Shown piece after piece: positions 1-64,000 of a stretch of DNA of 64,000 nucleotides. Location of the stretch: assembly GCA_963840455.1 (NCBI GenBank), contig CAWIYV010000010.1, positions 160,001 to 224,000 of the forward strand, written 5' to 3'. The notes under the pieces were generated by a model that was given only the letters and a program-made list of their open reading frames with translations, made no database searches and had not been told where the DNA came from. Position 1 is the stretch's first letter. Every line of letters begins with the position of its first letter. The DNA comes from Nitrospirota bacterium. Lineage in GTDB: Bacteria; Nitrospirota; UBA9217. The translations under genes were made by a program, and so were the position numbers.

Positions 1-762
1 ACCAGGCTGCAGACCGAAGGCCCGGAGGAGCAGAAATATCCACAAGCTCTCCAGCGCCCAGATGACCGTGGTCAGGAGCAGCACGGGCATGATCTCAGCC
101 GGCTCCGGCAGCATGCCCGTCTGGAATGCGCTGATCCTGTGGCGCACAATCTCGGGCACCCACGAGGGCACCGCCCGCTTCAGCACGATGAAGACGACGA
201 TGACCGCGGTGGCTGCTACGGCGAAGAGGCAGGCAATGATCAGCGCCCAGATCACCGGCCGCGGCATGTTGGCGGCAAAGAGATTCCACGATGCGGCCGC
301 AGCCAGGAAAAGCACCATCCAAGCGTCCACGGTGCGCTGAAAGACGATCGATCCGAGGGCAGCGGAACGGCGGACCCCGCAGTTGATCCTGGCAAGGTGG
401 GCGGCGTAGATGTCTCCCAGCTTCGCCGGCACCATATTGTCCACGAACAGGAAAAAGAACGCGAGCAGGCCGTATCGCCCGTTGCCGCACCGTCCCGGTA
501 TATGTTGTAGGCATCGCCTCCACCGCGCCCCGCGCACCGGATAGGTGGCATAGTGCGACAGCGCGGCAAGAAGCAGGAGCTGTTTGTCGCTGGCAGCGAC
601 CTCCCGCCATACCTGCGCCAGGTCCACGTACGAGGCCAGGAGCGCGAAGACCGCCACGGTAACCGCGATGCTGAGGAAGGTGTGCCAGCCCCAGAGCTTT
701 GGGCCAGCCCCTTCAGCGGGGAGAACAGGGTTCTGTTGCTCTTCAAGCGGTGAAATATTCAT
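1..762 (-). CDS. Lysylphosphatidylglycerol synthase TM / UPF0104 flippase-like membrane protein (runs off the window's left edge)
   Basis: Manual translation from ATG 762: MNISPLEEQQ...WGWHTFLSIAVTVAVFALLASYVDL...YPVRGARWRR...FVDNMVPAKLGDIY...GSIVFQRTVD. The RxxRW, NxxxPxxxGD and (E/Q)RxxD motifs are typical of this family. Not in the ORF track because no stop lies inside the window. Confidence 0.8.
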   Translation of the reverse strand, partial: MNISPLEEQQNPVLPAEGAGPKLWGWHTFLSIAVTVAVFALLASYVDLAQVWREVAASDKQLLLLAALSHYATYPVRGARWRRCLQHIPGRCGNGRYGLLAFFFLFVDNMVPAKLGDIYAAHLARINCGVRRSAALGSIVFQRTVDAWMVLFLAAAASWNLFAANMPRPVIWALIIACLFAVAATAVIVVFIVLKRAVPSWVPEIVRHRISAFQTGMLPEPAEIMPVLLLTTVIWALESLWIFLLLRAFGLQPG

Positions 763-800
763 CGTATGTCCCTGATTTCAGCAGCACCGTTTCCCATGAA

Positions 801-2484
801 TCATCGGTCCGGACTGCCGGAAATGAGCAGTCTGTTTCCTTCCTCGTCAATGATGCGGGATACCGCGGCGACCTTCGGGAACTTCGCATACTTTTCCCGC
901 TCGATGACGCAGAGGGTCTTTTTGTTCGAGGCCAGATAAGCAAGCAACTGTTCTTCCGTATGCAGAACCGTTGCCCGCCGGTTCGTGTAAAAGAGCGCTG
1001 AGTCCCAGAGCCTCCAAAAGAAGACCAGCGGTTCCCCGGGGGGAAGCGCACTGTCCATTTCCTTCGCCAGGGTCCTGGTCGAACGATAGGGGTCCATAAT
1101 AGGGGCATAGGCGGTGATGAAGAAGAGCATCCCAACGACGAACGTCGCTGCCAGGGCCGAAAAGGAGGACCAATACTTCCGGGTAAGGAAGAAAAGAAGC
1201 GCGATGAAAAGGATCGACGGTCAACGCGATCAACAGTCCGCTCATGTCCTGGAGGCTCATACCGTAGAGCGTCTGCAGTTTCCTGGCCTCCGGGCGTTTT
1301 ACCATGATATATATTGTTGCGGCAAGGAACAAAACGGGCAGCGGCGCAAGTGACCAGCCGATGCCCTTGCGCAGACCGGCGGCCGTGGTTGTCATCATTT
1401 CGTGCCACAGCCTGCCGACCAAGAGGGCAACGGCAGGAAATGCCGGAAGGATATAGGTAGCCAGCTTGGAGTTCGCAGCCGAGAAAAAAAGGAAGATGAC
1501 GGAAAACCAGAGGAGCAGGAAAAGTACGCCGTCGTCCAGGTTCCTGAGCCCCTGCCTGAGGGGCCGGACCACGGCCAGAGGAACGAAGAACGACCAGGGC
1601 AGCATTCCGCCCAGGAGCACTGGAACATAGTAATAGAAGTGTTCGGGATGATGGGCCTGCACCTTGGACAGGAAGTTCCCAAAATTCTGCTTCAGAAAAA
1701 AGTACGAGGCATAATCCTCATTTCTGATGCTGATGAGCACGTACCAGGGCGCAGCCACAGCGAGAAAAACGAGCGCGCCCCAACCCAAGGACATCTCTTT
1801 CAGGAAGGCCAGCCTGCCCTTTACCAGGAGAAAGAGGCCGATGATCAGGCCGGGCAGCAGAAGCCCGATAGGGCCCTTGGCCAGAACGGCAAAGCCGAGG
1901 GATGCGTAGAACAGGACGAGGTTGACACCGCGCCGGTGTCCGGTGCTGAAAGCGATGAAAAAGAACGATAGGGCGAGGGTGATGAAAAAAGCGAGCGAAA
2001 TGTCGTGCATGACCGACCGGGACAGAACAATGAACTCCGGGCCGGTGGCCAGTACCACACCTCCCAGCAGACCGGCACGGGGCCCGAACAGCCGCCTTCC
2101 GAGCAGATAGGTCACGAGGACCGTACCGAGCCCGAGGAGCGCGGCAGGCATCCGGGCTGCAAACTCCGTGAACCCGAAGACGAGGAATGACAGCGCTGCA
2201 AACCAGTTGAAGAGCACGGTCTTGTCGTAGAAATTTTTCCCGTTCACCCGCGTCGTGACCCAGTCGCCGGAGAGCACCATGTCTTTCGACGTCGAAGCAT
2301 GCATTCCCTCGTCAACATCCCACAGGGGATGACTGCCCAGCTGGAAGAAGAACACAACCAGGCAAAGAACGCAGAGAACGAGGATCGCATAATATTCCTC
2401 TTTCCCGAACTGCTGACCGGTCATGTCACCGGGCTGCGGGGCGTGCCCGGTCAGGACAGGGTCCTTTTCAAACGTAAACGTCAT
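801..2484 (-). CDS. ArnT/GT39-like lipid A glycosyltransferase, with apparent frameshift near 1215
   Basis: ORF 847..2484 has DVDEG, FYDKT-LFNW, TEFAARMP, LAKGPIG, PWY and SKLATYILP motifs. After ...IALTV the sensible TM sequence (ILFIALLFFLTRKYW...MLFFITAYAPIMDPYRS) continues in the frame of ORF 801..1130. Confidence 0.8.
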
Positions 2485-3731
2485 AGCGCTGCTCCTTGCA
2501 CACTGCCCCCGCCGGCACCATCAAGCATCGGACGCAGCATGCCGAAGACCCGCTCGGGGGTGATGACCTGAAGACAGACATTGTCCTTGCACGCGGTCTT
2601 GCGGTGGTTTGCCGCAGAGACACAGGGAGAACATGCCAGCCCGGCGTAGATCGGCGTGGTGTTGCCGAGCGGACAGTAGAGCTTCGGTGTCTCGGGGCCA
2701 AAAAAGACGAACACCGGCATGTCGGTCACCGAGGCAAAGTGCGGTGGCCCTGAATCGTTGCTCAGCATGAAGATGCTTACCGCGTAGAGGGCCGGGAGCT
2801 CAGCGAGGCTCGTCTGCCCCGCAAAGTTGATGCAGCGCGCGCTCGCGGCGCCCGCCTGTATGGCCTCGAGCCATGCATGGTCGCTCCTCCCACCGGTCAG
2901 CAGGATGATAACGTCCGGATAACGGTCCAGAATGGTCCTGGCCAGGGTAATATAATATTCCCGCGGCCAGCGCCGGATCGGCAGCAGGTCCGACGCGTTT
3001 GCGTTGAACAGCACGATCCGGTGCCGCGCGGCGTCATAGACCGGGCAGGCCTCCCTGATCTTCCGCCGTATCGCTTCCCTGTCAGGCCCGCTGATCGCGA
3101 TCTTAGGCAGCCCGACCTCCTCGTCGGAGATGAACGTCTTGGACATCGGGAACTCGTCGTCGTCTGCCTTCAGGGCGTTCCCCAGAGCGATGAAGTTTTT
3201 CGACATGTGGAGGTGAGGATTGTAGACCACTTTGTGCGTCAGAAAGTTCCCTCGATAAAGCCCCTCGTTATGGAACGCATGGAACCCGACGGTGCGCCGC
3301 GCGCCGGAAAATCCCGTGAGCAGGGCCGTGAACCGTGAAAAGAGCTCCATGTCGATGACCGTATCGATCCGGCTACGGCGCGTCCAGAACAGGAATGCCA
3401 CAGCGTCGGATGCGAGCCGCAGGAACGAGCTGTCGTCTATCGTGAAGACGTTCTCCGCGGGGACCGTGCCCAGGAGCTCGAGGCTCTGCCGGTTTTTTTT
3501 AAAAATAGCAAAAAAGATATCGGCTTTCAGGTCCCGCTTCAGCATGCGCATGGCCGGATCCGCCAGGATCGTGCTCCCCATTTCTGAGAGTTCCATGAGA
3601 ACGATATTCTTCGGGCCCACGTCTCTCGTGTGCGAAGCGAAAAGCCCAATCAGCTTCCGGACAAGCGTCCCCGCAAAACACAACGGCACACCGAGAAAAT
3701 AGTCCACTTTTCGCATGGTGTCGACGTTCAT
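2481..3731 (-). CDS. Glycosyltransferase family 9 (ADP-heptose:LPS heptosyltransferase-like)
   Basis: LSEMGSTIL, RRWP, NFAGQTSL, SNDSGPPHFA and FFGPETP motifs. Start placed at MNVDTM, behind a GAAGGAG RBS. Confidence 0.85.
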   Translation of the reverse strand: MNVDTMRKVDYFLGVPLCFAGTLVRKLIGLFASHTRDVGPKNIVLMELSEMGSTILADPAMRMLKRDLKADIFFAIFKKNRQSLELLGTVPAENVFTIDDSSFLRLASDAVAFLFWTRRSRIDTVIDMELFSRFTALLTGFSGARRTVGFHAFHNEGLYRGNFLTHKVVYNPHLHMSKNFIALGNALKADDDEFPMSKTFISDEEVGLPKIAISGPDREAIRRKIREACPVYDAARHRIVLFNANASDLLPIRRWPREYYITLARTILDRYPDVIILLTGGRSDHAWLEAIQAGAASARCINFAGQTSLAELPALYAVSIFMLSNDSGPPHFASVTDMPVFVFFGPETPKLYCPLGNTTPIYAGLACSPCVSAANHRKTACKDNVCLQVITPERVFGMLRPMLDGAGGGSVQGAAL

Positions 3732-4246
3732 GATCCGCTCCTTCTGCGGGGCACCTAGCTGCCAGGGTGGTACCGACCCTTCCTCCACGTACCCGCTTGG
3801 GGGGCGCTGGTCTACGGTGCATAACGACCGCCACCCCTTGGCGATGTGAACGTCAATGAAATCTGGCTGTTCGGATTTCGGGTGTTATTTCCGACCGCTC
3901 ACTTACACGAGCATTAATCTTTGTCATGATCGGTTTTACGGGGATGGGATCTGCCTTACCTGCCAAGCTGTCATCATGACTCTGCCAGGATATGAGCCAA
4001 GCCAAAATATTTGAACATCTATTCCCTATTCGTAAGGACCGGTCAGACATTATGAGAGATAATGATGCGTTTTTCAAGCCAGAAATATTACACCCATCAT
4101 CCGCAGTCAACCTGACGCCATGCCCGTAATGTAGCTCCACCGGTCCCAGCTCAGCCAATCGGTTGAAGCACTGGACGACAGTCATGCTCGCGCTCATCCA
4201 CCATCTCGACCTGATCGATCTCCGGTCGAACAGCAGCGGCCATCTT

Positions 4247-4468
4247 CTAGCTCCTGCGAGTCGCACTGCTGCCGGAAAACCGTAAGCTGACCGGCACGTC
4301 GCTGGCTCGGATGAAATCCACTTTACCCACCGCGAGCCCGATGGGCGGCATGATCACGTCGCTCACAAGCGAGCTCACGATCTTCCCGAAAACCCCGCCG
4401 ATGATGACCGCAACTGCCAGGTCGAGCACGTTTCCTCGCATGACGAATGCCTTAAACTCCTTGAGCAT
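4247..4468 (-). pseudogene. mscL: Truncated large-conductance mechanosensitive channel
   Basis: [44 protein letters not shown]...VDF is canonical MscL N-terminus plus TM1. The sequence then turns unrelated and stops at 73 aa with no TM2. Confidence 0.8.
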
Positions 4469-4513
4469 GGCAATTTTCCTTTCTCGTACCGGCCGCGCGA
4501 GGACAGGCTCTGC

Positions 4514-5599
4514 TTAGATCGTCCGCGCGTCGGCCTTTCGTTGTTCCATGAGCAGCGCGAATACATGGTCGAGCATCTCCTCGCGCTTATCCTGCAAAAG
4601 GTCTTCGTGACGCGCCTCTGCTCCCCTTGGGGCAGGCGCCTGCACGTCGGCCCGGAACTCAGAGATAAGCGCGACGAGGGCGCGCTCGATCTGCGCAAAT
4701 GATTCATTATCGCGGCCCGCGTCGGCCTTCTTCGCCCGTTCGGCCCTGCCGATCAGCTCCGTGAGCAGGGCAGCGTGTTTCTTTGCGTGTTCGGAGAAGC
4801 CTTCGTAGATCCCCCTGACGATGCGCACGTCACCCAGCACCAGCTGGGTCAACCGCTGTGACAGCTGTGCCACCTCGGCCTTCACCGATTCAAGATACTC
4901 AGTCGTGATCGCCCCCATCTGTCGCCGCTCCCGCACCTCGTCCTTGAAGTGCGCCTTGAGGTCCTCGATCAGCTGCTCCGTCTTTTTCCCTCCGATCTTG
5001 AGATCCCTGAGGGTCGCGATGGCGTCCTCGCACAGCTGCTGGATCTTCACGATGTTATCGCGCACGTAGGAAGCGATGTGGCAGAGCTCACTGGTGAGCA
5101 TATGCCGCTGTTTGCTGAGGGCCTCCAGGTCCCTTTTCCGCTGTTCGATCAGGGTCTGGAGCCGGGCGATCTTCTGCTGATCGTCCTTCTTCTTCGAGTT
5201 GAGCCTGTTCACCTCTTCCTCGGCAGACCGGACGAACTTCTCCGGCTTGATGAAGTCGAGCTGCAGGAGCTGATGGAGGTGGTACGTGTACTCCTCGATC
5301 GCAATCCGGAGCGCGGGCCTAAAGAACCGCGTGTGGGACAGCACGCCCAGCAGCATCCGTTCGCTGGGGTCCACGCGCACCAGGCCGTGCACGAGCCCCT
5401 GCTCGTACGCTGCCACACGTTCCAGGGAGCCTGCGAAGACCGCCAGTTCATCCTGGTGCGTCTCTGTCCTACCGGGTAAGCGCTTTGACCGGAGGAAGGT
5501 CGCGAGATCGGCTGCGCCAGGCTGGAGCGACTCGTTCGATTTGAACCGTAGTCCGAAGATGGAAGTATCCATGGTGTGCTTGGTCGGAGAAGGGCTCAT
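4514..5599 (-). CDS. Hypothetical coiled-coil protein
   Basis: 361-aa ORF, helical and rich in E/K/L/Q, directly downstream of the macro-domain gene. Confidence 0.7.
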
Positions 5600-5602
5600 C
5601 GC

Positions 5603-6147
5603 TCATGCGATGAGCTCGATCTCCTTCTTGAACAGGCCATATGCCTCATTGTCGGTGATGCAGAACTCGACCAGCTGCAGTGACGTTCTTGCGGCTCCCT
5701 TGAGGAATGCCGCGGTCTCGCCCACGATGATCTTTGCGCACCGGTCCTTGGGGAAGCCGAAGATGCCGGCGCTGATGGCAGGAACCGAGAGGCTGTGGAG
5801 CCCTTTTCCGACGCGAGCCTCAGCACGCTGGTGATGGCGCGTTTCAGCTTGTTGTCCTCGTCCCCCTCGCCCATCCTCGGCCCCACGGCGTGAATGACCT
5901 GGCGCGCCTTGAGCTTCCCCGCGGAGGTCATGGCAGCGCTCCCGACGGGAACGAAGCCGATCGCGTCGCTCTCCTCTTGGATGACCTGTCCGCCCTTCCG
6001 CACGATGGCGCCGGCCACGCCGCCGCCGTGCTGGAGCCGGCTGTTCGCGGCGTTCACGATGGCGTCGACGTCGCGCTCCGTGAGGTCCGCCGATACGAGC
6101 CGGAGGACTGCGCTGCCGATCGCTCTCTCAAGAGGCTCCCTGTCCAT
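5603..6147 (-). CDS. Macro domain protein (YmdB-like ADP-ribose/O-acetyl-ADP-ribose hydrolase), frameshift near 5802
   Basis: [25 protein letters not shown]...VIHAVGP. The C-terminal motif [15 protein letters not shown] lies in a shifted frame after a G run and ends at TGA 5603-5605. Confidence 0.85.
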
Positions 6148-6253
6148 GTCCGCTCGCTCCCCGAACAGACTTTGATCTCACCGACGAGTTGAACTTGATG
6201 AGCGGTGCGTTGCGCTGCGCCATGACTGCAGCACCTGATCTCACACAAAAAAA

Positions 6254-7027
6254 TTACGTCGGTCTGAGGCCTTTTGTGACCTCTTCCCCGATGAACTGCC
6301 GGAGCAATTCCTTATCCTCGGGCGCGATCCTGATGAACCGGATCCCCATGCCGGGCTCTCCGAACGTTCCCTCGCCAAATCCATGACTGTGGAGGACCAC
6401 GGCTTCCAGAGAAATGGTCCTGTCTTTGACGATGATCTGCATGGTAATCGGTGCATTCATGGGGAGGATCTTAAGCGTCCGCACGTACATGCCGGCCTCC
6501 GACATCACGGCTGCGCACAGACCCTGCGTGCCGCAGTCCAGTGGTGTGTTGTCTATGGTCATGGGCAGCCGGGTGTAGATGCGGATATGCTCGCGAGGGC
6601 GCTTGTTTTCACCCGGCCTGTCCTCGATCGCCAACTGAACGGCGTGGAAGAGTTCCTCAGCCTGGACAGGCTTCCTGATGCAGAAGGCTGCTCCGGCCTC
6701 GCGGCATGACTTCTCGGTTTCCGGGGACATATCCATCGTCTTGATAATCACGGGGACTGCGGCCATCCTAGGATCCAGCCTGAATCGCCGCATGAGGTCG
6801 AAGCCGCTTATTCCCGGAGGCAGTTCCACGATGAAGAGAGCCGGCAGGGCGATCCGCGCCATCGCTTGGGCCTCGTCAACGGTCATGGCTGTACAGACCT
6901 TGTAGGAGAACCGTTGAAGGAGCATGGATGTGTAAAAGAGATCGCCGGCGTCTCTGTCCACGACCATGAGAAAGCGGATGCTACCCCCAGTATTTCCGGG
7001 GTTTTTTGATGTTACATCGAGAACCAT
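6254..7027 (-). CDS. Receiver-like domain + PilZ domain protein
   Basis: N-terminal receiver fold (PGISGFDL, IRKPV) and C-terminal RxxxR (REHIR), SEAG and GMGIRF. Confidence 0.75.
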   Translation of the reverse strand: MVLDVTSKNPGNTGGSIRFLMVVDRDAGDLFYTSMLLQRFSYKVCTAMTVDEAQAMARIALPALFIVELPPGISGFDLMRRFRLDPRMAAVPVIIKTMDMSPETEKSCREAGAAFCIRKPVQAEELFHAVQLAIEDRPGENKRPREHIRIYTRLPMTIDNTPLDCGTQGLCAAVMSEAGMYVRTLKILPMNAPITMQIIVKDRTISLEAVVLHSHGFGEGTFGEPGMGIRFIRIAPEDKELLRQFIGEEVTKGLRPT

Positions 7028-7083
7028 GTCGTTCGCACCTCACTGCTTGCTTTTCCGCCTAGGTTTTCTTGTCCACCATTTCC

Positions 7084-8709
7084 TTATTCTTCCTTCTTCT
7101 GGAACCTTGCCTGGAGCTCCTCGAACGCCGTCATGGCCGCAGTGGAGCCCTGGGCGACAGCGACCACGATCTGCTTCGGGCTGCCGGTGATGTCGCCGGC
7201 CGCATATACATGGGGCAGGGACGTCCGCATCGTGGCGAGGTCGGTCTTGATGTAGCCCTGGTCGTCGAGCTCCACGCCCAGCTGTTTGGCGATCTCGTTG
7301 TTCGGGATGTAGCCGATGGCGACGAACACGCCGTCCACGGTCATCCCCACCGCCGTTCCCGCCTTCTTGTCCTCGATCTTGATGGACCGCACGACCTTGT
7401 CGCCGTGGATCTCTTTCACCTCGCTGTTCCAGAGCACCGGAATGCCCGTCTGCCTAAGGCTTTCCTGGAGCCGCGCCTCGGCCCTGAGGGCGTCCCGCCT
7501 ATGGACCAGGGTCACCTGCGCGCCGAGGTTATGGAGATAGAGCGCGTCCGTCACCGCCGTGTTCCCGCCGCCGACTACGACCACCTTCTTGCCGTCCTTG
7601 AAGAAGTACCCGTCGCAGGTGGCGCAGTAGCTCACGCCCCTGCCGTAGAACTTCTGGGTGCCGGCCGCGTCAAGCGCCCGGTTGCCCACGCCCGTGGCGA
7701 TGAGGAGCGCTTTGGTGATGTAGAGGGCATGGTTCGTCTTGAGGTGGATCAGGCCATCCTGGTCGTCGCGGGTCGCCTCGGTCACGTATTCGCCGATGTG
7801 GACCTCGGAATACTGGGACGCCTGCTGGGCGATGAGGTCCACCAGGCTCTTGCCGCCGATGCGCATGAATCCCGGGTAGTTCTCGACCACGGGCGTGATG
7901 GCCACCTGGCCGCCGAGATTGCTCTTCTCAACGACGATGCAGTCAAGACCCGCGCGGGTCGCATAGATGGCCGCCGTAAGCCCCGCGGGCCCGCCACCGA
8001 CAATGACCAGGTCCTTCTTCACGGGCTCGCCCGAGATCTGGGTGGACGCAACCACCGGCTCCTTGAGCGTGAGCAGGGACTCGACGAACAGCGGCTCGGG
8101 CTGGAGCCCGGCGCCGGTGAAAATGGTGTTCACGAAGGTCTGGGGGACGCTCAGCGACCCGAGGCTCTCGGCAAGGTCATGGTTCTCATAGATCTCGATG
8201 GCATCGGCCGAAATGAGATCCGGCCTGACCACAGCTGCGGAGAAGGCCGCGAGGACCTGCTGGGGACAGTAGGGGCAGGTGGGACTGATGAAGACCTGGA
8301 TGTCGCGCTTATCGCGAAGTTCTGCGAGCCGCCTGGCCGCTTCCTCCGACAGCACGGTCTTCGCTGTTGACACCATCATGATGGCGACCAGCAGGGATTT
8401 GCCCTCCTCGCCCAGCGGTGCGCCGGTGTAGCGGATGCGGTACTTGTCCGGAGCGATCAGCACCGAGGGCGATCGGGTCACTCCCCGCTTTTGCGCCTGC
8501 GCGTCGCCGATGGCATGGAAGGAGACCTTCAGCTTGTCGGACAGCCCTGCCAAGGTCCGGAAGAGGGAGACAGCGGCATCGTTGAACTTGTCATTGATAC
8601 CGGCCAGGGTGAAGACCTCGACGGGCACGGGGTCCTTCAGCTGGCTGAGAAAGGTCTCGCGGATCACGTTCTTGACATCGTCAGGGATTAGTTCTTCTTG
8701 TTCGGCCAT
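7084..8709 (-). CDS. Thioredoxin reductase with N-terminal protein-disulfide-oxidoreductase (AhpF-N-like) domains
   Basis: SPTCPYCP in the N-terminal domain, then GGGPAGLTAA, GVSYCATCDG, GGGNTA and YAAGD. Confidence 0.9.
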   Translation of the reverse strand: MAEQEELIPDDVKNVIRETFLSQLKDPVPVEVFTLAGINDKFNDAAVSLFRTLAGLSDKLKVSFHAIGDAQAQKRGVTRSPSVLIAPDKYRIRYTGAPLGEEGKSLLVAIMMVSTAKTVLSEEAARRLAELRDKRDIQVFISPTCPYCPQQVLAAFSAAVVRPDLISADAIEIYENHDLAESLGSLSVPQTFVNTIFTGAGLQPEPLFVESLLTLKEPVVASTQISGEPVKKDLVIVGGGPAGLTAAIYATRAGLDCIVVEKSNLGGQVAITPVVENYPGFMRIGGKSLVDLIAQQASQYSEVHIGEYVTEATRDDQDGLIHLKTNHALYITKALLIATGVGNRALDAAGTQKFYGRGVSYCATCDGYFFKDGKKVVVVGGGNTAVTDALYLHNLGAQVTLVHRRDALRAEARLQESLRQTGIPVLWNSEVKEIHGDKVVRSIKIEDKKAGTAVGMTVDGVFVAIGYIPNNEIAKQLGVELDDQGYIKTDLATMRTSLPHVYAAGDITGSPKQIVVAVAQGSTAAMTAFEELQARFQKKEE

Positions 8710-8848
8710 GGGTTCTCCCGTGATCTATGATACGATCGGCACGCAATGGGGTAACAGGGTCGAGGGGCCGGGGTCATGGGTCAAGCAAAACATTTTCAGA
8801 CCGGAGCGTCTCCCGCCTGACCCCTTACGCTTCACGACAGAGGGTAAC

Positions 8849-9406
8849 TTACTTTATCCGGTTCGATATGGCCTTGAACTCCGGCGTGCCGGCAACGCCC
8901 AGGATCTGGAACAGGACCGTTTCGGTGTTGGTCAGCACACCCCCGGCATCGCGGATGAGCTCCAGCCCGGAACGCCAGTTCGCCTTGGTGCGGGAGCACG
9001 CGGCATCGGTCACGAGATGGACATCGAAGCCCGCCTTAATGAGTCCAAGGCTGGTCTGGAGCACGCAGATGTGGGTCTCCATGCCGGTGACGATGATCTT
9101 CTTCTTCCCCAGCCGCTTCATCTGCTCGTTGAAAGATGCCTCGCCGCAGCAGTTGAATGAGACCTTCTCTATGGGCAGGTAGGCAGGCAGGGCCGATTGG
9201 ATCTCGGGCAACGTCTTCCCGAGTCCCTTCGGGTACTGCTCGGTAACCACGACCGGGATGTTCAGCATCTTGGCCAGCTCGACCAGGTGCAGGGTGTTCC
9301 TGACCACCATCTCTTTCTTGTCCATCACCACGGCAAGCCGCTCCTGGATGTCGATGATCAGGAGCGCCGCGTTGTTCCTGTCGAGCATGTACTTGTCCAC
9401 TGCCAT
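8849..9406 (-). CDS. Isochorismatase-family cysteine hydrolase
   Basis: IIDIQERL, TEQYPKGLG, EKVSF and GMETHICVLQT motifs. Confidence 0.9.
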   Translation of the reverse strand: MAVDKYMLDRNNAALLIIDIQERLAVVMDKKEMVVRNTLHLVELAKMLNIPVVVTEQYPKGLGKTLPEIQSALPAYLPIEKVSFNCCGEASFNEQMKRLGKKKIIVTGMETHICVLQTSLGLIKAGFDVHLVTDAACSRTKANWRSGLELIRDAGGVLTNTETVLFQILGVAGTPEFKAISNRIK

Positions 9407-9490
9407 GCTTTTCCTCCCTGTTATAAATTGACTACAGAATCACAGATCCGCACTCGTCACTCCGCGCTTCAGACGGCATCCTGCCGTCGC

Positions 9491-9706
9491 TCACACCCCT
9501 CAGGACCCGCCGTAGCCGACCGTCACCTTGCCTCCCTCGACGATCACCGGTACATTGCGCCTGCCCTGGGAGTACTTTAGCATCTCGTCGAGCTTAGCGG
9601 CGTCATGCTTCACATCAACGTAGTCCGCCTTGTCGCCGTAGGCCTCACGGGCCTTGTCGGTGTACGGTCAGCCCGATTTCCCGTAGATCGTTACCTTGTC
9701 CGCCAT
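9491..9706 (-). CDS. Glutaredoxin-like selenoprotein with two Sec (UXX-star-type C-terminus)
   Basis: Manual translation MADKVTIYGKSG-U-PYTDKAREAYGDKADYVDVKHDAAKLDEMLKYSQGRRNVPVIVEGGKVTVGYGGS-U-GV*. UGA codons at 9668-9670 and 9500-9502 are each followed by a hairpin. Grx features UPYT and the cis-Pro VPVI are present. Purine-rich RBS (AAGGGGG). Confidence 0.9.
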
Positions 9707-9810
9707 GTTCAGGCCCCCTTTTCCCGATGGTCTTTCCCGAACCGTTCTGATAAAATTGTATCATAGTAGCCTGGAAGCACCAAATTAATTTCTTTTATAT
9801 CCACGACATA

Positions 9811-9839
9811 GGAACAAATCTCTTTTCGTTCATGTCTAA
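9811..9839 (+). promoter_or_regulatory. ECF sigma promoter (autoregulatory)
   Basis: GGAACA-N17-GTCTAA upstream of the ECF sigma gene, with the same spacing as the copy at 11722. Confidence 0.65.
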
Positions 9840-9855
9840 TATTCCAGCTAACATC

Positions 9856-10440
9856 GTGGACGATGATGCGGCCCTGGTCGCGTTGGCCCAACAGGGCGAC
9901 CTGTCCGCATTTGAGGTGCTTGTGGCAAGACACCAGAAGCGGATGCTGAACATCGCATTACGTATCATCGGCGAATATGAAGATGCCTGCGAGGTGACGC
10001 AGGACGCTTTCGTCTCTGCATACAGGAACCTTAATGGCTTCCGGGCGGAAGCGAAATTCTCGACCTGGCTCACCGCCATTGCCGTGAACCTGTCGAAGAA
10101 CCGCCTGAAGCGGGTGATCATCAGGCAGAAGAGGGAACCCGTGTCGCTCGACGCGCCGATCCGGACGGACGATGGTGAGGTGATGCCTGACCCGCCATCA
10201 AAGGAACCGTCGGTGCTCGACCGAATGGAGAGGCAGGATGTGAAGCGGGCGGTCCAGGACTGCATCCAGGCCCTGGAACCAGACTTCCGCGAGGTGCTGG
10301 TGCTGCGGGATATGCAGGACTTCTCGTATGATGAGATCGGAGGCATGCTGAAGGTCGCGGCGGGCACCGTGAAATCCCGGCTGTTCCGCGCGCGGGAGTC
10401 GGTGAAGGAGTGCCTGAAGAAGGCGATGGGAAGCTTTTGA
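9856..10440 (+). CDS. ECF RNA polymerase sigma-70 factor
   Basis: DDAALV..AQQGD..AFE, FSTWL, LSKN, FSYDEI and GTVKSRLFRAR. GTG 9856 is preferred over ATG 9832, which overlaps the ECF -10 element. Confidence 0.9.
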   Translation: MDDDAALVALAQQGDLSAFEVLVARHQKRMLNIALRIIGEYEDACEVTQDAFVSAYRNLNGFRAEAKFSTWLTAIAVNLSKNRLKRVIIRQKREPVSLDAPIRTDDGEVMPDPPSKEPSVLDRMERQDVKRAVQDCIQALEPDFREVLVLRDMQDFSYDEIGGMLKVAAGTVKSRLFRARESVKECLKKAMGSF

Positions 10441-10471
10441 TGACAGGAAGAGAGACAGATCAAACACCCGA

Positions 10472-10603
10472 ACCGCGAAGGCGCGAAGGACGCGAAGGAA
10501 ATCTAGTTCAACATCCATGCATTGAATGCTGCAGTGAACCTAGCTATTATTTTAACTGAAAGAATGAGCCTTGCCTTTCTCGCGCTCGTCGCGCCTTCGC
10601 GGT
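10472..10603. repeat. REP-like inverted repeat flanking an AT-rich spacer
   Basis: ACCGCGAAGGCGCGA (10472-10486) pairs perfectly with TCGCGCCTTCGCGGT (10589-10603). Related half-units occur at ~17221 and ~37340. Confidence 0.6.
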
Positions 10604-10623
10604 GAGATGATGCTTCCTAAAAG

Positions 10624-11712
10624 GTGGTAGATATGGACCACAACGAAATTCGCCATAAGCTGTCGGAATACATCGACGGCGCAGTCACGCCGCAGGAGCG
10701 CTCTGCTATCGACGAGCATCTCAAGACCTGCACGACCTGTTCCGATGCCCTGGCCGAGCTACAGAAAACCATCGAGCAGGTAAAGCAGATCGAAGAGGTC
10801 GAAGCGCCGGCCTGGATGACCCAGAAGATCATGGCGAACCTACGGGCAGAGGCTGAAGGGAAGAAGGGTTTATTCAGCCGGCTGTTCTATCCCCTTGCCG
10901 TGAAGCTGCCGATCCAGGCAGCCGCCGTGCTCTTCCTGACAGTCACTGTCTACTATATATATAGCAGTATGCATCCTGCTGATACATATACGGGGGCACC
11001 CATGGGTCGGCTCGCGAAACAGGAGGCGCCGGCTAAAGCACAGGACGCTGCCAAACGCAGGGTGCCAGAAATCTCTGCAGAGCGGGAGAAGAAGGTCGAA
11101 CAGGAACCTGGTTACAAATCCCTCGATATGAAATACGAATACGAGAAGCCCGCGCCGCCGGTACCGGCTTCTCCCGAAGCAGGGATCATGACTGCCCGCG
11201 ATGAATCAGCTGCATCAGCGCCGGCAAAACGCACCGCAGAGGAGCCGGCAAAGGACAAGTATTCCCTTGAGAAACGCGCCATGGCCCCGGGGGCGGCTGC
11301 ACCGTCAATGATGGCGGAGCAGGCAGCACCGAAAGCAGGCGCTGTCCAGCATCCCGAAGCCGAACGGAAAGCACTATCCGGTAAAGGACAGGACAGGAGC
11401 ACTCTCTCAACGGACCGTGAGGCTGATGCTCTGCTTGATATCACCGAGCATTTCGCAAAGAACGATCTCCCCGAGAACATGAAGGTAAGGGGCCTGCGCT
11501 ATGCCTCCCGGAAATTCGAGAAGGACCTCGCGGACCTCCGGTGGATGCAGGTGACGAACGCTTATCGGTCCAGGCCCTGCATCAACAGATATGTGGTAGA
11601 TGTCGACCTTTCAGGGAGACCGTCAAAGTACCTCTACTGCTATGACCACTCCCGCATCACGCTCCTTGGTGTCTTCGAGCTCAACAACGGCACCTGGTCT
11701 GAAATAAAATAA
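10624..11712 (+). CDS. Zinc-finger (zf-HC2) anti-sigma factor, DUF2275-like
   Basis: LSEYIDG...HLKTCTTC (HxxxCxxC), one TM segment and an Ala/Pro-rich periplasmic tail. Follows the ECF sigma gene. Confidence 0.85.
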   Translation: MVDMDHNEIRHKLSEYIDGAVTPQERSAIDEHLKTCTTCSDALAELQKTIEQVKQIEEVEAPAWMTQKIMANLRAEAEGKKGLFSRLFYPLAVKLPIQAAAVLFLTVTVYYIYSSMHPADTYTGAPMGRLAKQEAPAKAQDAAKRRVPEISAEREKKVEQEPGYKSLDMKYEYEKPAPPVPASPEAGIMTARDESAASAPAKRTAEEPAKDKYSLEKRAMAPGAAAPSMMAEQAAPKAGAVQHPEAERKALSGKGQDRSTLSTDREADALLDITEHFAKNDLPENMKVRGLRYASRKFEKDLADLRWMQVTNAYRSRPCINRYVVDVDLSGRPSKYLYCYDHSRITLLGVFELNNGTWSEIK

Positions 11713-11721
11713 CCCCGCACG

Positions 11722-11750
11722 GGAACTTTTCCGGAACCTCCATTGTCCAA
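11722..11750 (+). promoter_or_regulatory. ECF sigma promoter for the DUF4139 gene
   Basis: GGAACT-N17-GTCCAA, the same geometry as 9811-9839. Confidence 0.6.
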
Positions 11751-11817
11751 TGCCCAGAAGCGGGAAACTGGCAGCACCCGCAATATCGGGCAGAGCCCGG
11801 ACAACAGGAGGTTCCCT

Positions 11818-13266
11818 ATGGTTACCCGGTCCATCGCATCCTTCGCAGCAGCATCCCTGCTCTTGAGCAGCACCATCTTCGCCGCACCGCCGAGCCATGA
11901 CAAGCTGCAGGCCGTGACCAGCACCCTCGATGACCAGCAGTCCGTCAGCCTCACTATCTACAACACGAACCTCGGCCTCGTGAAGGATCAGCGGCAGCTC
12001 AAGCTGCCCAAGGGCGTCAATGAGCTGCGGTTCATGGGCGTTGCCTCCCAGATCATTCCTACGAGCGTGCACATCAAGTCCCTGGTCAACTCCGACAGTC
12101 TGCTCGTGCTGGAGCAGAACTACGAGTACGACCTCCTGAACCCGCAGAAGCTCCTTGACAAGTATGTGGGCAAGGAGGTGAAGCTCTTCACGAAGAATCC
12201 CTATACGGAGCGGGAAGAGGTCGTGACCGCGACGCTCTTGTCGAACAACGGCGGCCCGATCTTCAAGATCGGCGATGAGATCACCTACGGCCATCCCGGA
12301 CGTGTCATCTTCCCGGGCGTGCCCGTGGACCTGATGGCAAAACCAACGCTTGTCTGGCTTGCCGAGAACAATCTTCTGAACGGTCAGAAGATCGAGGCGT
12401 CGTACCTGACGAACGGCATCAACTGGCGATCGGACTATGTCGTCACCCTGAACGACAAGGACGACAAAGCGGACCTCGCGGGCTGGGTGACCATCGACAA
12501 TAAAAGCGGTACGACCTATCGGAACGCGAAGCTCAAGCTCGTGGCTGGTGACGTGAACCGGGTGAAGGACGAGTTGGAGTACAAACGCGGGATGCTGCAG
12601 GTCGCAGAGATGGCCGCAAAGGCGGCTGCGCCGCAGTTCAAGGAGGAATCGTTCTTCGAATACCACATCTACACGCTCCATCGACCGGCCACGGTGAAGG
12701 ACAACCAGACCAAGCAGATCAGCCTGGTCCAGGCGGACACCATCGCGGTGAAGAAGGAGCTCCTGTACCGCGGCGCGAGCTACTATTACCGCAGCCGCTA
12801 TGGCGAGGCCATGTCGAACCAGAAGGTCGGCGTGTTCGTGGAGATCGAGAACCGCGAGAAGAACCACCTGGGCATCCCGCTGCCCAAGGGAACCGTGCGC
12901 GTCTACAAGCAGGACAGCAGCGGAAGCCTGCAGTTCGTGGGCGAGGACTCGATCGACCACACGCCGAAGGACGAGAAGGTGCGCATCAAGCTCGGCGATG
13001 CCTTTGACGTGGTGGGCACCCGGAAACAGACCGACTGGAAGAAGATCGCCTATGACACGTACGAAGCGGCCTTTGAGATCTCTCTCCGGAACCACAAGAA
13101 TGAGGACGTGGTGGTGAAGGTCGTCGAGCCGATCCCCGGAGACTGGAAGATGCTCTCGGCGACCCACGAGTTCACGAAGAGCGAAGCGTTCACCGCCGAG
13201 TTCCAGGTGCCGGTTCTGAAGGATGGGGAGACGAAGGTGAGCTACCGGGTGAGGATGAGATATTAG
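11818..13266 (+). CDS. DUF4139 domain exported protein
   Basis: Signal peptide, SLTIYNTNLGLVKD, EQNYEYDLL, YLTNGINW, LPKGTVRVY and FVGEDSIDHTP. AGGAGG RBS. Confidence 0.8.
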   Translation: MVTRSIASFAAASLLLSSTIFAAPPSHDKLQAVTSTLDDQQSVSLTIYNTNLGLVKDQRQLKLPKGVNELRFMGVASQIIPTSVHIKSLVNSDSLLVLEQNYEYDLLNPQKLLDKYVGKEVKLFTKNPYTEREEVVTATLLSNNGGPIFKIGDEITYGHPGRVIFPGVPVDLMAKPTLVWLAENNLLNGQKIEASYLTNGINWRSDYVVTLNDKDDKADLAGWVTIDNKSGTTYRNAKLKLVAGDVNRVKDELEYKRGMLQVAEMAAKAAAPQFKEESFFEYHIYTLHRPATVKDNQTKQISLVQADTIAVKKELLYRGASYYYRSRYGEAMSNQKVGVFVEIENREKNHLGIPLPKGTVRVYKQDSSGSLQFVGEDSIDHTPKDEKVRIKLGDAFDVVGTRKQTDWKKIAYDTYEAAFEISLRNHKNEDVVVKVVEPIPGDWKMLSATHEFTKSEAFTAEFQVPVLKDGETKVSYRVRMRY

Positions 13267-13353
13267 AAAAGCAGGAGATAGAGGTCAGGGCCAGGGGCCA
13301 GAGACAGAAGAAACAGCTGTATACTTCTCACCCCTGACTTCTCACCGCCTCTA

Positions 13354-14421
13354 TTACATCCACTTCTTCCTCCGGAAATAAAAGTACATGCCGACGCCGA
13401 TGGAGGCCATGATGAACCAGATGAAGTAGTATCCGTACTTCCATTCCAGCTCGGGCATGTGTTTGAAGTTCATGCCATACACGCCGGCGATGAAGGTGAG
13501 CGGCATGAAGATAGTGGCGATGATGGTCAGGACCTTCATGATAGCGTTCAGCTTGTTGCTGACGCTGGCAAGGTAAATGCCGATCATCTCAGACAGGATC
13601 TCGCGGAAGATCTCGACCGTGTCGATGGCCTGCACAACGTGGTCGTAGACATCCCGCAGATAGGGCACCGTGGAGTCCCTGATGAGCGTGGTCTCGCGCC
13701 GCGTCAGGGCGCCTGCAAGTTCGCGCACAGGCCAGATGGCCCTGTGCAGGAGCAGCAGCTCGCGCTTCAGACTGTAGATCATCTTGGCCGTGCTTTCCGA
13801 AGGCTCGGCGATCAGCTGGTCCTCGGCAAGGTCCACCTTCTCGCCGAACTTCTCGAGCACGATGAAGTAATTATCCACGATGGCGTCGAGGAGAGCATAG
13901 GCAAGATAGTCGGCGTCCATCTTCCGGATCTTGCCTTTGCCCGTCCGGATGCGTTCCCGGATGGGGCTGAACACGTCGCCCTCGATGCCCTCCTGGAAGG
14001 AAAGCACAAAGTTCGATCCCAGGATGAGGCTTATCTGCTCAGAAACGATTGCGCCGTTCTTCGGGTCCGGGGACAGCATCTTGAGCACAACGTAGATATA
14101 GTCGCCGAAGTCCTCGGTCTTGGGCCGCTGGTCCGTGCTCATGATGTCCTCCATCACCAGCCGGTGCAGGCCGAAGCACTCGCCGAGCTTTTCGAGGATC
14201 CGGGCGTCGTGCACGCCCTCGACATTGACCCAGGTGACCGTGGGCTTGTCGCGGTACGGGATGCACTGATCGACCGTGGTGAGCTCCTGTTCAGCGACCT
14301 GCTGATCGTCGTAGTCCATGACCGAGATCTTGATTACGCCACCTTTCAGGTCGCCGGTGTACACCAGTGATTCGGCGGGAAGACCCGCTTTTTTTGTTCT
14401 TTTTTTCGTTATGAATCGCAT
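13354..14421 (-). CDS. corA: Magnesium/cobalt transporter CorA
   Basis: KAGLP, QRPK and YGMNFKHMPELEW (GMN signature). Confidence 0.95.
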   Translation of the reverse strand: MRFITKKRTKKAGLPAESLVYTGDLKGGVIKISVMDYDDQQVAEQELTTVDQCIPYRDKPTVTWVNVEGVHDARILEKLGECFGLHRLVMEDIMSTDQRPKTEDFGDYIYVVLKMLSPDPKNGAIVSEQISLILGSNFVLSFQEGIEGDVFSPIRERIRTGKGKIRKMDADYLAYALLDAIVDNYFIVLEKFGEKVDLAEDQLIAEPSESTAKMIYSLKRELLLLHRAIWPVRELAGALTRRETTLIRDSTVPYLRDVYDHVVQAIDTVEIFREILSEMIGIYLASVSNKLNAIMKVLTIIATIFMPLTFIAGVYGMNFKHMPELEWKYGYYFIWFIMASIGVGMYFYFRRKKWM

Positions 14422-14435
14422 GGTTCTGGCACCGG

Positions 14436-15290
14436 TCACTGGAACTCTGCCAGCGTCCTTTCGAGCTTCGACCTGTCGAACTGCTCCAGCTTCACCAGCG
14501 GTTTCCCGCCGAGGACCGGAAGGCGCTCTTCGAAGGTCGGCCGGTCGTGCCGATAGATGATGCCGAGCGGAATGCGGTCGCCCCACTCCAGCGCCTTTTC
14601 AAATGCTTTGACGCGGTCTGTCGGATCATGTTCCGGACCAACCTTGTAGACCCGCTGGCGGTACCAGTCGTAGGTGTTCACCTTATTGAAGGACACGCAG
14701 GGCTGGAGGATGTCCACGAGCGAGAACCCCTTGTGGTTGACCGCCGCCTTCACGATGCCCTTCAGGTGCTCCGTATCGCCGGCAAAGGCCCTGGCCGCGA
14801 AGCTGCAGTCCAGCGCCACCGCGAGCGCCATGGGATTGAACTGGCCGGAGATCACGCCGAATGGCACGTTCTTCGTCACCATGCCCTCGCCCGTCGTAGG
14901 CGACGGTTGGCCCTTGGTCAGCCCGTAGATCTGGTTGTCATGGATGAAGATATTGATGTTGATGTTCCTGCGTATCGCTGCCATCAAGTGGTTGCCGCCC
15001 TCGCCATAGCAGTCTCCGTCGCCGGTCGTGACGATCACGGGCATCTCGTGGTTCGCCAGCCGGATGCCTGTGGCGACCGGAAGCGCCCGTCCGTGCAGGC
15101 CGTTGAAGGTGTTTCCTTTCGTGTAATGAGGGAACTTCGCCGCCTGGCCGATGCCGGACACAAGCATATAGCGATGGGGCTCGATGCCCAGCTCCGCCAT
15201 GGCGTCCTTGAACGTCTTCAGGATGGGGAAGTTCCCGCACCCCGGGCACCACTCAGGGACCAATCCTCGATATTCCTCTGATGTCGGCAT
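14436..15290 (-). CDS. 2-oxoacid:ferredoxin oxidoreductase subunit beta
   Basis: WCPGCGN, LHGRALP, GDGD and NQIYGLTKGQ (TPP-binding motifs). Confidence 0.95.
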   Translation of the reverse strand: MPTSEEYRGLVPEWCPGCGNFPILKTFKDAMAELGIEPHRYMLVSGIGQAAKFPHYTKGNTFNGLHGRALPVATGIRLANHEMPVIVTTGDGDCYGEGGNHLMAAIRRNININIFIHDNQIYGLTKGQPSPTTGEGMVTKNVPFGVISGQFNPMALAVALDCSFAARAFAGDTEHLKGIVKAAVNHKGFSLVDILQPCVSFNKVNTYDWYRQRVYKVGPEHDPTDRVKAFEKALEWGDRIPLGIIYRHDRPTFEERLPVLGGKPLVKLEQFDRSKLERTLAEFQ

Positions 15291-15411
15291 AGTGCTCTCC
15301 TCGAGAAAATCTGAAAACGCCTTAACAAATGTAAAAAATCCTTCCCGCGGTGCCCTATTACTTGGCTCACGGTATTCTTCGTGCTGCCAGACCTGTTCCG
15401 ATCTTTGCTCC

Positions 15412-17142
15412 TTATGGCTTCTTGATCATCCCTTTCAGGTTCTCCACCAGCGATTCCACGGTGAAGGGCCTGCCGTCGTACTTGTTGAGCAGGGCACCAA
15501 ACTCGTAGCCCGTCTCGGTCTTCATCAGCCGCGCGAATTGGCCCGTGGCATTCTGCTCGACGCAGATAGTGAGCCTCGCGCCTTTAAGCAGCCCCAGGTA
15601 GTCGAGCTTCTCCGTGCCCGGGAAAGGATAGATCTCGCCGAAATGGAGCATGGCGACGCCGTAGGACCTCGACAGCTCGTCAACAGCCTCGCGCAGAAGA
15701 CCGTACAGCGAGCCCCATCCGGCGATCACGATGTCAGGGCCGTGTTCCCCGTACAGGAATGGCGGCGCGATCTCCTCCTGCATGTGCGGCAGCTTCGAGA
15801 ACATCCTCTTCTCCACCATCTTGATGCGAATATTTGCGTCTTCCGTGATGTGGCCGTCCTCACCGTGCTCGTCGCTGTCAGTCACCACCAGGTGCCGTGC
15901 GTCACCCGGCACGGCCAGCGGGCTCACGCCGTTCGAACTGTAGGCGTGGCGCTGGTAGCTTGCCAGCTTCTGGAACGCATCTCCCCGGAGGCGGTAGTCA
16001 GTGTTCCGGATCCTCTCCAGGTCGAACCCGCGGGAGGTCCACTGCGTGTCAGCAAGATAGGTGTCGAAAAGAACGAAGGCCGGGACCTGGTATTTCTCGG
16101 TAAGGTCAAAGGCCTTGTTGGTCAGGAAGAAGGCCTGCTCGGGCGTGCCAGGCGCGAAGATGAACCGGGGGAACTCACCATGCCCTGCATGAAGCGCCAT
16201 GTGGAGGTCTGCCTGCTCCGTTTTGGTCGGGAGGCCCGTGGCAGGGCCCGGCCGCTGGCCCAGGGCGATCACGACCGGTGTCTCGGTCATCGCGGCAAGG
16301 GATACCCCCTCCACCATGAGCGCGAACCCGCCGCCGGAAGTCCCGGTCATGGCGCGCACGCCCGCGAAGGACGCGCCGAGGGCCATGTTGATGGCAGCGA
16401 TCTCGTCCTCGGCCTGCTCCACCACAATGCTGTATTCCTGCTCCTTTCCCGCCAGGTAGTTCATGATGCCGGTGGAAGGCGTCATGGGGTAGGCTGAGTA
16501 GAACTTCACGCCTGACGCCAGGGCGCCTAGGGCGATTGACTCGGATCCTCCCACCAGCATGCGCGGTCCGGCCTTGTCGTCAACATTGACGGCAAAGTTG
16601 CACTTGAGGCAGCCCTTGATCGCATGGTCGTACCCGGCTAGCGCTGCGTTCCGGTTCGCCGTGACAACCTTCTCGCCTTTTTTCCTGAAGATCTCGTCGA
16701 TGATCCCCATCAGGAAGCCGAGGTCCATGTTTAGCATGCCGAGCACCGCGCCGGTGGCAACGGTGTTTGCCATGATCTTGTCGCCGCCGTGCTCTGTGGC
16801 GAGCCTGGAGAAGGGAATATCGAGGAACGCCTGCTTGTCGTGCTTCTCCTTGAGCGTGTCCGCATCGTAGATGATCTGGCCCCGTGGCGTGAGTTCGTGC
16901 TCGTGGAGCTGGATGCTTTCCTTATCAAGGGCCACGATGATGTCAACCGCCTCCTTCGGCGCCATGACCGGCTGGTCAGCGAAGCGGACCTGGTAGTAGT
17001 TATGGCCGCCGCGCACGCGGGACTCGTAGTCCTGGTTCGTGAAGACATGGAACCCGGCGCGGGCGAATACATGGCCCAGTGTATCGCCGATCGTCTGGAT
17101 GCCCTGACCCGCCTCACCGCCGATCTTGATCGTATAGTCCAT
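15412..17142 (-). CDS. 2-oxoacid:ferredoxin oxidoreductase subunit alpha (gamma-alpha fusion)
   Basis: GGEAGQG, YPMTPST, EDEIAA, TSGGG, QRPGPATGLPT and EQNATGQ. Confidence 0.95.
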   Translation of the reverse strand: MDYTIKIGGEAGQGIQTIGDTLGHVFARAGFHVFTNQDYESRVRGGHNYYQVRFADQPVMAPKEAVDIIVALDKESIQLHEHELTPRGQIIYDADTLKEKHDKQAFLDIPFSRLATEHGGDKIMANTVATGAVLGMLNMDLGFLMGIIDEIFRKKGEKVVTANRNAALAGYDHAIKGCLKCNFAVNVDDKAGPRMLVGGSESIALGALASGVKFYSAYPMTPSTGIMNYLAGKEQEYSIVVEQAEDEIAAINMALGASFAGVRAMTGTSGGGFALMVEGVSLAAMTETPVVIALGQRPGPATGLPTKTEQADLHMALHAGHGEFPRFIFAPGTPEQAFFLTNKAFDLTEKYQVPAFVLFDTYLADTQWTSRGFDLERIRNTDYRLRGDAFQKLASYQRHAYSSNGVSPLAVPGDARHLVVTDSDEHGEDGHITEDANIRIKMVEKRMFSKLPHMQEEIAPPFLYGEHGPDIVIAGWGSLYGLLREAVDELSRSYGVAMLHFGEIYPFPGTEKLDYLGLLKGARLTICVEQNATGQFARLMKTETGYEFGALLNKYDGRPFTVESLVENLKGMIKKP

Positions 17143-17368
17143 AGGTCAGCCTCTTTTTAGCCGCGAATTTACACCCATTGGCAAGAACGAAAAACTGAGA
17201 AACTAACGGCAAACCTTCTCACTGCAGAGGACGCAGAGGAGATCAAAACAAGAAAAGGATAATGCAGGAAAATATCATTGAGGCAACAGCTTTTTCCTAC
17301 CTTCCTAACATCCTATCCTCGTACCATCATCAAGCGGTGAATATCGTTTTGCCACGCTTGAATGCCGC

Positions 17369-17710
17369 TTATTCAATCTCTTCCAGCTTCAGCTCCCTGC
17401 TTCCGAGCAGATGGGCGAGGAGCGCGAAACCGCCGCAGGGCGCTGCTGTGCCGCCGCTCAACACGAAATCACAGTCCGCCTCGCGGAACGCGCAGGCTGT
17501 GCACACGCGGGCCTTCAATCCCTCAAGGGTGCGCGCGTCCGGCTTCACCGAGATCCCGGGTCTTTCCTGGGACAGTTGCCTGCCTTTCTTGATGAGCCCA
17601 TGGACCACAACGAAACCCTGGCATTCGAGATCTTCATTCCTGCCCGGTTTGTAGTATTGGCAGAAGTTAACGCAGAGCGTTGTGTCCTTTTTTGCTCTTT
17701 TTCGAGACAT
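17369..17710 (-). CDS. Small Cys-rich hypothetical protein divergent from the radical SAM gene
   Basis: CVNFC..C and CTAC...C...C (7 Cys). TATAAT lies 6 nt upstream of ATG 17710. Confidence 0.7.
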   Translation of the reverse strand: MSRKRAKKDTTLCVNFCQYYKPGRNEDLECQGFVVVHGLIKKGRQLSQERPGISVKPDARTLEGLKARVCTACAFREADCDFVLSGGTAAPCGGFALLAHLLGSRELKLEEIE

Positions 17711-17758
17711 GGGCATATTATAACAAAAAATCTAAGAACCATCGTGTATAATTGACTC

Positions 17759-18901
17759 ATGGGCTTTCATCTCACCAGACAGACAGCTCTCAAGTGGCTC
17801 GAAGCACCCTCGGTGTACCAGATCGCCCGGGACGAGGTCTATGAACTGGACGATGATTCCTTCCGCTTCCTCACCTCCTGTGCCTCCGAGGAAGGATGCG
17901 ACAATCGGGACAGCGCCTTCATCGACTACTGCCTTGAGGAGGGTCTTTTGACGCGGGAAAAGGTCGTGCTCAAGCGTCCGCACCTCAAACCTTCTCCGGA
18001 CCCTTCGCTCCGCTATCTTGAGCTGCAGCTGACCAGCCGCTGCAATCTCCGCTGCAGGCACTGTTACATCGGCGACGACACGCCCCGGGAGCTGAGCTCG
18101 GTCCAGGTCCGGGCGGTGTTGAAGGAGTTCGAGGAGATGCAGGGCCTGCGTGTGCTGCTCACCGGCGGCGAGCCCCTCCTCCACTCCCGGTTCGATGAGA
18201 TCAACGAGATGCTCCCCGACTTGTTCCTCAGGAAGGTCCTGTTCACCAACGGCGTCCTGCTCAAGAAGGACGTGCTGAATCGCCTCAAGGTCCACGAGAT
18301 CCAGGTGAGCATCGATGGTATGGCGGCAGCGCACGACGCCCTTCGCGGCGCCGGTACATGGGACGTCGCGCTCGACGCTGTGCGACGCGCCCTGGACGCC
18401 GGATTCGAGGTCTCGGTCTCGACCATGGTCCATGCCGGGAATCTCGGCGATTTCGATCCCATGGAAAAGCTCTTTAAATCACTCGGCATCAAGGACTGGA
18501 CCGTCGACGTGCCCTGCACCGCAGGGAGGCTGAGGGACAACCGTGAGCTGACGGTCAGTCCCGAGGTGGGCGGAAAATATCTCGGCTACGGATATGGCGG
18601 CGGGATGCACGCCACGGGACCGGGGTATGCCTGCGGCCTGCATCTCATGGCCGTACTGCCCGACGGCACCGCAGCGAAGTGCACCTTCTATGGGGACCGG
18701 TCAGTCGGCACCATCGGCGAGGGGCTTCATACCTGCTGGCAGCGCATCCGTCCCGTCAGGCTCGATAGCCTCGATTGCAGGTGCGAATATCTCGAAGCCT
18801 GCCGCGGCGGATGCCGGTACCGCGCAGAGCTCCTGAAAAATCCCCAAGGGAGGGACCTGTACCGCTGTTCGCTCTATGGGGTCATTGACAAAGCAGGATA
18901 G
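17759..18901 (+). CDS. Radical SAM/SPASM domain protein (putative peptide maturase)
   Basis: CNLRCRHC, TGGEP, FTNG and VSIDG, followed by SPASM-type Cys (CG..CTF..CRCEYLEACRGGCRYRA..DLYRC). Carries a ~80-aa N-terminal extension. Confidence 0.9.
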   Translation: MGFHLTRQTALKWLEAPSVYQIARDEVYELDDDSFRFLTSCASEEGCDNRDSAFIDYCLEEGLLTREKVVLKRPHLKPSPDPSLRYLELQLTSRCNLRCRHCYIGDDTPRELSSVQVRAVLKEFEEMQGLRVLLTGGEPLLHSRFDEINEMLPDLFLRKVLFTNGVLLKKDVLNRLKVHEIQVSIDGMAAAHDALRGAGTWDVALDAVRRALDAGFEVSVSTMVHAGNLGDFDPMEKLFKSLGIKDWTVDVPCTAGRLRDNRELTVSPEVGGKYLGYGYGGGMHATGPGYACGLHLMAVLPDGTAAKCTFYGDRSVGTIGEGLHTCWQRIRPVRLDSLDCRCEYLEACRGGCRYRAELLKNPQGRDLYRCSLYGVIDKAG

Positions 18902-18913
18902 AATTGTTACTAT
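18885..18913 (+). promoter_or_regulatory. sigma70 promoter of the small peptide gene
   Basis: TTGACA (18885-18890), 17 nt spacer, TACTAT (18908-18913). Confidence 0.75.
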
Positions 18914-18941
18914 TCAATCAATGATGAAAGGAGGAGGCACC

Positions 18942-19004
18942 ATGTCCATTAAAAAGGTAGCAAAGACCGCGGCAACGACGTGCAAGTGCAAAAGCTCCTG
19001 CTAG
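18942..19004 (+). CDS. 20-aa Cys-rich putative RiPP precursor MSIKKVAKTAATTCKCKSSC
   Basis: AGGAGGAGG RBS just upstream of the ATG, plus its own promoter and terminator. Starts 40 nt after the rSAM/SPASM stop codon. Confidence 0.75.
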   Translation: MSIKKVAKTAATTCKCKSSC

Positions 19005-19034
19005 CAGCACGCGACATCGCGCTCCAAACAATAC

Positions 19035-19070
19035 GAGCTCGGGAATATCTTCCCGAGCTCTTGTTTTTTT
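19035..19070 (+). terminator. Intrinsic terminator after the peptide gene
   Basis: GAGCTCGGGAA-TATC-TTCCCGAGCTC (11-bp stem) followed by TTGTTTTTTT. Confidence 0.85.
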
Positions 19071-19079
19071 CTGACATGA

Positions 19080-19235
19080 ATGGGGCTGCGGGAGCCGTCA
19101 CCGCCCACCATCGTCGACGAGCCGTAGGGAGAGCCCCCGGTGATCTCGCCGACGGTAATCTGCCGCTGCTCCGAAGCGGTAGATATGGCCGTACATGCTG
19201 TAGAGGGCGACTTGGACCTTCGCCTTGTCCGTCAT
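19080..19235 (-). pseudogene. wrbA: Internally deleted WrbA (NAD(P)H:quinone oxidoreductase) remnant
   Basis: MTDKAKVQVALYSMYGHIYR (WrbA N-terminus) is joined out of frame to SEQRQITVGEITGGSPYGSSTMVGGDGSRSP (WrbA C-terminal motif). Confidence 0.75.
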
Positions 19236-19507
19236 GCCACCTTCCTCCCGAACTCCTCCCGCGCCTCGAAGTTCCCTACGAACTGGTCCACCTTGATGCC
19301 GAGGTGCAGGCAGCGGATGTTGTTCATGCAGTCATCGGCATCGCTCTTGTCTATCTGGGTGACGAGCTCCTGCTTCCCCCGCTTGAACTTCAGGATGTAG
19401 GCGTTCTTCTCTTCGCTGAAGGTGAGGCCCACGCTCACCTTGTGCTTCTCGACGTCGGGATACATCTCCCGTATCTTTTCCTTTAATGCTACATTAGTGT
19501 ACTTCAT
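19232..19507 (-). CDS. Hypothetical protein
   Basis: 91-aa ORF with a GAGGGGG RBS. Its stop overlaps the wrbA remnant ATG. Confidence 0.75.
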   Translation of the reverse strand: MKYTNVALKEKIREMYPDVEKHKVSVGLTFSEEKNAYILKFKRGKQELVTQIDKSDADDCMNNIRCLHLGIKVDQFVGNFEAREEFGRKVA

Positions 19508-19622
19508 AGAAATCCCCCTCTCTTTTCATGCGCGATAGCACGCGCACATCGGTGCCCCGCTCCGCCATTCGTTATTATCCTGCTTTCGCGAAGCGAAATC
19601 CGCGGTCTGCTCATTTCGTTCC

Positions 19623-20108
19623 TTATCCCTCGATGACACCCCGCTCCTCCCAGAGGAACCAGTTACCTGTATCCGAGAGATGACTGTAGGTGTTCGCAAA
19701 GATCTCGTAGTGCTGCCGCTCTTCCTCGATCAACCTCGTGAACAGGGCCTTCTCCTTGTCCGTTTTGGCCGTTGCGAGTGACTTGCGGTAGAACTTTTCT
19801 CCTTCCTTTTCCATCTCCATGGCGATCTTGAAAGCATCGAGCTCGTCCTTGCTTGCCGCCACTTTTTTCATCATCGTGTCCTTCATGGACTCGAAGACCG
19901 TCTTGACCTTGCCCATGGGGCTCACGTCATCAATTTTGATGTTCATGCCCCTGATGAGGTCCGAGATCATGGTCAGGTGGCGTTTTTCATCCTCCGTGAT
20001 GCTAAGAAACATCTTCTTTCCGGCCTCATAGCCTGTTTTTCCGGCAGCCTCGGTGTAGAATTTGATGGCATCGGTCTCCATTTTCCTGGCCACTTCAAGT
20101 GCGTTCAT
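19623..20108 (-). CDS. Rubrerythrin/ferritin-like di-iron protein
   Basis: Duplicated AxxME...FY and EExxH motifs (EDEKRH, EEERQH). Confidence 0.85.
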   Translation of the reverse strand: MNALEVARKMETDAIKFYTEAAGKTGYEAGKKMFLSITEDEKRHLTMISDLIRGMNIKIDDVSPMGKVKTVFESMKDTMMKKVAASKDELDAFKIAMEMEKEGEKFYRKSLATAKTDKEKALFTRLIEEERQHYEIFANTYSHLSDTGNWFLWEERGVIEG

Positions 20109-20327
20109 GCTGCCCTCCTTTGTTTTATGACGCGATTTCGAAAAAATATACCAATAAATACAAAGCGTTATTTGCTATAAAAGACCTATCATGTCCTTGA
20201 TCTCTTGACCTGACCCTATTATAGCATACAATTTCAAGGAGTTGAAAGGAAAATCGGTTAAAAGTTGTCCCTTATCATGAAGAGCTTTCGGGAAGGTAGA
20301 ACGAGAATAGGGATCGAGAAAGTTTTT

Positions 20328-20657
20328 TTATATTTGCTGGACAAGGGTAAAGGATGCCTTGATGAAGCAAATGCCCTGGGGAAGTTTGCAGTTGCCGGCC
20401 TTCTTTTGTCCCGAGGGGTCCGTAGGGCCCTGAAGCGCTGACAGGCCAGCCCGGATCCCGGCCAGCATGCCGACGAACTCGGGGGTGAGCGCCTTGAGCG
20501 CATTGGCATTCTCGGCTTCGAGCTTCGCGAGGTTCTCCCGGGCGGCTTTCAGCGTGTTCGCGTAGGCGCTGCAGACTCTGCAGTAGGGATCTTTCTGCTG
20601 GTTCCTGAATACACCGAGCAGGAAGTGGTATCCGCGGACCTGGTTCATGAGCTCCAT
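20328..20657 (-). CDS. Hypothetical helical protein with CxxC and C-terminal Cys pair
   Basis: GAGGAGG RBS, YCRVC and GNCKLPQGIC. Confidence 0.7.
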   Translation of the reverse strand: MELMNQVRGYHFLLGVFRNQQKDPYCRVCSAYANTLKAARENLAKLEAENANALKALTPEFVGMLAGIRAGLSALQGPTDPSGQKKAGNCKLPQGICFIKASFTLVQQI

Positions 20658-20673
20658 GTCGCCTCCTCAGCTG

Positions 20674-20776
20674 TTGAAGCTCCCTGCAGCAGGCTGCAGG
20701 GAATTTTGGACCCAGGGTAGTATGTTCATACAAATCGCTCGCAAACCGCTCAGCAAACTGCGAGGAAAGCGCTTGC
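20674..20776. repeat. ~100-nt two-hairpin interspersed repeat, copy 1
   Basis: TTGAAGCTCCCTGCAGCAGGCTGCAGGGAATTTT...CAGGGTAG..TGTT...AATCGCTCGC; aligns with the copies at 39974 and 52610. Confidence 0.8.
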
Positions 20777-20956
20777 ACTGGCTTCAAAGTGGTTGAACAC
20801 GGTGCTGTCCAACCGTTCATTCTTCTGTACCGGAAAACATACTCTTATTGATGGGACCTCTTGGAAACATTGTTTTCTTATAGTGCGGGATAAGCTGGAA
20901 ATGTCAAGGTGTCAGAACTCGGCGTCCGAAATTTAACGGGGTTTGGGACCGCTTGT

Positions 20957-21577
20957 TCACCACTCCAGGCTCAGCAGTGCAAGGATGCCGGAGGCCGCGA
21001 TGATCGTGCCGGAGATCCGGTTCACCCAGACCAGTTGGTGGGCCTGGAAGCGTTTGCGGTAAAGGCTGAAGAGCCCGACGAGAAAGAGCCACCAGATTGC
21101 CGAGCCCAGGAACACGCCCAGGATCAGGACCCCGGCGGACAGGACACTGCCCCTGGTGCCGGCAAGCCCGAAACCGGCGAAGACTGCGGCGAAGGACAGG
21201 ATCGTCATAGGGTTGGTGAGGGTGAGGAAGAAGGTCGAGGTGTACATACCTGCATAGTGCCGGGCGGACCGCGGTAGGTCGGTCTTCTTCACGGTTTTGG
21301 CCAGGAACGCCTTGACGCCCAGGAACAGCAGCAGACCGCCCCCGATCAGCCGGAGGGAGGACTGATGGCCGACGAGGAACGCGGAAATGAAGGTCAGGCC
21401 GAAGGCCGCGATGAACCCGTAGATGGCGTCGGCCGTTGCCGCGCCCATGCCGGAGAAGAATCCGGCCCTGCGGCCGTGCATCAACGTACGGCGCGCGCAC
21501 AGGACGCCTATGGGCCCTACAGGCGCCGCTATCACGAACCCAATGATGAGGCCCTTAAGAAAAAATACGGTGTCCAT
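20957..21577 (-). CDS. LysE-family translocator
   Basis: AAPVGP, GAATADAIY, LTLTNP and GSAIWW; about 6 TM segments. Confidence 0.9.
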   Translation of the reverse strand: MDTVFFLKGLIIGFVIAAPVGPIGVLCARRTLMHGRRAGFFSGMGAATADAIYGFIAAFGLTFISAFLVGHQSSLRLIGGGLLLFLGVKAFLAKTVKKTDLPRSARHYAGMYTSTFFLTLTNPMTILSFAAVFAGFGLAGTRGSVLSAGVLILGVFLGSAIWWLFLVGLFSLYRKRFQAHQLVWVNRISGTIIAASGILALLSLEW

Positions 21578-21733
21578 AGAATTGTGGGCCTCATTCTACT
21601 GAATTCGGGCATGCTTTTGCAAGGAATTTTGCCTTTCTCTGCCCAGGGTGATATGATTTACCTCATACCGCCAGCCCTGCCAATGAGGTAGAGTATGAAC
21701 AGTGAACGAACATTCGGACCGAGGAGGTTTACC

Positions 21734-22198
21734 ATGAAGAACGAAAAGAACGAGGGATGCCCGTCCTGTGCATCAGTGGCAATGGCCGAGCCGTCTGTTG
21801 TCGGCGATGAGGTAAAAAGACTGTCCCACTGGCCGATCCAGCTCAAGCTCATCGGCACGATCGCGCCGTTCCTGAACAACGCCGACTTGCTGGTGGCGGC
21901 GGACTGTACCGCCTTCGCCACGCCGTATTTCCACTCCGAGTTCCTGAAGGACCATAAGGTCCTGATCGGGTGCCCGAAGCTCGACGACGGCATGCAGTAC
22001 GTGGAGAAGTTCACCCAGATCTTCAGCACCACACCCATCAAGAGCCTCACGGTCCTCAGGATGGAAGTGCCCTGCTGCGGCGGGATGACCATGATCCTGA
22101 AAGAGGCCCTAAAGAGGTCGGGCAAGAACATCCCCTTCACCGAAACCGTCATTAGTGTGAAAGGCGACAAGCTCTCGGAGAAGACCGTCACCCTGTGA
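21734..22198 (+). CDS. Fe-S cluster-binding protein (stand-alone WPIQL/GCPKLD/MEVPCC domain)
   Basis: WPIQLKL, AADC, GCPKLD and MEVPCCGG motifs; GAGGAGG RBS. Confidence 0.8.
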   Translation: MKNEKNEGCPSCASVAMAEPSVVGDEVKRLSHWPIQLKLIGTIAPFLNNADLLVAADCTAFATPYFHSEFLKDHKVLIGCPKLDDGMQYVEKFTQIFSTTPIKSLTVLRMEVPCCGGMTMILKEALKRSGKNIPFTETVISVKGDKLSEKTVTL

Positions 22199-22395
22199 CT
22201 GGTCGGATCGGGCGTGCAGAAACTCGGCCTGCAAAATAAAATTAATAACCCTTGACTTCCTGATGCCGAAGTGGCATTATGCAGTCTAGAAGTTCCGGAT
22301 GTTCTTGTAGGGAAACCGCAAAGACAGATCCACTTTGCGGTATTTTTTTTGTCCTTATCCGTCGCTTCAATTCATCAAGAAGGAGGTAGCTCACC

Positions 22396-22596
22396 ATGGA
22401 AACAGGTACGGTTAAGTGGTTCAATGATGCCAAAGGTTTTGGATTCATTACCCGCGAAACAGGCGCTGACGTGTTCGTGCATTTCGGCGACATTCAGGAT
22501 AGCGGCTTCAAGTCGCTGGCCGAAGGCCAGCAGGTGCAGTTCGACGTTGTCGACTCGCCCAAGGGCGCCAAGGCAGCCAATGTCGTAAAGCTCTAA
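22396..22596 (+). CDS. Cold-shock protein
   Basis: [15 protein letters not shown] and DVFVHF; AGGAGG RBS and a long 5' UTR. Confidence 0.95.
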
Positions 22597-22615
22597 GCGA
22601 ACGCTTATAACTTTG

Positions 22616-22647
22616 ACAGGCCCTGATCATTCAGGGCCTGTTTTTTT
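22616..22647 (+). terminator. Intrinsic terminator after csp
   Basis: ACAGGCCCTGA-TCAT-TCAGGGCCTGT plus a T run. Confidence 0.85.
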
Positions 22648-22995
22648 GCCCGCTCACCATTCCTTCCCGCCTTCTTCCCCCGTAAGGAAATGCATATCGA
22701 TGATCCCTGCTGTGATCGCTTAAGGATCTTCACAAAAAAACTGTCAGCGCCAGATTGGTGCTGCTTCAGAAGACCCTAGCACTGCATCGATCAGCGTGAA
22801 TCCAGACGCGAGCGCCACTCCCGCACCAGCGAGATCAGCGAGCGATCATGATGACGGAACTGCCTTGAGGATATCCGTTCTCCGGCACCCTGTTGGATCA
22901 AATGCGAGATAATAGCTGTTGACATAAGTTGCAGGCCCTATTATTCTCTACTCACGTTGGAGATATCCGGGTCAAGATCGAGTACACTCATTCCT

Positions 22996-24273
22996 ATGAA
23001 CGATAAAATCGCGATCATCGGCGGAGGGATAGCCGGCTTAACAGCGGCGTACTTGCTTCATGACAAGTACGATATCACACTGTTTGAACGGTCCGACAGA
23101 TTAGGGGGCAATGCCTATACCGTAACGACCCCCGACGGTGAAGAGTCGGATATTGCCACTGCGGCCTTTGGAGGATCCTCGTACAAGAACGTTCTACGAC
23201 TGTTCAGAAAATTGGATATTGATACGATACGGTCCTTCCGGATGAAGCCCTGCGAAATTTCAGGCCCCGGTGCAAGTTTTTTCGATCTTGATACAAAAAA
23301 AGGCCTGTTTTTAACACCCAAGCTCAGGGGTCTGTTCGCCCAGAATTTTGCGCTGCTCAGGCCGGATCGCGTCAAAAGTATTCTGCAGCTAATGTCCGGA
23401 TTGACGAGAGGACACGCACTGTCGCGGCAGGGAGACCTTGAAGGCCTCACCCTGGAAGAGGCACTGAAGAAGATCCCGCCGTTGCGGGGCGATGCAAAGT
23501 TGATGCTCATATGCTGTCTGTGCCTGATGTCATCCATGCACTGTAGTGATGTTCTGGATGCTCCTGCCGCCTTTTGCTTCGCAAAGCTGAAAAAATATCA
23601 TGACCTCATGCCTCCCGGGGCGCTGTTTTCCGTCCGTTTTGCGAAGAACGGCACGAAGAGTTATGTGCGCGCATTAGCCGCCCATATTCAGGAGGCGATC
23701 GTCCTGCATGCGAAGATCAGGGCGGTCAGGCGGCAGGATGCCCGGGTGCAGCTGCGTATGGACGACGGAAAGGAACTGCTCTTTGACAAGGTCGTCTTTG
23801 CCTGTAATGCCGATCAGGCGCTGGCATTGCTGGAGGGACCGACGGATGATGAGAAAAGACTGCTGGGCGCCTGGAAATACACCGAGGGCAGGATCATTGT
23901 CCATACCGATCACTCGCGGTTCCCGAAACGGGACCTGATGGAAGGATATACGTTCCTGTATCAGGCCAAGGGCAGATACATCGAAACGTCCGTCAGCGGC
24001 TCCTTGCGAGCCTTGCCCGGCGTATCAAAAAAGAGCGACCTGATCAGCACGCAGCATCCCAATTTTCCGATCGCGAAGGACCACCAGGTGTTCGAAAAGG
24101 TCTTCAGGACGCCGATATTCGATTTCCGGTCTTGCGCGACCATACCTGAATTGCCGTCCTTGAACGGGGTGAGGAACAGCTACTATTGCGGCAGCCATTT
24201 CGGGTTTGGCCTGCATGAAGATGCGGTCACTTCCGCTATCGAGGTAGTCCGAACGTTGGGCGTCGATTTCTGA
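22996..24273 (+). CDS. FAD-dependent oxidoreductase (amine oxidase/NAD-FAD binding family)
   Basis: IAIIGGGIAGL, RLGGNA, ACNADQAL and CGSHFGFGLHEDA. Promoter TTGACA-17-TATTCT lies upstream. Confidence 0.85.
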   Translation: MNDKIAIIGGGIAGLTAAYLLHDKYDITLFERSDRLGGNAYTVTTPDGEESDIATAAFGGSSYKNVLRLFRKLDIDTIRSFRMKPCEISGPGASFFDLDTKKGLFLTPKLRGLFAQNFALLRPDRVKSILQLMSGLTRGHALSRQGDLEGLTLEEALKKIPPLRGDAKLMLICCLCLMSSMHCSDVLDAPAAFCFAKLKKYHDLMPPGALFSVRFAKNGTKSYVRALAAHIQEAIVLHAKIRAVRRQDARVQLRMDDGKELLFDKVVFACNADQALALLEGPTDDEKRLLGAWKYTEGRIIVHTDHSRFPKRDLMEGYTFLYQAKGRYIETSVSGSLRALPGVSKKSDLISTQHPNFPIAKDHQVFEKVFRTPIFDFRSCATIPELPSLNGVRNSYYCGSHFGFGLHEDAVTSAIEVVRTLGVDF

Positions 24274-24429
24274 CTGGTTTTTCCAATAGGTCGCTGCGCC
24301 GTTTCTCGACCGGAGGCGGATTCCGGCCCCGGCATCCGGTCCTGACCGATGTCGCCCGCCCTTTTCATGGTCAATACCGTAGACGCATAATAATTGAAAT
24401 ACAAAATATTCGAGTGTTATACTGACCCT

Positions 24430-26596
24430 ATGGAACGGCGATACTCTCCTGAAGAACACCTTTTGAAATTGACCCAGGACTGGCTCGGCACCGTGCTCAT
24501 TATCGGCGCCATCCTCTTTCCCGCCCTGCAGTTCATGGACTTGTTCGTATCACCGGACAAGTTCATGCGGTTCATGCTGTACCGGCTGGTCATTTCCTTC
24601 ATTTTCGTCATCCTCTACTATGTCAACCGGCTGAAGCGGGGCAAGGCCTACCAGTACGGCATCGCCTCGGTCGCCACCACCCTCTGCGCGATCACCATCG
24701 AGCTCGCCGTGCTCGAGAGCGGCGGCCAGAACTCGTCCTACTACGCCGCGATGATCATCCTGGCGATCTGCGGCCTGGGCTTCGTCCCGGTCAGCATGTC
24801 CGTAGCGTTCATCCTGGTGGGGATCGTCTACGGCATCTATGTTGTACCGATCCTGCTCACCGAGACGATCACCGCCGGCATGTTCGTCAGCAACAATGCC
24901 TTCCTGATATCGTCGTTCGTCATGGGGCTTCTCCTCCGCTACAACCACCAAAAACTCCTGGTTGCGGAGCTGCAGCTCCGGGCAGAGCTTTCCGAGGAAA
25001 AAAATAAACTGGAGCTTTATTCCCTCAAGCTCAAGGACCAGGTCTCTGAAAAGACGGGAGAGCTTGACGATATCGGAACAGAAATACCGCGCCTTGTTCG
25101 ATAATGCGACCGACGGCATAGCCGTTCTCGACCGCAACGGGAACATTACGGACGTGAACCAGCAATTCAGTGCGCTCCATGGCTTTGCGCGGGGGTCGAT
25201 CATCGGCACCAATATCAGGCGCCTCATGGTCGGTCTTGTCGAAGAAGAATACGATGCACGGCACAACCGGATCCTGAAGGGAGAGTCCCTTCTCTACGAG
25301 GCGGAACACTTTCGGAAGGACGGAAGCACCGTACAACTGGAGATCAGCGCCCGGGCGATCGATATCGGCGGGATGGTGCATATCCAGTCCTTCCACCGGG
25401 ATATTACGGAAAAAAAACAGCTCCAGGAACAGGCCATCCAGTCGCAGAAGATGGAATCCATGGGGGTGCTCGCAGGCGGCATTGCGCATGATTTTAACAA
25501 TACCCTGACGGCGATCCTCGGTCATACCGAAGTGCTGCGGCGGCGCATTCGTTCCGACGAGTTCGGGTTGAGGAGGATCAAGACGATCGAGGAAGCCGCA
25601 AAACGTTCCGGGCTCATGGTCTCAAAGCTCTTGAGCTTCGCCCGCAAGGAATCCCTGGAACTGATCCCGACAGACCTGAACATGGTCGTGATGGACACCA
25701 CGGAACTGCTCGGCCGGGCTTTTATCGATCGGAACATCACGGTGAAGGTCGAAACCGAGACTGACCTGCCGGCAGTCACCGGAGACAGCATCCATCTTGA
25801 GCAGGTCATCACGAACTTGGCGATGAACGCGATGGATGCCATGCCCGGAGGCGGCACACTGACGATCACGACCTCGACCATGGAGATCCGCGCGCCTTCG
25901 TCCCCGATACGTCCTTTCCTGGCGCCCGGCAAGTACGCGGTCCTCTCGGTGGCGGATACGGGGACCGGGATCCCTCCGGAGGTCAGGAGCCGCATATTCG
26001 AGCCCTTCTTCACAACGAAGCCGGTCGGCAGGGGGACCGGCCTGGGACTGGCCATGGTATACGGTATCGTGAAAAGCCACCAGGGAGAGATCTGGGTACG
26101 GAGCGAGCCGGGGATCGGAACGACCTTCGAGATCTACATCCCGTCCCTGGACAGGCCTGCCGCAGTTCACCGGGCGTTCGAGGGCGATCCACTCTTCGAA
26201 GCGGCAGGGAGCGAGTGCGTGCTCATCGTGGACGATGAGCAGGACGTATTGTCCTATATCAAAGACACCCTCGATTCCCATGGATATAAGACCTTTGCCA
26301 CGGACAGCCCTGTGTACGCGCAGGAACTGTTCCAGGAGATGTCGGACGACATTGATCTGGTCATAACGGATATGATTATGCCGCTCCTAAACGGTGCTGA
26401 ATTGGCGAGACAGTTCAAAGCGGCACGTAAGGACGTCAAGGTGATCGGCATTTCAGGCTTCAGCGGCGGATCGGTCGCCAGCGCGGCGAAAGACCTTGAT
26501 GCACTCATCAAAAAGCCGTTCGATGGCGCAAAACTGCTGACCTCGGTCCGGTCGGTGCTCGATGCACGAGGGAATAGCCGGTTGCCTCGGGAGTGA
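24430..26596 (+). CDS. Membrane PAS hybrid histidine kinase (TM-PAS-HisKA-HATPase-REC), frameshift near 25064
   Basis: The TM ORF (24394..25104) and the kinase ORF (SEQKYRALFD, AGGIAHDFNN, NAMDAM, FFTTK, GTGLGL, REC) overlap and join at ...KTGEL/TISEQKYR. Confidence 0.85.
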
Positions 26597-26655
26597 GCCC
26601 CCCCTTGTTTCACCCTTTTTCCCCTGACAAGGCATGATTACGAAGGAGCGCCTTT

Positions 26656-28857
26656 ATGCTCAAGAATCTCCTGCTTATCACACCGCCCTTCACCCAGTTG
26701 AACACGACCTACCCGGCAACGCCTTACCTCAAAGGCTTCTTGAAATTGCATGGCTACAGGGTATTTCAGGCAGACCTGGGCATCGAGTTGATCAATAGAA
26801 TATTTTCCCGGGAAGGGTTCCAAGGACTGTTCGCCTCGGCGGGCCATAGCGACAAACAGCTCTCGCAGAACTCGCTCCGGATCATGCGCAATGAACAGTA
26901 CTATCTCCGAACCGTGGACCACGTGATGAGCTTCCTGCAGTACCGTGACAATACGCCTGCCCGGCTCATCTGCAGTGATAATTTTCTGCCGAGGGCTTCG
27001 CGCTTCGATCAATTGCCCGACCTGGAATGGTCCTTCGGAACCATGGGCGTGAACGACCAGGCCCGGTTCCTGGCCACCTTATATATTGAGGATGTGGGCG
27101 ACCTCATCAAGGAGGCCATAACGCCCTACTTTGGCTTCAGCCGCTATGCGGAAAAACTGGGGATATCGGCCCATTCTTTTGCTTCCCTTGACGCAGCCCT
27201 GCAGCAGCCCGAAAATATCATCGAGGCCTGGATGCTTGACCTGCTGAAAGGGCACATCGAGCAGCATCGTCCCGATGTCACGGGGATCACCATCCCCTTT
27301 CCCGGAAATCTGTATGCAGGATTGAGGTGCGGTCAATGCATCAAGAAGAATTATCCTTACCTGAAGATCATCGCAGGCGGTGGGTTCGTGAACACCGAGC
27401 TTCGTGAATTGTCAGAACCCGCGGTCTTTAACTACGTGGACCATATAACCCTTGACGACGGCGAACTCCCTTTCCTGAACATTCTGAAATTCCTTCGCGG
27501 TGACATTGAGCCGTGCGACCTCAGGAGGACCTTCATGAGGGTTGGCGGTGAAGTGCGGTATTTCGACAATGACGCGGAAAAGGACCCTTCCCTTGCCGAG
27601 ACCGGCTGTCCGGACTATTCGGACCTGCCATCGGACAAGTATCTCTCGCTCATTGAGGTAGCAAATCCCATGCACCGCCTGTGGTCCGACGGACGATGGA
27701 ACAAGCTCACCATCGCCCATGGCTGCTACTGGCATCAATGCTCCTTCTGTGACACCACCCTCGATTACATACAGCGCTATGCGAGCGCGCCGGCCAGCGT
27801 GCTGGTCGACAGGATCGAGCAGGTGATCGCCCAAACCGGCCAGACAGGCTTTCATTTTGTCGATGAGGCCGCCCCCCCTGCGGTGTTGAAGGAACTGGCT
27901 CTGGAACTGCTGAGGCGAGAGGTTGGCATCTCCTGGTGGGTGAACATCCGCTTTGAAAGCGCCTTTAGCCGGGACCTCTGCAGGCTCCTGGCAGCATCAG
28001 GCTGCATTGCCGTGACCGGCGGCCTGGAAGCGGCCTCTGACCGGATATTGAAGCTCATGAACAAGGGCGTGACCGTCAAGCAAGCGGCGCAAGCGTGCCG
28101 CAATTTCAGCGAAGCAGGCATCATGGTCCACGCCTATCTGATGTATGGATTCCCCACGCAGACCGAGCAGGAGACCATCGACGCCCTTGAGATCGTGCGC
28201 CAGTTCTTCCGAGAGGAGCTCATCCAATCCGCGTTCTGGCATCAGTTCACCGCTACCGTTCACAGTGATGTAGGAAGGAACCCGGAGAAATACCAGTGTA
28301 GGATCAACGGACGCCCTGCCGGCACGTTCGCCAGGAACGATCTCGTGCACGAAGACCCCACGGGCTGCAACCATCAGGCTTATGCACAGGGCCTGAAAAA
28401 AGCAGCGTACAACTTCATGCACGGCCTCGGCACGGACCTGCCGGTCAAAACATGGTTCGACTTCAAGGTCCCCGCGGCCTCAATAAAAAGAAGTTACGTG
28501 CAGCAGGCGATAAACGAGAAGCCTGCTGTCGAGGGTGAATTGATGAGGTCCAGGATGGTCTGGATCGAGAACCTGCCGCACTCCCTGCAGATCGATCCGG
28601 CGAAGAAGAGGAATAAAGCTGGGGAAGATAAATTTGTTTTTTATTCCAAGACGGAAACGTTCACGCTGTCGACGACCGGCGAGTTCGGGGTATGGTTGAA
28701 CGCCGTGCTCAGCAGGTCCTCCCTGCAGCATTCGACATTCATGACCCTCGAAGAGCTCAAGCCGGAATATGAGAAACAATTCTCCTCGGCCTTTGGAACT
28801 TTTCTGAGGTCGAGGGAATGGAAGACCTTGCGGGAAAAGGGATTGCTGCTGATCTGA
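26656..28857 (+). CDS. B12-binding-domain radical SAM protein
   Basis: PPFTQLNTTYPA, GCYWHQCSFCD, HFVDEA and HAYLMYGFP. Confidence 0.85.
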   Translation: MLKNLLLITPPFTQLNTTYPATPYLKGFLKLHGYRVFQADLGIELINRIFSREGFQGLFASAGHSDKQLSQNSLRIMRNEQYYLRTVDHVMSFLQYRDNTPARLICSDNFLPRASRFDQLPDLEWSFGTMGVNDQARFLATLYIEDVGDLIKEAITPYFGFSRYAEKLGISAHSFASLDAALQQPENIIEAWMLDLLKGHIEQHRPDVTGITIPFPGNLYAGLRCGQCIKKNYPYLKIIAGGGFVNTELRELSEPAVFNYVDHITLDDGELPFLNILKFLRGDIEPCDLRRTFMRVGGEVRYFDNDAEKDPSLAETGCPDYSDLPSDKYLSLIEVANPMHRLWSDGRWNKLTIAHGCYWHQCSFCDTTLDYIQRYASAPASVLVDRIEQVIAQTGQTGFHFVDEAAPPAVLKELALELLRREVGISWWVNIRFESAFSRDLCRLLAASGCIAVTGGLEAASDRILKLMNKGVTVKQAAQACRNFSEAGIMVHAYLMYGFPTQTEQETIDALEIVRQFFREELIQSAFWHQFTATVHSDVGRNPEKYQCRINGRPAGTFARNDLVHEDPTGCNHQAYAQGLKKAAYNFMHGLGTDLPVKTWFDFKVPAASIKRSYVQQAINEKPAVEGELMRSRMVWIENLPHSLQIDPAKKRNKAGEDKFVFYSKTETFTLSTTGEFGVWLNAVLSRSSLQHSTFMTLEELKPEYEKQFSSAFGTFLRSREWKTLREKGLLLI

Positions 28858-28869
28858 TCCCGGATGCTG

Positions 28870-29922
28870 TTAGCGCCAGAAATCCCGGCAGGCCCTATCC
28901 AGGAAATTCCCCGCTCTGAAGGTCGCATCATTCGCGACTGCGACCGCGGCTATGCCTGTATCCTGGTAGATCCTCATCTCTCCGTGAAACCCGCCGCCGC
29001 CCCCCTCCTTATAAAAATAGTGTTTCCCCTTTGCCCTGCCGACATGCCAGCCAAGGGTCATAGGAACAGGTTTTCCGCAATTGTTCTTCTGCTGCTGGTA
29101 AAAGAGATCTTTTATTTCCCGGCCAAACAGGACCGACCGGGCCTTCAGCTGGTCCTGAAGAAAGACTGCGACAGCGCGCCCCGATGCCACGAGCCCGCCG
29201 TAAGCCGGCCCGTTAAGATAGTGGTCCTTGATATGGAACCAGCGGCCCTCATAGGAACCGAAGAAACGGCGTTCCATGAGCAGCGATTTAATGAGGTTCG
29301 TGAAAGAATACTTCGGGATGTATCCTTTGGCATGATGAGTTGGGGTCGGGACCACAAAGCCGATCTCCGATGAATGCAATCCCAGCCGGCCAAAGATGTT
29401 CTTCTCCATGTAGACTTCAAATGTCATATCGCTCACCTGCTCGATGACCCTGCCCAGAATCCAGTAGGCAATGTTCGAGTAGCCGTACTTTTTTCCCGGC
29501 GCAAAGTCCGGTTTTCCGTGGACCTTCAGCACCGCATCCAGCGCGGCATGTTCGTCAAATTGCGGATGCTCTGCCGCCAGGTGGACCCATTTGAGCGGGA
29601 CTGGATTGGGAATTCCCGACGTCTGGGAAAGCAGGTGCCGGATTGTCACTGCATCGCCGTACGGGGTGTGCGGGACATAATGCCGGAAAGGGGCGTCCAG
29701 GTCAACCTCCCCCCCCTCGACAAGCTGCAGGACTGCAGCAGCGGTGAAGGTCTTGGTCATGGAGTAGAGCATTGTCGTGGTGTCGGGCTCCATCCTTTTC
29801 CTTCCTGCGACATCTGCCCAGCCGCCGGCGTGTTCAAAGAGCGACCTCTCGGCATCCACCAGCACGCATTGAATGCCCGGTACACCTAAATGCCCTATCA
29901 TGTCCTCGATGGATTCTCTCAT
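28870..29922 (-). CDS. Serine hydrolase, beta-lactamase family
   Basis: SMTK (SxxK), LLSQTSG and YSN. The ATG overlaps the truC stop. Confidence 0.85.
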   Translation of the reverse strand: MRESIEDMIGHLGVPGIQCVLVDAERSLFEHAGGWADVAGRKRMEPDTTTMLYSMTKTFTAAAVLQLVEGGEVDLDAPFRHYVPHTPYGDAVTIRHLLSQTSGIPNPVPLKWVHLAAEHPQFDEHAALDAVLKVHGKPDFAPGKKYGYSNIAYWILGRVIEQVSDMTFEVYMEKNIFGRLGLHSSEIGFVVPTPTHHAKGYIPKYSFTNLIKSLLMERRFFGSYEGRWFHIKDHYLNGPAYGGLVASGRAVAVFLQDQLKARSVLFGREIKDLFYQQQKNNCGKPVPMTLGWHVGRAKGKHYFYKEGGGGGFHGEMRIYQDTGIAAVAVANDATFRAGNFLDRACRDFWR

Positions 29923-30686
29923 ATGATGGCACGAGACCCGGTCGCGTCCAGGTTTTGCCATTGCAGTGCCTCCAGAAGATCGTTAAAGACATTATCCAGA
30001 GGAGCTTCAATGGTCAACAGCAGGCCGGCGTAAGGATGAACGAACTCGATCTCCCGTGCATGCAGCAGCAAGCGATGGCAATCGAACTGCTTTCGGAAAA
30101 AGTCATTATGCTTTCCGTCGCCAAAGGCAGTATCGCCGATGACCGGGTGAAAGATATGCTTCAGGTGGCGTCGTATCTGGTGGTTGCGGCCGGTGAGAGG
30201 CGACGCCTTGATGAGAGAATAGCGTGCCGTGGCGTAGCGGCCCACAGGATAGGGCAGTTCAACTGCCGCTAAGCGTCGATATTCGGTTACCGACTCTTTC
30301 CCGGGCTTGTCCCTGTCCGCGTTCTGGTCGATCATCCTGTCCCATTGGTCCTTGAGGGGATGATCGATGCGTTCGAATTCCTCGGTGAACCCCCGTACCA
30401 CTGCTAGATAGGACTTGCCGACCGTTCCGTCAGTAAAGGACTGCGTCATGCGCCGGGCGGTCTCTTTGTCCAGAGCGAACAGCAGGACCCCTGACGTGGC
30501 CTTATCGAGACGGTGGAAGGGGTAGACCCACTGCCCCAACTGGTTCCGGACGATGTGCATGGCATTTTCCGTTTCATGCCGGTCAAGGTTGGTGCGATGG
30601 ACCAGAAGGCCCGCGGGCTTGTTGACCGCGACCAGGTGTTCGTCCTGATAGAGTATGGGTAGGGATATCATACGGAATTTTCTCAC
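29919..30686 (-). CDS. truC: tRNA pseudouridine synthase C (RluA family)
   Basis: NKPAGLLVH, HRLDKATSG, TGRNHQIRRHLKHIFHP and GDGKHN. Confidence 0.8.
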   Translation of the reverse strand: MRKFRMISLPILYQDEHLVAVNKPAGLLVHRTNLDRHETENAMHIVRNQLGQWVYPFHRLDKATSGVLLFALDKETARRMTQSFTDGTVGKSYLAVVRGFTEEFERIDHPLKDQWDRMIDQNADRDKPGKESVTEYRRLAAVELPYPVGRYATARYSLIKASPLTGRNHQIRRHLKHIFHPVIGDTAFGDGKHNDFFRKQFDCHRLLLHAREIEFVHPYAGLLLTIEAPLDNVFNDLLEALQWQNLDATGSRAII

Positions 30687-30755
30687 GGCAACGTCATCGT
30701 TTCAAGATGTTTTAGCGCAGAGGATGCGAAGCGCAGAGATGACTCAACTACATGA

Positions 30756-31442
30756 TCAGCCTGCAGACTTGTCGGCCCTGTTCTTGCGGAACAATACAAC
30801 ATCATCATCAGGGATGATCAGGTCCGCATTCCATGCGGCGGCCAGCCAGGCAAAGGCCGCAGGAGAGAAAAAGCAGACATGCGTGAGATCGTTCTTATAA
30901 TACCAGCGGGGGAATGCGGCAGGTTCTGCAGCGAATTTTGTCATAATGCCCAGCCAGCCTCCGCACTTCAGGCAGGTCCACAGCCGATCAAGCTCCTTCC
31001 TGGGCTCACGCAGATGCTCCACCACCTCCGAGGCGGTTATGAAGTCGTATTGCAGGTCCAGCGCTGCGGGAGCATGCTCGTAATACTGGTCGAAGATCAT
31101 CATGGAATGCCCGACCTCTTCGAACATCCGGGAAAGCGTTGGCTCGGGACCTGAGCCGAAATCCAGGCCGCTGCTTCCTGGGGCCAGACGCTGCTTAAGG
31201 GGAATGAACAGGCGGCCTAAAAAACGGCGATAATCGGCATTGCCAGGAGAGTTCTGGTGCAGGTCGTACCGCTTCTTTTCGTCCTCTGCGGACAGGAACT
31301 GAGAGGGAGGAACGAATACCAGGCTGCACACTGTGCAGCGCAGGTAGTTCCGGCGCTTGTCCGTGGAGAATTCGCTGACGCCATGTGCCCGGCATAACGG
31401 GCAGGCGATCGTTTCAAGATTTATTCCCGATGAATATCTCAA
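30756..31442 (-). CDS. Class I SAM-dependent methyltransferase with N-terminal Zn ribbon
   Basis: CPLC..CTVC, GLDFGSGP, EVVEH and THVCFFS. Confidence 0.85.
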   Translation of the reverse strand: MRYSSGINLETIACPLCRAHGVSEFSTDKRRNYLRCTVCSLVFVPPSQFLSAEDEKKRYDLHQNSPGNADYRRFLGRLFIPLKQRLAPGSSGLDFGSGPEPTLSRMFEEVGHSMMIFDQYYEHAPAALDLQYDFITASEVVEHLREPRKELDRLWTCLKCGGWLGIMTKFAAEPAAFPRWYYKNDLTHVCFFSPAAFAWLAAAWNADLIIPDDDVVLFRKNRADKSAG

Positions 31443-31525
31443 TGATCAATTCTGACCTCTTGCCATCGCTGCTCTGCATGATCTCGGAGCGGAATAGTAA
31501 TAAAACGCATCCGCGATCGCGGGAA

Positions 31526-32227
31526 CTATGGACAGCCCGGTCCTGATCTGCGCGACTGAGCTTCGACAAAATCGACCAGCAGCTGCTTGACCTCGGGAGC
31601 GACGTCCGTGAACATCAGTCCGTAGTGATAGCCCCCTTCTCCTGAAGTCTGTTGAGTGATCCTGACGATCTTGGCTGACGTCTGTATCCTTGTCGCATCG
31701 GAAAGATGGAACTGGCAGTACAACCGCGTGCCTTCAGCAATACGTTTTCTGGTCTCGATCAACATTCCCGTTGTGCTGATGTTCCGGGTGCGGCAGTAGA
31801 ACGCCTCGTTTCCGAAAAGGCCATCTACGGTCACGCCCGCAAGAACACGGATCGTCTCCCGGACGGCAATATCGAGGAGCTGCTGGGCCTTTGCCATGAA
31901 CAGGACGGGATGGAGCGGCTCGAGCAGTACCGCGTTCACCCTGCACCGCGAGCTTGCCTCGATCGCTTTTGGATCGTTCGCGCAGGACATAATGATCGAG
32001 ACCGTGCGAAGGGCCGGGTCCTCCCGGATCAGGTTGAAGAGCTTTTCGCTCGCCAGACCGGGCAGGACGAGCTTTGTCATGATAAGATCGACCCGCTCCG
32101 CGCGGTGGACCTTCAGCATCTCGTCGTTCGTTGCGGCGACGAACACCTGCAGATCGGTCCGGTCCAGAAAGTTTTTGTCCTGTCCCAGCAGCACGTGGAT
32201 ATCATGGGCGATCAGCACTTTTTTCAT
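31526..32227 (-). CDS. Pseudo-receiver + PilZ domain protein
   Basis: RETIR (RxxxR), NISTTG and YGLMF. The receiver phospho-Asp appears replaced (DLIMTK). Confidence 0.75.
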   Translation of the reverse strand: MKKVLIAHDIHVLLGQDKNFLDRTDLQVFVAATNDEMLKVHRAERVDLIMTKLVLPGLASEKLFNLIREDPALRTVSIIMSCANDPKAIEASSRCRVNAVLLEPLHPVLFMAKAQQLLDIAVRETIRVLAGVTVDGLFGNEAFYCRTRNISTTGMLIETRKRIAEGTRLYCQFHLSDATRIQTSAKIVRITQQTSGEGGYHYGLMFTDVAPEVKQLLVDFVEAQSRRSGPGCP

Positions 32228-32314
32228 AGCGTCTCGGGGGTGCATCCTTGACATCAGCACAGCATACCCATGCGAAGGAGAACAGAGCTGATCTCGCTCG
32301 GATGGGCGTTTGAG

Positions 32315-33799
32315 CTAAGCCTTCGCCACGCGTACGAGGGAGTTATTCTCGTTCAGCCCGTCGATGATGGCGCCGAGGCCCGCCATGTTCTGGAGATAGT
32401 TGAGGGCGTCCTGGGAGATCTCTTCTCCCGGGACCAGGAGCGGGATGCCGGGCGGATAGACCGTCACGATCTCGGTCGAGACCCTGCCCACGGATCCGTT
32501 CACATCCACCAGCTCGCTGTCGGAATAGAAGGCGTCGCGGGGTGTCATGACAAACTTGTTCGTAAGCGCCGGCGGATGGACCCTGTCGAGCGGCAGGAGC
32601 GCGCCCTGGAGCCCGGTCTCCGCCGATATCTGCTGGAGCGCCGCAACGAGGCGGTCCAGGTCATCCTGCCGGTCGCCGATGGAAACGATGACGAGCACGT
32701 GAAAGGGGTCGGCCATCTCCACCTGGATCCCGAACCGGATGTTCAGCATCTGGGATACGTGATAGCCCGAGAGGCCCATGTCCGAAACGGTGATGGTCAG
32801 CTTGGTCACGTCCATGTCGGCCATGCCCGCCTGCTTTGCCTGGTCCTTGGTGAAACAGGTGATGCCCGGGATCCTGTTGATCTTGGCGCGTGCCTCCTCG
32901 GAGAGCTTGATGGTCCGGGTGAGCAGCTTTTTGCCTTCCGTGGCCATCTGCATACGCGCCAGGTCGAGCGACGCCATCAGGATGTACGATGGGCTCGTGG
33001 TCTGGAGGAGCTTCAGGGTGTTCGTCACGTCGTCGATGTTGACCCTGCCGGCGTTGACGTGCAGCATCGACGCCTGGGTCATGCCGCCCACGATCTTGTG
33101 GGTCGACTGGACGCACATGTCCGCTCCGGCCTCGAGGGCGCATTTGGGCAGCTTGGGATTGAACTTGAGGTGCGGGCCGTGAGCCTCGTCCACGAACACC
33201 ATGAGACCCTTTTCGTGGGCGTAGGGGATGATCCTTTCGATGTCCGTACAGAGGCCGTAGTAGTTGGGGCTCGTGATCAGCAAGGCCCGGACGCCGGGAT
33301 TGGCGTCAATGGCGGCCTTGACCGTATCGAACGTGACGTTCAGCGTGAGCTTGAGGTCCCGGTCGAAGGTCGGCTGGAAGAAGATCGGCGTTGCCCCGCT
33401 CATGATCAGGCCGGTCAGCACGGACCGGTGGCAGTTCCGGGCGATCAGGACCTTGTCGCCCGGCCCGGTGGTTGCCGCAACCATAGCATGGTTCCCCACC
33501 GTCGTCCCGTTGACCAGGAAATAGGAGCGGTCGGCCCCTGCCGCCTTGGCAGCCAGCTCCTGGGCCTCTTTGATGACGCCCGTCGGGTTCTGGAGCGAAT
33601 CGACCTCGTCCAACGTGGTGAGGTCGATCGAGAAGACGCGCGGCCCCACGAACTTGCGGAACCGGGTTGCAATGCCTTTGCCGCTCTTATGTCCGGGGGT
33701 ATGAAAGGAGACCTTGCGGCTTTCCGCGAGGTTGACCATGGCGTCGAACAGCGGAGTGCGGAGCTGTTCTTCGTCGAATCGGGGAGGGGGGTGGCTCAT
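32315..33799 (-). CDS. PLP-dependent arginine/lysine/ornithine decarboxylase
   Basis: SFHTPGHK, NCHRS, VDEAHG, QSTHK, TTSPSY and YPPGIP; clustered with speE and speD. Confidence 0.9.
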   Translation of the reverse strand: MSHPPPRFDEEQLRTPLFDAMVNLAESRKVSFHTPGHKSGKGIATRFRKFVGPRVFSIDLTTLDEVDSLQNPTGVIKEAQELAAKAAGADRSYFLVNGTTVGNHAMVAATTGPGDKVLIARNCHRSVLTGLIMSGATPIFFQPTFDRDLKLTLNVTFDTVKAAIDANPGVRALLITSPNYYGLCTDIERIIPYAHEKGLMVFVDEAHGPHLKFNPKLPKCALEAGADMCVQSTHKIVGGMTQASMLHVNAGRVNIDDVTNTLKLLQTTSPSYILMASLDLARMQMATEGKKLLTRTIKLSEEARAKINRIPGITCFTKDQAKQAGMADMDVTKLTITVSDMGLSGYHVSQMLNIRFGIQVEMADPFHVLVIVSIGDRQDDLDRLVAALQQISAETGLQGALLPLDRVHPPALTNKFVMTPRDAFYSDSELVDVNGSVGRVSTEIVTVYPPGIPLLVPGEEISQDALNYLQNMAGLGAIIDGLNENNSLVRVAKA

Positions 33800-33805
33800 G
33801 GCCGT

Positions 33806-34726
33806 TTAATGATAGGTGAAGAGCGGAGCATTATCCTCGATGATCTGCGTCTGCTCGGCCAGTGCCTTGCGGATATGCTTGGGAAGGTTGAACTGGCCCA
33901 GGTTCGTGATGCCGTCATAGAACCGGTTCTCGCCCTTGATCCGCTTCTTGATCATGTCGTCCACTTCCTGGGGCGTGAACTTCCGGGGATCGCGGTTCTT
34001 GGACGCCAGGGTGAAGCCCCAGGGGAGGGCAAAGGACGGGATCGGCACGCCGTAGGGCGCCACCACCGGGAAAACAGCTTCCAGCGTCTTATTGACCGCT
34101 GTGAAGTTTAGGAGCTGGTGGAGCGCCGTGGTGCCTGCCTGCAGGGAGATGGTCCCGTCGGGTGAGAGGCGTTCCTTCACGATCTCGTAGAACTCGCGGG
34201 TGAACAGGAGGTAGGCTGGCCCCTCCTCCACGGGCTCGGAGATATCGATGATGATGGCATCGTAGGTGTCGTTGGTCTCTTCGAGGTACTTCCGGGCGTC
34301 CATGAAGCGGAGGTCGGTACGCGGGTCGTCGAAGGCGCCCTGGTGCCACTCGGGCAGCATTTCCTTCGACTTTTCAACAACTTCCTGGTCGATATCGACC
34401 ATCATGCAGTATTCTACACTCTTGTGCCGGAGCACTTCCCGGAGCGTTGCCCCCTCGCCGCCGCCCACGATGAACACCCGCTTGGGGTTGGGGTGGCAGA
34501 GCAGGGCAGGGTGCACCAGCGCCTCGTGGTAGATGAACTCGTCAGTGATGGAGGACTGCATCTTGCCGTCCAGCACGAGGCACCGGCCGTAACTGCCGCT
34601 GTCCATGATCTCCATCCGCTGATACTTGGTCTGGCTGGCATAGTGGATCATGCGGATGCCATGGAGGTGCCCCTCTTCGGGGCTCGTGTACTCAATGAAC
34701 CATTTGTAGCTCTTCGGCTCGATCAT
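33806..34726 (-). CDS. speE: Polyamine aminopropyltransferase (spermidine synthase)
   Basis: LDGKMQ, DEFIYHEALVH, GGGEGATLRE and IIIDISEP. Confidence 0.92.
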   Translation of the reverse strand: MIEPKSYKWFIEYTSPEEGHLHGIRMIHYASQTKYQRMEIMDSGSYGRCLVLDGKMQSSITDEFIYHEALVHPALLCHPNPKRVFIVGGGEGATLREVLRHKSVEYCMMVDIDQEVVEKSKEMLPEWHQGAFDDPRTDLRFMDARKYLEETNDTYDAIIIDISEPVEEGPAYLLFTREFYEIVKERLSPDGTISLQAGTTALHQLLNFTAVNKTLEAVFPVVAPYGVPIPSFALPWGFTLASKNRDPRKFTPQEVDDMIKKRIKGENRFYDGITNLGQFNLPKHIRKALAEQTQIIEDNAPLFTYH

Positions 34727-35121
34727 GCGTACGCGGGCTCCTGAAGCGTTACCTTGTGCGGCAGCTTCGCGTGGCCCAGCACGCCCCGCTTCATCTCGAC
34801 GATGGAGGGGTTCTTGCACTCGAACTTTTCGATGAGAAATTTTGCGGCGACCTTCGGGTCGATCAGGTCCCCGCAGGTGAAGACGTCTACTGCGGCGTAG
34901 CCGTATTCCGGCCAGGTGTGGATGGCAAGGTGAGATTCTGCAATGACAACCATTCCGCTGATGCCAAAGGGGCTGAACTCGTGAAAAGCGACCTCGACAA
35001 TTGTCGCCTTTGCCTCCAATGCGGCACTTTTCATTGCGTCCGTCACAAACTCCAGATTACTCAGGGTCTTGGGGTTGCAGTCCCGCAACTCCAACAGCAG
35101 GTGTGTTCCCAACGCTTGCAA
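34723..35121 (-). CDS. speD: S-adenosylmethionine decarboxylase proenzyme
   Basis: LGTHLL, FSPFG, AESHLAIHTWPE and DVFTCG; TTG start behind AAGGAGG. Confidence 0.92.
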   Translation of the reverse strand: MQALGTHLLLELRDCNPKTLSNLEFVTDAMKSAALEAKATIVEVAFHEFSPFGISGMVVIAESHLAIHTWPEYGYAAVDVFTCGDLIDPKVAAKFLIEKFECKNPSIVEMKRGVLGHAKLPHKVTLQEPAYA

Positions 35122-35722
35122 CCTGTTTGCCTCCTTCTCCGCCCGCCGGAAGCTCCCGGGCTTGCCTCCCGGATCAGCGAGCACCGCCTCCCGCTCCCGC
35201 AGGAGGGCTGTGTTCGTTAGCACCTGTCCGCCCTGACCTCGGGCGGCGCCTTCACATCGAAAAGTTGATTGTTATTTATCAAAATCATCACGGTCTGTCA
35301 ATAAAAAACATCACGGAGGCTCATTTTTTTTCATGAGCGCCTCTCGTGTCGCCGCGACGGACGATTGAGCGAGTCTCGCGGCGGCATTTTCCCAAGCTAG
35401 CTACCCTCCCCCGGCTCCGAGAGCATCGCGAGAGGTCGTCAGAGAGCGGTGAGAGCGGGAAAGTTCTCATTCACGGACCCGAGCGAACGCTTCGAGGACC
35501 CCGAGAGCGCCGCCGGAGGCCGGGTGGATGCCTCTCGGGAAGAAAATTTCCTTCAGCAGACCTGAACTGCCTCCTCGTGGCCACGGCGGCAGTAAAAAAC
35601 ACTTTACAACCTCCCGCAGGTGCTTTATATTGCGTCTCGCGCCGCCGGAGCCGGCCAAGCTTGCAGGTTCACTCCCTTCTGGCTCCTGGCTCCTCACTAC
35701 TGTCTGCTGGAGGTTTTCTCCC

Positions 35723-36388
35723 ATGTTGAACGAAAAAGGTTTCGTCGAGATCGCGTCGGTGCTCGTGAACCCGGAGATCTTCACCCGTCCCTACTCCTGC
35801 GACGTGGAAAAGTACGGCTGCAAGTCCATGTGCTGCTACCGTTCCTGCATCGTCCCGCCCCATGAGGCGAAAAAGATCGAGGAGCACCGGGACGGGATCC
35901 TGGCCTACCTCTCCCCGGAGAACCGGGAGGCCATCAAGAAGAACGGCGGGATCCTCGCCCTATGCGAGAAGCAGTGCCCCACGGGCTGCGTGATCCACGA
36001 GGACGAGGCCCGGGCCATCCGGAGGAACTTCGGCGGAGCGGACTTTCGCTGTGTCCTGCTGTTCAACAACGACTGTTCTCTCATCTATTCGAACAAGCAG
36101 GGGCTACGGTACTGCGCCGTCCATACCTATGCCATCGAGAAGGGCATGGTCTGGGAGGAGTTCAAGTTCGCCGACTGCGTCCAGTACCCCCTCTCGTTCT
36201 ACACCACCGAGGACGGCAGAAAGGTGATGTCCATCCAGGACACGCCGTACCTGAACCATATCCCCTGCATGAAGGACCCCCAGGGCGAGCCCATGTACAA
36301 GAGCCTCAAGAAGACCATCGAGACGTTCCTGGGCAAGGACTTTTACAAAGAGCTCGCCAGCCACGCCGGGAAACGGCACAATAAGTAA
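35723..36388 (+). CDS. Cys-rich DUF3109-like protein
   Basis: CDVEKYGCKSMCC, CAVHTYAIEKG and CVQYPL; GGAGG RBS. Confidence 0.6.
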   Translation: MLNEKGFVEIASVLVNPEIFTRPYSCDVEKYGCKSMCCYRSCIVPPHEAKKIEEHRDGILAYLSPENREAIKKNGGILALCEKQCPTGCVIHEDEARAIRRNFGGADFRCVLLFNNDCSLIYSNKQGLRYCAVHTYAIEKGMVWEEFKFADCVQYPLSFYTTEDGRKVMSIQDTPYLNHIPCMKDPQGEPMYKSLKKTIETFLGKDFYKELASHAGKRHNK

Positions 36389-36441
36389 CATCGTTTCACC
36401 TGTACCGTCCCGGGCGGCAACTGTGGTATAATCCTCATCTA

Positions 36442-37212
36442 ATGGGTACTCTTTTCCTCAGCTTCCTGGTCGCCATCGGCGGCGCCGTGGGTCTCGTGAT
36501 CATGAGCAGGACCTTCGACCTCGAGACCTACACGACCCGGGTCTTCCCCCTCATCCCCATCCTGTACGCCATTGTCTACGAAATGCTCGAGAAACGGAAA
36601 ACCGGCAAAGCCAAGCCGATCCCGCCGTCCCAGGCAAAAGAAGAGATGAAGGCGGCTGCAGCCACCATCTTCCAGAACATCACTGTTGAACGGATCGTCC
36701 TCGACGTCGGCGTAAGCTATATGATAAAGTTTGGCTTGGAGGTCGTACTGACCGCCGTCTACCTCTCGGTCGGCGAGCACTCCTTCGCCGATGCTTACGG
36801 TGCCTTCAATATTGAGACCGTGGGCAGGTTCCTGCGGGGAGACCATCCCTGGCTGGGCGGAAGCGAGGGCGTGCTGATCCTCGCACTCATTGCGCTCATT
36901 ACGGGCCTCGGCACCGGCCTCTGGATCGGCTCCACCACCAGGGCCCTGCCCATCCTCGAAGGCGTCGTCGCCGGCGCGGTCGTCACGGTGATCACCACCA
37001 TGACCAACCTTATCGTCCTGTACCGCCATATCGAGAAGCTCGCGGAGGAGACCGTGCAGACCTTCGGTTATGTCACCCACATCGGGTTCGCCGTCGTCAT
37101 CTCCCTCCAGGTCCTGCTCTACGGCCTCTGGAGCGGCATGGCCTACCGCGCGAAGTGCAAGCGCGAGGCCCGCGCAGCCGCAAAAAAGGCCGCCAAGAAG
37201 TCCCGGAAGTAG
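36442..37212 (+). CDS. Hypothetical multi-pass membrane protein
   Basis: About 6 hydrophobic segments and a basic C-terminal tail; TATAAT 9 nt upstream of the ATG. Confidence 0.75.
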   Translation: MGTLFLSFLVAIGGAVGLVIMSRTFDLETYTTRVFPLIPILYAIVYEMLEKRKTGKAKPIPPSQAKEEMKAAAATIFQNITVERIVLDVGVSYMIKFGLEVVLTAVYLSVGEHSFADAYGAFNIETVGRFLRGDHPWLGGSEGVLILALIALITGLGTGLWIGSTTRALPILEGVVAGAVVTVITTMTNLIVLYRHIEKLAEETVQTFGYVTHIGFAVVISLQVLLYGLWSGMAYRAKCKREARAAAKKAAKKSRK

Positions 37213-37390
37213 CCTCTTTCCTTCCTTCACGCCTATACCCTGTCAATACCATTGAAGGCCAAGGCGCAACCAGAAGCAGACGCTTCTCATCAAGGTTGCG
37301 AGGACGTCTCTGAAGGAACAGGCCGATCTTTTGCCTTTCTTCGCGGCTTCGCGGTGAAATCGGTTTTCCCTTGCTGTTTATGCTTCTGAA

Positions 37391-37852
37391 TTACATGAAT
37401 CTTCGGGTATCGAGGTAGTGCATTTCCCAGAAGGGGTCGGTGATGCTGTCCCGGCGGACGTGGCCGCCGGTGCTGGGGGCGTGAACGAACTGGTCATTGC
37501 CGACATAGATGCCGACGTGGGAGTATTTCTTGCCTTCCTGGATAAAGAACAGCAGGTCGCCCTTGCGGGCGTTCCGGAGCCCCACGGAGCGGGTGCTGTT
37601 CCTGAGCGCCGAGGTCCCGTGGGGCACGTCCATCCCTGCCGTGAGATAGCTGTACCGCACCAGGCCGCTGCAGTCGAACCCTCCGGGCGTTTCGCCCTTG
37701 AACTTGTAGGGCCGGCCGATCATGGCGAGCGCCGTATCCGCGGCCTTGTCGCCCGCCGATGCGGAGTAACCGGTTACCCGCTTTGACGGCGCAGCGGCAC
37801 AACCGGCAGCAAGAAGCCCGGCGATGCCCAGTATGATCAGGGCTTTTCGCAT
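37391..37852 (-). CDS. NlpC/P60 (C40) peptidase lipoprotein
   Basis: Lipobox LAAGC, GRPY, FDCSG, GDLLFF, SHVGIY and FVHAPS. Confidence 0.92.
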   Translation of the reverse strand: MRKALIILGIAGLLAAGCAAAPSKRVTGYSASAGDKAADTALAMIGRPYKFKGETPGGFDCSGLVRYSYLTAGMDVPHGTSALRNSTRSVGLRNARKGDLLFFIQEGKKYSHVGIYVGNDQFVHAPSTGGHVRRDSITDPFWEMHYLDTRRFM

Positions 37853-37997
37853 TCTCTCTCCAGGAACCGCCACATAGTAACGGGTGCGGCCGGTGAAGTC
37901 AATGGCCGTCGAAGCCCCCGCGCAAACCCTGTTCCCTTGCTCCCGCCTTCCCAGAAATCCCTTGACCCTGCCGAAGCTCCCTGTTATAGTTTTGCGC

Positions 37998-39932
37998 ATG
38001 AAGCACAGGATCACCTTCAGCCCCGACAGCGTCACCATCGACATGGAGCACAACGGCAGCCTCTTCAAGGCCGCCAAGGCAGCCGGGGTCTATGTGCTCT
38101 CCTCATGCGGCGGCAAGGGCAACTGCGGGAAGTGCAAGGTCATCGTGAAGCAAGGCACCGTGGAGCCTGGTAAATCCCGTTCGTATCTCAGCACCGAAGA
38201 AGCGGAGCGTGGCTACGTCCTGGCTTGCCACAGCCGCGTCCTGACCGATCTGACCGTGGAGATCCCGCCAGAGTCCCGGATGCAGGCAAAGCACAAGATC
38301 GCGACGGGCGCCAACACCGAAGCACTGTTCAAGCTCCTGAGCGAGGCAGGCGGCTGCCTCGACTCCCGCATCATCCGCGTCTATATGGAGCTTTCCCCTC
38401 CCACCCTGGACGATAACATCGCTGACGTTGAACGCATTCGCCGCGGCCTCGACGAACGGGGCTTCGAGGCTGACAACCTGCACATGAACTTCATGGTCCT
38501 CCGGAAGCTGTCCAGCGTCCTGCGCGAAGCGGAATGGAAGATCACGATCTCGATCTTCAACGTGGGGGATGTCACCGAGGTGCTGGACATCTTCCCGGGC
38601 AACGTGACCAAGTCGCGCTTCGGTGCTGCCGTGGACATCGGCACCACCACGCTCGTCGTGTACCTTGTGAACATGACAACCGGCCAGATCGTCGACACCG
38701 CGTCATTGTACAACCCCCAGGTGAAGTGCGGCGACGACGTGATCTCCCGCATCGTCTACGCCACCGAGAAGAACGGCCTCCAGGAGCTCCAGGACCTGGC
38801 CGTGGGCAGCGTCAGCACGATGCTCACGGAGCTGGCGCACAAGCACGGCATCGACCCGGCCATGATCGACTACCTCGTGGTTGCCGGGAACACCACCATG
38901 AACCACCTGTTCTACGGCATCAACCCGCAGTACATCCGCGAAGAACCGTACATCCCCACGGCCACCTTCTTCCCGCTCATCCGCGGAAAGAGTGTGGGCC
39001 TCTCGATCGACCCCCAGGCCGTCGTCTACGCCCTGCCGAACGTGGCCAGCTACGTTGGCGGCGACATTACGGCCGGCGTACTCGTCTCGCAGATGCACAA
39101 GCAGGAGAAGGTCTCGCTCTTCATCGATGTGGGCACCAACGGCGAGATCGTGCTTGGGAACAAGGAGTGGCTTGTGACCGCGGCCTGCTCCGCGGGGCCC
39201 GCCTTCGAGGGGAGCGGCATCAAGTTCGGCATGCGCGCCATGGAAGGCGCCATTGAGGAGGTGGAGATCGACCCGAAGACCTACGAGGTGAACTACCAGG
39301 TCATCGGTGACGCGAAGCCCATCGGCATCTGCGGCTCGGGTATGATCGACGCCCTGGCAGAGATGTACCTGACCGGCGTCATCGACCAGAAGGGCAAGAT
39401 CCGCGAGGAGATCAAGTCCAAGCGTATCCGGCGGGGCGAGAACGGCCTCGAGTTCGTTCTCGCCTGGCGGGTGGAAGGCGCCATCAACAAGGAGATCGTG
39501 CTGACCGAGGTGGACCTGGACAACCTGATCCGCGCCAAGGCAGCCATCTACGCCGGCTTCGGCACCCTGCTTGCGCACATGGAGATGACCTTCGCCGACG
39601 TGGACAAGATCTTCATCGCCGGCGGGTTCGGACGGTATATCGACGTGGAGCGCGCTATCACCATCGGCCTTCTGCCCGACCTCCCCGTGGACCGGTTCCA
39701 GTTCCTCGGCAATACCTCCATCATGGGCGCCTACTACGCGCTCCTGTGCGACCGGCTGCGCCACGAGGCCGAGGCCATCGCGCGCCGGATGACCTACGTG
39801 GAGCTCTCGGTCTCGCGGAGCTTCATGGACGAGTACATGTCCGCCCTCTTCCTGCCCCACACGAACCTCGACGCGTTCCCCACGGTAAAGCACCAGATGA
39901 GGAAGGCGAAGACCTGGTATCCTCCCGAGTAG
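37998..39932 (+). CDS. RACo/AcsV-type ATP-dependent corrinoid reductive activator (2Fe-2S + ASKHA, DUF4445)
   Basis: CGGKGNCGKC..LAC, DIGTTT, GDDVISRI, DVGTNGE, AGPAFEG, GICGSG and AGGFG. Confidence 0.92.
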   Translation: MKHRITFSPDSVTIDMEHNGSLFKAAKAAGVYVLSSCGGKGNCGKCKVIVKQGTVEPGKSRSYLSTEEAERGYVLACHSRVLTDLTVEIPPESRMQAKHKIATGANTEALFKLLSEAGGCLDSRIIRVYMELSPPTLDDNIADVERIRRGLDERGFEADNLHMNFMVLRKLSSVLREAEWKITISIFNVGDVTEVLDIFPGNVTKSRFGAAVDIGTTTLVVYLVNMTTGQIVDTASLYNPQVKCGDDVISRIVYATEKNGLQELQDLAVGSVSTMLTELAHKHGIDPAMIDYLVVAGNTTMNHLFYGINPQYIREEPYIPTATFFPLIRGKSVGLSIDPQAVVYALPNVASYVGGDITAGVLVSQMHKQEKVSLFIDVGTNGEIVLGNKEWLVTAACSAGPAFEGSGIKFGMRAMEGAIEEVEIDPKTYEVNYQVIGDAKPIGICGSGMIDALAEMYLTGVIDQKGKIREEIKSKRIRRGENGLEFVLAWRVEGAINKEIVLTEVDLDNLIRAKAAIYAGFGTLLAHMEMTFADVDKIFIAGGFGRYIDVERAITIGLLPDLPVDRFQFLGNTSIMGAYYALLCDRLRHEAEAIARRMTYVELSVSRSFMDEYMSALFLPHTNLDAFPTVKHQMRKAKTWYPPE

Positions 39933-39973
39933 AACATCCTCGTACTACCGCCAATCAAAAAGATTGTCCGGTA

Positions 39974-40072
39974 TTGAAGCTCCCTGCAGCAAACTACAGG
40001 GAATTTTCGAGCCTCAGGGTGGTTCTGTTTATTCTAATCACTCACATTCCGCGCAGGAAGCTCAGGGATTTG
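39974..40072. repeat. ~100-nt two-hairpin interspersed repeat, copy 2
   Basis: TTGAAGCTCCCTGCAGCAAACTACAGGGAATTTTCGAGCCTCAGGGTGG..TGTTTATTCTAATCACTCAC. Confidence 0.8.
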
Positions 40073-40150
40073 ACCAGCAGCTCTGTTTCAGTATAGGCAT
40101 GATGTTGTTCATGGTCAAGCGGTTCGCGCAATCGCGGTTGTCGTTCCCTG

Positions 40151-40690
40151 TTACAGCAGCTTGCCCATCAGTACCTCGTTGATGAGCTCCCTCCCCACCT
40201 GGATACGGTTCTTCCTGACGCCTTCTTCAGCAAAGCCGGCCTTGGTGAACATGCCAAGGGAATGCTTGTTGGTGGTGAAGATGTTCGCCTCGAGCTTCTT
40301 GAATCCCTTCTCGCGGGCCCAGCTGACGGCGTAGTCGAGCATATGCGACCCGATGCCGAGCCCCCGGAAGGCCTCGCGGAGATGGAGCCCCACGTGCAGG
40401 ATGTGGGTCGTTTCCGGCCTCCTCCCGCCGTCGGCCTGCAAGGCCGCGAGGCAGCCGACCACCTCTTCGCCGGTGGCAGCCACGATCAGGAGGTTCTTCG
40501 CGCTGTCCAGACCGCTGATATACTCCCGCTCCGCTTCAACATCCTTGCCGTAGTGCTCCATCAGGACGTAGCTTCGCTCCATGGCGTTGGACCGCACTGT
40601 ATCGATGATCGCGCAGGAGTCGTCAGCCTGCGCCGGCCGGATGGTCACTTCCAGCCCGCCCTTCGCCGTAAATTTCCTCTGCGTATCCAT
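40151..40690 (-). CDS. GNAT family N-acetyltransferase
   Basis: FRGLGIGS, N..S..MFTKAGF and EEG motifs. Confidence 0.9.
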   Translation of the reverse strand: MDTQRKFTAKGGLEVTIRPAQADDSCAIIDTVRSNAMERSYVLMEHYGKDVEAEREYISGLDSAKNLLIVAATGEEVVGCLAALQADGGRRPETTHILHVGLHLREAFRGLGIGSHMLDYAVSWAREKGFKKLEANIFTTNKHSLGMFTKAGFAEEGVRKNRIQVGRELINEVLMGKLL

Positions 40691-40761
40691 TGCCCCCTCC
40701 TCTCGGTTCCCCTTGTCGTATTATATCCCTCGGCCTTGATCAAGCGCAAGGAGCGGTCGGC

Positions 40762-41649
40762 TCATTTCCCGAGGAATCTGCTCAGGCCATCCCGGAACCG
40801 TACCGGCTCGATGCCGAACACTTCCCGGATGTCGCGCATGCTACAGACATTGTCCTCCTGCAGCATGATGAGCTGGTCTGTGGTGACCGGTGGTTTCGAC
40901 AGAACGGTCTCGGCGACCTTGGCCATGGTCCTCATGAAGAACATGGGCATGTGCACCGTGGGCCTCTTGATGCCGAGCGCCGCGGCGATGGCCTTTGTCA
41001 CCTCCTCATAGGTGAGCTGCTCAGGTCCGCCGATCTCGTACATCTCGTTCAAATAGGATTCGCTCGTCGAGATCTTCTGGAGGCACTCATTCACGTCGTC
41101 GATGAAGATGGGCTGGATCTTGGACCTGCCAGAGCCGATGACCGGCAGGACCGGGGAGAGCCTGATCATCTCGGCCAGCCGGATGGTGAAGAGGTCGCCA
41201 GGGCCGTAGATGAGCGAGGGTCTGAGGATGGTAAAAGGAAGTCCGCTCGCCCGTACGAGCTCTTCGGCCTCCCATTTGGTCCGGTGATATTGGCTCTTCG
41301 CGTTCGGCCGGCTGCCGAGGGCGCTCTGGTAGATGAAGTGTCGGACGCCTACTTTCTTCGCCGTTTCAAGAAGGTTCCGCGTGCCGTCGACATGCACGCC
41401 TTTGAATGTGACACCCGGCGCTTCCTGGATAATGCCCACGAGATGGATGACCTTTTCGCATCCCTCCATCGCTGCTTCGAGCGACGACAGGTTGGAGATG
41501 TCTCCGTCAACGAGCTCTGCGCCGAGGTCCCGGAGCCGCGCGGCCTTCGCTGCGTTCCTCACCAGTGCCCGCACTGCGATGCCGTCCTTCTGCAGTCGCC
41601 TGACCAGATTTCTCCCGACGAAGCCGTTTGCACCAGTGACAAGGATCAT
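40762..41649 (-). CDS. NDUFA9-like NAD(P)-dependent SDR/epimerase
   Basis: VTGANGFVG, HLVGII, SALG, YHRTK, RPSLIYG and QPI. Confidence 0.9.
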   Translation of the reverse strand: MILVTGANGFVGRNLVRRLQKDGIAVRALVRNAAKAARLRDLGAELVDGDISNLSSLEAAMEGCEKVIHLVGIIQEAPGVTFKGVHVDGTRNLLETAKKVGVRHFIYQSALGSRPNAKSQYHRTKWEAEELVRASGLPFTILRPSLIYGPGDLFTIRLAEMIRLSPVLPVIGSGRSKIQPIFIDDVNECLQKISTSESYLNEMYEIGGPEQLTYEEVTKAIAAALGIKRPTVHMPMFFMRTMAKVAETVLSKPPVTTDQLIMLQEDNVCSMRDIREVFGIEPVRFRDGLSRFLGK

Positions 41650-41818
41650 GAATGACCTCCCGATGACTTCATTTTACTACGGGGACGCGGTGACACGGAG
41701 AAGCGCAAATACGCAGCCACGGATGAACACCGATGACACCTCAGAGCAGGCTACAGCGCTCGGTGAACGATCAATATGCCTCACTCCCCATGCCGCACTC
41801 CGAATTCCGCATTCGCCG

Positions 41819-44770
41819 TCACAGTTCCAGCGGCGCCCAGAGCCCGACATAGGCCTGCGCTTCGCCTTCCTGGTCCAGGCCCTTGGCGAACACGAACCGT
41901 ATTGTGAGCGGCAGATAGTAACCGAGCGTCATGTCCAGCCGCGCCTCGGCACCCATGCTCCGCCGGACGCCGTTCTCATGGAACGTGCCGTCCCAGGCAT
42001 TGCCTGCCTCGAAGAAGACGGCGCCATGCAGCTTCCGGTAGTAGAAAGGCTTGGTATCCCACCCCTTCTCCAGGAGCGAGATGGGAAAACGGTATTCCAG
42101 GCTCCCGAGCGCAGCCTTCTGCCCGCGCAGCACGTTGGTCGGGTAGCCTCGGAGGGTGACCGTCTGGTCGTCGAGGGAGAGCATGATATCTCCCGGGTTG
42201 TCGCCGCCGAGCTGGTAGGCGCCCTGCGCCGGCGCCTGGCCCGTTGAGGTCCCGCCAAAGGCGCGCACCAGCAGGACATGGTGTTTCCACGGCAGGTTCA
42301 GGTACTCGTGCCAATCAGCGGAATACTTCGTGAACTCAAAGTCGCTGCCCAAGGACCTGTCGAACCGCTCTGCGCCGACCTTGAAGGTCCTTCCCTGTTC
42401 GGGGCTGATGGAGAAGGCGTACCGCCTCGAGCTATTATAAAGGTAGCTCAACCGGCCTGACACCAGGTCGCCCTGCGCGGGCAGCGGGCCGCTATAGCCG
42501 GGCCAGGGCGGCAGGTCGGTAAGGTTGGAGACCTCCTTCCATTGATATCCGATGGTCAGCACGTGTTGGCTCGCGTTCTTCAGCAGCGGCACGATGAGCG
42601 ATGCTCCGATGGTCCTGTCGCGTTCAACGTAGTCCTTGGCACCCCTGGCGTCCTGCAGGAAATCACTGTAGGTGACGTCATTGTCCGCGGCGTGAAGGTG
42701 AAGGGTCGGATACATCCCATCGTAGAAATAGTCGATGCCGTACCAGATGCGGCCGTTCTTCGGGCCATAGAGCACCGTGGCGGTGTATTGGTGGCGCTGG
42801 ACCACGTCCTGGCCAAAGGTGAATGCACCCACCAGGGTCCCGCTTTCATAGCTGTACCCGAACCAGGGCAGCCAGAACCGGGGATAGATCGTAGAGGCCG
42901 GGCTGTAAGGCCGGGAAGATGTTTCGACCGCGTTCTCCGCGTACTGCACGGAAGGATATCGATCGACGTAGGGTTCCGCGGGCTTCCACGCCGAAGGCTC
43001 AAGACCCATGAGGTGGATGTCGTATCCCTTGGAGCTGTAGGACGCGAAGGCCAGCGTCTTGTTGTCCGGCGACGGTGAAGGCGCAAAGGCGCCGCCCAGA
43101 ACGTTCGTCACTTGCAAGAGCTGCTTCGTCCCAGGTTCGTAAGCGTAGATATTGAAGATGCCGCTCCGGTCGGATGAAAAGTAGAGATATTTGCCGTCAG
43201 CGCTCCAGGCAGGTCCGAGATCAACGGCCCGGTCGTGCGTTATGTCCTCGATGACCTTGCCCGCGGGGTCGAGAAGAATGATGTCCCGGTACCCGCCCGG
43301 ACGCCATATTCCTGCGGCGATGGTCTTCCCGTCAGGGCTCCACCGCGGTGTCTCGTACTGCTCAACGCTCCAGGGAGTAAGGGGAGCAATGTTCTTCTCC
43401 TCTGCCGGTCCCGTTCGGACCGTCGAAAGGTCCAGCATTGCCAACAGCGTCATGCCCATCCGGTTCATGACGAAGACAAGCGACCTGCCGTCCGGCGAGA
43501 GATGGGGATCGCGCGCCCGGAGCCCCTTCGTGAGCCGGACCTCCCGTTTCCTGGTCACATCAAAGGAATAGAGATCATCATAATAGTCCGTGTTCCGGAT
43601 GATCTCGATCTTGGTGTAATAGAGCCTCTTCCCGTCAGCGCTCCAGGAAAGCGCGGTCCCCGATGCAGAGGATGGGAAGATGTTCTCGGCGATCTTCTTC
43701 GCATTGCTCCCATCCGCGTCGGCCAGATAGATGCCGGGATATTCGTCGCCCTGGACCACACCGAAGGCGATCTTTGTTCCGTCCGGCGAGATTGCAGGAT
43801 TCGCGGTCACGAAGCCTTTGCGGGTAAGCGGCGTGGATGGCGTCAAGCCCTTTGACGAAAGCTCATCGCGCTGCTTTCCATATCTGTTCTCGAGCTCACG
43901 CTTCCATTCGCTCCAAAGCTGCTCGTAATTCTCCTGCAGGACTTTCTCGCCCGTGGAGCCTACCAGGAAGGGGAACTTTCTGCTGCTGTACAGGAGGCTC
44001 ACCTCGGCAAGCTTATCCCGTCCGTACTTGTCAGCGATGAACCGGGTGAAACCCTCGCCGAAAAGATAGGGCAGATCGCCGGCGGGCCAGGAATCAGGAA
44101 AGACCGAGGCCTGCCCGAGGTCGGGGAAGGCGTTCTCGAGCACCGCGGTGCGGATCTCCATCTCGGCGCCCGGCGAGCGGCCCCGGCCGCCTCCGGTCAG
44201 CTCGGTCTCCTCATAGGTCGCGAGGCCTTCGATCATCCACTCGGGCTGGAACAGGTTGGGGAAATAGATCCTGCCCAGGACTTTCTGCACCGTCTCGGGT
44301 CCGCCGTTCACCATGTCTAGGTGCAGCACGTGGGTGTACTCGTGGGTGATCAGGAGCCGGAGCCAGTCGTCGTAGGCGGTGAGGCCGAAGCCCGGACCGC
44401 CCGCAGGTTGGGTGAGGAAGAGGACGATCTGGTTGTAGGGAATGGGAGACGTATAGCCGTTCGCCTCATCCATGGCATCCACGAGCACGAGGCGGGTCTT
44501 GTCCTTCGGCTCCCACCTGATCTTCGGCACGAGCCGGCTGTGGACGTCCTCGGCGATGACCGCCGCCCGCTTCGCAATAGCCTCGCCGTCCTGGTGGTAG
44601 TGAATGAGGAAGTGCGGCGTCTCGAGCGTGGTCCAGACAAAGGAGGGGTCGAACTTGGCATACACAGCCCCGCCGCCCAGCGACAGGAGCAGGGCCGCTA
44701 TCCATGGAAGTTGCCTGATTGATCTGGAAAGGTTCATGAGTTTCGCATGAGAGATCAAGACGTGGGGCAA
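41819..44770 (-). CDS. Outer-membrane protein: Zn-peptidase-like N-domain + PD40/TolB beta-propeller + Omp85-type C-terminal barrel
   Basis: Signal peptide, HEYTH...EGLATYEE, repeated P.WSPDG, LRGYP, EYRFP and G.EAR. The start may be ATG 44738. Confidence 0.75.
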   Translation of the reverse strand: MPHVLISHAKLMNLSRSIRQLPWIAALLLSLGGGAVYAKFDPSFVWTTLETPHFLIHYHQDGEAIAKRAAVIAEDVHSRLVPKIRWEPKDKTRLVLVDAMDEANGYTSPIPYNQIVLFLTQPAGGPGFGLTAYDDWLRLLITHEYTHVLHLDMVNGGPETVQKVLGRIYFPNLFQPEWMIEGLATYEETELTGGGRGRSPGAEMEIRTAVLENAFPDLGQASVFPDSWPAGDLPYLFGEGFTRFIADKYGRDKLAEVSLLYSSRKFPFLVGSTGEKVLQENYEQLWSEWKRELENRYGKQRDELSSKGLTPSTPLTRKGFVTANPAISPDGTKIAFGVVQGDEYPGIYLADADGSNAKKIAENIFPSSASGTALSWSADGKRLYYTKIEIIRNTDYYDDLYSFDVTRKREVRLTKGLRARDPHLSPDGRSLVFVMNRMGMTLLAMLDLSTVRTGPAEEKNIAPLTPWSVEQYETPRWSPDGKTIAAGIWRPGGYRDIILLDPAGKVIEDITHDRAVDLGPAWSADGKYLYFSSDRSGIFNIYAYEPGTKQLLQVTNVLGGAFAPSPSPDNKTLAFASYSSKGYDIHLMGLEPSAWKPAEPYVDRYPSVQYAENAVETSSRPYSPASTIYPRFWLPWFGYSYESGTLVGAFTFGQDVVQRHQYTATVLYGPKNGRIWYGIDYFYDGMYPTLHLHAADNDVTYSDFLQDARGAKDYVERDRTIGASLIVPLLKNASQHVLTIGYQWKEVSNLTDLPPWPGYSGPLPAQGDLVSGRLSYLYNSSRRYAFSISPEQGRTFKVGAERFDRSLGSDFEFTKYSADWHEYLNLPWKHHVLLVRAFGGTSTGQAPAQGAYQLGGDNPGDIMLSLDDQTVTLRGYPTNVLRGQKAALGSLEYRFPISLLEKGWDTKPFYYRKLHGAVFFEAGNAWDGTFHENGVRRSMGAEARLDMTLGYYLPLTIRFVFAKGLDQEGEAQAYVGLWAPLEL

Positions 44771-45033
44771 TTATGGTATGCAACGAGGTTTTTGTCAAGG
44801 AACACAGGGCTCCACAGCGGTGCCACCAAAGGATGCCTCGAGCTTCCTCGAACAAATCCGGCTGCTCTCTCACGTTTTCCTTCGGACCTCGGCAGTCAAA
44901 AGGTCTCGATATCCAGGCTGGACAGTGACCGGCTCCGCAGCCCGCAGATCAGAATAGCCGGCAAGATGATCTTCCCTCAGGGGGGGTAATGCCGGGTCCT
45001 CGTGTCGATCCGGTTTGCGGGACCTGTCGGTGC

Positions 45034-45065
45034 AAAAAAAAGGGCTCCTTCAGGGAGCCCTTTTT
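45034..45065. terminator. Intrinsic terminator (bidirectional shape)
   Basis: A8-GGGCTCC-TTCAG-GGAGCCC-T5. Confidence 0.85.
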
Positions 45066-45083
45066 GAGAAGTGCTCGGTTTGC

Positions 45084-46301
45084 TTAAGGCGTCGGCGTCA
45101 AGGTAAAGTCTTTTATAACATCAGCAAGGGAGATATCCACATTCGCCGACTGGGTCTGGTAGCCGGCAGCGGATGCCTCGACGTCATACTGGCCTCCACT
45201 CCCGGAGGGTGAGGTAAATACGATCGGCAACGTACCCGTACCGTACTGCCCGAGCAGCGGCGCGGCTACAGGCAGTTCCAGCGAGTAGGAATTGGACAGC
45301 ACGATCGCCTGCGATTTCACCGTGACCGTCGGGCCGCCTCCCGTAAAGGTTTGCTTCGTGACCACATAAGCAATATCCGTTGTATTGGTCGGATTCGATG
45401 TCACCGAGCCGCTGATGGTGTGCATCGTGGAGGTCGGCATTGTGATCGGCGCGCCGCTGGTGCTCACCATGGTCACGATGGCCGTGCTCGTTGCGCTCGT
45501 CACGGGAACACCGGCAATGACCGCGGTCGCACGGCCGTCAGCAGTGATGACGACATCGTAGGTTCCGGCTGCCAGATGAGAGAGGAAGAACTCGCCGGTC
45601 TGCGGATTCGGCACCGTGGAGCGGATGACCGTACCGCTTACCTGTGACGAGACCATGACGTTGTTGTTCAGCAAGGCCCTATCGACAAAGCCATCGATCC
45701 CCGTGAGCACGGCGGGAAGTACGCGGATCACCGGCTTGAGCCCGTACGTTCCGTTTCCGCGTCTCACGATGGACTTCAACGCGTCGAAATCCAGCACAAG
45801 ATCGATTCGCTGCCCCGGAGCCACATCGAACTCGTTGATCAGTTTGATGCCGCTTTGCACCGCGCTTGGCGTGTCCATAGGGATTTCGGTCTTTGTCCCC
45901 GACAGGACGACGGAATTGGCGGGAATCGTTCCCGTGTTCGCAGATAAGACAAGACGCAGTTGCGTGTAGTGGCCTGCGGGCAATGATGTCTGGCCCAGGC
46001 TTTCGAGGACGCCATTGGTGAGGCTCAACAGGTTGATCTTCCGTGCCGGTTCGAGGGTGATGTCTGACCAGCCGGCGTCATTCTCGGAGGCCGTAGCGCT
46101 TTGATGCACACGCACTTTGCGGACGGTGACATTCACCGCGTCGAGGTTGGGGGCGGCCGCATCGGTCAGCGCAACGCTCAAAGTGCCTTGCGGCGAGGTG
46201 CCTTGCGACGAACCGGAAGAACTGCCACCTCCGCAACCTGTCGCGAAAATGACGAGTAATACCGTGAACCATAGAACGAAGATCTTCTTGTGTTCCTGCA
46301 T
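45084..46301 (-). CDS. DUF4382-like lipoprotein with C-terminal beta-sandwich domains
   Basis: Lipobox FATGC, a Ser/Gly linker, LTDA, INLLSLTNG, YTQLRLVL, SGIKL, LDFD and LKPVI. Confidence 0.8.
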   Translation of the reverse strand: MQEHKKIFVLWFTVLLVIFATGCGGGSSSGSSQGTSPQGTLSVALTDAAAPNLDAVNVTVRKVRVHQSATASENDAGWSDITLEPARKINLLSLTNGVLESLGQTSLPAGHYTQLRLVLSANTGTIPANSVVLSGTKTEIPMDTPSAVQSGIKLINEFDVAPGQRIDLVLDFDALKSIVRRGNGTYGLKPVIRVLPAVLTGIDGFVDRALLNNNVMVSSQVSGTVIRSTVPNPQTGEFFLSHLAAGTYDVVITADGRATAVIAGVPVTSATSTAIVTMVSTSGAPITMPTSTMHTISGSVTSNPTNTTDIAYVVTKQTFTGGGPTVTVKSQAIVLSNSYSLELPVAAPLLGQYGTGTLPIVFTSPSGSGGQYDVEASAAGYQTQSANVDISLADVIKDFTLTPTP

Positions 46302-46476
46302 ATCCGTATCCTCCTCTTTGACCAGCGTTTCGCTGGAAGCTTCAAGATGTTATCCGCGGTGAACTTTGCCTCCTACTTCCGGGACCGCCCTTGTTCGTCT
46401 TCTTGCTCCAGGAAACGAAACAATTCCGAACCTTCCTGCCGTTGCCGATGACCCGTATCACCATCACCGGCTTTAT

Positions 46477-46594
46477 GAAAAAAGAAGGCCGAGCTCGCCT
46501 CCGGTTCATCCTTTGGCAGCTCGGCCGTCTCGGTTTTCTAAGACCCGTCGCTTTCCGTCCCCGCCTCACGACGGGCTTGGCTTTATCATGAAGG
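46477..46594 (-). ncRNA. c-di-GMP-I (GEMM-I) riboswitch with overlapping terminator
   Basis: Minus strand GAUAAAG-CCAAG-CCCGUC-GUGA-GGCGGG-GACGG-AAAGC-GACGG-GUCU..AGAC-GGCCGAGCUGCC matches the GEMM-I layout. Downstream AGCUCGGCC plus a U run can pair with the aptamer 3' strand. Confidence 0.88.
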
Positions 46595-46859
46595 AGCAAC
46601 TATAAGAATAAATATAGCACTAAAGTAAGCGTTTGTCAGGTTGGAAAAAGAAATCATCGATGCATGCAAAAGTGCACAATTGCTGAAAAAGTAGTCGTTT
46701 ATTTGGATCACTCACTAACCGGGAAAGACCATGGGAAAGAGGAACAAAGCAGGTCATGGCAGGATGGGATGCTTCAACTCCGTCATGGGCCAGCGTTCCG
46801 AGAAGGCGATGAGGACGAGGCAGGATGCATTCATGATGCGCTCCAGCAGGCCGCGGGCA

Positions 46860-48437
46860 TCATTTCCGGTAATGGAGCTCAAACCGGAGCGGAATCCCCG
46901 AGGCGAGCTCCCTTGCAGCCTCTTCGATGTGCCTGTGCTCCTTCGGCGTATGGGTGACGCCCCGGAGGACCAGGCCGTCTCCGTCAGGCAGGACATCGAT
47001 GACCGGGATGAAGAAGGCGGGGTCCGTGGCGATTCCGGCCTTTACCCTGGCAGCGGCAACGCGAAGCCGCAGCCCAGCCTGCGCCTCCTCCGTAACGGTT
47101 CGATGTGCAAGGGCATCAATGACCGCCTTCACCTCGAGGTCAACAGACTGTCCGGCAACGGAAAAGACATGGTCGTACTCCGCCGGGTCGTCCCACCGGC
47201 CGCCGTAGATCGCATGAAGGAAACGGGACCGCTCGCTGTCCGTTTTTTCGCAAAGCCAGCGCGCCGTTTCCCGGTCCACACCTTCACGCTTCACGATGCG
47301 CTCGACTCGCGCATCGAGCGGAGCGGTGACCCGGACCCGGAAAGCATGGGGGACCCCCTTCAGAACGAAGTTCCCCCCCCGTCCCATGATGACCACACCG
47401 CCCCGTTGGGCGTGCTCGAGGATATGCCACTGCACCAGAGCGGCAAAACCCCGGAAGGACCAGTCATACTTCTCCCATACTGTCGGACAATGCTCGTCGA
47501 GGTCCTCCGCCCACTGCTCCCACTTCGGCCCGTCCTTCCGAATGTCCGCAAGGATGGCCTCCCGGTCTACGTAGTCGTAGCCAAGCTCTTTTGCTACTGC
47601 CTGTCCGATCTCCCTGCCTCCGCTCCCGAACTCGCGCGAAATGGTAAGCACTGCCCGTGGGACCTGCGGGTTCGCCGTCTTACCTATGCCTTGCACAACA
47701 CCCTCCTCTTTTTCCGTCCGGACCATCCAGCGCATCCAGAGCTTGCCCATGATAATGACGCCAGCGGCAAAGAAGATCTCTAGGGAATATTGTAGCACCC
47801 TGTTCGGGTGTTGGAGGTCCGGGGTCAGGAGGGATGCGGGCAGGAACCGCACCGTGAAGGGGTCGGTGATCATCATCTCGCCGCCCACCTTTCCGAGGAT
47901 CGCGGCGCCGATATAGATGATGACCGGGTATTTGTCCATAAGCAGGGACAGCAGGTTGCTCGTGAACACAATGAAGGGGATGCTGAGCCCGAGGCCGAAG
48001 AGCAGGAGGAACAGGTTGCCATGGGACGCGCCGCCCACGGCAAGCATATTGTCCAACGACATGGTGATGTCCGCAATGACGATGATTTTGATCGCCTGCC
48101 AGATGGTCGTCGCCTTGCGCTCATGATCGTCCTCCGGAGCGCCCTCGACGAACAGCTTCACGGCGATCCAGAGGATCAGGATGCCGCCGGCCAGCTTCAC
48201 ATAACTGACGTTCAGAAGCTGGGCGACAAAGAACGTGAGCACCACGCGGAGGAGCACCGCGGCGGCGGCACCGAAGAGAATGCCCTTCTTCCGCTGTTCG
48301 TGCGGAAGGGAGCGCACGGCCATGGCGATGACCACGGCATTGTCGCCGGCCAGGATAAGGTCAATGACGACGATGCTGAGCAGGGCCGACAGGAATGCCA
48401 GGTCGAAGCTGATGTGTCCGATCATGCCGAGGTCCAC
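46860..48437 (-). CDS. TerC/YjbE-family membrane protein fused to a cytidylate-kinase-like domain
   Basis: DLILAGDNAVVI and ADITMSLDN, followed by TISREFGSGGREIG, MGRGG and D..R..F...YG...DDP..YD. Confidence 0.8.
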   Translation of the reverse strand: MDLGMIGHISFDLAFLSALLSIVVIDLILAGDNAVVIAMAVRSLPHEQRKKGILFGAAAAVLLRVVLTFFVAQLLNVSYVKLAGGILILWIAVKLFVEGAPEDDHERKATTIWQAIKIIVIADITMSLDNMLAVGGASHGNLFLLLFGLGLSIPFIVFTSNLLSLLMDKYPVIIYIGAAILGKVGGEMMITDPFTVRFLPASLLTPDLQHPNRVLQYSLEIFFAAGVIIMGKLWMRWMVRTEKEEGVVQGIGKTANPQVPRAVLTISREFGSGGREIGQAVAKELGYDYVDREAILADIRKDGPKWEQWAEDLDEHCPTVWEKYDWSFRGFAALVQWHILEHAQRGGVVIMGRGGNFVLKGVPHAFRVRVTAPLDARVERIVKREGVDRETARWLCEKTDSERSRFLHAIYGGRWDDPAEYDHVFSVAGQSVDLEVKAVIDALAHRTVTEEAQAGLRLRVAAARVKAGIATDPAFFIPVIDVLPDGDGLVLRGVTHTPKEHRHIEEAARELASGIPLRFELHYRK

Positions 48438-48540
48438 GAGTACGCTCCCGGAGCCGATACGAAAAAGCCCTGGGCGGATTATCGGCCAGGGTTTCCCATT
48501 GTGTCAAGCATATATTTGTTCCGGGCGAATGCCCGGCGCT

Positions 48541-48813
48541 TCATTGCGCGGACTGCCGCATCGCTCCGAGGAGACGGCCATACTCGTCCCGGGCTGCGCT
48601 CCAGCGCTGCAGCGCCTCGAACGCCTGCTGCCATTCCCGGAGTTCGCCGGCGGCGGACAGAAGACCGTGATCCCGGCCGGGACCGAGGACCTCATCGGTC
48701 CTCACGCCGTGGCGGGCCTCCAGGCCGTCGAGCACCTTCCGGTATCTTTTCACATATCCCTGGCACACACCGAGCTCCCGGGACAGGGATATCTCGTATT
48801 CATCGGTATGCAT
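48541..48813 (-). CDS. Small hypothetical helical protein
   Basis: 90-aa ORF with a GGAGG RBS. Confidence 0.6.
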   Translation of the reverse strand: MHTDEYEISLSRELGVCQGYVKRYRKVLDGLEARHGVRTDEVLGPGRDHGLLSAAGELREWQQAFEALQRWSAARDEYGRLLGAMRQSAQ

Positions 48814-48899
48814 CGCGTATCCTCCGTGTCGCTGTCATCGGAAAAGAAACGCGGGAAGGCTGCTGCCTTCCCGCTCGGAACGCAGACCGGTGCGAACCT

Positions 48900-49061
48900 T
48901 TAATGGCCGCTCGGGAAGAACGTAGCGCTCACCCAGTACAGGATGATCAGCGACGCCACCCCGATGCCGATGCTCCACCTGATCAGCTGCATTTCCACCG
49001 GCAGGAGCGGCTCATATTCCATCTTTTTCAGTTCTTCTGATAATTTAGGCTTGTCAGCCAT
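48900..49061 (-). CDS. Small single-TM protein downstream of the YeiH-type exporter
   Basis: MADKPKLSEELKKMEYEPLLPVEMQLIRWSIGIGVASLIILYWVSATFFPSGH; AGGAGG RBS. Confidence 0.75.
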   Translation of the reverse strand: MADKPKLSEELKKMEYEPLLPVEMQLIRWSIGIGVASLIILYWVSATFFPSGH

Positions 49062-49084
49062 GTGGTATCCCTCCTGTGTGTGGT

Positions 49085-50986
49085 CTATCCTACCAGCGGC
49101 GGCTTCACGCCATGGAAGAAGAGCCATGAAATGAACAGGCCGATCCAGATGATGAACCCGAACAGCGCAACGACATACACGACCATCAGCTTGCCGATGC
49201 CTTCTTCCCAGAGCTTCTTGAAGTCGGAAACGATGCCGATGGTAAAGAAGGTGAACACGAAGAACAGCACCCGGAACACGTTACTTGAGCTGGTCGCCGT
49301 ACCCGCCGCCGCCATGGTCGCTTTGGGCCCCTTGATCGAGTCGCCGAGGGTCTTCAGACGGTCTTTTGCGGCCGCAACCTTGGCCTGCACCGCCGGGTCG
49401 GGTTTTGTCGATGCGAGCTGCTTTTCGGCATCGGCGATCTCCTGCTTCATTGCCTTCATCTCCTTGTCCGCCGCGGAATTCGGCTTCGGCTTTTGGTACT
49501 TGGCTTTCAGACCATCCAGTTTGGCCTTGGCAATGGTGATCTTCTCCTGCAGCGCGGCCTGGGCAGCCTGCGACGCGGACAGCTGCTTTTCCGCTGCGGC
49601 GACCTCTTGCCGTATGGCCTTCGACTCCTTGTCCACCGGGCTGATCGTCGTCGAGGCCGGCCAGCAGATCACCAGCAGAATGAAGAACGTGAGGGCATAG
49701 CCGATGACGAACTTGGGGAACCGGTACCAGATCTCGATAGGGCTGGCCTTTTGTCCCGGCTTGCATTCGATCTTCGCGCACCAGATGATGGCCAGTATGA
49801 ATGCCCAGATGCCGATAAAGATGTCGATGAACATCTTCACGGTCGTGGCCGTCATCGTCATCCAGCCTTCCTGATAATTGATGCCTGCCTCAAGCGACTT
49901 GGCGCGGATAAGGGCATCGGTGATCGCGCCGGAGGCCACGGCCCCACCGTCGGTCTTGACCGCGAGGCCCATCCAGGCGCCGGCTACCAGTGGTTCCTTC
50001 CAGAGGAAGGTCTGGGCAGCGAAGGGAAGGATGACCATCTCCACCACCGCAAAGATCACGACCAGCGACGAGACCATGATGGGCACTACCGGACGGGCCC
50101 GGATGGCGCCGCCCGTGGCGATAGCCGCGGACACGCCGCAGATCGAGATGCCCGAGGCGAGCGGCGCTGCCCATTCCCTGCTGAACTTGAAGTACTTCCG
50201 GGCCATGTAGTACACGACGGCCCAGTAGATCAGGTATGCCTCGATGATGGCGCAGAGACCGCGGAACATGATGTTACTTGCGAGCGTGAATGACTCTGCC
50301 GCCTTGAGACCCAAGGCCGCGCCCATGATGACGATGGCGGTCTTGATGTACAGCTCAGGCCGCGAGGCCTCCTTGAGCTTCTCGGAAATTTTCGGGAAGA
50401 AGTTCCCCACGATGAGACCGGCAATGAGCGCAATAATGAAGCCTGACTCTCCCGTCAGGCTGAGCGACCAGGGGATCTTGAACGCGCCGAGCTTGTCCTT
50501 GGTCGCGGCAATGTACGCATAGTGGCCGGCGAACCAGCAGGCATAGCTGGCAAAGAAAATGACTGTGAACCCGATCGCAAACTTCTTGACATCGGACCCC
50601 ATGAGCATTGCGCCGATGCTCATGATCGCAAGCATGGCAAGGTAGGTTAACAGGAGCGAGGCAAAGCCGGAGAGGCCGGCCTTCTCGTACTTGTCCCCGA
50701 CCTTGAGGCTTGCCGTGTCCTCCTTGACCATAACCGTTTCTTCTTTGCCGTCGGCCTTCTTGAGGGTCAGTTTCTTCCCGTCGATCTTGATGATCTCGCC
50801 CTTTACCGTCTGGTACGTCTTCGAGACGGGCGACATGGCCTTCGCAGGGTCCATCCATACCGAGGTGTTGATCCCCCATCCCAGGAAATCGTTGCCGCTG
50901 AAGGTAAACAAGGAAAGCACAAAAATTGCCAGACCGAGCCATAATGCCAGCCAGTCCTCACTCAGGCCCTTCGCTTTTTCCTCCAT
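49085..50986 (-). CDS. YeiH-like putative sulfate exporter family transporter
   Basis: SEDW, IKTAIVIMGA, SICGVSAAIA, GAWMG and RFPKFVIG; contains two soluble insertions. Confidence 0.8.
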   Translation of the reverse strand: MEEKAKGLSEDWLALWLGLAIFVLSLFTFSGNDFLGWGINTSVWMDPAKAMSPVSKTYQTVKGEIIKIDGKKLTLKKADGKEETVMVKEDTASLKVGDKYEKAGLSGFASLLLTYLAMLAIMSIGAMLMGSDVKKFAIGFTVIFFASYACWFAGHYAYIAATKDKLGAFKIPWSLSLTGESGFIIALIAGLIVGNFFPKISEKLKEASRPELYIKTAIVIMGAALGLKAAESFTLASNIMFRGLCAIIEAYLIYWAVVYYMARKYFKFSREWAAPLASGISICGVSAAIATGGAIRARPVVPIMVSSLVVIFAVVEMVILPFAAQTFLWKEPLVAGAWMGLAVKTDGGAVASGAITDALIRAKSLEAGINYQEGWMTMTATTVKMFIDIFIGIWAFILAIIWCAKIECKPGQKASPIEIWYRFPKFVIGYALTFFILLVICWPASTTISPVDKESKAIRQEVAAAEKQLSASQAAQAALQEKITIAKAKLDGLKAKYQKPKPNSAADKEMKAMKQEIADAEKQLASTKPDPAVQAKVAAAKDRLKTLGDSIKGPKATMAAAGTATSSSNVFRVLFFVFTFFTIGIVSDFKKLWEEGIGKLMVVYVVALFGFIIWIGLFISWLFFHGVKPPLVG

Positions 50987-51250
50987 AGCTACCAGTTCCC
51001 CCTTTCCATAAGAGTATCGGCTTCAGAACATCGGTGAAGCACGATCCGTCCCCGGGACGGCAGACCTGCCGCACTGCATCACCTCCCACCGGACATGTCG
51101 TCACTGCATGTTGGTCTTCGCAAGACTCTTTGTCTCGGAACTTTCGTAGTTATGATATCGGTGCCGATGTTTGTCAAGGTCATTATCGAGGCATGTCACT
51201 CATGATGAGACCTCCCCGATCAGTTCCTGAACATCATCGGGCTTGGCGTG

Positions 51251-51280
51251 AAAAAAGGCCGGGGAGCTGTCTCCCCGACC
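51251..51280 (-). terminator. Intrinsic terminator after rhodanese
   Basis: Minus strand GGTCGGGGAG-ACAG-CTCCCCGGCC-TTTTTT. Confidence 0.75.
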
Positions 51281-51299
51281 CACCGATTAGAGCATGTCA

Positions 51300-52310
51300 C
51301 TACTTTTCTTCTTCCTTCTTGAGCTGCTCTTTCAGCTTTTTCACATCATCTTCGAGCGTCTTGATCCGCGAGAGATCGATCCGCTGTTCGTTCTCCGCCG
51401 GAAAATGCTCATTTGCTCCGTAAATGATCCAGGAATCATCGTAGTTCGACGGATCCTTGAACCCGAGCATCCGCATTTCCATGTAGGTGAGCGTGGAACG
51501 GGAGCCGGTCTGGCAGTAGGCGATCGTACGTTTGCTTTTGTCGAGCTTCTCATAGGCCTTCGCCACCCGCTCATAGGACAGAACGCCCGTGGACTTGTCC
51601 TTGCCGGTCGCCGGATCCTTGGTCTGATCGTATGTCTCTTCGTGCGGAACGTTCAGCATGCAGTTCGGAATGCGGCCCCCGCGGACAGAGCGGATGTCCT
51701 CGCCCTCATATTCCTTTTTGTTCCGGCTGTCGATCAGCTGCACGCCCTTGACCTGGCCCTTGGCGATCTTGAGGACCTCCTCGGTCGTTGCGATCCGGCT
51801 CTTCGCAATGTTCGTTTTGAACATTGCGGCGGGCTTGATGGTCGGCTGCGTGTCCAGCTTCCGGTCACCCTTCTTCCACGCCTCGAGGCCGCCGTTCAGC
51901 ACATGTGCCTTGTCCGTATGGCCCAGGTACTCGAAGACCCAGAACGCAACCGATGCGTCGTCCAGGGTCTTTGATTTGAGCTCCCCGTAGAACACCACAT
52001 GCGTGTTGTTCCCGATGCCGGCCTTGCCGATAAGATTATCATACTTCGCAGGAGACGTGAAGATACGCGAGGTGGGATCCCGCAGCGCTTCCTTGCAGTT
52101 TTTCCCGAAGCTGATGGCGCCGGGGATGTGCCCCTTGGCATAATCCTCCAACTTTCTACAGTCCACGACCACCCAGTCAGGCTTCGCGATGTTCTGTTCT
52201 ACCTGCTCGGCGGTCACGAGCAAGGCGGGGTTCGCCCACTGCGCTTGCCCAAGACCCGTGAGGCCGACCAGGATAGCGCACACGGTCATTACCATCAGCA
52301 TTTTTTTCAT
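51300..52310 (-). CDS. Exported two-domain rhodanese/thiosulfate sulfurtransferase
   Basis: Signal peptide, VDCR, GHIPGA, LNGG, IDSR..EY.G, GRIP, active-site YCQTGSRS and YDDSW. Confidence 0.9.
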   Translation of the reverse strand: MKKMLMVMTVCAILVGLTGLGQAQWANPALLVTAEQVEQNIAKPDWVVVDCRKLEDYAKGHIPGAISFGKNCKEALRDPTSRIFTSPAKYDNLIGKAGIGNNTHVVFYGELKSKTLDDASVAFWVFEYLGHTDKAHVLNGGLEAWKKGDRKLDTQPTIKPAAMFKTNIAKSRIATTEEVLKIAKGQVKGVQLIDSRNKKEYEGEDIRSVRGGRIPNCMLNVPHEETYDQTKDPATGKDKSTGVLSYERVAKAYEKLDKSKRTIAYCQTGSRSTLTYMEMRMLGFKDPSNYDDSWIIYGANEHFPAENEQRIDLSRIKTLEDDVKKLKEQLKKEEEK

Positions 52311-52366
52311 GTTCCCTACCCCCTTCAATAGGATTTCCGCTGCTTCCGACAAGAGCAGCTCTGGTG

Positions 52367-52576
52367 CTATTTATCTTCCTTGTACAGGTTCTTATAGTAG
52401 TCCTGCACTTCCTTGCTGATGCCCTCGACGGTCGTTTCCTCACCGCCGTACCCACCCGCCTCGACCGCGTCGAAGTAGCCGGGCTGAACACCCGTGTGTG
52501 CGGAAATGCGATACCCCGCGGCAAAGCTCAGGACCAGCGCAGTGACGGTGATCGCGATCCATTGGCCTGTTTTCAT
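52367..52576 (-). CDS. Small single-TM protein (paralog A)
   Basis: N-terminal TM ending in GY and C-terminal DYYKNLYKE; AGGAGG RBS. Confidence 0.75.
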   Translation of the reverse strand: MKTGQWIAITVTALVLSFAAGYRISAHTGVQPGYFDAVEAGGYGGEETTVEGISKEVQDYYKNLYKEDK

Positions 52577-52609
52577 GGTGCAGCAATCCTCCTGTACGGA
52601 AGCCGACTA

Positions 52610-52712
52610 TTGAGCTCCCTGCAACAAGCTGCAGGGAATCTTCGATCCTCAGGGTAGATTGTTTATCCTAATCGCTCGCTAACCCCTCAGCAGTCTACGG
52701 GTTAGCGCTCGC
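52610..52712. repeat. ~100-nt two-hairpin interspersed repeat, copy 3
   Basis: TTGAGCTCCCTGCAACAAGCTGCAGGGAATCTTCGATCCTCAGGGTAGATTGTTTATCCTAATCGCTCGCTAACCC...GGGTTAGCG. Confidence 0.8.
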
Positions 52713-52899
52713 TCCTGGATTCGTCCTTGTAGAGGTTCCTGTAGTAGTCTTCCATCTTTGTGTCGATCTTCGTGGGAGGGGCGGTCTTTCCCTTCCCGAC
52801 GGCAAAGCCGATCTCCAGGAACGGCGGAACGCTGTACCCCATCATGAAGCCCAGAAAGACGACGATGACGACCACCACGATCCAGAGCGTGTTCTTCAT
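52702..52899 (-). CDS. Small single-TM protein (paralog B)
   Basis: N-terminal TM ending in GY and C-terminal DYYRNLYKD; AAGGAG RBS. Confidence 0.75.
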   Translation of the reverse strand: MKNTLWIVVVVIVVFLGFMMGYSVPPFLEIGFAVGKGKTAPPTKIDTKMEDYYRNLYKDESRSER

Positions 52900-52923
52900 G
52901 CAGAGGTTCTCCTTCCGCAGTGC

Positions 52924-54378
52924 TTAGAACTGCACGGACGCCATTTCCTTGGCCAGCTTCCGCCCGGTCCACCAGTTGAAGAACTTGACGCCGATGTAGG
53001 CCCCGCCGATCATACCGATGCCGAAGAGCCACCCCGACGAATCGCCCATGGCCACACGGACGAAGAACGCCCCCACGTTGCAGCCGAGCCCGAGGCGCGA
53101 TCCGATGCCCATCAACGCCCCGCCGATCATCGCCCACGTCGCGAGTTCCCACGTCGGCTTGGACCATTTGAACTCGTTCTGGAGCAGTGCCATGACCGCG
53201 GCGCCGCCGATGAGCGCAATGGACATCCAGTCAGCCGGGTTGATCGCGGGATTGGGGATGCCGTTGTTCAGTCCGAAATAGATATTGTCCATGTTGTTCC
53301 AGCCGAGCTTGTTGAACACCCATCCGACCCACTGGGCCTCCTGGGTCGTCACGTACCAGTACCCAGGATCGAACACCGTGCCTTTCACGGAGAGCCCGAA
53401 GTCGAACCCCATCTTGGCGAGGATCGGGCCCGCGTTCTTCACGCCGTATTTGATCCGCAGGCCCTCGATGACGAACATCTGAAGCCCACACGCGATCCCA
53501 AGCACCAGGCCGGCAATGGCCGTGCGCTTGGACGACATGATCATGCTCCAGTACCCGGTCGCCTCCTGCCACAGGGAAGTTACACCCGCCGCGCCCGGGT
53601 GATGTTTCTTCCGGTAGTTCTTACGGTACCAGAAAACGTACACGATGAGCAGAAGGATCGTTGCGGGGATCACGACGCCGACCAGAAAATCACCGATGAA
53701 AGCTCCAGGTACGCTCGTGTCCGTCATGCCAAGCAGTTTGGAGAATTTCCGGATCGGCTGGTTCCAGATATAGCCTGCCAGGTACTGGTCCACCCAGCCA
53801 TCGGTGACCGTGATGGAGGGCGGCAGTTTCTTTGCGATCGCTGACGCGCGCCAGGCATCCGGCACCAGCTTGTTGAACCAGCCGCCGATGTCCACGAAGA
53901 TCGCCTGGGTCACGCTGATCGAAAGGATCACGATCATGGCGACCCCTTTGCCTTCGCCGGCCTTGTACAGGGAGCCTGATGCGCAGCCGCCCGCGAAGAC
54001 CATCCCGACACCGAAGATCAGCCCGGCGATCGTGGCATGCACGCCGGTCGGGGCAGCGTGGAAAGTGCTCATGCCGGTCGCGGTGACGAAGGCGGAAACA
54101 AGGCCGAAGAGGACCGTGGCGATCATGATCCCCACGACCATGCGGGGCACGCCGACGGCGAAGAGGTCCCGGAACGCAGAGGCGAAGCAGAACCTGCCGT
54201 ACTGCAAGCACATGCCGTAGATCAGACCGAACCAGAGGTAGGCGGAGAGATACAGATAGTATTCACTGTAGGCGTAGGTCGCCACGCTGACCAGCGCGAA
54301 AAATCCGATGATGCCCAGAGCCCAACGCCGGTTCTTTGCGATAACTGCATCGTCCACGAAGCATTCCCTCCCTTTCAT
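52924..54378 (-). CDS. YeeE/YedE-family thiosulfate/sulfur transporter
   Basis: GRFCFASAFRD, FGVGMVFAGGCASG and GGALMGIGSRLGLGCNVG (conserved Cys). Confidence 0.9.
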   Translation of the reverse strand: MKGRECFVDDAVIAKNRRWALGIIGFFALVSVATYAYSEYYLYLSAYLWFGLIYGMCLQYGRFCFASAFRDLFAVGVPRMVVGIMIATVLFGLVSAFVTATGMSTFHAAPTGVHATIAGLIFGVGMVFAGGCASGSLYKAGEGKGVAMIVILSISVTQAIFVDIGGWFNKLVPDAWRASAIAKKLPPSITVTDGWVDQYLAGYIWNQPIRKFSKLLGMTDTSVPGAFIGDFLVGVVIPATILLLIVYVFWYRKNYRKKHHPGAAGVTSLWQEATGYWSMIMSSKRTAIAGLVLGIACGLQMFVIEGLRIKYGVKNAGPILAKMGFDFGLSVKGTVFDPGYWYVTTQEAQWVGWVFNKLGWNNMDNIYFGLNNGIPNPAINPADWMSIALIGGAAVMALLQNEFKWSKPTWELATWAMIGGALMGIGSRLGLGCNVGAFFVRVAMGDSSGWLFGIGMIGGAYIGVKFFNWWTGRKLAKEMASVQF

Positions 54379-54403
54379 GAGGTCCCGTTCTCCCGAATCA
54401 TTC

Positions 54404-54486
54404 AGCAAGGTTCGTGCCTTTCCTATTACCCTAAATAATCATGCCATTGGTTCCAGCACGGGTTGTCCGGTGTTCCGAACAGCACA
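54404..54486 (-). promoter_or_regulatory. sigma54 promoter plus upstream TGT-N10-ACA box for the yeeE-like operon
   Basis: Minus strand AGGCACGAACCTTGCT (54404-54419) and TGTTCCGAACAGCACA at 54471-54486. Confidence 0.65.
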
Positions 54487-54498
54487 GCCAGGCTGCGG

Positions 54499-56166
54499 TC
54501 ATTGTGCCTTTTGGGCCAGAACGTTCCGTTCAAGGACGGTCAGAACGGTCCTGTAGCGGAATGTGCCGGTATCAGCGTCGAACCGTTTTCCGGAAGTGTT
54601 TCGCGGGAAGAAATCATCGCCCGAGGATATGACCACCAGGGGAACGCCGCGGTCCTCGGCCTGCGCCGCATACCATCCAGGCCGCCGAAGCTCCCAGGTA
54701 AATCGGAGCGAGGAGGTCAGGAGCTTCCCGGCGGCCGGGCGTCGCTGCTGTTCCTGCCGAAGGACGATCCTCTTGCGCGTAAAGAGATCGAGGAGATGGA
54801 CCGCCGCCTCTGTGCTTCCGATGGACCGCTGCTGCGGAAGGAAGCGCACCTCGACCGCCTCGTCCGGCAGGGTGTCCAGATAGCGGCCGGCGTCACGCAG
54901 GTTCGCCATGGTCGTGCTGTTCAGAAACGGAAGATAGGCGAACAAGGTCAGCGCCAAGGATGCTCCTGCCGCGCTGAGCGCGGTGAACCGCCGCACCTGG
55001 CCGTCTCCGGCCAGTTCCCGGAGACCGTAGGCCGCCATCAGCGCGAACAGCGGAAAGAGCGGAAGCAGGTAGCGGATCCGCTCCACGCGCAGCAGTAGGG
55101 CAAACAGGGCAAAGAAGGCAGGCACCACGAAGCCGACCTCCTTCTTCCGGCTCGCGGCGATCACGCCGTACCCCGCCAGAAGGGTGACAAAGGGATGGAT
55201 CTGGAAGAAAAAGGTCGAGAGCGTGCTCTCCCGCCACCGGCCGAGGCCAGGAAGCTGGTATTCGCGGAGCATGTCCAGCTGACCGGCAATGACCTGATGT
55301 TTTGCGAGCAGAAGGAGCCCTCCCGCGACGGCAGCCGACGCCAGAACGAGGATCGACCTCCGGACCGCAGCTCGCACACCGCGCTTCACGGCGACGAACG
55401 AGGCGAGGAGCAGCACGGAGAGCATCAACCAGGTGGAGAACTTGGCAAGGATCGTGACAACGATGAGGGCGGCCGCGAGCAGGAGCAGCGGGCCGCCGGC
55501 GAGCACCGCGCACAGGAACGCATCAAGCGAGATCGTGATCAACGCCATCGTCGGGACGTCAACGAGCATGAGCGGCACCTGGACCAGGAGATACGGGAAT
55601 CCCAGCAGCAGCAACCCCGCGAGAAGGCCCGTCTCAGCGTCCAGGAGCGTCCTGCCGATCCGGTAGGTAGAGACCACGGCGAGGGCGAACAGCAGCGTCG
55701 TGATCCCCTGGACCACGGCCCGTGCCTCTCCCAGGTACCGGAAGGCAATGCCATAGACGAAAGGCACCACCGGGAGGTCGGTCCAAGCGCTGATCTCCCC
55801 ACCCCATGCCCCCAGGAAGGACCCTGGTCCGTGCAGCTCCAGGTGCTTTGCCTGTGAAAAATAGCGGGAGGCATCGAGGATGACCTCCGGCTCGTCCCAG
55901 AGAGGCACGACCGAGAGAACGGCCGCGAGAAAGAGCAGGAGGGGATGCCACCGGGGGTCAGGGTCGATCCGGGACAGGATGTACGCGATGACGGTGGCTG
56001 CGGCGGTGAGCAGGAAGACCTCGACCGCGCCGCCTTGACGGAACACCCACTGCCAGCTCGTCAGGGTGTTGTTGTCCAGGGACCGGCTCGCATACAGAAG
56101 AGGAAAGGCTAGCGCCGAGAGGAATGCAACAATGAGAAGCTGATCTGTCCGATCCGGTCTGTTCAC
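54499..56166 (-). CDS. GT39/ArnT-like (GT-C) membrane glycosyltransferase
   Basis: ILDASRY, TDLP, VDVP, LAKFS and RYLLPLFP; many TM segments. The GTG start at 56166 is inferred. Confidence 0.7.
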   Translation of the reverse strand: MNRPDRTDQLLIVAFLSALAFPLLYASRSLDNNTLTSWQWVFRQGGAVEVFLLTAAATVIAYILSRIDPDPRWHPLLLFLAAVLSVVPLWDEPEVILDASRYFSQAKHLELHGPGSFLGAWGGEISAWTDLPVVPFVYGIAFRYLGEARAVVQGITTLLFALAVVSTYRIGRTLLDAETGLLAGLLLLGFPYLLVQVPLMLVDVPTMALITISLDAFLCAVLAGGPLLLLAAALIVVTILAKFSTWLMLSVLLLASFVAVKRGVRAAVRRSILVLASAAVAGGLLLLAKHQVIAGQLDMLREYQLPGLGRWRESTLSTFFFQIHPFVTLLAGYGVIAASRKKEVGFVVPAFFALFALLLRVERIRYLLPLFPLFALMAAYGLRELAGDGQVRRFTALSAAGASLALTLFAYLPFLNSTTMANLRDAGRYLDTLPDEAVEVRFLPQQRSIGSTEAAVHLLDLFTRKRIVLRQEQQRRPAAGKLLTSSLRFTWELRRPGWYAAQAEDRGVPLVVISSGDDFFPRNTSGKRFDADTGTFRYRTVLTVLERNVLAQKAQ

Positions 56167-56255
56167 GGTCCAGCCGTCCTTTTTCTCCGAAATAATGTCC
56201 GACACCGGGGCCGGACCGGGGATGGGGGAGAGGATCGCAGAGGAGCGTATGGCGG

Positions 56256-56483
56256 CTATCGCCTGATCAGGAACGAATACCGGGAGCCGTCCAGGGCCTC
56301 GTCCAGAAGAAGATACCCCTCTTCGCGGCAAAGCTCGGCGATCCCCCGCTTGGCATCCTTTTCCGTCGTGATCAGCTTCAGCACCTGACCGTGCGTCATC
56401 AGCTGGAGCGTTCTCAACGCGATGGTCCGGACCCGTAGGCCGCCGATCCCCTGCACATCCAGTGTCTTGTCCGGTGCGAACAT
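56256..56483 (-). CDS. TusA/YeeD-like sulfur carrier lacking the canonical Cys
   Basis: KTLDVQG.....(no CP)...GQVLKLITT...C...GY.LL...YSFLIRR; 75 aa; AGGAG RBS. Confidence 0.7.
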   Translation of the reverse strand: MFAPDKTLDVQGIGGLRVRTIALRTLQLMTHGQVLKLITTEKDAKRGIAELCREEGYLLLDEALDGSRYSFLIRR

Positions 56484-56508
56484 GGTCTCCTGCTCCTCTT
56501 GAAGAGAA

Positions 56509-56592
56509 AGCAAAACCAGTGCCAGACCATGACCGGCGGTTTATCCGGTACATGGCCGTCCCGGCAGGGCACTCTCTGTCCCGTCCGGGACA
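56509..56592 (-). promoter_or_regulatory. sigma54 promoter plus palindromic activator site
   Basis: Minus strand TGGCACTGGTTTTGCT (56509-56524) and TGTCCCGTCCGGGACA at 56577-56592. Confidence 0.75.
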
Positions 56593-56669
56593 CCCTCCGC
56601 CGCCCTTCTTTCCTGAAGGGACCCGTCGAGACACTTGCATATTTGAAATGATCCCGCTTATAATGCTCC

Positions 56670-58316
56670 ATGAAGCGCGCTCCCCGGCTTGTCCTCTTCG
56701 GAGTCCTGCTCCTCACTGCTGCAGCGGCAACGGAACGCGCCGCCCGCGCAGGAAGCCTTCCTGCGCAGCCCGCCGAGGATCCCTCCAGCCTGGTGTTCAT
56801 CATCCCTCCCGTCGAGAATGTCGGCGTCATGTACGAGCGGTTCCTTCCTGTCAAGGACCACATCGAACGGACAACGGGCCGGCGGGTCCTGCTGAAGGTG
56901 GCCCGATCCAATCAGGAAGCGATCGAGAGCATCGAATCCGGCCAGGCCCACCTGGCGTACCTGGATCCCGCCGCCTACTGTGAGGCCAGGCGTCTTGCCG
57001 GTGTAGTGCCGCTCGCGAAGACGGTTTTCGGCGGCACAGCGGCTTCGCAGAGCGTCATCGTGACCCGTTCGGACTCCCCGATCAGGAAGATCGTCGACGG
57101 CAGGAAGAAACGTCTGGCGCTCGGGGCGGCCCACTCCTCTCTCTCCTCTCTCATACCCTCCGTCCTGTTCAAAGAGGTCGGCATCTCGCTCAAGGACTTT
57201 CAGGAGGTCGATTACCTCGAGCAGGAGGACCGGATCGCGTTGTCGGTTCTGGCAAAGCGGCATGACCTTGGCGGCCTCAGCGAGGAGGTCGCCCGCAAAT
57301 ACCTTGGTGACGGCCTGCGGATCATCAAAACCTCCGAAACAGTCCCTCCGTACGTCGTGTGCGCCTGCACCTGCCTGCCCGGACCGCTCCGCGAAACGCT
57401 GCGAAAAACGCTTCTTTCCTTCCGGCCGCCGCAGCACGGGGCCGCCTCCCTGAAGGGTCTCGACGGATTTGCGCCGGCCGAGGACCGCGACTTCGATGTG
57501 GTGCGGGTCATGATCAGGAACCTGACCGGCAGGAACTACCTCGTCTACGGGAAGGCGGTCGTGCGGGTGGCAATTCTTCCCCTTTACTCTGCAATCACGC
57601 TCTACGAACGGTTCGACCCGCTCATGCGATATCTGACACGGGAAACAGGCCGCGAGTTCAAGCTCGTCATCCCGAAGGACTTCGAGGATTTCTTCGCCAT
57701 CATCGAACGGGGAGATGCCGACTACTCCTATTCGAATCCGTATATCTACATCCAACTCGCGAACCGCGGCCTTCTGAGCGCCATCGCATCGACCGCAACA
57801 GAGGAGTCCGGCGGCAGTTTCCGGGGGATCATCATTACCCATCGGGACAGCACCATCCGGACGCTCGCGGACCTGAAGGGCAGGGATGTCATGGTCGTTT
57901 CCTTCCGCTCGGCCGGAGGATTTCTCGTCCAGAAACACCTGCTCTCCGAGAGCGGGATCGACGTCTTCCGGGACCTCCGGCTCCGTGAGGGGAAGCGACA
58001 GGAGGAGGTCATCCTGAACGTTTACCGGAGGACCGCGGAGGCGGGGTTCGTGAGGGAAGCGGCGCTCGATGTGCTGAAAGATGAGATCGACCTGGACAGG
58101 ATCCGGGTGCTTGCCACGACGCCGTATATTCCGAACTGGCCCTTTGCCGCTACCGCAACGGCGAAGCCGGACCTCACGGCGCTGGTACAGCGCCGGCTGG
58201 TCAACCTGAAGGATGCGAAGGTCCTGTCCTCGGCCCAGGTCCGGGGTTTTACCTCATCCCGGAACGAGGACTTCGACGACCTCCGGAAATGGATCGGGCA
58301 ATATGAGAACCGCTAG
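56670..58316 (+). CDS. Tandem PhnD/phosphonate-binding-type periplasmic binding protein
   Basis: Signal peptide and two repeats of YERFxP...TGR...IIT..DS.IR; translationally coupled to the kinase. Confidence 0.85.
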   Translation: MKRAPRLVLFGVLLLTAAAATERAARAGSLPAQPAEDPSSLVFIIPPVENVGVMYERFLPVKDHIERTTGRRVLLKVARSNQEAIESIESGQAHLAYLDPAAYCEARRLAGVVPLAKTVFGGTAASQSVIVTRSDSPIRKIVDGRKKRLALGAAHSSLSSLIPSVLFKEVGISLKDFQEVDYLEQEDRIALSVLAKRHDLGGLSEEVARKYLGDGLRIIKTSETVPPYVVCACTCLPGPLRETLRKTLLSFRPPQHGAASLKGLDGFAPAEDRDFDVVRVMIRNLTGRNYLVYGKAVVRVAILPLYSAITLYERFDPLMRYLTRETGREFKLVIPKDFEDFFAIIERGDADYSYSNPYIYIQLANRGLLSAIASTATEESGGSFRGIIITHRDSTIRTLADLKGRDVMVVSFRSAGGFLVQKHLLSESGIDVFRDLRLREGKRQEEVILNVYRRTAEAGFVREAALDVLKDEIDLDRIRVLATTPYIPNWPFAATATAKPDLTALVQRRLVNLKDAKVLSSAQVRGFTSSRNEDFDDLRKWIGQYENR

Positions 58317-59922
58317 GCTTGGCCTGGGGCTCAAATTCTCGCTGGCGGTCACGGTCCTGATCGTGCTGGCCATGACCGGCGTGGCCGTGCTGGTCATCTC
58401 GAACCAGAAGGACGCTCTGCGGGAGCACACCGCCCGGAGCAGCCTCGCCATGGCAAAGAACCTTGCTCACGATGCTGCGGGGCCCATGCTCGTGTTCGAT
58501 CCGCTGCGGCTCGATGAGCTGGTGAGGACGGTCCGGGAGGCCACGCTCTGCACCTACGCCCTGGTCATGGACCGGGAGGGGCGGATCGTGGCGCACACGA
58601 CGCGTGCGATGCTCGGAACCCGGCGCGATCCCGCGGGGCATCCGGCACCCCCATCACCGCCAACGCCGGACGGAGCGACGGTCAACCGGCTGACCGCAGA
58701 CGGGGAGCTGCTGACGGAATTCACCGTGCCCATCCATATCGGAAGCGAGGTCCTCGGCAGCGCGGCCATTGCCTATTCCGTACGGACCACGGATGCCCTC
58801 ATTGAGCGGGAGCTCGCGGGGTTGAGGCGCTCCATTGTCCTGATCACTGGTGTTGTTCTCCTGCTGGGGATCGTCGGCGCGTTCGGGGTCTCCACGCTCC
58901 TGACCAGGCCCCTCACCCGGCTGAAGCAGAAGATGCAGGACGTGCAGGCAGGCAACCTCCACGCGGAGGTCGAAAATCCCCGGATCGTCAAATGCTGGGA
59001 GCGGCTCGGCTGCGACCGGAAGGACTGCCCCGCCTACGGCGGGATGCGTTGCTGGGCGGTGGCCGGCACGTTCTGCCACGGCGCCGTCCAGGGCCAGTTC
59101 GCCCAGAAGATCGGCGACTGCCGGAACTGCGTTGTCTACCAGGAGTCGAGCGGCGACGAGATCGGCGAGCTGGTGGAGGTCTTCAACCAGATGGTGAAGG
59201 ACCTGAGGTACAACCTGGCGGAGCTGGAGAAAGTGAACTCCGAGAAGGCCCGTATGGAGCGGCTCTCCGCCCTTGGCGAGATGGCCGCGACCGTGGCCCA
59301 CGAGACCAAGAATCCGCTGAACTCGATCCGCATGGCTGCCTCCTATCTCCGGAAGAATTTCCAGGGAGAGATCCTCTCCGAGTTCCTCGCGATCATCGAG
59401 CAGGAGGTGACACGCCTCAACGAGCTGACGAGCGGCTTTCTGGGATATTCAAAGCCCGCGCCGGTCAAGCTCGTGCCCTGCGACATCAATTCCGTTATCC
59501 GGTCCACGGCAGACCTGATCCGGCAGGAGGCCACGGACCGGAACATCGAGGTGGTCGTCCTGACGGACGACCATGCCCCCCCGGTCCCCTGCGACCAGTC
59601 GCAGATGAAGCAGGCACTCCTGAACCTGCTGGTCAATGCCATGGATGCGTCGGACGCGGGAGACACCATCACGGTCACGACCGAGTCTTCGCCGGCCGGC
59701 CTGACCTTGTCCGTACGGGATACCGGCAGGGGCATCCCGTCCGGAGACGTTGAAAAGATCTTCAAGCCGTTCTATACTACCAAGACGCGCGGCGCCGGGC
59801 TTGGGCTCGCCATCGTCGAACGGATCGTGAAGGAGCACAAAGGCGACGTCCGCGTCACTGGCGCGGTGGGTGAAGGAGCGACGTTCACGATCGAACTGCC
59901 GGTGCATGCCTATGCGAAATAA
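58303..59922 (+). CDS. Sensor histidine kinase (TM-HAMP with Cys-rich two-CW insertion-HisKA-HATPase)
   Basis: CWERLGC..CPAY..CWAVAGTFC..CRNC, AHETKNPLN, NAMDA, FYTTK and GLGL. Confidence 0.9.
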   Translation: MRTARLGLGLKFSLAVTVLIVLAMTGVAVLVISNQKDALREHTARSSLAMAKNLAHDAAGPMLVFDPLRLDELVRTVREATLCTYALVMDREGRIVAHTTRAMLGTRRDPAGHPAPPSPPTPDGATVNRLTADGELLTEFTVPIHIGSEVLGSAAIAYSVRTTDALIERELAGLRRSIVLITGVVLLLGIVGAFGVSTLLTRPLTRLKQKMQDVQAGNLHAEVENPRIVKCWERLGCDRKDCPAYGGMRCWAVAGTFCHGAVQGQFAQKIGDCRNCVVYQESSGDEIGELVEVFNQMVKDLRYNLAELEKVNSEKARMERLSALGEMAATVAHETKNPLNSIRMAASYLRKNFQGEILSEFLAIIEQEVTRLNELTSGFLGYSKPAPVKLVPCDINSVIRSTADLIRQEATDRNIEVVVLTDDHAPPVPCDQSQMKQALLNLLVNAMDASDAGDTITVTTESSPAGLTLSVRDTGRGIPSGDVEKIFKPFYTTKTRGAGLGLAIVERIVKEHKGDVRVTGAVGEGATFTIELPVHAYAK

Positions 59923-61264
59923 CACGATCCTGCTGGTGGATGATGAACAGAACATCCTGCGCGTGGTCTCCACGACGCTCACGGCGGAACGATATGAGGT
60001 CGTCACTGCACAGTCGGCCGAGGAGGCCATGGAGCGATTCGGTCAGAACGGCTTCGACCTGGTGATCACGGACCTGAAACTCCCGGGGCAGAGCGGCCTC
60101 GACCTCCTGGCATTCATCAAGTCCCGGAAGCCCGATGTGCCGGTCATCGTGATCACGGCCTTTGGTACGATCGGGAACGCCGTGGATGCGATGAAGAAAG
60201 GGGCGTTCAACTACCTTACGAAGCCGGTCAATCCCGACGAGCTGCTGACCGTGATCCGCGAGGCGATGGAGAAGTACGAACTGAAGCGCGAGAACCGGCT
60301 GCTCAAGACCGAGCTCCGGCAGACCTATGCCTTCGGCAATATCATCGGAAAGAACATCGCCATGCAGGAGATCTTCGACACCGTTCGCATGGTCTCGAAG
60401 ACCCAGTCCAGCATCCTGATCATCGGCGAGAGCGGAACGGGCAAGGAACTCGTCGCACGGGCCCTCCATTACGAGTCCGACCGGTCGGAGCAGCCCTTCG
60501 TCACCATCGACTGCGCGGCCATCCCCCCGGAAATCATGGAAAGCGAGCTCTTCGGGCACGAGAAGGGTGCGTTCACCGGCGCTCACGAGCGCAAGACCGG
60601 CCTCCTGGAGCACGCCAACGGCGGCACGGTGTTCCTCGACGAGATCGGCGAGCTGGATCTGCAGCTCCAGAAAAAGCTGCTCCGATTCCTCCAAGAGCGG
60701 GAGATTCTTCGCGTGGGCGGCACCGCGCGGATCAAGCTGAACGTTCGTATCGTGGCGGCCACGAACAAGGACCCGGAGCGGGAAGTGCAGGAGAAGCGCT
60801 TCCGGGAGGACCTGTACTACCGCCTGAATGTGGTCATGATCCGGATGCCGTCGCTCCGGGAGCGAAAGGACGATATCCCGCTCCTGGTCCATCATTTCCT
60901 CGAGAGGCTGAACCGGATCGAGGGTAAGCTTGTGAAGGGCTTCGAGGACAATGCCCTGGAGGCGATGCTCGCTTATGACTGGCCGGGGAACGTGCGCGAA
61001 CTGGAGAACGCCGTCGAGCGGGCGTACATCCTCTGCCCATCCATCACCATCGGCCTGAAGCACCTGCCCACGAAACTGGCCGCCCTGGGCCGGGGCGAAC
61101 GGGAGGCGGTCGACGAGATGAACCTCCTGGAGACCGAGAAGCGGCTGGTCGTCCGCGCCCTCACGAACACCTCTTGGAACCAGAGCAGGGCGGCCGAGGT
61201 TCTCGGCATTTCACGCAAGCAGCTGCGGACCAAGATGAAGAACTTCGGGCTCCTGCCGCAGTAA
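59912..61264 (+). CDS. sigma54-dependent NtrC-family response regulator
   Basis: REC domain, [27 protein letters not shown] and a Fis-type HTH. Confidence 0.95.
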
Positions 61265-61429
61265 GCATCTCCTTGACCGACCGCTGCCCGTTCCCTTGCA
61301 CTGCGTACGGCTGCCCTTCCCCTCGCGTCCATGCGATCCGCTTCGTTTCATCGAGGTCTTCCCCTCCTTGACAGTCTGCAGAAGGGCGGCTATCTTTTAA
61401 CCATCCTTTTCTGCGAGCGGAGGCCCGCC

Positions 61430-62134
61430 ACGAAACTGTCCATCGTCCTTTTCTTTCTCGTCCTGTTCGCCATGATTGTCGCGGCAGGGTGCGCCGGAAC
61501 GTGGATCACCCAGCCCATCGAATCGTTTAGGCCCCCTGAAATGGTCCCGCCCTCTTCGGTCTGTCAGCCCTGCCACCAGGATCAGTTCGACTCATGGAAG
61601 AAGACGCGGCACGCCGACGGACAGAGGATGGCGAAGATCCCGGTGCCGGAACTGCATGAGTGCGGCGCCTGTCATGCCGATCTCAATGCCCACGCTGCGG
61701 ATCCGCAGGGGAAACGCCCCCCCCGTGTGGCAACGATGACCAAAACCGAGAAAAACACGCTCTGCGGGAAGTGCCATTACAGTCAGACCCTCTTCGGCGG
61801 CAGTGCCATCAATCCTCACGGCAAGCACTCGCTCTTCGCGAACGTCGCGCTCGAAGGCCAGCCGAAGCAGATCGCCTGCCTCGACTGCCACTCCGGCCAC
61901 AAGGGCGGGTCGGACATGCTGGTTCGTATCAAGGCGCACATCTGCTATGAATGCCACACCTCTGCCATGGTCACGATGGGCATCCTGTTCCAGATCCCCA
62001 ACTGGCTCACCAACGGCTACATGTGCCAGGCCTGCCACACGGTCCATGGCGGTTCCGACAGCGAACGGTGGGGCCGCATGGGCGTGGGCTTCTGCGTTAT
62101 CTGCCACTTCGTCGGCGTGGCTCTTGTCGATTGA
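61430..62134 (+). CDS. Seven-heme c-type cytochrome lipoprotein
   Basis: CxxCH x7 (CQPCH, CGACH, CGKCH, CLDCH, CYECH, CQACH, CVICH) and lipobox VAAGC. The apparent start is ACG behind GGAGG; promoter TTGACA-17-TATCTT at ~61368. Confidence 0.8.
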   Translation, partial: TKLSIVLFFLVLFAMIVAAGCAGTWITQPIESFRPPEMVPPSSVCQPCHQDQFDSWKKTRHADGQRMAKIPVPELHECGACHADLNAHAADPQGKRPPRVATMTKTEKNTLCGKCHYSQTLFGGSAINPHGKHSLFANVALEGQPKQIACLDCHSGHKGGSDMLVRIKAHICYECHTSAMVTMGILFQIPNWLTNGYMCQACHTVHGGSDSERWGRMGVGFCVICHFVGVALVD

Positions 62135-62493
62135 GCCGGGGAAAGAGCATGTGGACAGGTCAATACGGATCAACATCCTGATACGAATGGATACGGTCCA
62201 AAGGAAGGCATTGAGGCTTCCTGCGGCTAACGGCGGGGTAACCTCCCGGCCAAGAAGAGATCCGCATAATCAGCTCTTATCCGATCTGATCAGTGTCAAA
62301 TGCAGTCTTTCGGTCGAACGTTCCCGGGGCGGCCGAGACGGCTCCTTCCTCTTCTGCCGCTCGATGCATCGGCAAGATTCATCCTTGAGTTACACCAGCT
62401 TCTGTTATACAATGACCTCGCAAGCCCGATGACCACTCCCCAGGGCTCATTCGCCCGGGGTCGATCAACAATTTCCGTGTGTGAGGTAATGCC

Positions 62494-63999
62494 ATGGCAT
62501 CAGAGATCATTGTGAACGCAGGCAGGGAGGAGACCCGGGTCGCCCTGCTGGAGAACAGCCTCGTAACCGACATCTTCATCGACCGGAGGAAGGATCGCGG
62601 CGTTGCGGGGAACATCTACAAGGGCCGCGTCATGAAGGTCCTTCCCGGGATGCAGGCTTCCTTCGTGGACATCGGTCTGGAAAAATCGGCGTTCCTCTAC
62701 GTGGGCGACGTATTCGACAGCGCCTCGGAGTATGCGCCCATGATGGAGGACGAAGGCCTGGAGCTGGAAGTGGAGACCAAGCGAAAACGCTCCCACGCCA
62801 CACAGATCGAGGACCTTCTGCAGGAGGGCCAGGACGTCGTTGTCCAGGTCTCGAAGGAGCCCATCAGCACAAAAGGCGCGCGGGTCACCACCTACATCAG
62901 CATCCCGGGCCGGTATCTCGTCGTGATGCCCGGCGTGAACCACATTGGCGTGTCCCGCCGCATCGAGAACGGCGAGGAGCGGAAGCGGCTCCGCGAGATC
63001 GTCCAGTCCCTCCGCAAGCCGAACATGGGCTACATCATCAGGACGGCGAGCGAGGGAAAGAGCGAGGACGATATCAGGTCGGACATCGAGTTCCTGGGCA
63101 GGCTGTGGGACGGCATCCAGCGGAAGCGGGAGAAGGCCGCGGCGCCGGTCCTGCTGCACAACGAGCTGGACCTGGTGTTCCGTGTCATCCGCGATACCTT
63201 CACCTCTGACGTGGACCGCATGGTGATCGACTCCGCGGACGAGTACCAGCGCGCCCGGGAGTATGTGGAGTCCTATACCTCGTCCCTTGCCCGGCGCGTC
63301 AAGCACTACGACGGCGACGACCCCATCTTTGAGCACTACGGCGTCGAGATCGAGATCTCGCGCGCCCTGGGCCGGAAGGTCTGGCTCAAGTCGGGCGGCT
63401 ATATCATCATCGACCAGACCGAGGCCCTCACCACCATCGATGTGAACACCGGCCGGTACGTGGGCAAGCGGTCGCTCGAGGACACGATCCTGAAGACGAA
63501 CCTGGAGGCCGTACGCGAGATCGGCTACCAGCTCCGGCTCAGGAACATCGGCGGCATCATCATCCTGGACTTCATCGACATGGAACGGGAGGACAACCGG
63601 AGGAAGGTTTACAACGCCCTGCAGGAGGCCCTGTCGCATGACCGGGCCAAGACCACGATTTCGCATATCTCGCCCCTGGGCCTCATCGAGATGACTCGGA
63701 AACGCATCCGCGAGAGCCTGGGCCGCACCCTCTGCGACACCTGTCCCTACTGTGACGGCCGCGGCCATATCAAGTCGAGCCGCACGGTCTGCTACGAGGT
63801 GTTCCGGGCGCTCCAGAAGTCCTTCACCGGGTCCGAGGAGAAGAAGGCGCTGGTCTCCGTGAATCCGGCGGTGGCGGACATGCTCTATGACGACGAGCGT
63901 CAGGGCGTGGAAGAATTAGAGAAGGAGTTCGGCAAGAAGATCGTGATCAAGGCCGACCCGAACATGCATCAGGAGCAGTTCGAGGTGGTCATGGTATAG
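62494..63999 (+). CDS. rng: Ribonuclease G/E family
   Basis: GNIYKGRV..VLPGMQ, KEPISTKGAR, IDVNTG, GGIIILDFIDM and CPYC; about 500 aa with no RNase E scaffold. Confidence 0.9.
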   Translation: MASEIIVNAGREETRVALLENSLVTDIFIDRRKDRGVAGNIYKGRVMKVLPGMQASFVDIGLEKSAFLYVGDVFDSASEYAPMMEDEGLELEVETKRKRSHATQIEDLLQEGQDVVVQVSKEPISTKGARVTTYISIPGRYLVVMPGVNHIGVSRRIENGEERKRLREIVQSLRKPNMGYIIRTASEGKSEDDIRSDIEFLGRLWDGIQRKREKAAAPVLLHNELDLVFRVIRDTFTSDVDRMVIDSADEYQRAREYVESYTSSLARRVKHYDGDDPIFEHYGVEIEISRALGRKVWLKSGGYIIIDQTEALTTIDVNTGRYVGKRSLEDTILKTNLEAVREIGYQLRLRNIGGIIILDFIDMEREDNRRKVYNALQEALSHDRAKTTISHISPLGLIEMTRKRIRESLGRTLCDTCPYCDGRGHIKSSRTVCYEVFRALQKSFTGSEEKKALVSVNPAVADMLYDDERQGVEELEKEFGKKIVIKADPNMHQEQFEVVMV

Positions 64000-64000
64000 A

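Follow-up and report, generated by a model that had tools for sequence, protein, structure and literature searches.

The locus

In the window, that is, the whole 64,000-nucleotide stretch of Nitrospirota DNA that was analysed, a gene for a radical SAM/SPASM enzyme is followed by a micro-ORF of 20 codons and then by a transcription terminator. From 5' to 3', the features are as follows.

17745..17752, + strand: extended -10-like sequence TGTATAAT, ending 6 nt 5' of the enzyme ATG
17759..18901, + strand: putative radical SAM/SPASM peptide maturase gene (P0001), an ORF of 380 aa with a PF04055 match
17759..17998, + strand: N-terminal ~80 residues of the enzyme, putative RRE-like peptide-recognition domain, predicted to hold four strands and two helices
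18041..18064, + strand: CNLRCRHC, the CX3CX2C motif (C95, C99, C102) that binds the radical SAM [4Fe-4S] cluster
18632..18868, + strand: SPASM-type auxiliary-cluster region, C292-x10-G-x4-C308 ... C340-x-C342-x5-C348-x3-C352 ... C370
18885..18913, + strand: promoter-like site TTGACA-17-TACTAT (sigma-70-like), 28 nt 5' of the micro-ORF ATG
18929..18937, + strand: Shine-Dalgarno sequence AGGAGGAGG, 4 nt 5' of the micro-ORF ATG
18942..19004, + strand: putative 20-codon precursor gene (P0002), an ORF encoding MSIKKVAKTAATTCKCKSSC followed by the stop codon, ATG at 18942
18942..18977, + strand: peptide residues 1-12, basic recognition part M-[TSKV]-I-[KR]-K-V-x-K and variable linker
18978..19001, + strand: peptide residues 13-20, core T-C-K-C-K-S-S-C, abutting the stop codon
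19035..19070, + strand: intrinsic terminator with an 11-bp stem, a 4-nt loop and a T-run

A conserved 20-codon gene downstream of the enzyme

The original prediction had pointed to a short Cys-rich ORF 40 nt 3' of a SPASM enzyme, and such an ORF is indeed found after a gap of that length (18902..18941). The micro-ORF is a real gene, selected at the level of its amino acids. Of 30 related loci, 23 have an ORF of 20 codons 3' of the enzyme orthologue, as expected if homologous enzymes carry a conserved Cys micro-ORF downstream. With each species represented by one genome, a scan returned at least 120 matching loci, two of those listed being chance matches, and in at least 112 loci, among the matches listed, the start codon is placed exactly 12 codons 5' of Thr13, giving exactly 20 codons; the reversed pattern, used as a control, gave no match in 401 genomes. 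The ORFs of the 23 relatives use four codons each for Val6 and Thr13 and end in TAG, TGA or TAA. For three codons that the search pattern left free, the entropies at codon positions 1/2/3 in the 112 listed ORFs are 0.07/0/1.31 (Ile3), 0/0.22/0.87 (Lys5) and 1.05/0.13/1.98 (Val6). The strong ribosome-binding site that had been proposed is present as AGGAGGAGG and is conserved, with a GAAAGGAGG-like sequence 5' of the micro-ORF in 23 of 23 relatives and GGAG or GAGG in 77 of 112 wider loci, among the matches listed. Together with the codon-position periodicity, this conserved site argues that the micro-ORF is translated, as originally supposed.

The signals for transcription are suggestive in the window and more variable outside it. 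The promoter-like site matches 10 of 12 consensus positions, carries a TG 5' of its -10 element and has its -35 element, as had been predicted, inside the 3' end of the enzyme gene, overlapping the codons for I-D-K near the C-terminus. It occurs at an identical distance in the seven closest loci (L001-L007), with a perfect consensus in L007, and is not recognisable in most of the more distant ones. A transcription unit of its own is possible for the micro-ORF, on the basis of consensus motifs whose conservation stops at close relatives, and read-through from the enzyme gene may also be the source of its transcript. The predicted 11-bp terminator was confirmed as a hairpin at 19035..19060, with seven GC pairs and TTGTTTTTTT directly after it, starting 30 nt 3' of the stop codon; most of the 23 relatives have a comparable hairpin 3' of the micro-ORF. 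As the hairpin can be read on both strands, transcription of the convergent 91-aa and rubrerythrin genes may stop there as well. These motifs are to be read against a scan background of two promoter-like sites where 0.6 are expected and five terminator-like sites where 1.9 are expected. At the 5' end of the enzyme gene, inspection of the sequence upstream of the ATG shows no Shine-Dalgarno sequence, and TGnTATAAT or TATACT is found 5-8 nt 5' of the ATG in 22 of the 27 orthologous loci displayed. This lack of a Shine-Dalgarno sequence and the placement of TGTATAAT 6 nt from the ATG suggest that the enzyme mRNA is leaderless. Short metatranscriptome contigs from four runs cover the 5' part of the enzyme gene, with DNA carry-over possible, and one contig of 151 nt (18875..19025) spans the micro-ORF, which is weak RNA evidence subject to the same possible carry-over.

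A short ORF with a promoter-like site of its own and a terminator close behind its stop might also be a regulatory leader peptide or attenuator, or its transcript might be a small RNA without any functional peptide. This explanation is hardly credible in view of the selection on amino acids with synonymous drift, and no gene follows the micro-ORF consistently on the same strand across loci, the next genes of the window being convergent. A known RNA was likewise rejected as the identity of the locus, since the best Rfam match (E 0.16) stays far under the gathering score.

The sequence of the peptide is conserved in two blocks. Among 28 peptides, Ile3 and Lys5 are kept in at least 90% and, within the core, C14, C16, K17, S19 and C20 are invariant, while T13 and K15 are found in at least 90%; core variants with V13 or N13 exist, N-C-K-C among them. 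The view that the peptide belongs to no described precursor family has held up, as none of the 28 peptides matches NCBIfam or Pfam at E<=10, the SCIFF precursor model included. Three exact peptide sequences were not found among 15 billion predicted proteins, and in the openly searchable full texts no mention was found of the peptide, its motif or a radical SAM RiPP in these taxa. Genome-mining lists in subscription journals or supplementary tables may include the enzyme.

The enzyme has the architecture of a RiPP maturase

The enzyme belongs to the radical SAM superfamily, with both the CX3CX2C motif and the Radical_SAM domain (PF04055, 1.5e-21, 77.7 bits against a cut-off of 29.5). All 28 orthologues retain C95, C99, C102 and GGEP. 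In the C-terminal part, C292, C308, C340, C342, C348 and C352 are invariant among the same orthologues and C370 is kept in at least 90%, so that the earlier assignment as a SPASM enzyme is borne out by seven conserved cysteines. They follow the motif CX9-15GX4C ... CX2CX5CX3C ... C, which corresponds to two auxiliary clusters, with one deviation: instead of x2, the first spacing of the CX2CX5CX3C part is x1 in this enzyme and x4 in some of its orthologues. The Pfam SPASM model gave no match at E<=1, PF04055 and Fer4_12 being the only models reported for the enzyme.

Apart from the generic Radical_SAM domain, neither the enzyme nor the peptide reaches any Pfam or NCBIfam family. The best NCBIfam scores of the window's enzyme are those of AhbD (87.1 bits, cut-off 500) and ScmE (86.7 bits, cut-off 400), with the mycofactocin maturase MftC (80.8 bits, cut-off 265) and the streptococcal-type maturase WgkB (about 80 bits, cut-off 650) scoring lower. 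Over the 28 orthologues, the best E is 7.6e-31, with matches confined to the core (residues 85-269), and none of the cut-offs of the curated maturases (ScmE, AhbD, NirJ, MftC, WgkB, GeoRSP, ACGX, StsB, AlbA, SkfB and others) is reached. The SCIFF maturase model is absent from the 21 NCBIfam families that the 28 enzymes match at E<=1e-20. In profile comparisons, the alignment with CteB begins at enzyme residue 13, and PqqE is a distant match (1.1e-15).

In the AF2 model of the enzyme (pLDDT 91.3), a predicted peptide-recognition domain at the N-terminus is followed by the radical SAM barrel and the SPASM domain; on this model, the enzyme has the architecture of a RiPP maturase. The top structural match is SuiB (Z 26.5), which aligns from model residues 2..375 with chain residues 1..439, its own N-terminal domain included, followed by SkfB (Z 26.1) and by CteB and anSME (both about 23.9), with sequence identities of 15-19% for SuiB and SkfB. 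The alignments with SuiB, CteB and anSME extend through the C-terminus, to about residue 375. At the N-terminus, the predicted secondary structure comprises four strands (3-5, 9-13, 17-21 and 26-29) and two helices (32-41 and 53-60).

The two genes occur together

The distribution of the two genes ties them closely together. In 401 Nitrospirota genomes, 149 hold both, two the peptide alone, 13 the enzyme alone and 237 neither (peptide in 151 and enzyme orthologue in 162 of 401), counts that overstate the independent support, as the genomes are related. At least four of the 13 genomes with the enzyme alone hold variant cores that lie outside the search pattern. The two genomes with a peptide and no orthologous enzyme, G169 and G366, are 99% and 94% complete, and their best generic matches to the enzyme have E values of 7e-33 and 2e-29. 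No peptide lies near the enzyme in G006, G010, G172, G278 and G320; a looser pattern applied to G006 and G010 gave none either, and divergent cores are possible there.

Among the matches listed, the enzyme orthologue is on the same strand and in the same block of at most 8 kb in 78 of 120 loci; its absence from the other 42 is partly an artefact of the fixed 8-kb blocks, and the figure is not usable as a rate. Where the peptide is unlinked, a full-length enzyme is found elsewhere in four of five such genomes. At six loci of Archaeoglobus-like archaea the order is reversed, with the peptide upstream of an enzyme about 39% identical. Thus, the proposal that the peptide is tied to the enzyme stands not only on the 149 genomes with both against two with the peptide alone, but also on unlinked genes and on an inverted order in archaea. 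The hosts are Nitrospirota, including records labelled Thermodesulfovibrio that hold the peptide, MAGs labelled Thermodesulfobacteriota, and Archaeoglobus-like archaea. Families of the phylum are either nearly full (52/63, 32/35, 14/14) or empty (0/76, 0/40, 0/28), and in one genus both genes are present in 14 of 14 genomes. The phylum sample has a single peptide copy per genome, with two only in G047; some archaeal genomes have two or three.

The surroundings of the pair are far less constant. As had been noted from the sequence, no protease or ABC exporter gene adjoins the pair in the window. No conserved protease, exporter, immunity gene or leader-cleavage motif was found beside the pair in any lineage examined, nor any accessory gene that recurs between lineages. 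The candidates for a conserved accessory gene, an amidohydrolase upstream at the six archaeal loci, an ATP-grasp-like gene at two loci of Thermodesulfobacteriota type and a methyltransferase at a single locus, were set aside, as none recurs from one lineage to another. A link to 2-oxoacid:ferredoxin oxidoreductase was also rejected: the ORFs of ~555 aa after the Thermodesulfovibrio peptides resemble its alpha subunit by size alone and encode TPR proteins. The oxidoreductase, Cys-rich 114-aa and rubrerythrin genes adjoin the pair solely in closer relatives and are treated as lineage synteny. The 114-aa gene, divergent beside the enzyme, encodes a conserved protein that in the ESM Atlas falls into clusters of 'hypothetical protein' only.

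Antimicrobial peptides are the products of many radical SAM/SPASM maturases that carry an RRE, the top structural matches include SkfB and CteB-like enzymes, and some archaeal genomes carry two or three precursor copies, all of which would suit a secreted sacti- or ranthipeptide bacteriocin with export and immunity genes elsewhere in the genome. This is quite improbable, however, for a pair that, in the lineages examined, has no protease, ABC exporter or immunity gene beside it and no leader-cleavage motif; moreover, bacteriocin cores diversify, whereas this core is near-identical across phyla and even domains, in a single-copy system that is near-universal in whole families.

The peptide is predicted to bind the N-terminal domain

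Co-folding of the pair, which had been proposed as a check, gave scores of 0.92/0.84/0.85 against 0.00/0.01/0.00 for the controls (0.85 against 0.01 for the best control), the pass mark being reached by 58 of 80 solved complexes and two of 110 mismatched pairs. The partner has a pLDDT of at least 60 and the runs share at least 57% of their contacts. This use, with a partner of fewer than 30 residues and custom alignments, lies outside the calibration of the method, and, since solved complexes of a leader with an RRE exist, such as SuiB-SuiA, the pair may have passed through its resemblance to them and not through binding. In the co-fold, enzyme residues 18-19, 26-31, 33-34, 37 and 49-61 contact peptide residues 2-6, which pair with strand 26-31 and helix 54-61, and the Cys core sits in the barrel, in contact with barrel and SPASM residues. 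The suggestion that the N-terminal ~80 aa may be an RRE gains from these modelled contacts and from the full-length alignment with SuiB. Coding signal, adjacency, co-occurrence and co-fold agree with what is generally asked of a RiPP, a precursor encoded with, and here predicted to be recognised by, its enzyme.

The co-fold also bears on the reading in which the micro-protein works unmodified, as a metal or thiol buffer or as a basic ribosome- or nucleic-acid-associated peptide, next to an enzyme with another substrate and by inherited synteny. The peptide is often alone among unrelated neighbours, two genomes have it without the enzyme, and the Cys-rich 114-aa protein offers a possible alternative substrate. 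We nevertheless consider this improbable: the co-occurrence holds when the genes are unlinked and across the inversion of gene order between domains, the enzyme has a predicted peptide-recognition domain and the modelled complex passes against controls, and the 114-aa neighbour is limited to closer relatives (31 of the L049-L196 loci).

A model for the maturation of the peptide

Taken as a whole, the two genes probably form a SCIFF-like RiPP system whose modified 20-mer would be kept inside the cell. That enzyme and 20-mer are an enzyme-substrate pair is very likely; given the pair, thioether chemistry is only slightly favoured, by analogy, and an intracellular housekeeping role of the modified 20-mer is somewhat better founded than an even bet. 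In the proposed mechanism, a highly expressed precursor of 20 residues would be made from the micro-ORF, and its basic N-terminus, M-T/S-I-K/R-K-V, would be recognised by the RRE-like domain of the 380-aa enzyme. The core T-C-K-C-K-x-S-C would then enter the barrel and come to lie with the SAM cluster on one side and the first auxiliary cluster on the other. Once SAM is cleaved reductively, the resulting 5'-deoxyadenosyl radical would abstract a hydrogen from a core residue; the thiol of a core Cys, for which the auxiliary cluster is the probable anchor, would capture the carbon radical, giving one or more intramolecular thioether rings (sactionine or ranthionine). The modified 20-mer would stay in the cell, with a conserved role, for example in redox, metal or sulfur handling. 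We infer the type of cross-link from the invariant cysteines and by analogy with CteB, SkfB and AlbA, and likewise which residues act as acceptors, where in the cell the peptide is located and what role it has; its binding mode on the enzyme is a modelled one. An intracellular housekeeping role is suggested by the lack of a conserved protease, exporter or immunity gene, by the almost invariant core, and by a single-copy system near-universal in whole families; such a role is also suspected for SCIFF in clostridia.

A true pair may also perform other chemistry, such as an MftC- or PqqE-like C-C cross-link, oxidative decarboxylation at the C-terminal Cys, epimerisation or Cys oxidation, from which a small redox cofactor or metal ligand of peptide origin could result, possibly after trimming by unlinked housekeeping peptidases. 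The peptide always ends at Cys20, and its core stays invariant while the enzyme falls to 39-45% identity; PqqA, MftA and other cofactor precursors typically show such a pattern. In addition, the generic NCBIfam matches include the mycofactocin maturase, the profile and structural matches include PqqE and anSME, and the phyletic pattern is housekeeping-like. We judge this explanation unlikely, yet worth keeping in mind, as no peptidase, flavoenzyme or cofactor-pathway gene is common to the lineages, the MftC score is far from its cut-off, and three invariant Cys in eight residues are a hallmark of thioether RiPP cores. More speculative still is the idea that the modified 20-mer, or a C-K-C-K-x-S-C fragment of it, is a new ribosomal cofactor or metal/sulfur carrier in core anaerobic energy and redox metabolism, spread between bacteria and archaea, with Thermodesulfovibrionia-type Nitrospirota, some Thermodesulfobacteriota and Archaeoglobus-like archaea as its hosts; if true, it would stand as a third class of peptide-derived cofactor beside PQQ and mycofactocin.

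If the enzyme modifies the 20-mer, the pair represents a radical-SAM RiPP family that is both new and very compact, with a distribution closer to that of a cofactor or housekeeping factor than to that of an antibiotic. The micro-ORF is below gene-caller length and yet among the most conserved features of the lineage, a case that illustrates how conserved micro-genes are overlooked by standard annotation. Cultured genera may be among the carriers and the 20-mer is easily synthesised, so both chemistry and role would be directly testable.

Comparison with known systems

Several described systems share part of these features. The streptococcal RiPPs with short-range thioethers of the NxxC type are named in one report (PMC11851443). 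In the core described here, two X-x-x-C units can be made out, T-C-K-C and K-S-S-C, with one variant N-C-K-C, but the resemblance is formal only, and the WgkB score lies far under its cut-off. In archaea, CrpC of Methanococcus voltae, a radical SAM enzyme that has both a SPASM domain and an RRE, puts ranthionine cross-links on the Cys-rich CrpA (PMC13692751). CrpA is a large Cys-rich protein, in contrast to the 20-mer, and the likeness to CrpC/CrpA is one of description.

SuiB-SuiA (streptide) and SkfB-SkfA provide the best whole-length structural matches, yet at low sequence identity. As in our co-fold, where the arrangement is a predicted one, the N-terminal RRE of SuiB holds the leader in the solved structure. 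The product of SuiB is a Lys-Trp C-C bond, and the peptide described here has no Trp. SkfB, with a twitch domain in place of a full SPASM domain, is part of a multi-gene killing-factor operon. The pairs PqqA/PqqE and MftA/MftC resemble ours in their very short precursor, an invariant C-terminal core up to the stop codon, a radical SAM/SPASM enzyme and a housekeeping-like phyletic pattern. They differ in that PqqE and MftC are distant from the present enzyme, which lacks conserved companion pathway genes, and in that their cores use Glu/Tyr (PQQ) or Val/Tyr (mycofactocin), not Cys.

The case of SCIFF and CteB (Tte1186; thermocellin-type ranthipeptides) is comparable in precursor, enzyme and distribution. 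Both precursors combine a Lys/Ile-rich N-terminus with a Cys-rich core, and CteB has the order RRE, radical SAM barrel and SPASM that is predicted for the present enzyme. SCIFF is conserved through a whole anaerobe lineage with no protease or exporter, as is the pair described here. The differences are those of size (about 45 residues with six Cys in SCIFF, 20 with three here), of family models (the SCIFF peptide and maturase models do not recover the 28 peptides and the 28 enzymes) and of hosts, which here are those named above. To our knowledge, the function of SCIFF is still unknown and SCIFF is the sole comparable case; the pair is most likely a new SCIFF-like family of intracellular RiPPs.

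Locus and candidate precursor gene

The original prediction described a new minimal RiPP system, made of a radical SAM/SPASM maturase and a 20-residue Cys-rich precursor with its own transcription unit, and all the elements it had named (enzyme, micro-ORF, ribosome-binding site, promoter-like site and hairpin) were found at the predicted positions in the window.

Features of the locus (coordinates, strand, feature)
17759..18901, +, enzyme ORF, 380 aa (ORF reading)
18885..18913, +, promoter-like TTGACA-17-TACTAT (consensus scan, 10/12 matches)
18929..18937, +, Shine-Dalgarno-like AGGAGGAGG (sequence)
18942..19004, +, micro-ORF of 20 codons, MSIKKVAKTAATTCKCKSSC plus stop, 40-nt gap after the enzyme ORF
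19035..19060, +, terminator-like 11-bp, 7-GC hairpin, then T-run (consensus scan)
19232..19507, -, 91-aa protein, family not assigned, convergent on the micro-ORF terminator
19623..20108, -, rubrerythrin-family protein, convergent on the micro-ORF terminator

A 42-aa ORF starting at an in-frame ATG within the enzyme 3' end (18876..19004, +; also in L002 and L004) was rejected, since its extension is not kept in other loci, and the 20-codon form is thus the conserved one. When the enzyme was used as a query on 41 related genomes, 30 loci were obtained, in 23 of which a 20-codon ORF, M-[ST..]-I-[KR]-K-V-x-K-x4-T-C-K-C-K-S-S-C-stop, lies downstream of the enzyme orthologue with a GAAAGGAGG-like sequence 5-9 nt 5' of its start, as expected if homologues of the enzyme are followed by a conserved Cys micro-ORF. 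Among the seven remaining loci, three are cut by contig ends (L025, L027, L029), one is a distant paralogue (L030), one has its peptide elsewhere in the same genome (L022), and two (L011, L023) show no recognisable peptide. The 23 ORFs use four codons for Val6, four for Thr13 and three for Ile3, and end in TGA (13), TAG (5) or TAA (5); read as coding sequence, this usage shows selection acting on the protein.

A wider scan, with a DNA pattern for the core alone (residues 13-20) and one genome per species, gave at least 120 loci; L061 (internal stop) and L088 (inside a long ORF) were discarded as chance matches. Among the loci listed, the start codon stands exactly 12 codons ahead of Thr13 in 112 ORFs, which all differ in DNA sequence and encode 100 distinct peptides. 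At residues left free by the search pattern, variation falls in third codon positions, with entropies at positions 1/2/3 of 0.07/0/1.31 for Ile3, 0/0.22/0.87 for Lys5 and 1.05/0.13/1.98 for Val6. An Rfam search of the micro-ORF region gave no match. These sequence patterns show that the micro-ORF is a real gene.

A 19-residue form, M-I-[KR]-K-[VL]-S-[GS]-K-[AS]-M-P-T-C-K-C-K-x-S-C, with one leader residue fewer and Pro in place of residue 12, occurs in five loci labelled Thermodesulfovibrio (L083, L100, L105, L143, L166) and one labelled Nitrospiraceae (L118); its gene is unlinked from the enzyme, with radA-like or DUF2148 genes on one side and TPR genes on the other.

Enzyme architecture

Pfam finds Radical_SAM alone in the enzyme, and its best NCBIfam matches, AhbD (87.1 bits, cut-off 500) and ScmE (86.7 bits, cut-off 400), are sub-threshold and cover only core residues 85-269; across 28 orthologues no NCBIfam match was better than E 7.6e-31. 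In the alignment C95/C99/C102 (CX3CX2C) and GGEP are invariant, and a SPASM-type Cys set is found at 292, 308, 340, 342, 348 and 352, plus 370. Several orthologues have another residue in place of Cys253, just ahead of the SPASM region. By analogy with CteB, the maturase of SCIFF (six cysteines in forty-five residues), the first auxiliary cluster would then have an iron site free to bind a substrate thiol.

The AlphaFold model is of high confidence (pLDDT 91.3, pTM 0.91) and places four strands and two helices ahead of the barrel in residues 1-60. Its top Foldseek matches were SkfB, CteB and SuiB, with BlsE third among them, and a second aligner gave SuiB at Z 26.5 (rmsd 4.1, 354 aligned, model 2..375 against chain 1..439), SkfB at Z 26.1, and anSME and CteB at about 23.9, both aligned from residue 79-83 on; in a PDB profile search CteB aligned from residue 13. 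The cluster and SPASM cysteines, the model and the structural matches therefore describe a predicted recognition domain ahead of a radical SAM barrel and a SPASM domain. This predicted architecture is that of RiPP maturases, and the Cys set, the model and the SuiB alignment over 2..375 support the proposed SPASM enzyme with a putative N-terminal recognition domain.

Two orthologues (L134:5769-7007 and L150:5903-7033) have an out-of-frame middle with 3-4 in-frame stops (TGA, TAG) beside an intact peptide, and may be read either as pseudogenes or as MAG indel errors. A 733-aa protein 8 kb downstream (26656..28857, +), whose residues 353-512 match Radical_SAM, is apparently unrelated to the pair.

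Co-occurrence and distribution

In 78 of the at least 120 loci listed, the block that carries the peptide also has an enzyme orthologue (39-92% identical) on the same strand, its match ending about 50-250 nt ahead of the peptide core in nearly all of them and farther away in two; because blocks are fixed 8-kb slices, loci without the enzyme in the block are no evidence of separation. Of 401 genomes sampled evenly from the phylum, 151 have the peptide pattern, one copy each except G047 (reversed-pattern control, 0 matches); a profile built from 28 orthologues (E<=1e-80) detected the enzyme in 162. Both were present in 149 genomes, the peptide only in 2, the enzyme only in 13 and neither in 237, counts that are descriptive and not a statistical test, the genomes being mutually related. 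Four enzyme-only genomes hold variant cores (T-C-T-C-K in G022; adjoining the enzyme, N-C-K-C-K-S-S-C in G207 and V-C-K-C-K-S-S-C in G091 and G048), so the pattern undercounts the peptide and residue 13 is not always Thr. G169 (99% complete) and G366 (94%), the two genomes with the peptide alone, gave generic radical SAM matches but no orthologous enzyme, and they count against an obligate pairing. By family, the peptide is nearly full (52/63, 32/35, 14/14, 10/14, 10/13) or empty (0/76, 0/40, 0/28), and the enzyme follows the same pattern.

Unlinked peptide genes have unrelated neighbours (e.g., TPR, RadA, M48 peptidase, HD-domain and cytochrome c genes), and a full-length enzyme was found elsewhere in four of five such genomes tested (E 1e-154, 1e-115, 3e-188 and 3e-182), the fifth being a 1.4-Mb MAG. 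The core also occurs in 5 of 81 genomes of the class holding an Archaeoglobaceae-labelled genome, in 1-3 copies each, and six Archaeoglobus-like loci have the order amidohydrolase, peptide, enzyme, with the precursor first. The unlinked co-occurrence and this reversed order lend support that is more independent of relatedness. By depositors' labels, pairs are also found in MAGs of Thermodesulfobacteriota, Deltaproteobacteria, Syntrophaceae, Syntrophorhabdus, 'Proteobacteria' and Chloroflexota.

The archaeal amidohydrolase-family gene (406-413 aa, directly 5' of the peptide in L196, L191, L193, L194, L195 and L084) may belong to the system or be a mere neighbour. Precursor copies number 2-3 per genome in Archaeoglobus-like G446, G472 and G042, and in L071 two identical copies flank a methyltransferase and a 107-aa ORF.

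Expression signals and neighbouring genes

Across L001-L007 (the genus with its closest relatives), the promoter-like site stays at a constant 28 nt ahead of the ATG, reaching a perfect TTGACA-17-TATAAT in L007; in most of the more distant loci it is not recognisable. Most of the 23 related loci carry a GC-rich hairpin and T-run after the ORF. The enzyme ATG is without a Shine-Dalgarno sequence, and TGnTATAAT or TATACT stands 5-8 nt ahead of it in 22 of 27 loci, which suggests an enzyme mRNA that is leaderless and weakly translated beside a strongly translated substrate. Metatranscriptome contigs cover the enzyme 5' part in four runs and one 151-nt contig spans 18875..19025; since the latter begins upstream of the -10, it fits read-through or DNA carry-over, and these contigs are a weak sign of expression.

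Divergent from the enzyme, and 5' of 2-oxoacid:acceptor oxidoreductase genes, lies a gene for a Cys-rich protein of 114-115 aa (17369..17716, -) that matches no Pfam or NCBIfam family; its ESM Atlas matches are all 'hypothetical protein' clusters from Nitrospirota and Thermodesulfobacteriota. It adjoins the enzyme in 22 of the 30 loci and, among L049-L196, in 31. Two conserved back-to-back elements occupy the intervening 17717..17752, where, besides the TGnTATAAT ahead of the enzyme ATG, ATTATAACAAAAA can be read as a minus-strand extended -10 abutting the start of this gene; it and the enzyme gene may both be leaderless. On the other side, the micro-ORF terminator is readable on both strands, and 29 of the wider loci have rubrerythrin as their convergent neighbour.

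Model of the peptide-enzyme complex

Co-folding with enzyme and peptide alignments, three [4Fe-4S] clusters and SAM scored 0.92, 0.84 and 0.85 against 0.00, 0.01 and 0.00 for controls (partner pLDDT >= 60, contact agreement between runs >= 57%). In calibration, 58 of 80 solved complexes reached the mark, as did 2 of 110 mismatched pairs. The score carries three caveats: the partner is shorter than any used in calibration, the alignments were self-made, and leader-RRE (RiPP recognition element) complexes have already been solved. Peptide residues 2-6 are predicted to contact enzyme strand 26-31 and helix 54-61, and the rest of the peptide the barrel strands and SPASM residues 292-296, 308-310 and 347-352. 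The prediction resembles known maturase-precursor complexes but is no proof of binding.

Comparison with known systems

In concept, the nearest analogue is SCIFF with CteB/Tte1186. SCIFF is conserved throughout its lineage in anaerobes without a known protease or exporter, a trait common to the present pair, as are the basic leader, the Cys-rich core and the enzyme architecture. None of 28 peptides matched an NCBIfam or Pfam model at E<=10, including the NCBIfam precursor models that might have removed the claimed novelty, and at E<=1e-20 the 28 enzyme orthologues gave no match to the SCIFF maturase model; by these profile searches, membership in the SCIFF family fails. A short precursor whose C-terminal core is invariant is also a feature of PQQ and mycofactocin, but the enzyme scores below the models for those systems, and their pathway genes are absent. 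The archaeal SPASM enzyme CrpC installs ranthionines, but its substrate, CrpA, is a large protein (PMC13692751). No exact copy of the peptide occurs among 15 billion predicted proteins, and nothing on it was found in full-text searches of the open literature.

All together, coding signal, co-occurrence, architecture and co-fold support the interpretation as a radical SAM/SPASM maturase with its precursor. The pair is most likely an undescribed family within the radical SAM/SPASM RiPPs, for which thioether would be the most probable cross-link chemistry, and which is distinguished by its 20-residue precursor with a near-invariant C-K-C-K-x-S-C terminus, frequent gene unlinking, and a lineage-wide single-copy distribution in both bacteria and archaea.

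Follow-up and report, generated by a model that had tools for sequence, protein, structure and literature searches.

A putative three-component, sigma-54-dependent regulon for envelope uptake of reduced sulfur species in a Nitrospirota bacterium

Genome comparison of a 64-kb stretch of Nitrospirota DNA (the window) identified a conserved core of two sigma-54 operons, accompanied by bystander genes. We propose, with a probability of roughly 0.6, that the core and the adjoining genes for a binding protein, a kinase and an activator constitute a three-component, sigma-54-dependent regulon for the envelope uptake of reduced sulfur species. Here we document the gene content, the promoters, a shared enhancer, their conservation and the fold of a GT-C protein. 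The gene set is common to many bacteria, yet to our knowledge its job has not been described by anyone.

Arrangement and conservation of the locus

All genes named in the initial annotation were found in the window by open reading frame (ORF), Pfam and NCBIfam analysis. The features are listed below.

46860-48437, minus: TerC + Cytidylate_kin2 fusion gene (ORF and Pfam/NCBIfam profile search)
48541-48813, minus: sm90, a ninth leftward ORF, absent from the initial list
48851-48874, minus: strong terminator after the small TM gene
48900-50986, minus: accessory unit, YeiH-like permease with coiled-coil insert plus small TM protein, with its own promoter TTGACA-N17-TATCAT
48900-49061, minus: small TM protein gene (ORF)
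49085-50986, minus: YeiH-type gene (PF03601, 75 bits)
51256-51281, minus: strong intrinsic terminator after the rhodanese gene, closing the P2 operon (11-pair stem, then a T run)
51300-52310, minus: exported tandem rhodanese gene (PF00581, two stretches, 101 bits)
52367-52576, minus: micB, single-pass microprotein of 69 aa (ORF)
52702-52899, minus: micA, single-pass microprotein of 65 aa (ORF)
52924-54378, minus: YeeE/YedE permease gene (PF04143, 130 bits)
54404-54419, minus: sigma-54 promoter P2 before yeeE, AGGCACGAACCTTGCT, one mismatch
54471-54518, no strand: pair of degenerate UAS palindromes at conserved offsets from P2 (-67, TGTGCTGTTCGGAACA; -99, TGGCCCAAAAGGCACA)
54499-56166, minus: GT-C-like gene (PMT_2, 25.9 against a cutoff of 26.1; fold confirmed by a model)
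56256-56483, minus: TusA-like gene (PF01206, 30.3 bits against a cutoff of 28.6)
56509-56524, minus: sigma-54 promoter P1, TGGCACTGGTTTTGCT, exact TGGCAC-N5-TTGCT, about 25 nt before the TusA-like ATG
56577-56592, no strand: UAS palindrome TGTCCCGGACGGGACA, exact TGTCC-N6-GGACA, 68 nt upstream of P1
56670-58316, plus: PhnD2, exported binding protein with tandem PhnD-type domains (PF12974, 333 bits over two stretches)
58303-59922, plus: sensor histidine kinase (Pfam)
59906-61264, plus: NtrC-type sigma-54 activator (PF00158 241, PF00072 105 and PF02954 45 bits)
61331-62134, plus: c-type cytochrome (seven CXXCH counted in the translation)

The P1 operon consists of the Cys-less TusA-like gene and the GT-C gene, and the P2 operon of the long yeeE, micA, micB and the exported rhodanese gene. 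Co-occurrence was counted in the best 80 of 352 related loci, where the counts are lower bounds because contig ends cut many loci. At least 74 of these 80 carried micA, at least 72 micB, at least 68 GT-C and at least 53 the rhodanese gene. The claim that the island's genes co-occur was therefore borne out for GT-C, YeeE, the two microproteins and the rhodanese. It failed for the TerC fusion and the cytochrome, which were found in 2 and 1 of the same 80 loci, respectively, and are bystanders that are not conserved with the core. Counterparts of sm90 were found in 2 other genomes, and the YeiH-like and small TM pair also occurred in loci L019, L120, L023, L060 and L068.

The canonical gene order across the 80 loci is GT-C, YeeE, micA, micB, (Usp), FAD protein, B12-rSAM, rSAM-SPASM, GT2 and rhodanese. 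In proteobacterial versions of the module, GT-C is preceded by a DsrE-like gene. In a paralogous locus of the host genome, YeeE is followed by a canonical TusA that bears the Cys.

The notion of a single 15-kb unit was not supported, given the terminators after the rhodanese and small TM genes and the sigma-70-like promoters ahead of the TerC fusion and the YeiH-like gene; neither of these two genes, nor the small TM gene, had a sigma-54 site ahead of it. Judging by these motifs, the TerC fusion and the YeiH-like gene appear to be separate transcription units.

Sigma-54 promoters and a shared enhancer

P1 is the only zero-mismatch sigma-54 site in the window, and related genomes have its counterpart upstream of the TusA-like gene. 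Of 77 related loci, 42 had a sigma-54 site no more than 200 nt from yeeE; the background frequency of such sites is 0.17 per kb. The host genome encodes rpoN (445 bits against a cutoff of 277). The exact P1, the one-mismatch P2 and the presence of rpoN uphold the sigma-54 control claimed earlier.

The palindrome TGTCC-N6-GGACA occurs in exact form only once in the window, at P1. The P2 palindromes carry two mismatches each, which counts against our explanation; the offsets at the two promoters are -67/-68 and -99. Across the 4.03-Mb genome, 2 of 65 sigma-54-like sites have a palindrome at these offsets, and these are P1 and P2; under stricter settings of the scan P1 alone remains. When the window was taken together with nine related loci, a palindrome with at most two mismatches was present within 260 nt in 19 of 20 P1/P2 promoters and at -64 to -70 in 16 of the 20, the background at this stringency being 0.49 per kb. 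Among the 43 related loci with a sigma-54 promoter at yeeE, 38 had the palindrome upstream of it. Two related genomes have a separate UAS and sigma-54 promoter for the rhodanese gene, and in one a YeiH-like gene carries a palindrome copy of its own. Co-regulation, which had also been claimed, is supported by one enhancer motif at both promoters that is conserved and is unique to them in the genome. Counting against the proposed regulon, PhnD2 triads of lower identity have the same enhancer at unrelated targets, namely a CheY-like protein with an MCP, and a TauE-like permease.

The sensor triad and the core proteins

PhnD2 has a signal peptide, read from sequence, and no ABC transporter genes adjoin it. 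Its sequence relatives in the PDB are PtxB, PhnD, HtxB and the sensor proteins AioX (E 2e-8) and ArrX (E 7e-8). The kinase gene adjoined PhnD2 in all 20 regions fetched, and the NtrC gene accompanied the two in 19 of them. Eleven regions had a PhnD2 that was at least 54% identical, and in 9 of them the triad was divergent to the TusA-like and GT-C genes; 8 of these 9 are contigs already among the 80 loci. In one gammaproteobacterial locus (L078), a protein encoded 6 kb away from the module is a PhnD-PAS-kinase fusion.

The kinase is ordered as TM, periplasmic sCache_3_2, TM, a HAMP interrupted by a Cys-rich two-CW domain, HisKA and HATPase. The cytoplasmic two-CW domain matched NF045718 at 44.1 bits (cutoff 35), and the sCache_3_2 and two-CW domains correct the initial annotation. 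Every one of the 12 PhnD2-linked kinases correctly read by script had a two-CW stretch, with 7-10 Cys in 60 aa, compared with just one (L070) of 18 other kinases. The activator, whose start overlaps the kinase stop, has receiver, AAA+ and HTH_8 domains.

In the available part of PMC5408782, TtrS and ThsS are described as sensing with a PhnD-like periplasmic domain. The expectation of a PhnD-like sensor protein held, as the NCBIfam TtrS model matched the second domain of PhnD2 (residues 300-519, E 6e-14). The designation of a split sensor did not: TtrS and ThsS have PhnD fused to the kinase, whereas PhnD2 is a separate, exported tandem protein and the kinase bears sCache and two-CW domains of its own, which is the AioX/AioS/AioR layout. 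A split TtrS was rejected on these grounds. Unlike TtrR and ThsR, the activator has a sigma-54 AAA+ domain and would act through sigma-54 promoters.

By analogy, the triad would work most like the arsenite system AioXSR, whose three proteins target an RpoN promoter (PMC5908839, available part); the likeness extends to ArxXSR and ArrXSR, and AioX and ArrX are among the PDB relatives of PhnD2. The identity of PhnD2 to AioX is low, however, and the present system differs in the tandem of two PhnD domains, in the sCache_3_2 and two-CW domains of the kinase and in its targets, which are sulfur-trafficking and glycosyltransferase genes rather than arsenite oxidase.

Compared with the phosph(on)ate pocket, domain 1 of PhnD2 has Tyr2 replaced by Ser and His by Glu/Gln, and domain 2 has Tyr2 replaced by Phe, the S-T-S loop by S-A-G-G and His by Gln. 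Neither domain keeps the full pocket, which is consistent with a different ligand although it names none. PhnD2 is presumed to be the sensor, but it need not be the primary one, since two sensing domains are present in the kinase itself. Both points count against our explanation.

The permease (about 476-484 aa) belongs to the same Pfam family as YeeE of the YeeE-YeeD (TsuA-TsuB) system. Its blocks with C64, C132 and C433, residues that are invariant in 22 sequences, align with YeeE of S. thermophila (6leo), and a TusA-fold gene lies nearby. In contrast to that system, the permease has about 130 aa more, including a highly conserved insert, and falls below the TsuA equivalog cutoffs (86 bits against 400), the neighbouring TusA-fold protein has no catalytic Cys, and the two microproteins are predicted membrane subunits. 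In the available text of PMC13047784, the YeeD Cys is needed for YeeE-mediated thiosulfate uptake. The TusA-like protein has no CPxP cysteine, and neither do 10 of 11 orthologues; as a YeeD-type partner it was rejected because the catalytic Cys is absent. The missing cysteine is likewise a correction to the initial annotation, and it counts against our explanation.

Among 1.84 billion proteins, micB had 42 cluster representatives; it carries the motifs TGxEPGYF and GYG and matched no Pfam or NCBIfam family. YeeE, micA and micB are predicted by modelling to form a membrane complex, with micA packing on YeeE and micB. The model scored 0.75 and the best control 0.03, as did a control with YeeE replaced; of 157 solved complexes 116 attain the score mark applied, as do 2 of 215 mismatched pairs. 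Model runs had at least 84% of contacts in common, with a partner pLDDT of at least 62. In the two-domain rhodanese sulfurtransferase, a signal peptide and a CQTGSRS loop were read from the sequence.

An AlphaFold2 model (pLDDT 92.5, pTM 0.93) confirmed the GT-C fold of the putative membrane glycosyltransferase-like protein. Its best PDB match was ArnT (5f15, E 1.4e-7, TM 0.55), and all 26 structure matches at E<=0.001 were GT-C enzymes. An acidic residue directly after TM1, D31, is invariant in 32 sequences, and GT2 genes occur in 40 of the best 80 of 352 loci, a further likeness to ArnT with ArnC. Sequence identity to ArnT is about 15%, however, no Pfam family scored over its cutoff, and the genomic partner of GT-C here is a sulfur permease rather than lipid A genes.

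Proposed mechanism and alternative explanations

We propose that PhnD2 would bind a periplasmic anion and signal through the sCache/two-CW kinase to the NtrC-type activator. This activator would probably bind the TGTCC-N6-GGACA enhancers and open P1 and P2. The core products would then form an envelope system that takes up thiosulfate or sulfane sulfur/polysulfide, in which the exported rhodanese may mobilise reduced sulfur species in the periplasm and the putative YeeE-micA-micB complex may hand sulfur across the membrane along the three conserved cysteines of YeeE. Which ligand is bound, which species is carried and in which direction are inferred here. The host also carries DsrAB and AprA (dsrA 562 bits, aprA 908 bits, both over cutoff).

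The YTD cluster (yeeE-tusA-dsrEFH type II) resembles the present one in having a YeeE-family permease in sulfur-cycling Nitrospirota and Desulfobacterota, but no DsrE/F/H-like gene was detected in the window's cluster with Pfam and NCBIfam. In the available text on the YTD cluster, 'glycosyl', 'radical SAM' and 'sigma' do not occur in PMC13293266, nor 'glycosyltransferase' and 'sigma-54' in PMC13047784. According to the available part of PMC13293266, recombinant cable-bacterium TusA and DsrEFH type II showed no persulfidation by thiosulfate, which argues for polysulfide rather than thiosulfate in that related system.

The core could instead be an envelope-modification machine, in which GT-C would join a GT2, a flavoprotein and two radical SAM enzymes, all encoded at other sites of this genome, to build a lipid-linked modified sugar and place it on a periplasmic target, such as the Gly-Tyr-Gly microproteins, while YeeE and the rhodanese would provide or receive sulfur for the product. 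GT-C, with its confirmed fold and invariant Asp, is the most constant neighbour of YeeE (68 of the best 80 of 352 loci). The tailoring genes stand in canonical order in the same 80 loci (FAD 48, B12-rSAM 48, rSAM 41, GT2 40), and in the host genome the FAD and B12-rSAM genes neighbour a YeeE paralogue, and those for GT2 and rSAM a third GT-C. We nevertheless regard this alternative as unlikely: the window's cluster has none of the four tailoring enzymes and yet keeps the regulation and the YeeE-micA-micB-rhodanese order, these enzymes reach the cutoff of no named family (HpnJ, 197-202 against 577; MftF, 117 against 280), and the reading has no known donor sugar, acceptor or product.

A selenium/tellurium oxyanion system, in which PhnD2 would sense selenite-like anions and the YeeE complex and rhodanese would take up or process Se for selenoproteins or detoxification, appears quite improbable. 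The best NCBIfam match of the permease is indeed the selenium model YedE/FdhT (135.6 bits), and the rhodanese weakly matches the selenite/tellurite operon protein ExtH (44 bits), but both are far under their cutoffs (350 and 200). The genome encodes selD with an in-frame TGA, and its third GT-C paralogue adjoins ExtH (240 bits against a cutoff of 200) and ExtI, a porin (460 bits against a cutoff of 150); the cluster itself, however, has no selenium-specific gene (selD, yedF with Cys). Moreover, the module is present in 352 genomes of sulfur-cycling lineages and adjoins DsrE-like genes in proteobacterial loci. Very unlikely, in our view, is a stress or detoxification response that exports sulfite/polysulfide or repairs reactive-sulfur damage. 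In the available parts of PMC13047784 and PMC13293266 every characterised YeeE-family member is an importer, the rhodanese is exported and shares an operon with YeeE, and the window's YeiH-like gene lies behind a terminator with its own sigma-70-like promoter. This alternative draws on YeiH-type (putative sulfate exporter family) and TauE-type permeases that recur near the module, on a Usp gene after micB in 44 of the best 80 of 352 loci, and on the Cys-rich two-CW domain of the kinase, which could sense internal redox or sulfane stress.

Gene content and conserved core

Open reading frame listing and family scans recovered every gene that the initial annotation had named in the cluster. Three features differed from that reading: the TusA-like protein lacks the CPxP cysteine, the histidine kinase has a periplasmic sCache_3_2 domain of its own, and a cysteine-rich two-CW domain interrupts the HAMP region of the kinase. 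Conservation was assessed by scanning one genome per species with the YeeE alignment. A relative was found in 352 genomes, and the best 80 of the 352 loci were fetched (by record title, 33 Nitrospirota-type, 12 Desulfobacterota-type, 28 Proteobacteria, 2 Rokubacteria and 5 others) and searched by tblastn with the window proteins.

Genes of the cluster, with the number of the 80 fetched loci in which each was found; counts are lower bounds because many loci end at contig edges.
56256-56483, minus strand (leftward): TusA-fold protein (PF01206); at least 11 loci
54499-56166, minus strand: 555-aa membrane protein, GT-C (borderline PMT_2, 25.9 vs 26.1); at least 68 loci
52924-54378, minus strand: 484-aa YeeE/YedE permease (PF04143)
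52702-52899, minus strand: microprotein MicA; at least 74 loci
52367-52576, minus strand: microprotein MicB; at least 72 loci
51300-52310, minus strand: exported two-domain rhodanese; at least 53 loci
49085-50986, minus strand: 633-aa YeiH-like permease (PF03601); at least 14 loci
48900-49061, minus strand: small transmembrane protein, 53 aa; at least 4 loci
48541-48813, minus strand: 90-aa open reading frame, sm90; at least 1 locus
46860-48437, minus strand: TerC and cytidylate-kinase-like fusion; at least 2 loci
from 56670, stop at 58316, plus strand (rightward): PhnD2, exported protein with two PhnD domains; at least 10 loci
after PhnD2, plus strand: histidine kinase, at least 27 loci, followed by NtrC-type activator, at least 25 loci
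after the NtrC-type activator, plus strand: cytochrome with seven CXXCH motifs; at least 1 locus

The conserved core consists of GT-C, YeeE, micA, micB and rhodanese. The view of the whole island as one unit therefore held in part: the core co-occurs, but the unit is smaller than proposed, with the TerC fusion (2/80) and the cytochrome (1/80) as bystanders and the YeiH-like gene as an accessory. The permease itself shows unusually high conservation, with identities of 72-94% across phyla.

Most of the 80 loci carry an extra gene block between micB and the rhodanese gene, encoding a PRK07208-type flavoprotein and a B12-binding radical SAM enzyme (each in at least 48 loci), Usp (at least 44), a radical SAM/SPASM enzyme (at least 41) and a GT2 glycosyltransferase (at least 40). 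The cluster in the window is the short form, which is without this block. Elsewhere in the host genome, flavoprotein and B12-binding radical SAM genes adjoin a YeeE paralogue (54% identity) on contig C11, and GT2 and radical SAM genes adjoin a third GT-C paralogue near ExtH- and ExtI-type genes. The first of these regions (C11:76001-96000) reads, in order, short histidine kinase, NtrC, Usp, GntR, TauE, GT-C (588 aa), long YeeE (472 aa), canonical TusA with the CPxP cysteine, a small membrane protein with eight GGYG repeats, Usp, flavoprotein and B12-binding radical SAM enzyme; beyond the latter, on the opposite strand, lie a standard-length YeeE and three Usp genes. In the second (C11:334001-350000), which also has radical SAM/SPASM and GT2 genes nearby, the neighbours of the GT-C paralogue (579 aa) are a rhodanese of the ExtH type (240 bits vs a cutoff of 200) and a porin of the ExtI type (460 bits vs 150), which ties the GT-C gene family to an outer-membrane module of the selenite/tellurite-reduction type.

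The YeiH-like permease matched PF03601 (75 vs a cutoff of 24.5) and scored 35.5 against the cutoff of 232.6 for the TIGR00698 subfamily. Its residues ~435-563 are an insert, about 130 aa long, with weak, below-cutoff matches to coiled-coil-type families. Its gene and the conserved downstream gene for the 53-aa transmembrane protein recur as a pair in Nitrospirota and Gammaproteobacteria loci.

Permease, microproteins and GT-C protein

YeeE matched PF04143 (Sulf_transp) with 130.2 bits against a cutoff of 27. Its residues C64, C132 and C433, which correspond to the transport-path cysteines of S. thermophila YeeE, were invariant in 22 sequences, and the motifs GRFCFASAFRD, AGGCASG and GLGCNVG aligned to 6leo. 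Between the cysteine-bearing blocks, the protein has about 100 extra, highly conserved residues compared with the solved thiosulfate importer. It fell below the NCBIfam cutoffs of the TsuA equivalogs (NF052577, 86.1 vs 400; NF041049, 57 vs 645) and of the selenium model NF033796 (135.6 vs 350).

The TusA-like protein matched PF01206 at 30.3 bits (cutoff 28.6) over profile positions 17-70 only. Unlike in the YeeE-YeeD system, it reads GIGGLRV at the cysteine position, and the catalytic cysteine (CPxP) is absent in 10 of 11 orthologues. An identity as a yeeE-tusA-dsrEFH type II (YTD) cluster was considered for the window and rejected: PF02635 had no match among the cluster ORFs, and the two small genes after yeeE encode single-pass membrane proteins. 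These microproteins carry the conserved motifs GYSVPP...YYxxL (MicA) and TGxEPGYF, GYG and YYKxL (MicB), and neither matched a Pfam or NCBIfam family. A MicB profile retrieved only 42 cluster representatives from 1.84 billion proteins, nearly all of 42-110 aa, the exceptions being a 182-aa and a 2152-aa protein with borderline E-values. The look-alikes of MicB in the Atlas were hypothetical proteins only.

The association of these proteins was assessed with a three-chain model of YeeE, MicB and MicA, in which MicA was the scored partner. The model scored 0.75 compared to 0.03 for the best control, and the score fell to 0.03 when YeeE was replaced. At least 84% of contacts were common to the runs, and the partner pLDDT was at least 62. 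In the benchmark, 116 of 157 solved complexes and 2 of 215 mismatched pairs scored at least as high, a calibration that is only rough because custom alignments were used. The modelling supports a predicted binding of MicA and MicB to YeeE.

A sequence search of the PDB with the GT-C protein returned 0 matches at E<=1, so a fold search was used. ArnT was the best match of the fold model (pLDDT 92.5); the 26 matches at E<=0.001 were GT-C enzymes without exception, with ArnT, STT3, PglB and ALG9/12 at the top. Residue D31, which lies directly after TM1 in the first periplasmic loop, was invariant.

Sigma-54 promoters and the shared enhancer

Scanning the 64-kb window with the pattern TGGCAC-N5-TTGCW gave one exact sigma-54 site (P1; 56509-56524, minus strand), about 25 nt 5' of the ATG of the TusA-like gene. 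The promoter of the yeeE operon (P2; 54404-54419, minus strand) has one mismatch and lies about 25 nt 5' of the yeeE ATG. Sites with up to two mismatches were not above chance in the window (22 observed vs a mean of 28 in shuffles), and the argument for sigma-54 is therefore one of position and conservation rather than of count. The genome has an rpoN gene. A sigma-54 site within 200 nt 5' of yeeE was found in 42 of 77 testable loci, compared to a background of 0.17 per kb; by record title, the 42 include 30 Nitrospirota-type, 10 Desulfobacterota-type and 1 Rokubacteria locus, and 0 of the 28 proteobacterial loci had such a site. In three proteobacterial loci (L020, L060 and L022), the module is without a sigma-54 promoter, and the stretch directly 5' of GT-C has genes for a regulator of the LuxR family (GerE, PAS present or absent) and a DsrE-like protein as well as a 90-aa ORF. 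The sigma-54 control proposed from the sequence was thus upheld for P1 and P2.

Its extent is narrower than the leftward run of genes. Strong terminators follow the rhodanese gene (51256-51281) and the small transmembrane protein gene (48851-48874), and sigma-70-like promoters precede the TerC fusion (11/12 match) and, in the intergenic region, the YeiH-like gene (TTGACA-N17-TATCAT). The terminators and promoter types therefore divide the leftward genes into four units, of which only the first two are of the sigma-54 type. The sole sigma-54 candidate for the YeiH-like gene (50916-50931) has two mismatches and was rejected, as it lies inside the coding sequence. Likewise, a riboswitch before the TerC gene was sought in an Rfam scan of 44000-64000, whose sole match lay elsewhere: a c-di-GMP-I riboswitch of the GGC variant (46511-46590, minus strand; RF03167, 70.4 vs a gathering score of 59), 5' of a DUF4382 lipoprotein gene (45084-46301).

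A repeat search of 54380-56720 for a common enhancer gave chance-level repeats only. Comparison of the regions upstream of P1 and P2 in the window and nine related PhnD2-carrying loci identified a 16-nt palindrome, TGTCC-N6-GGACA. With up to two mismatches, it occurred within 260 nt of 19 of the 20 promoters and at -64 to -70 in 16 of them, often with a second copy 31-32 nt farther upstream. The copy of P1, at -68 (56577-56592), is exact; the two of P2, at -67 and -99, have two mismatches each. Throughout the 4.03-Mb genome, the palindrome stood at such offsets at 2 of 65 sigma-54-like sites, which were P1 and P2; stricter settings left P1 alone. Co-regulation, which the initial annotation had assumed for the island as a whole, is supported for the two units by this common palindrome.

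Of 43 loci, 38 had the palindrome 5' of the yeeE promoter, irrespective of the type of the adjacent kinase. The activator and enhancer are therefore old and conserved, and the sensor input varies by lineage. Two same-genus genomes (L001/L114 and L007/L116) have the yeeE and TusA-like/GT-C units 20-26 kb apart, and each separated unit retains a sigma-54 promoter and the palindrome, so the regulon survives splitting. The rhodanese gene has a separate promoter with palindrome in two related genomes, as does a YeiH-like gene in one of them. Near PhnD2 triads of low identity, the palindrome serves other targets, namely CheY-like and MCP genes or a TauE-like permease. From adjacency and co-conservation, we infer that the NtrC-type activator of this cluster binds the palindrome.

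Proposed function and sensor triad

Genes for DsrA/B, AprA and a SelD of the selenocysteine type are present in the host genome. The cluster is therefore most naturally placed in dissimilatory sulfur metabolism, and selenium use is possible. Tentatively, and with a probability of about one in four, we propose that the long YeeE, MicA/MicB and the GT-C protein form a new envelope machine that would couple import of reduced sulfur (or selenium) to lipid-linked glycosylation, with the target in the periplasm or the membrane. Its switch in Nitrospirota and Desulfobacterota would be a dedicated sigma-54 activator of ancient origin, with a sensor module that has been swapped between lineages (tandem PhnD with the sCache/two-CW kinase here, a different kinase elsewhere). 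How reduced sulfur passes the inner membrane in sulfate reducers, disproportionators and sulfur oxidisers is debated in papers on YTD/DsrEFH type II (PMC13047784, PMC13293266). The locus offers handles on this question: its enhancer sequence is defined, it has two promoters and a candidate periplasmic sensor, and the permease is predicted to have three subunits. The inducer of the regulon, once identified, would tell the purpose of the GT-C/YeeE/microprotein/rhodanese module in the 352 species genomes. We found no paper on the gene combination or the enhancer, and the corresponding terms were also absent from the main texts of PMC13293266, PMC13047784 and PMC4641369.

Of 401 genomes sampled from the host phylum, about 65 had full-length tandem-PhnD proteins. 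PhnD2 was accompanied by the kinase in 20 of 20 fetched regions and by NtrC as well in 19. Among 11 regions with a PhnD2 identity of at least 54%, 9 had the TusA-like/GT-C unit as a divergent neighbour (8 of the 9 being contigs already within the 80 loci); at 51% or below, 0 of 9 regions had it adjacent. Module-adjacent kinases of other lineages have an N-terminal region of about 280 aa without family assignment; they lack the two-CW domain in a survey of the correctly read sequences, which covered about half of the minus-strand kinases. Upstream of PhnD2, a perfect TATAAT ends 5 nt from the start codon (56635-56670, plus strand), with a weak -35 element, TTGCAT, 18 nt upstream. The consensus promoter scan did not detect this box, whose position suggests that the regulatory operon may be transcribed as a leaderless message.

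By sequence, PhnD2 is a candidate PhnD-type sensor, as had been proposed: its relatives of solved structure include PtxB, PhnD, HtxB and the sensor proteins AioX and ArrX. Both PhnD domains retain the first pocket tyrosine and have lost other phosph(on)ate ligands. Assignment of a ligand from pocket residues was attempted and abandoned, since PtxB alignments show a partly altered pocket in both domains with no assignable specificity. A reading as a split TtrS-type sensor did not stand. TtrS has a PhnD-like domain (PMC5408782), but PhnD2 ends at its own stop codon and is not fused to the kinase, whose periplasmic part is sCache_3_2, and a PhnD-HisKA-HATPase fusion is lacking. The layout instead resembles AioXSR of arsenite sensing, described in PMC5908839 as a binding protein, kinase and regulator acting at an RpoN promoter. 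As in that system, an exported PhnD/PtxB-family protein is encoded with a kinase and regulator and without ABC transporter genes; sigma-54 sites with the palindrome at fixed offsets extend the likeness, with NtrC binding taken from adjacency. The locus would be a second, non-arsenic example of the design of a free PhnD-type protein, a kinase and a sigma-54 activator. One gammaproteobacterial locus encodes a TtrS-like fused PhnD-PAS-HisKA-HATPase kinase (L078, 2219-4387, plus strand), with the GT-C/YeeE module about 6 kb downstream.
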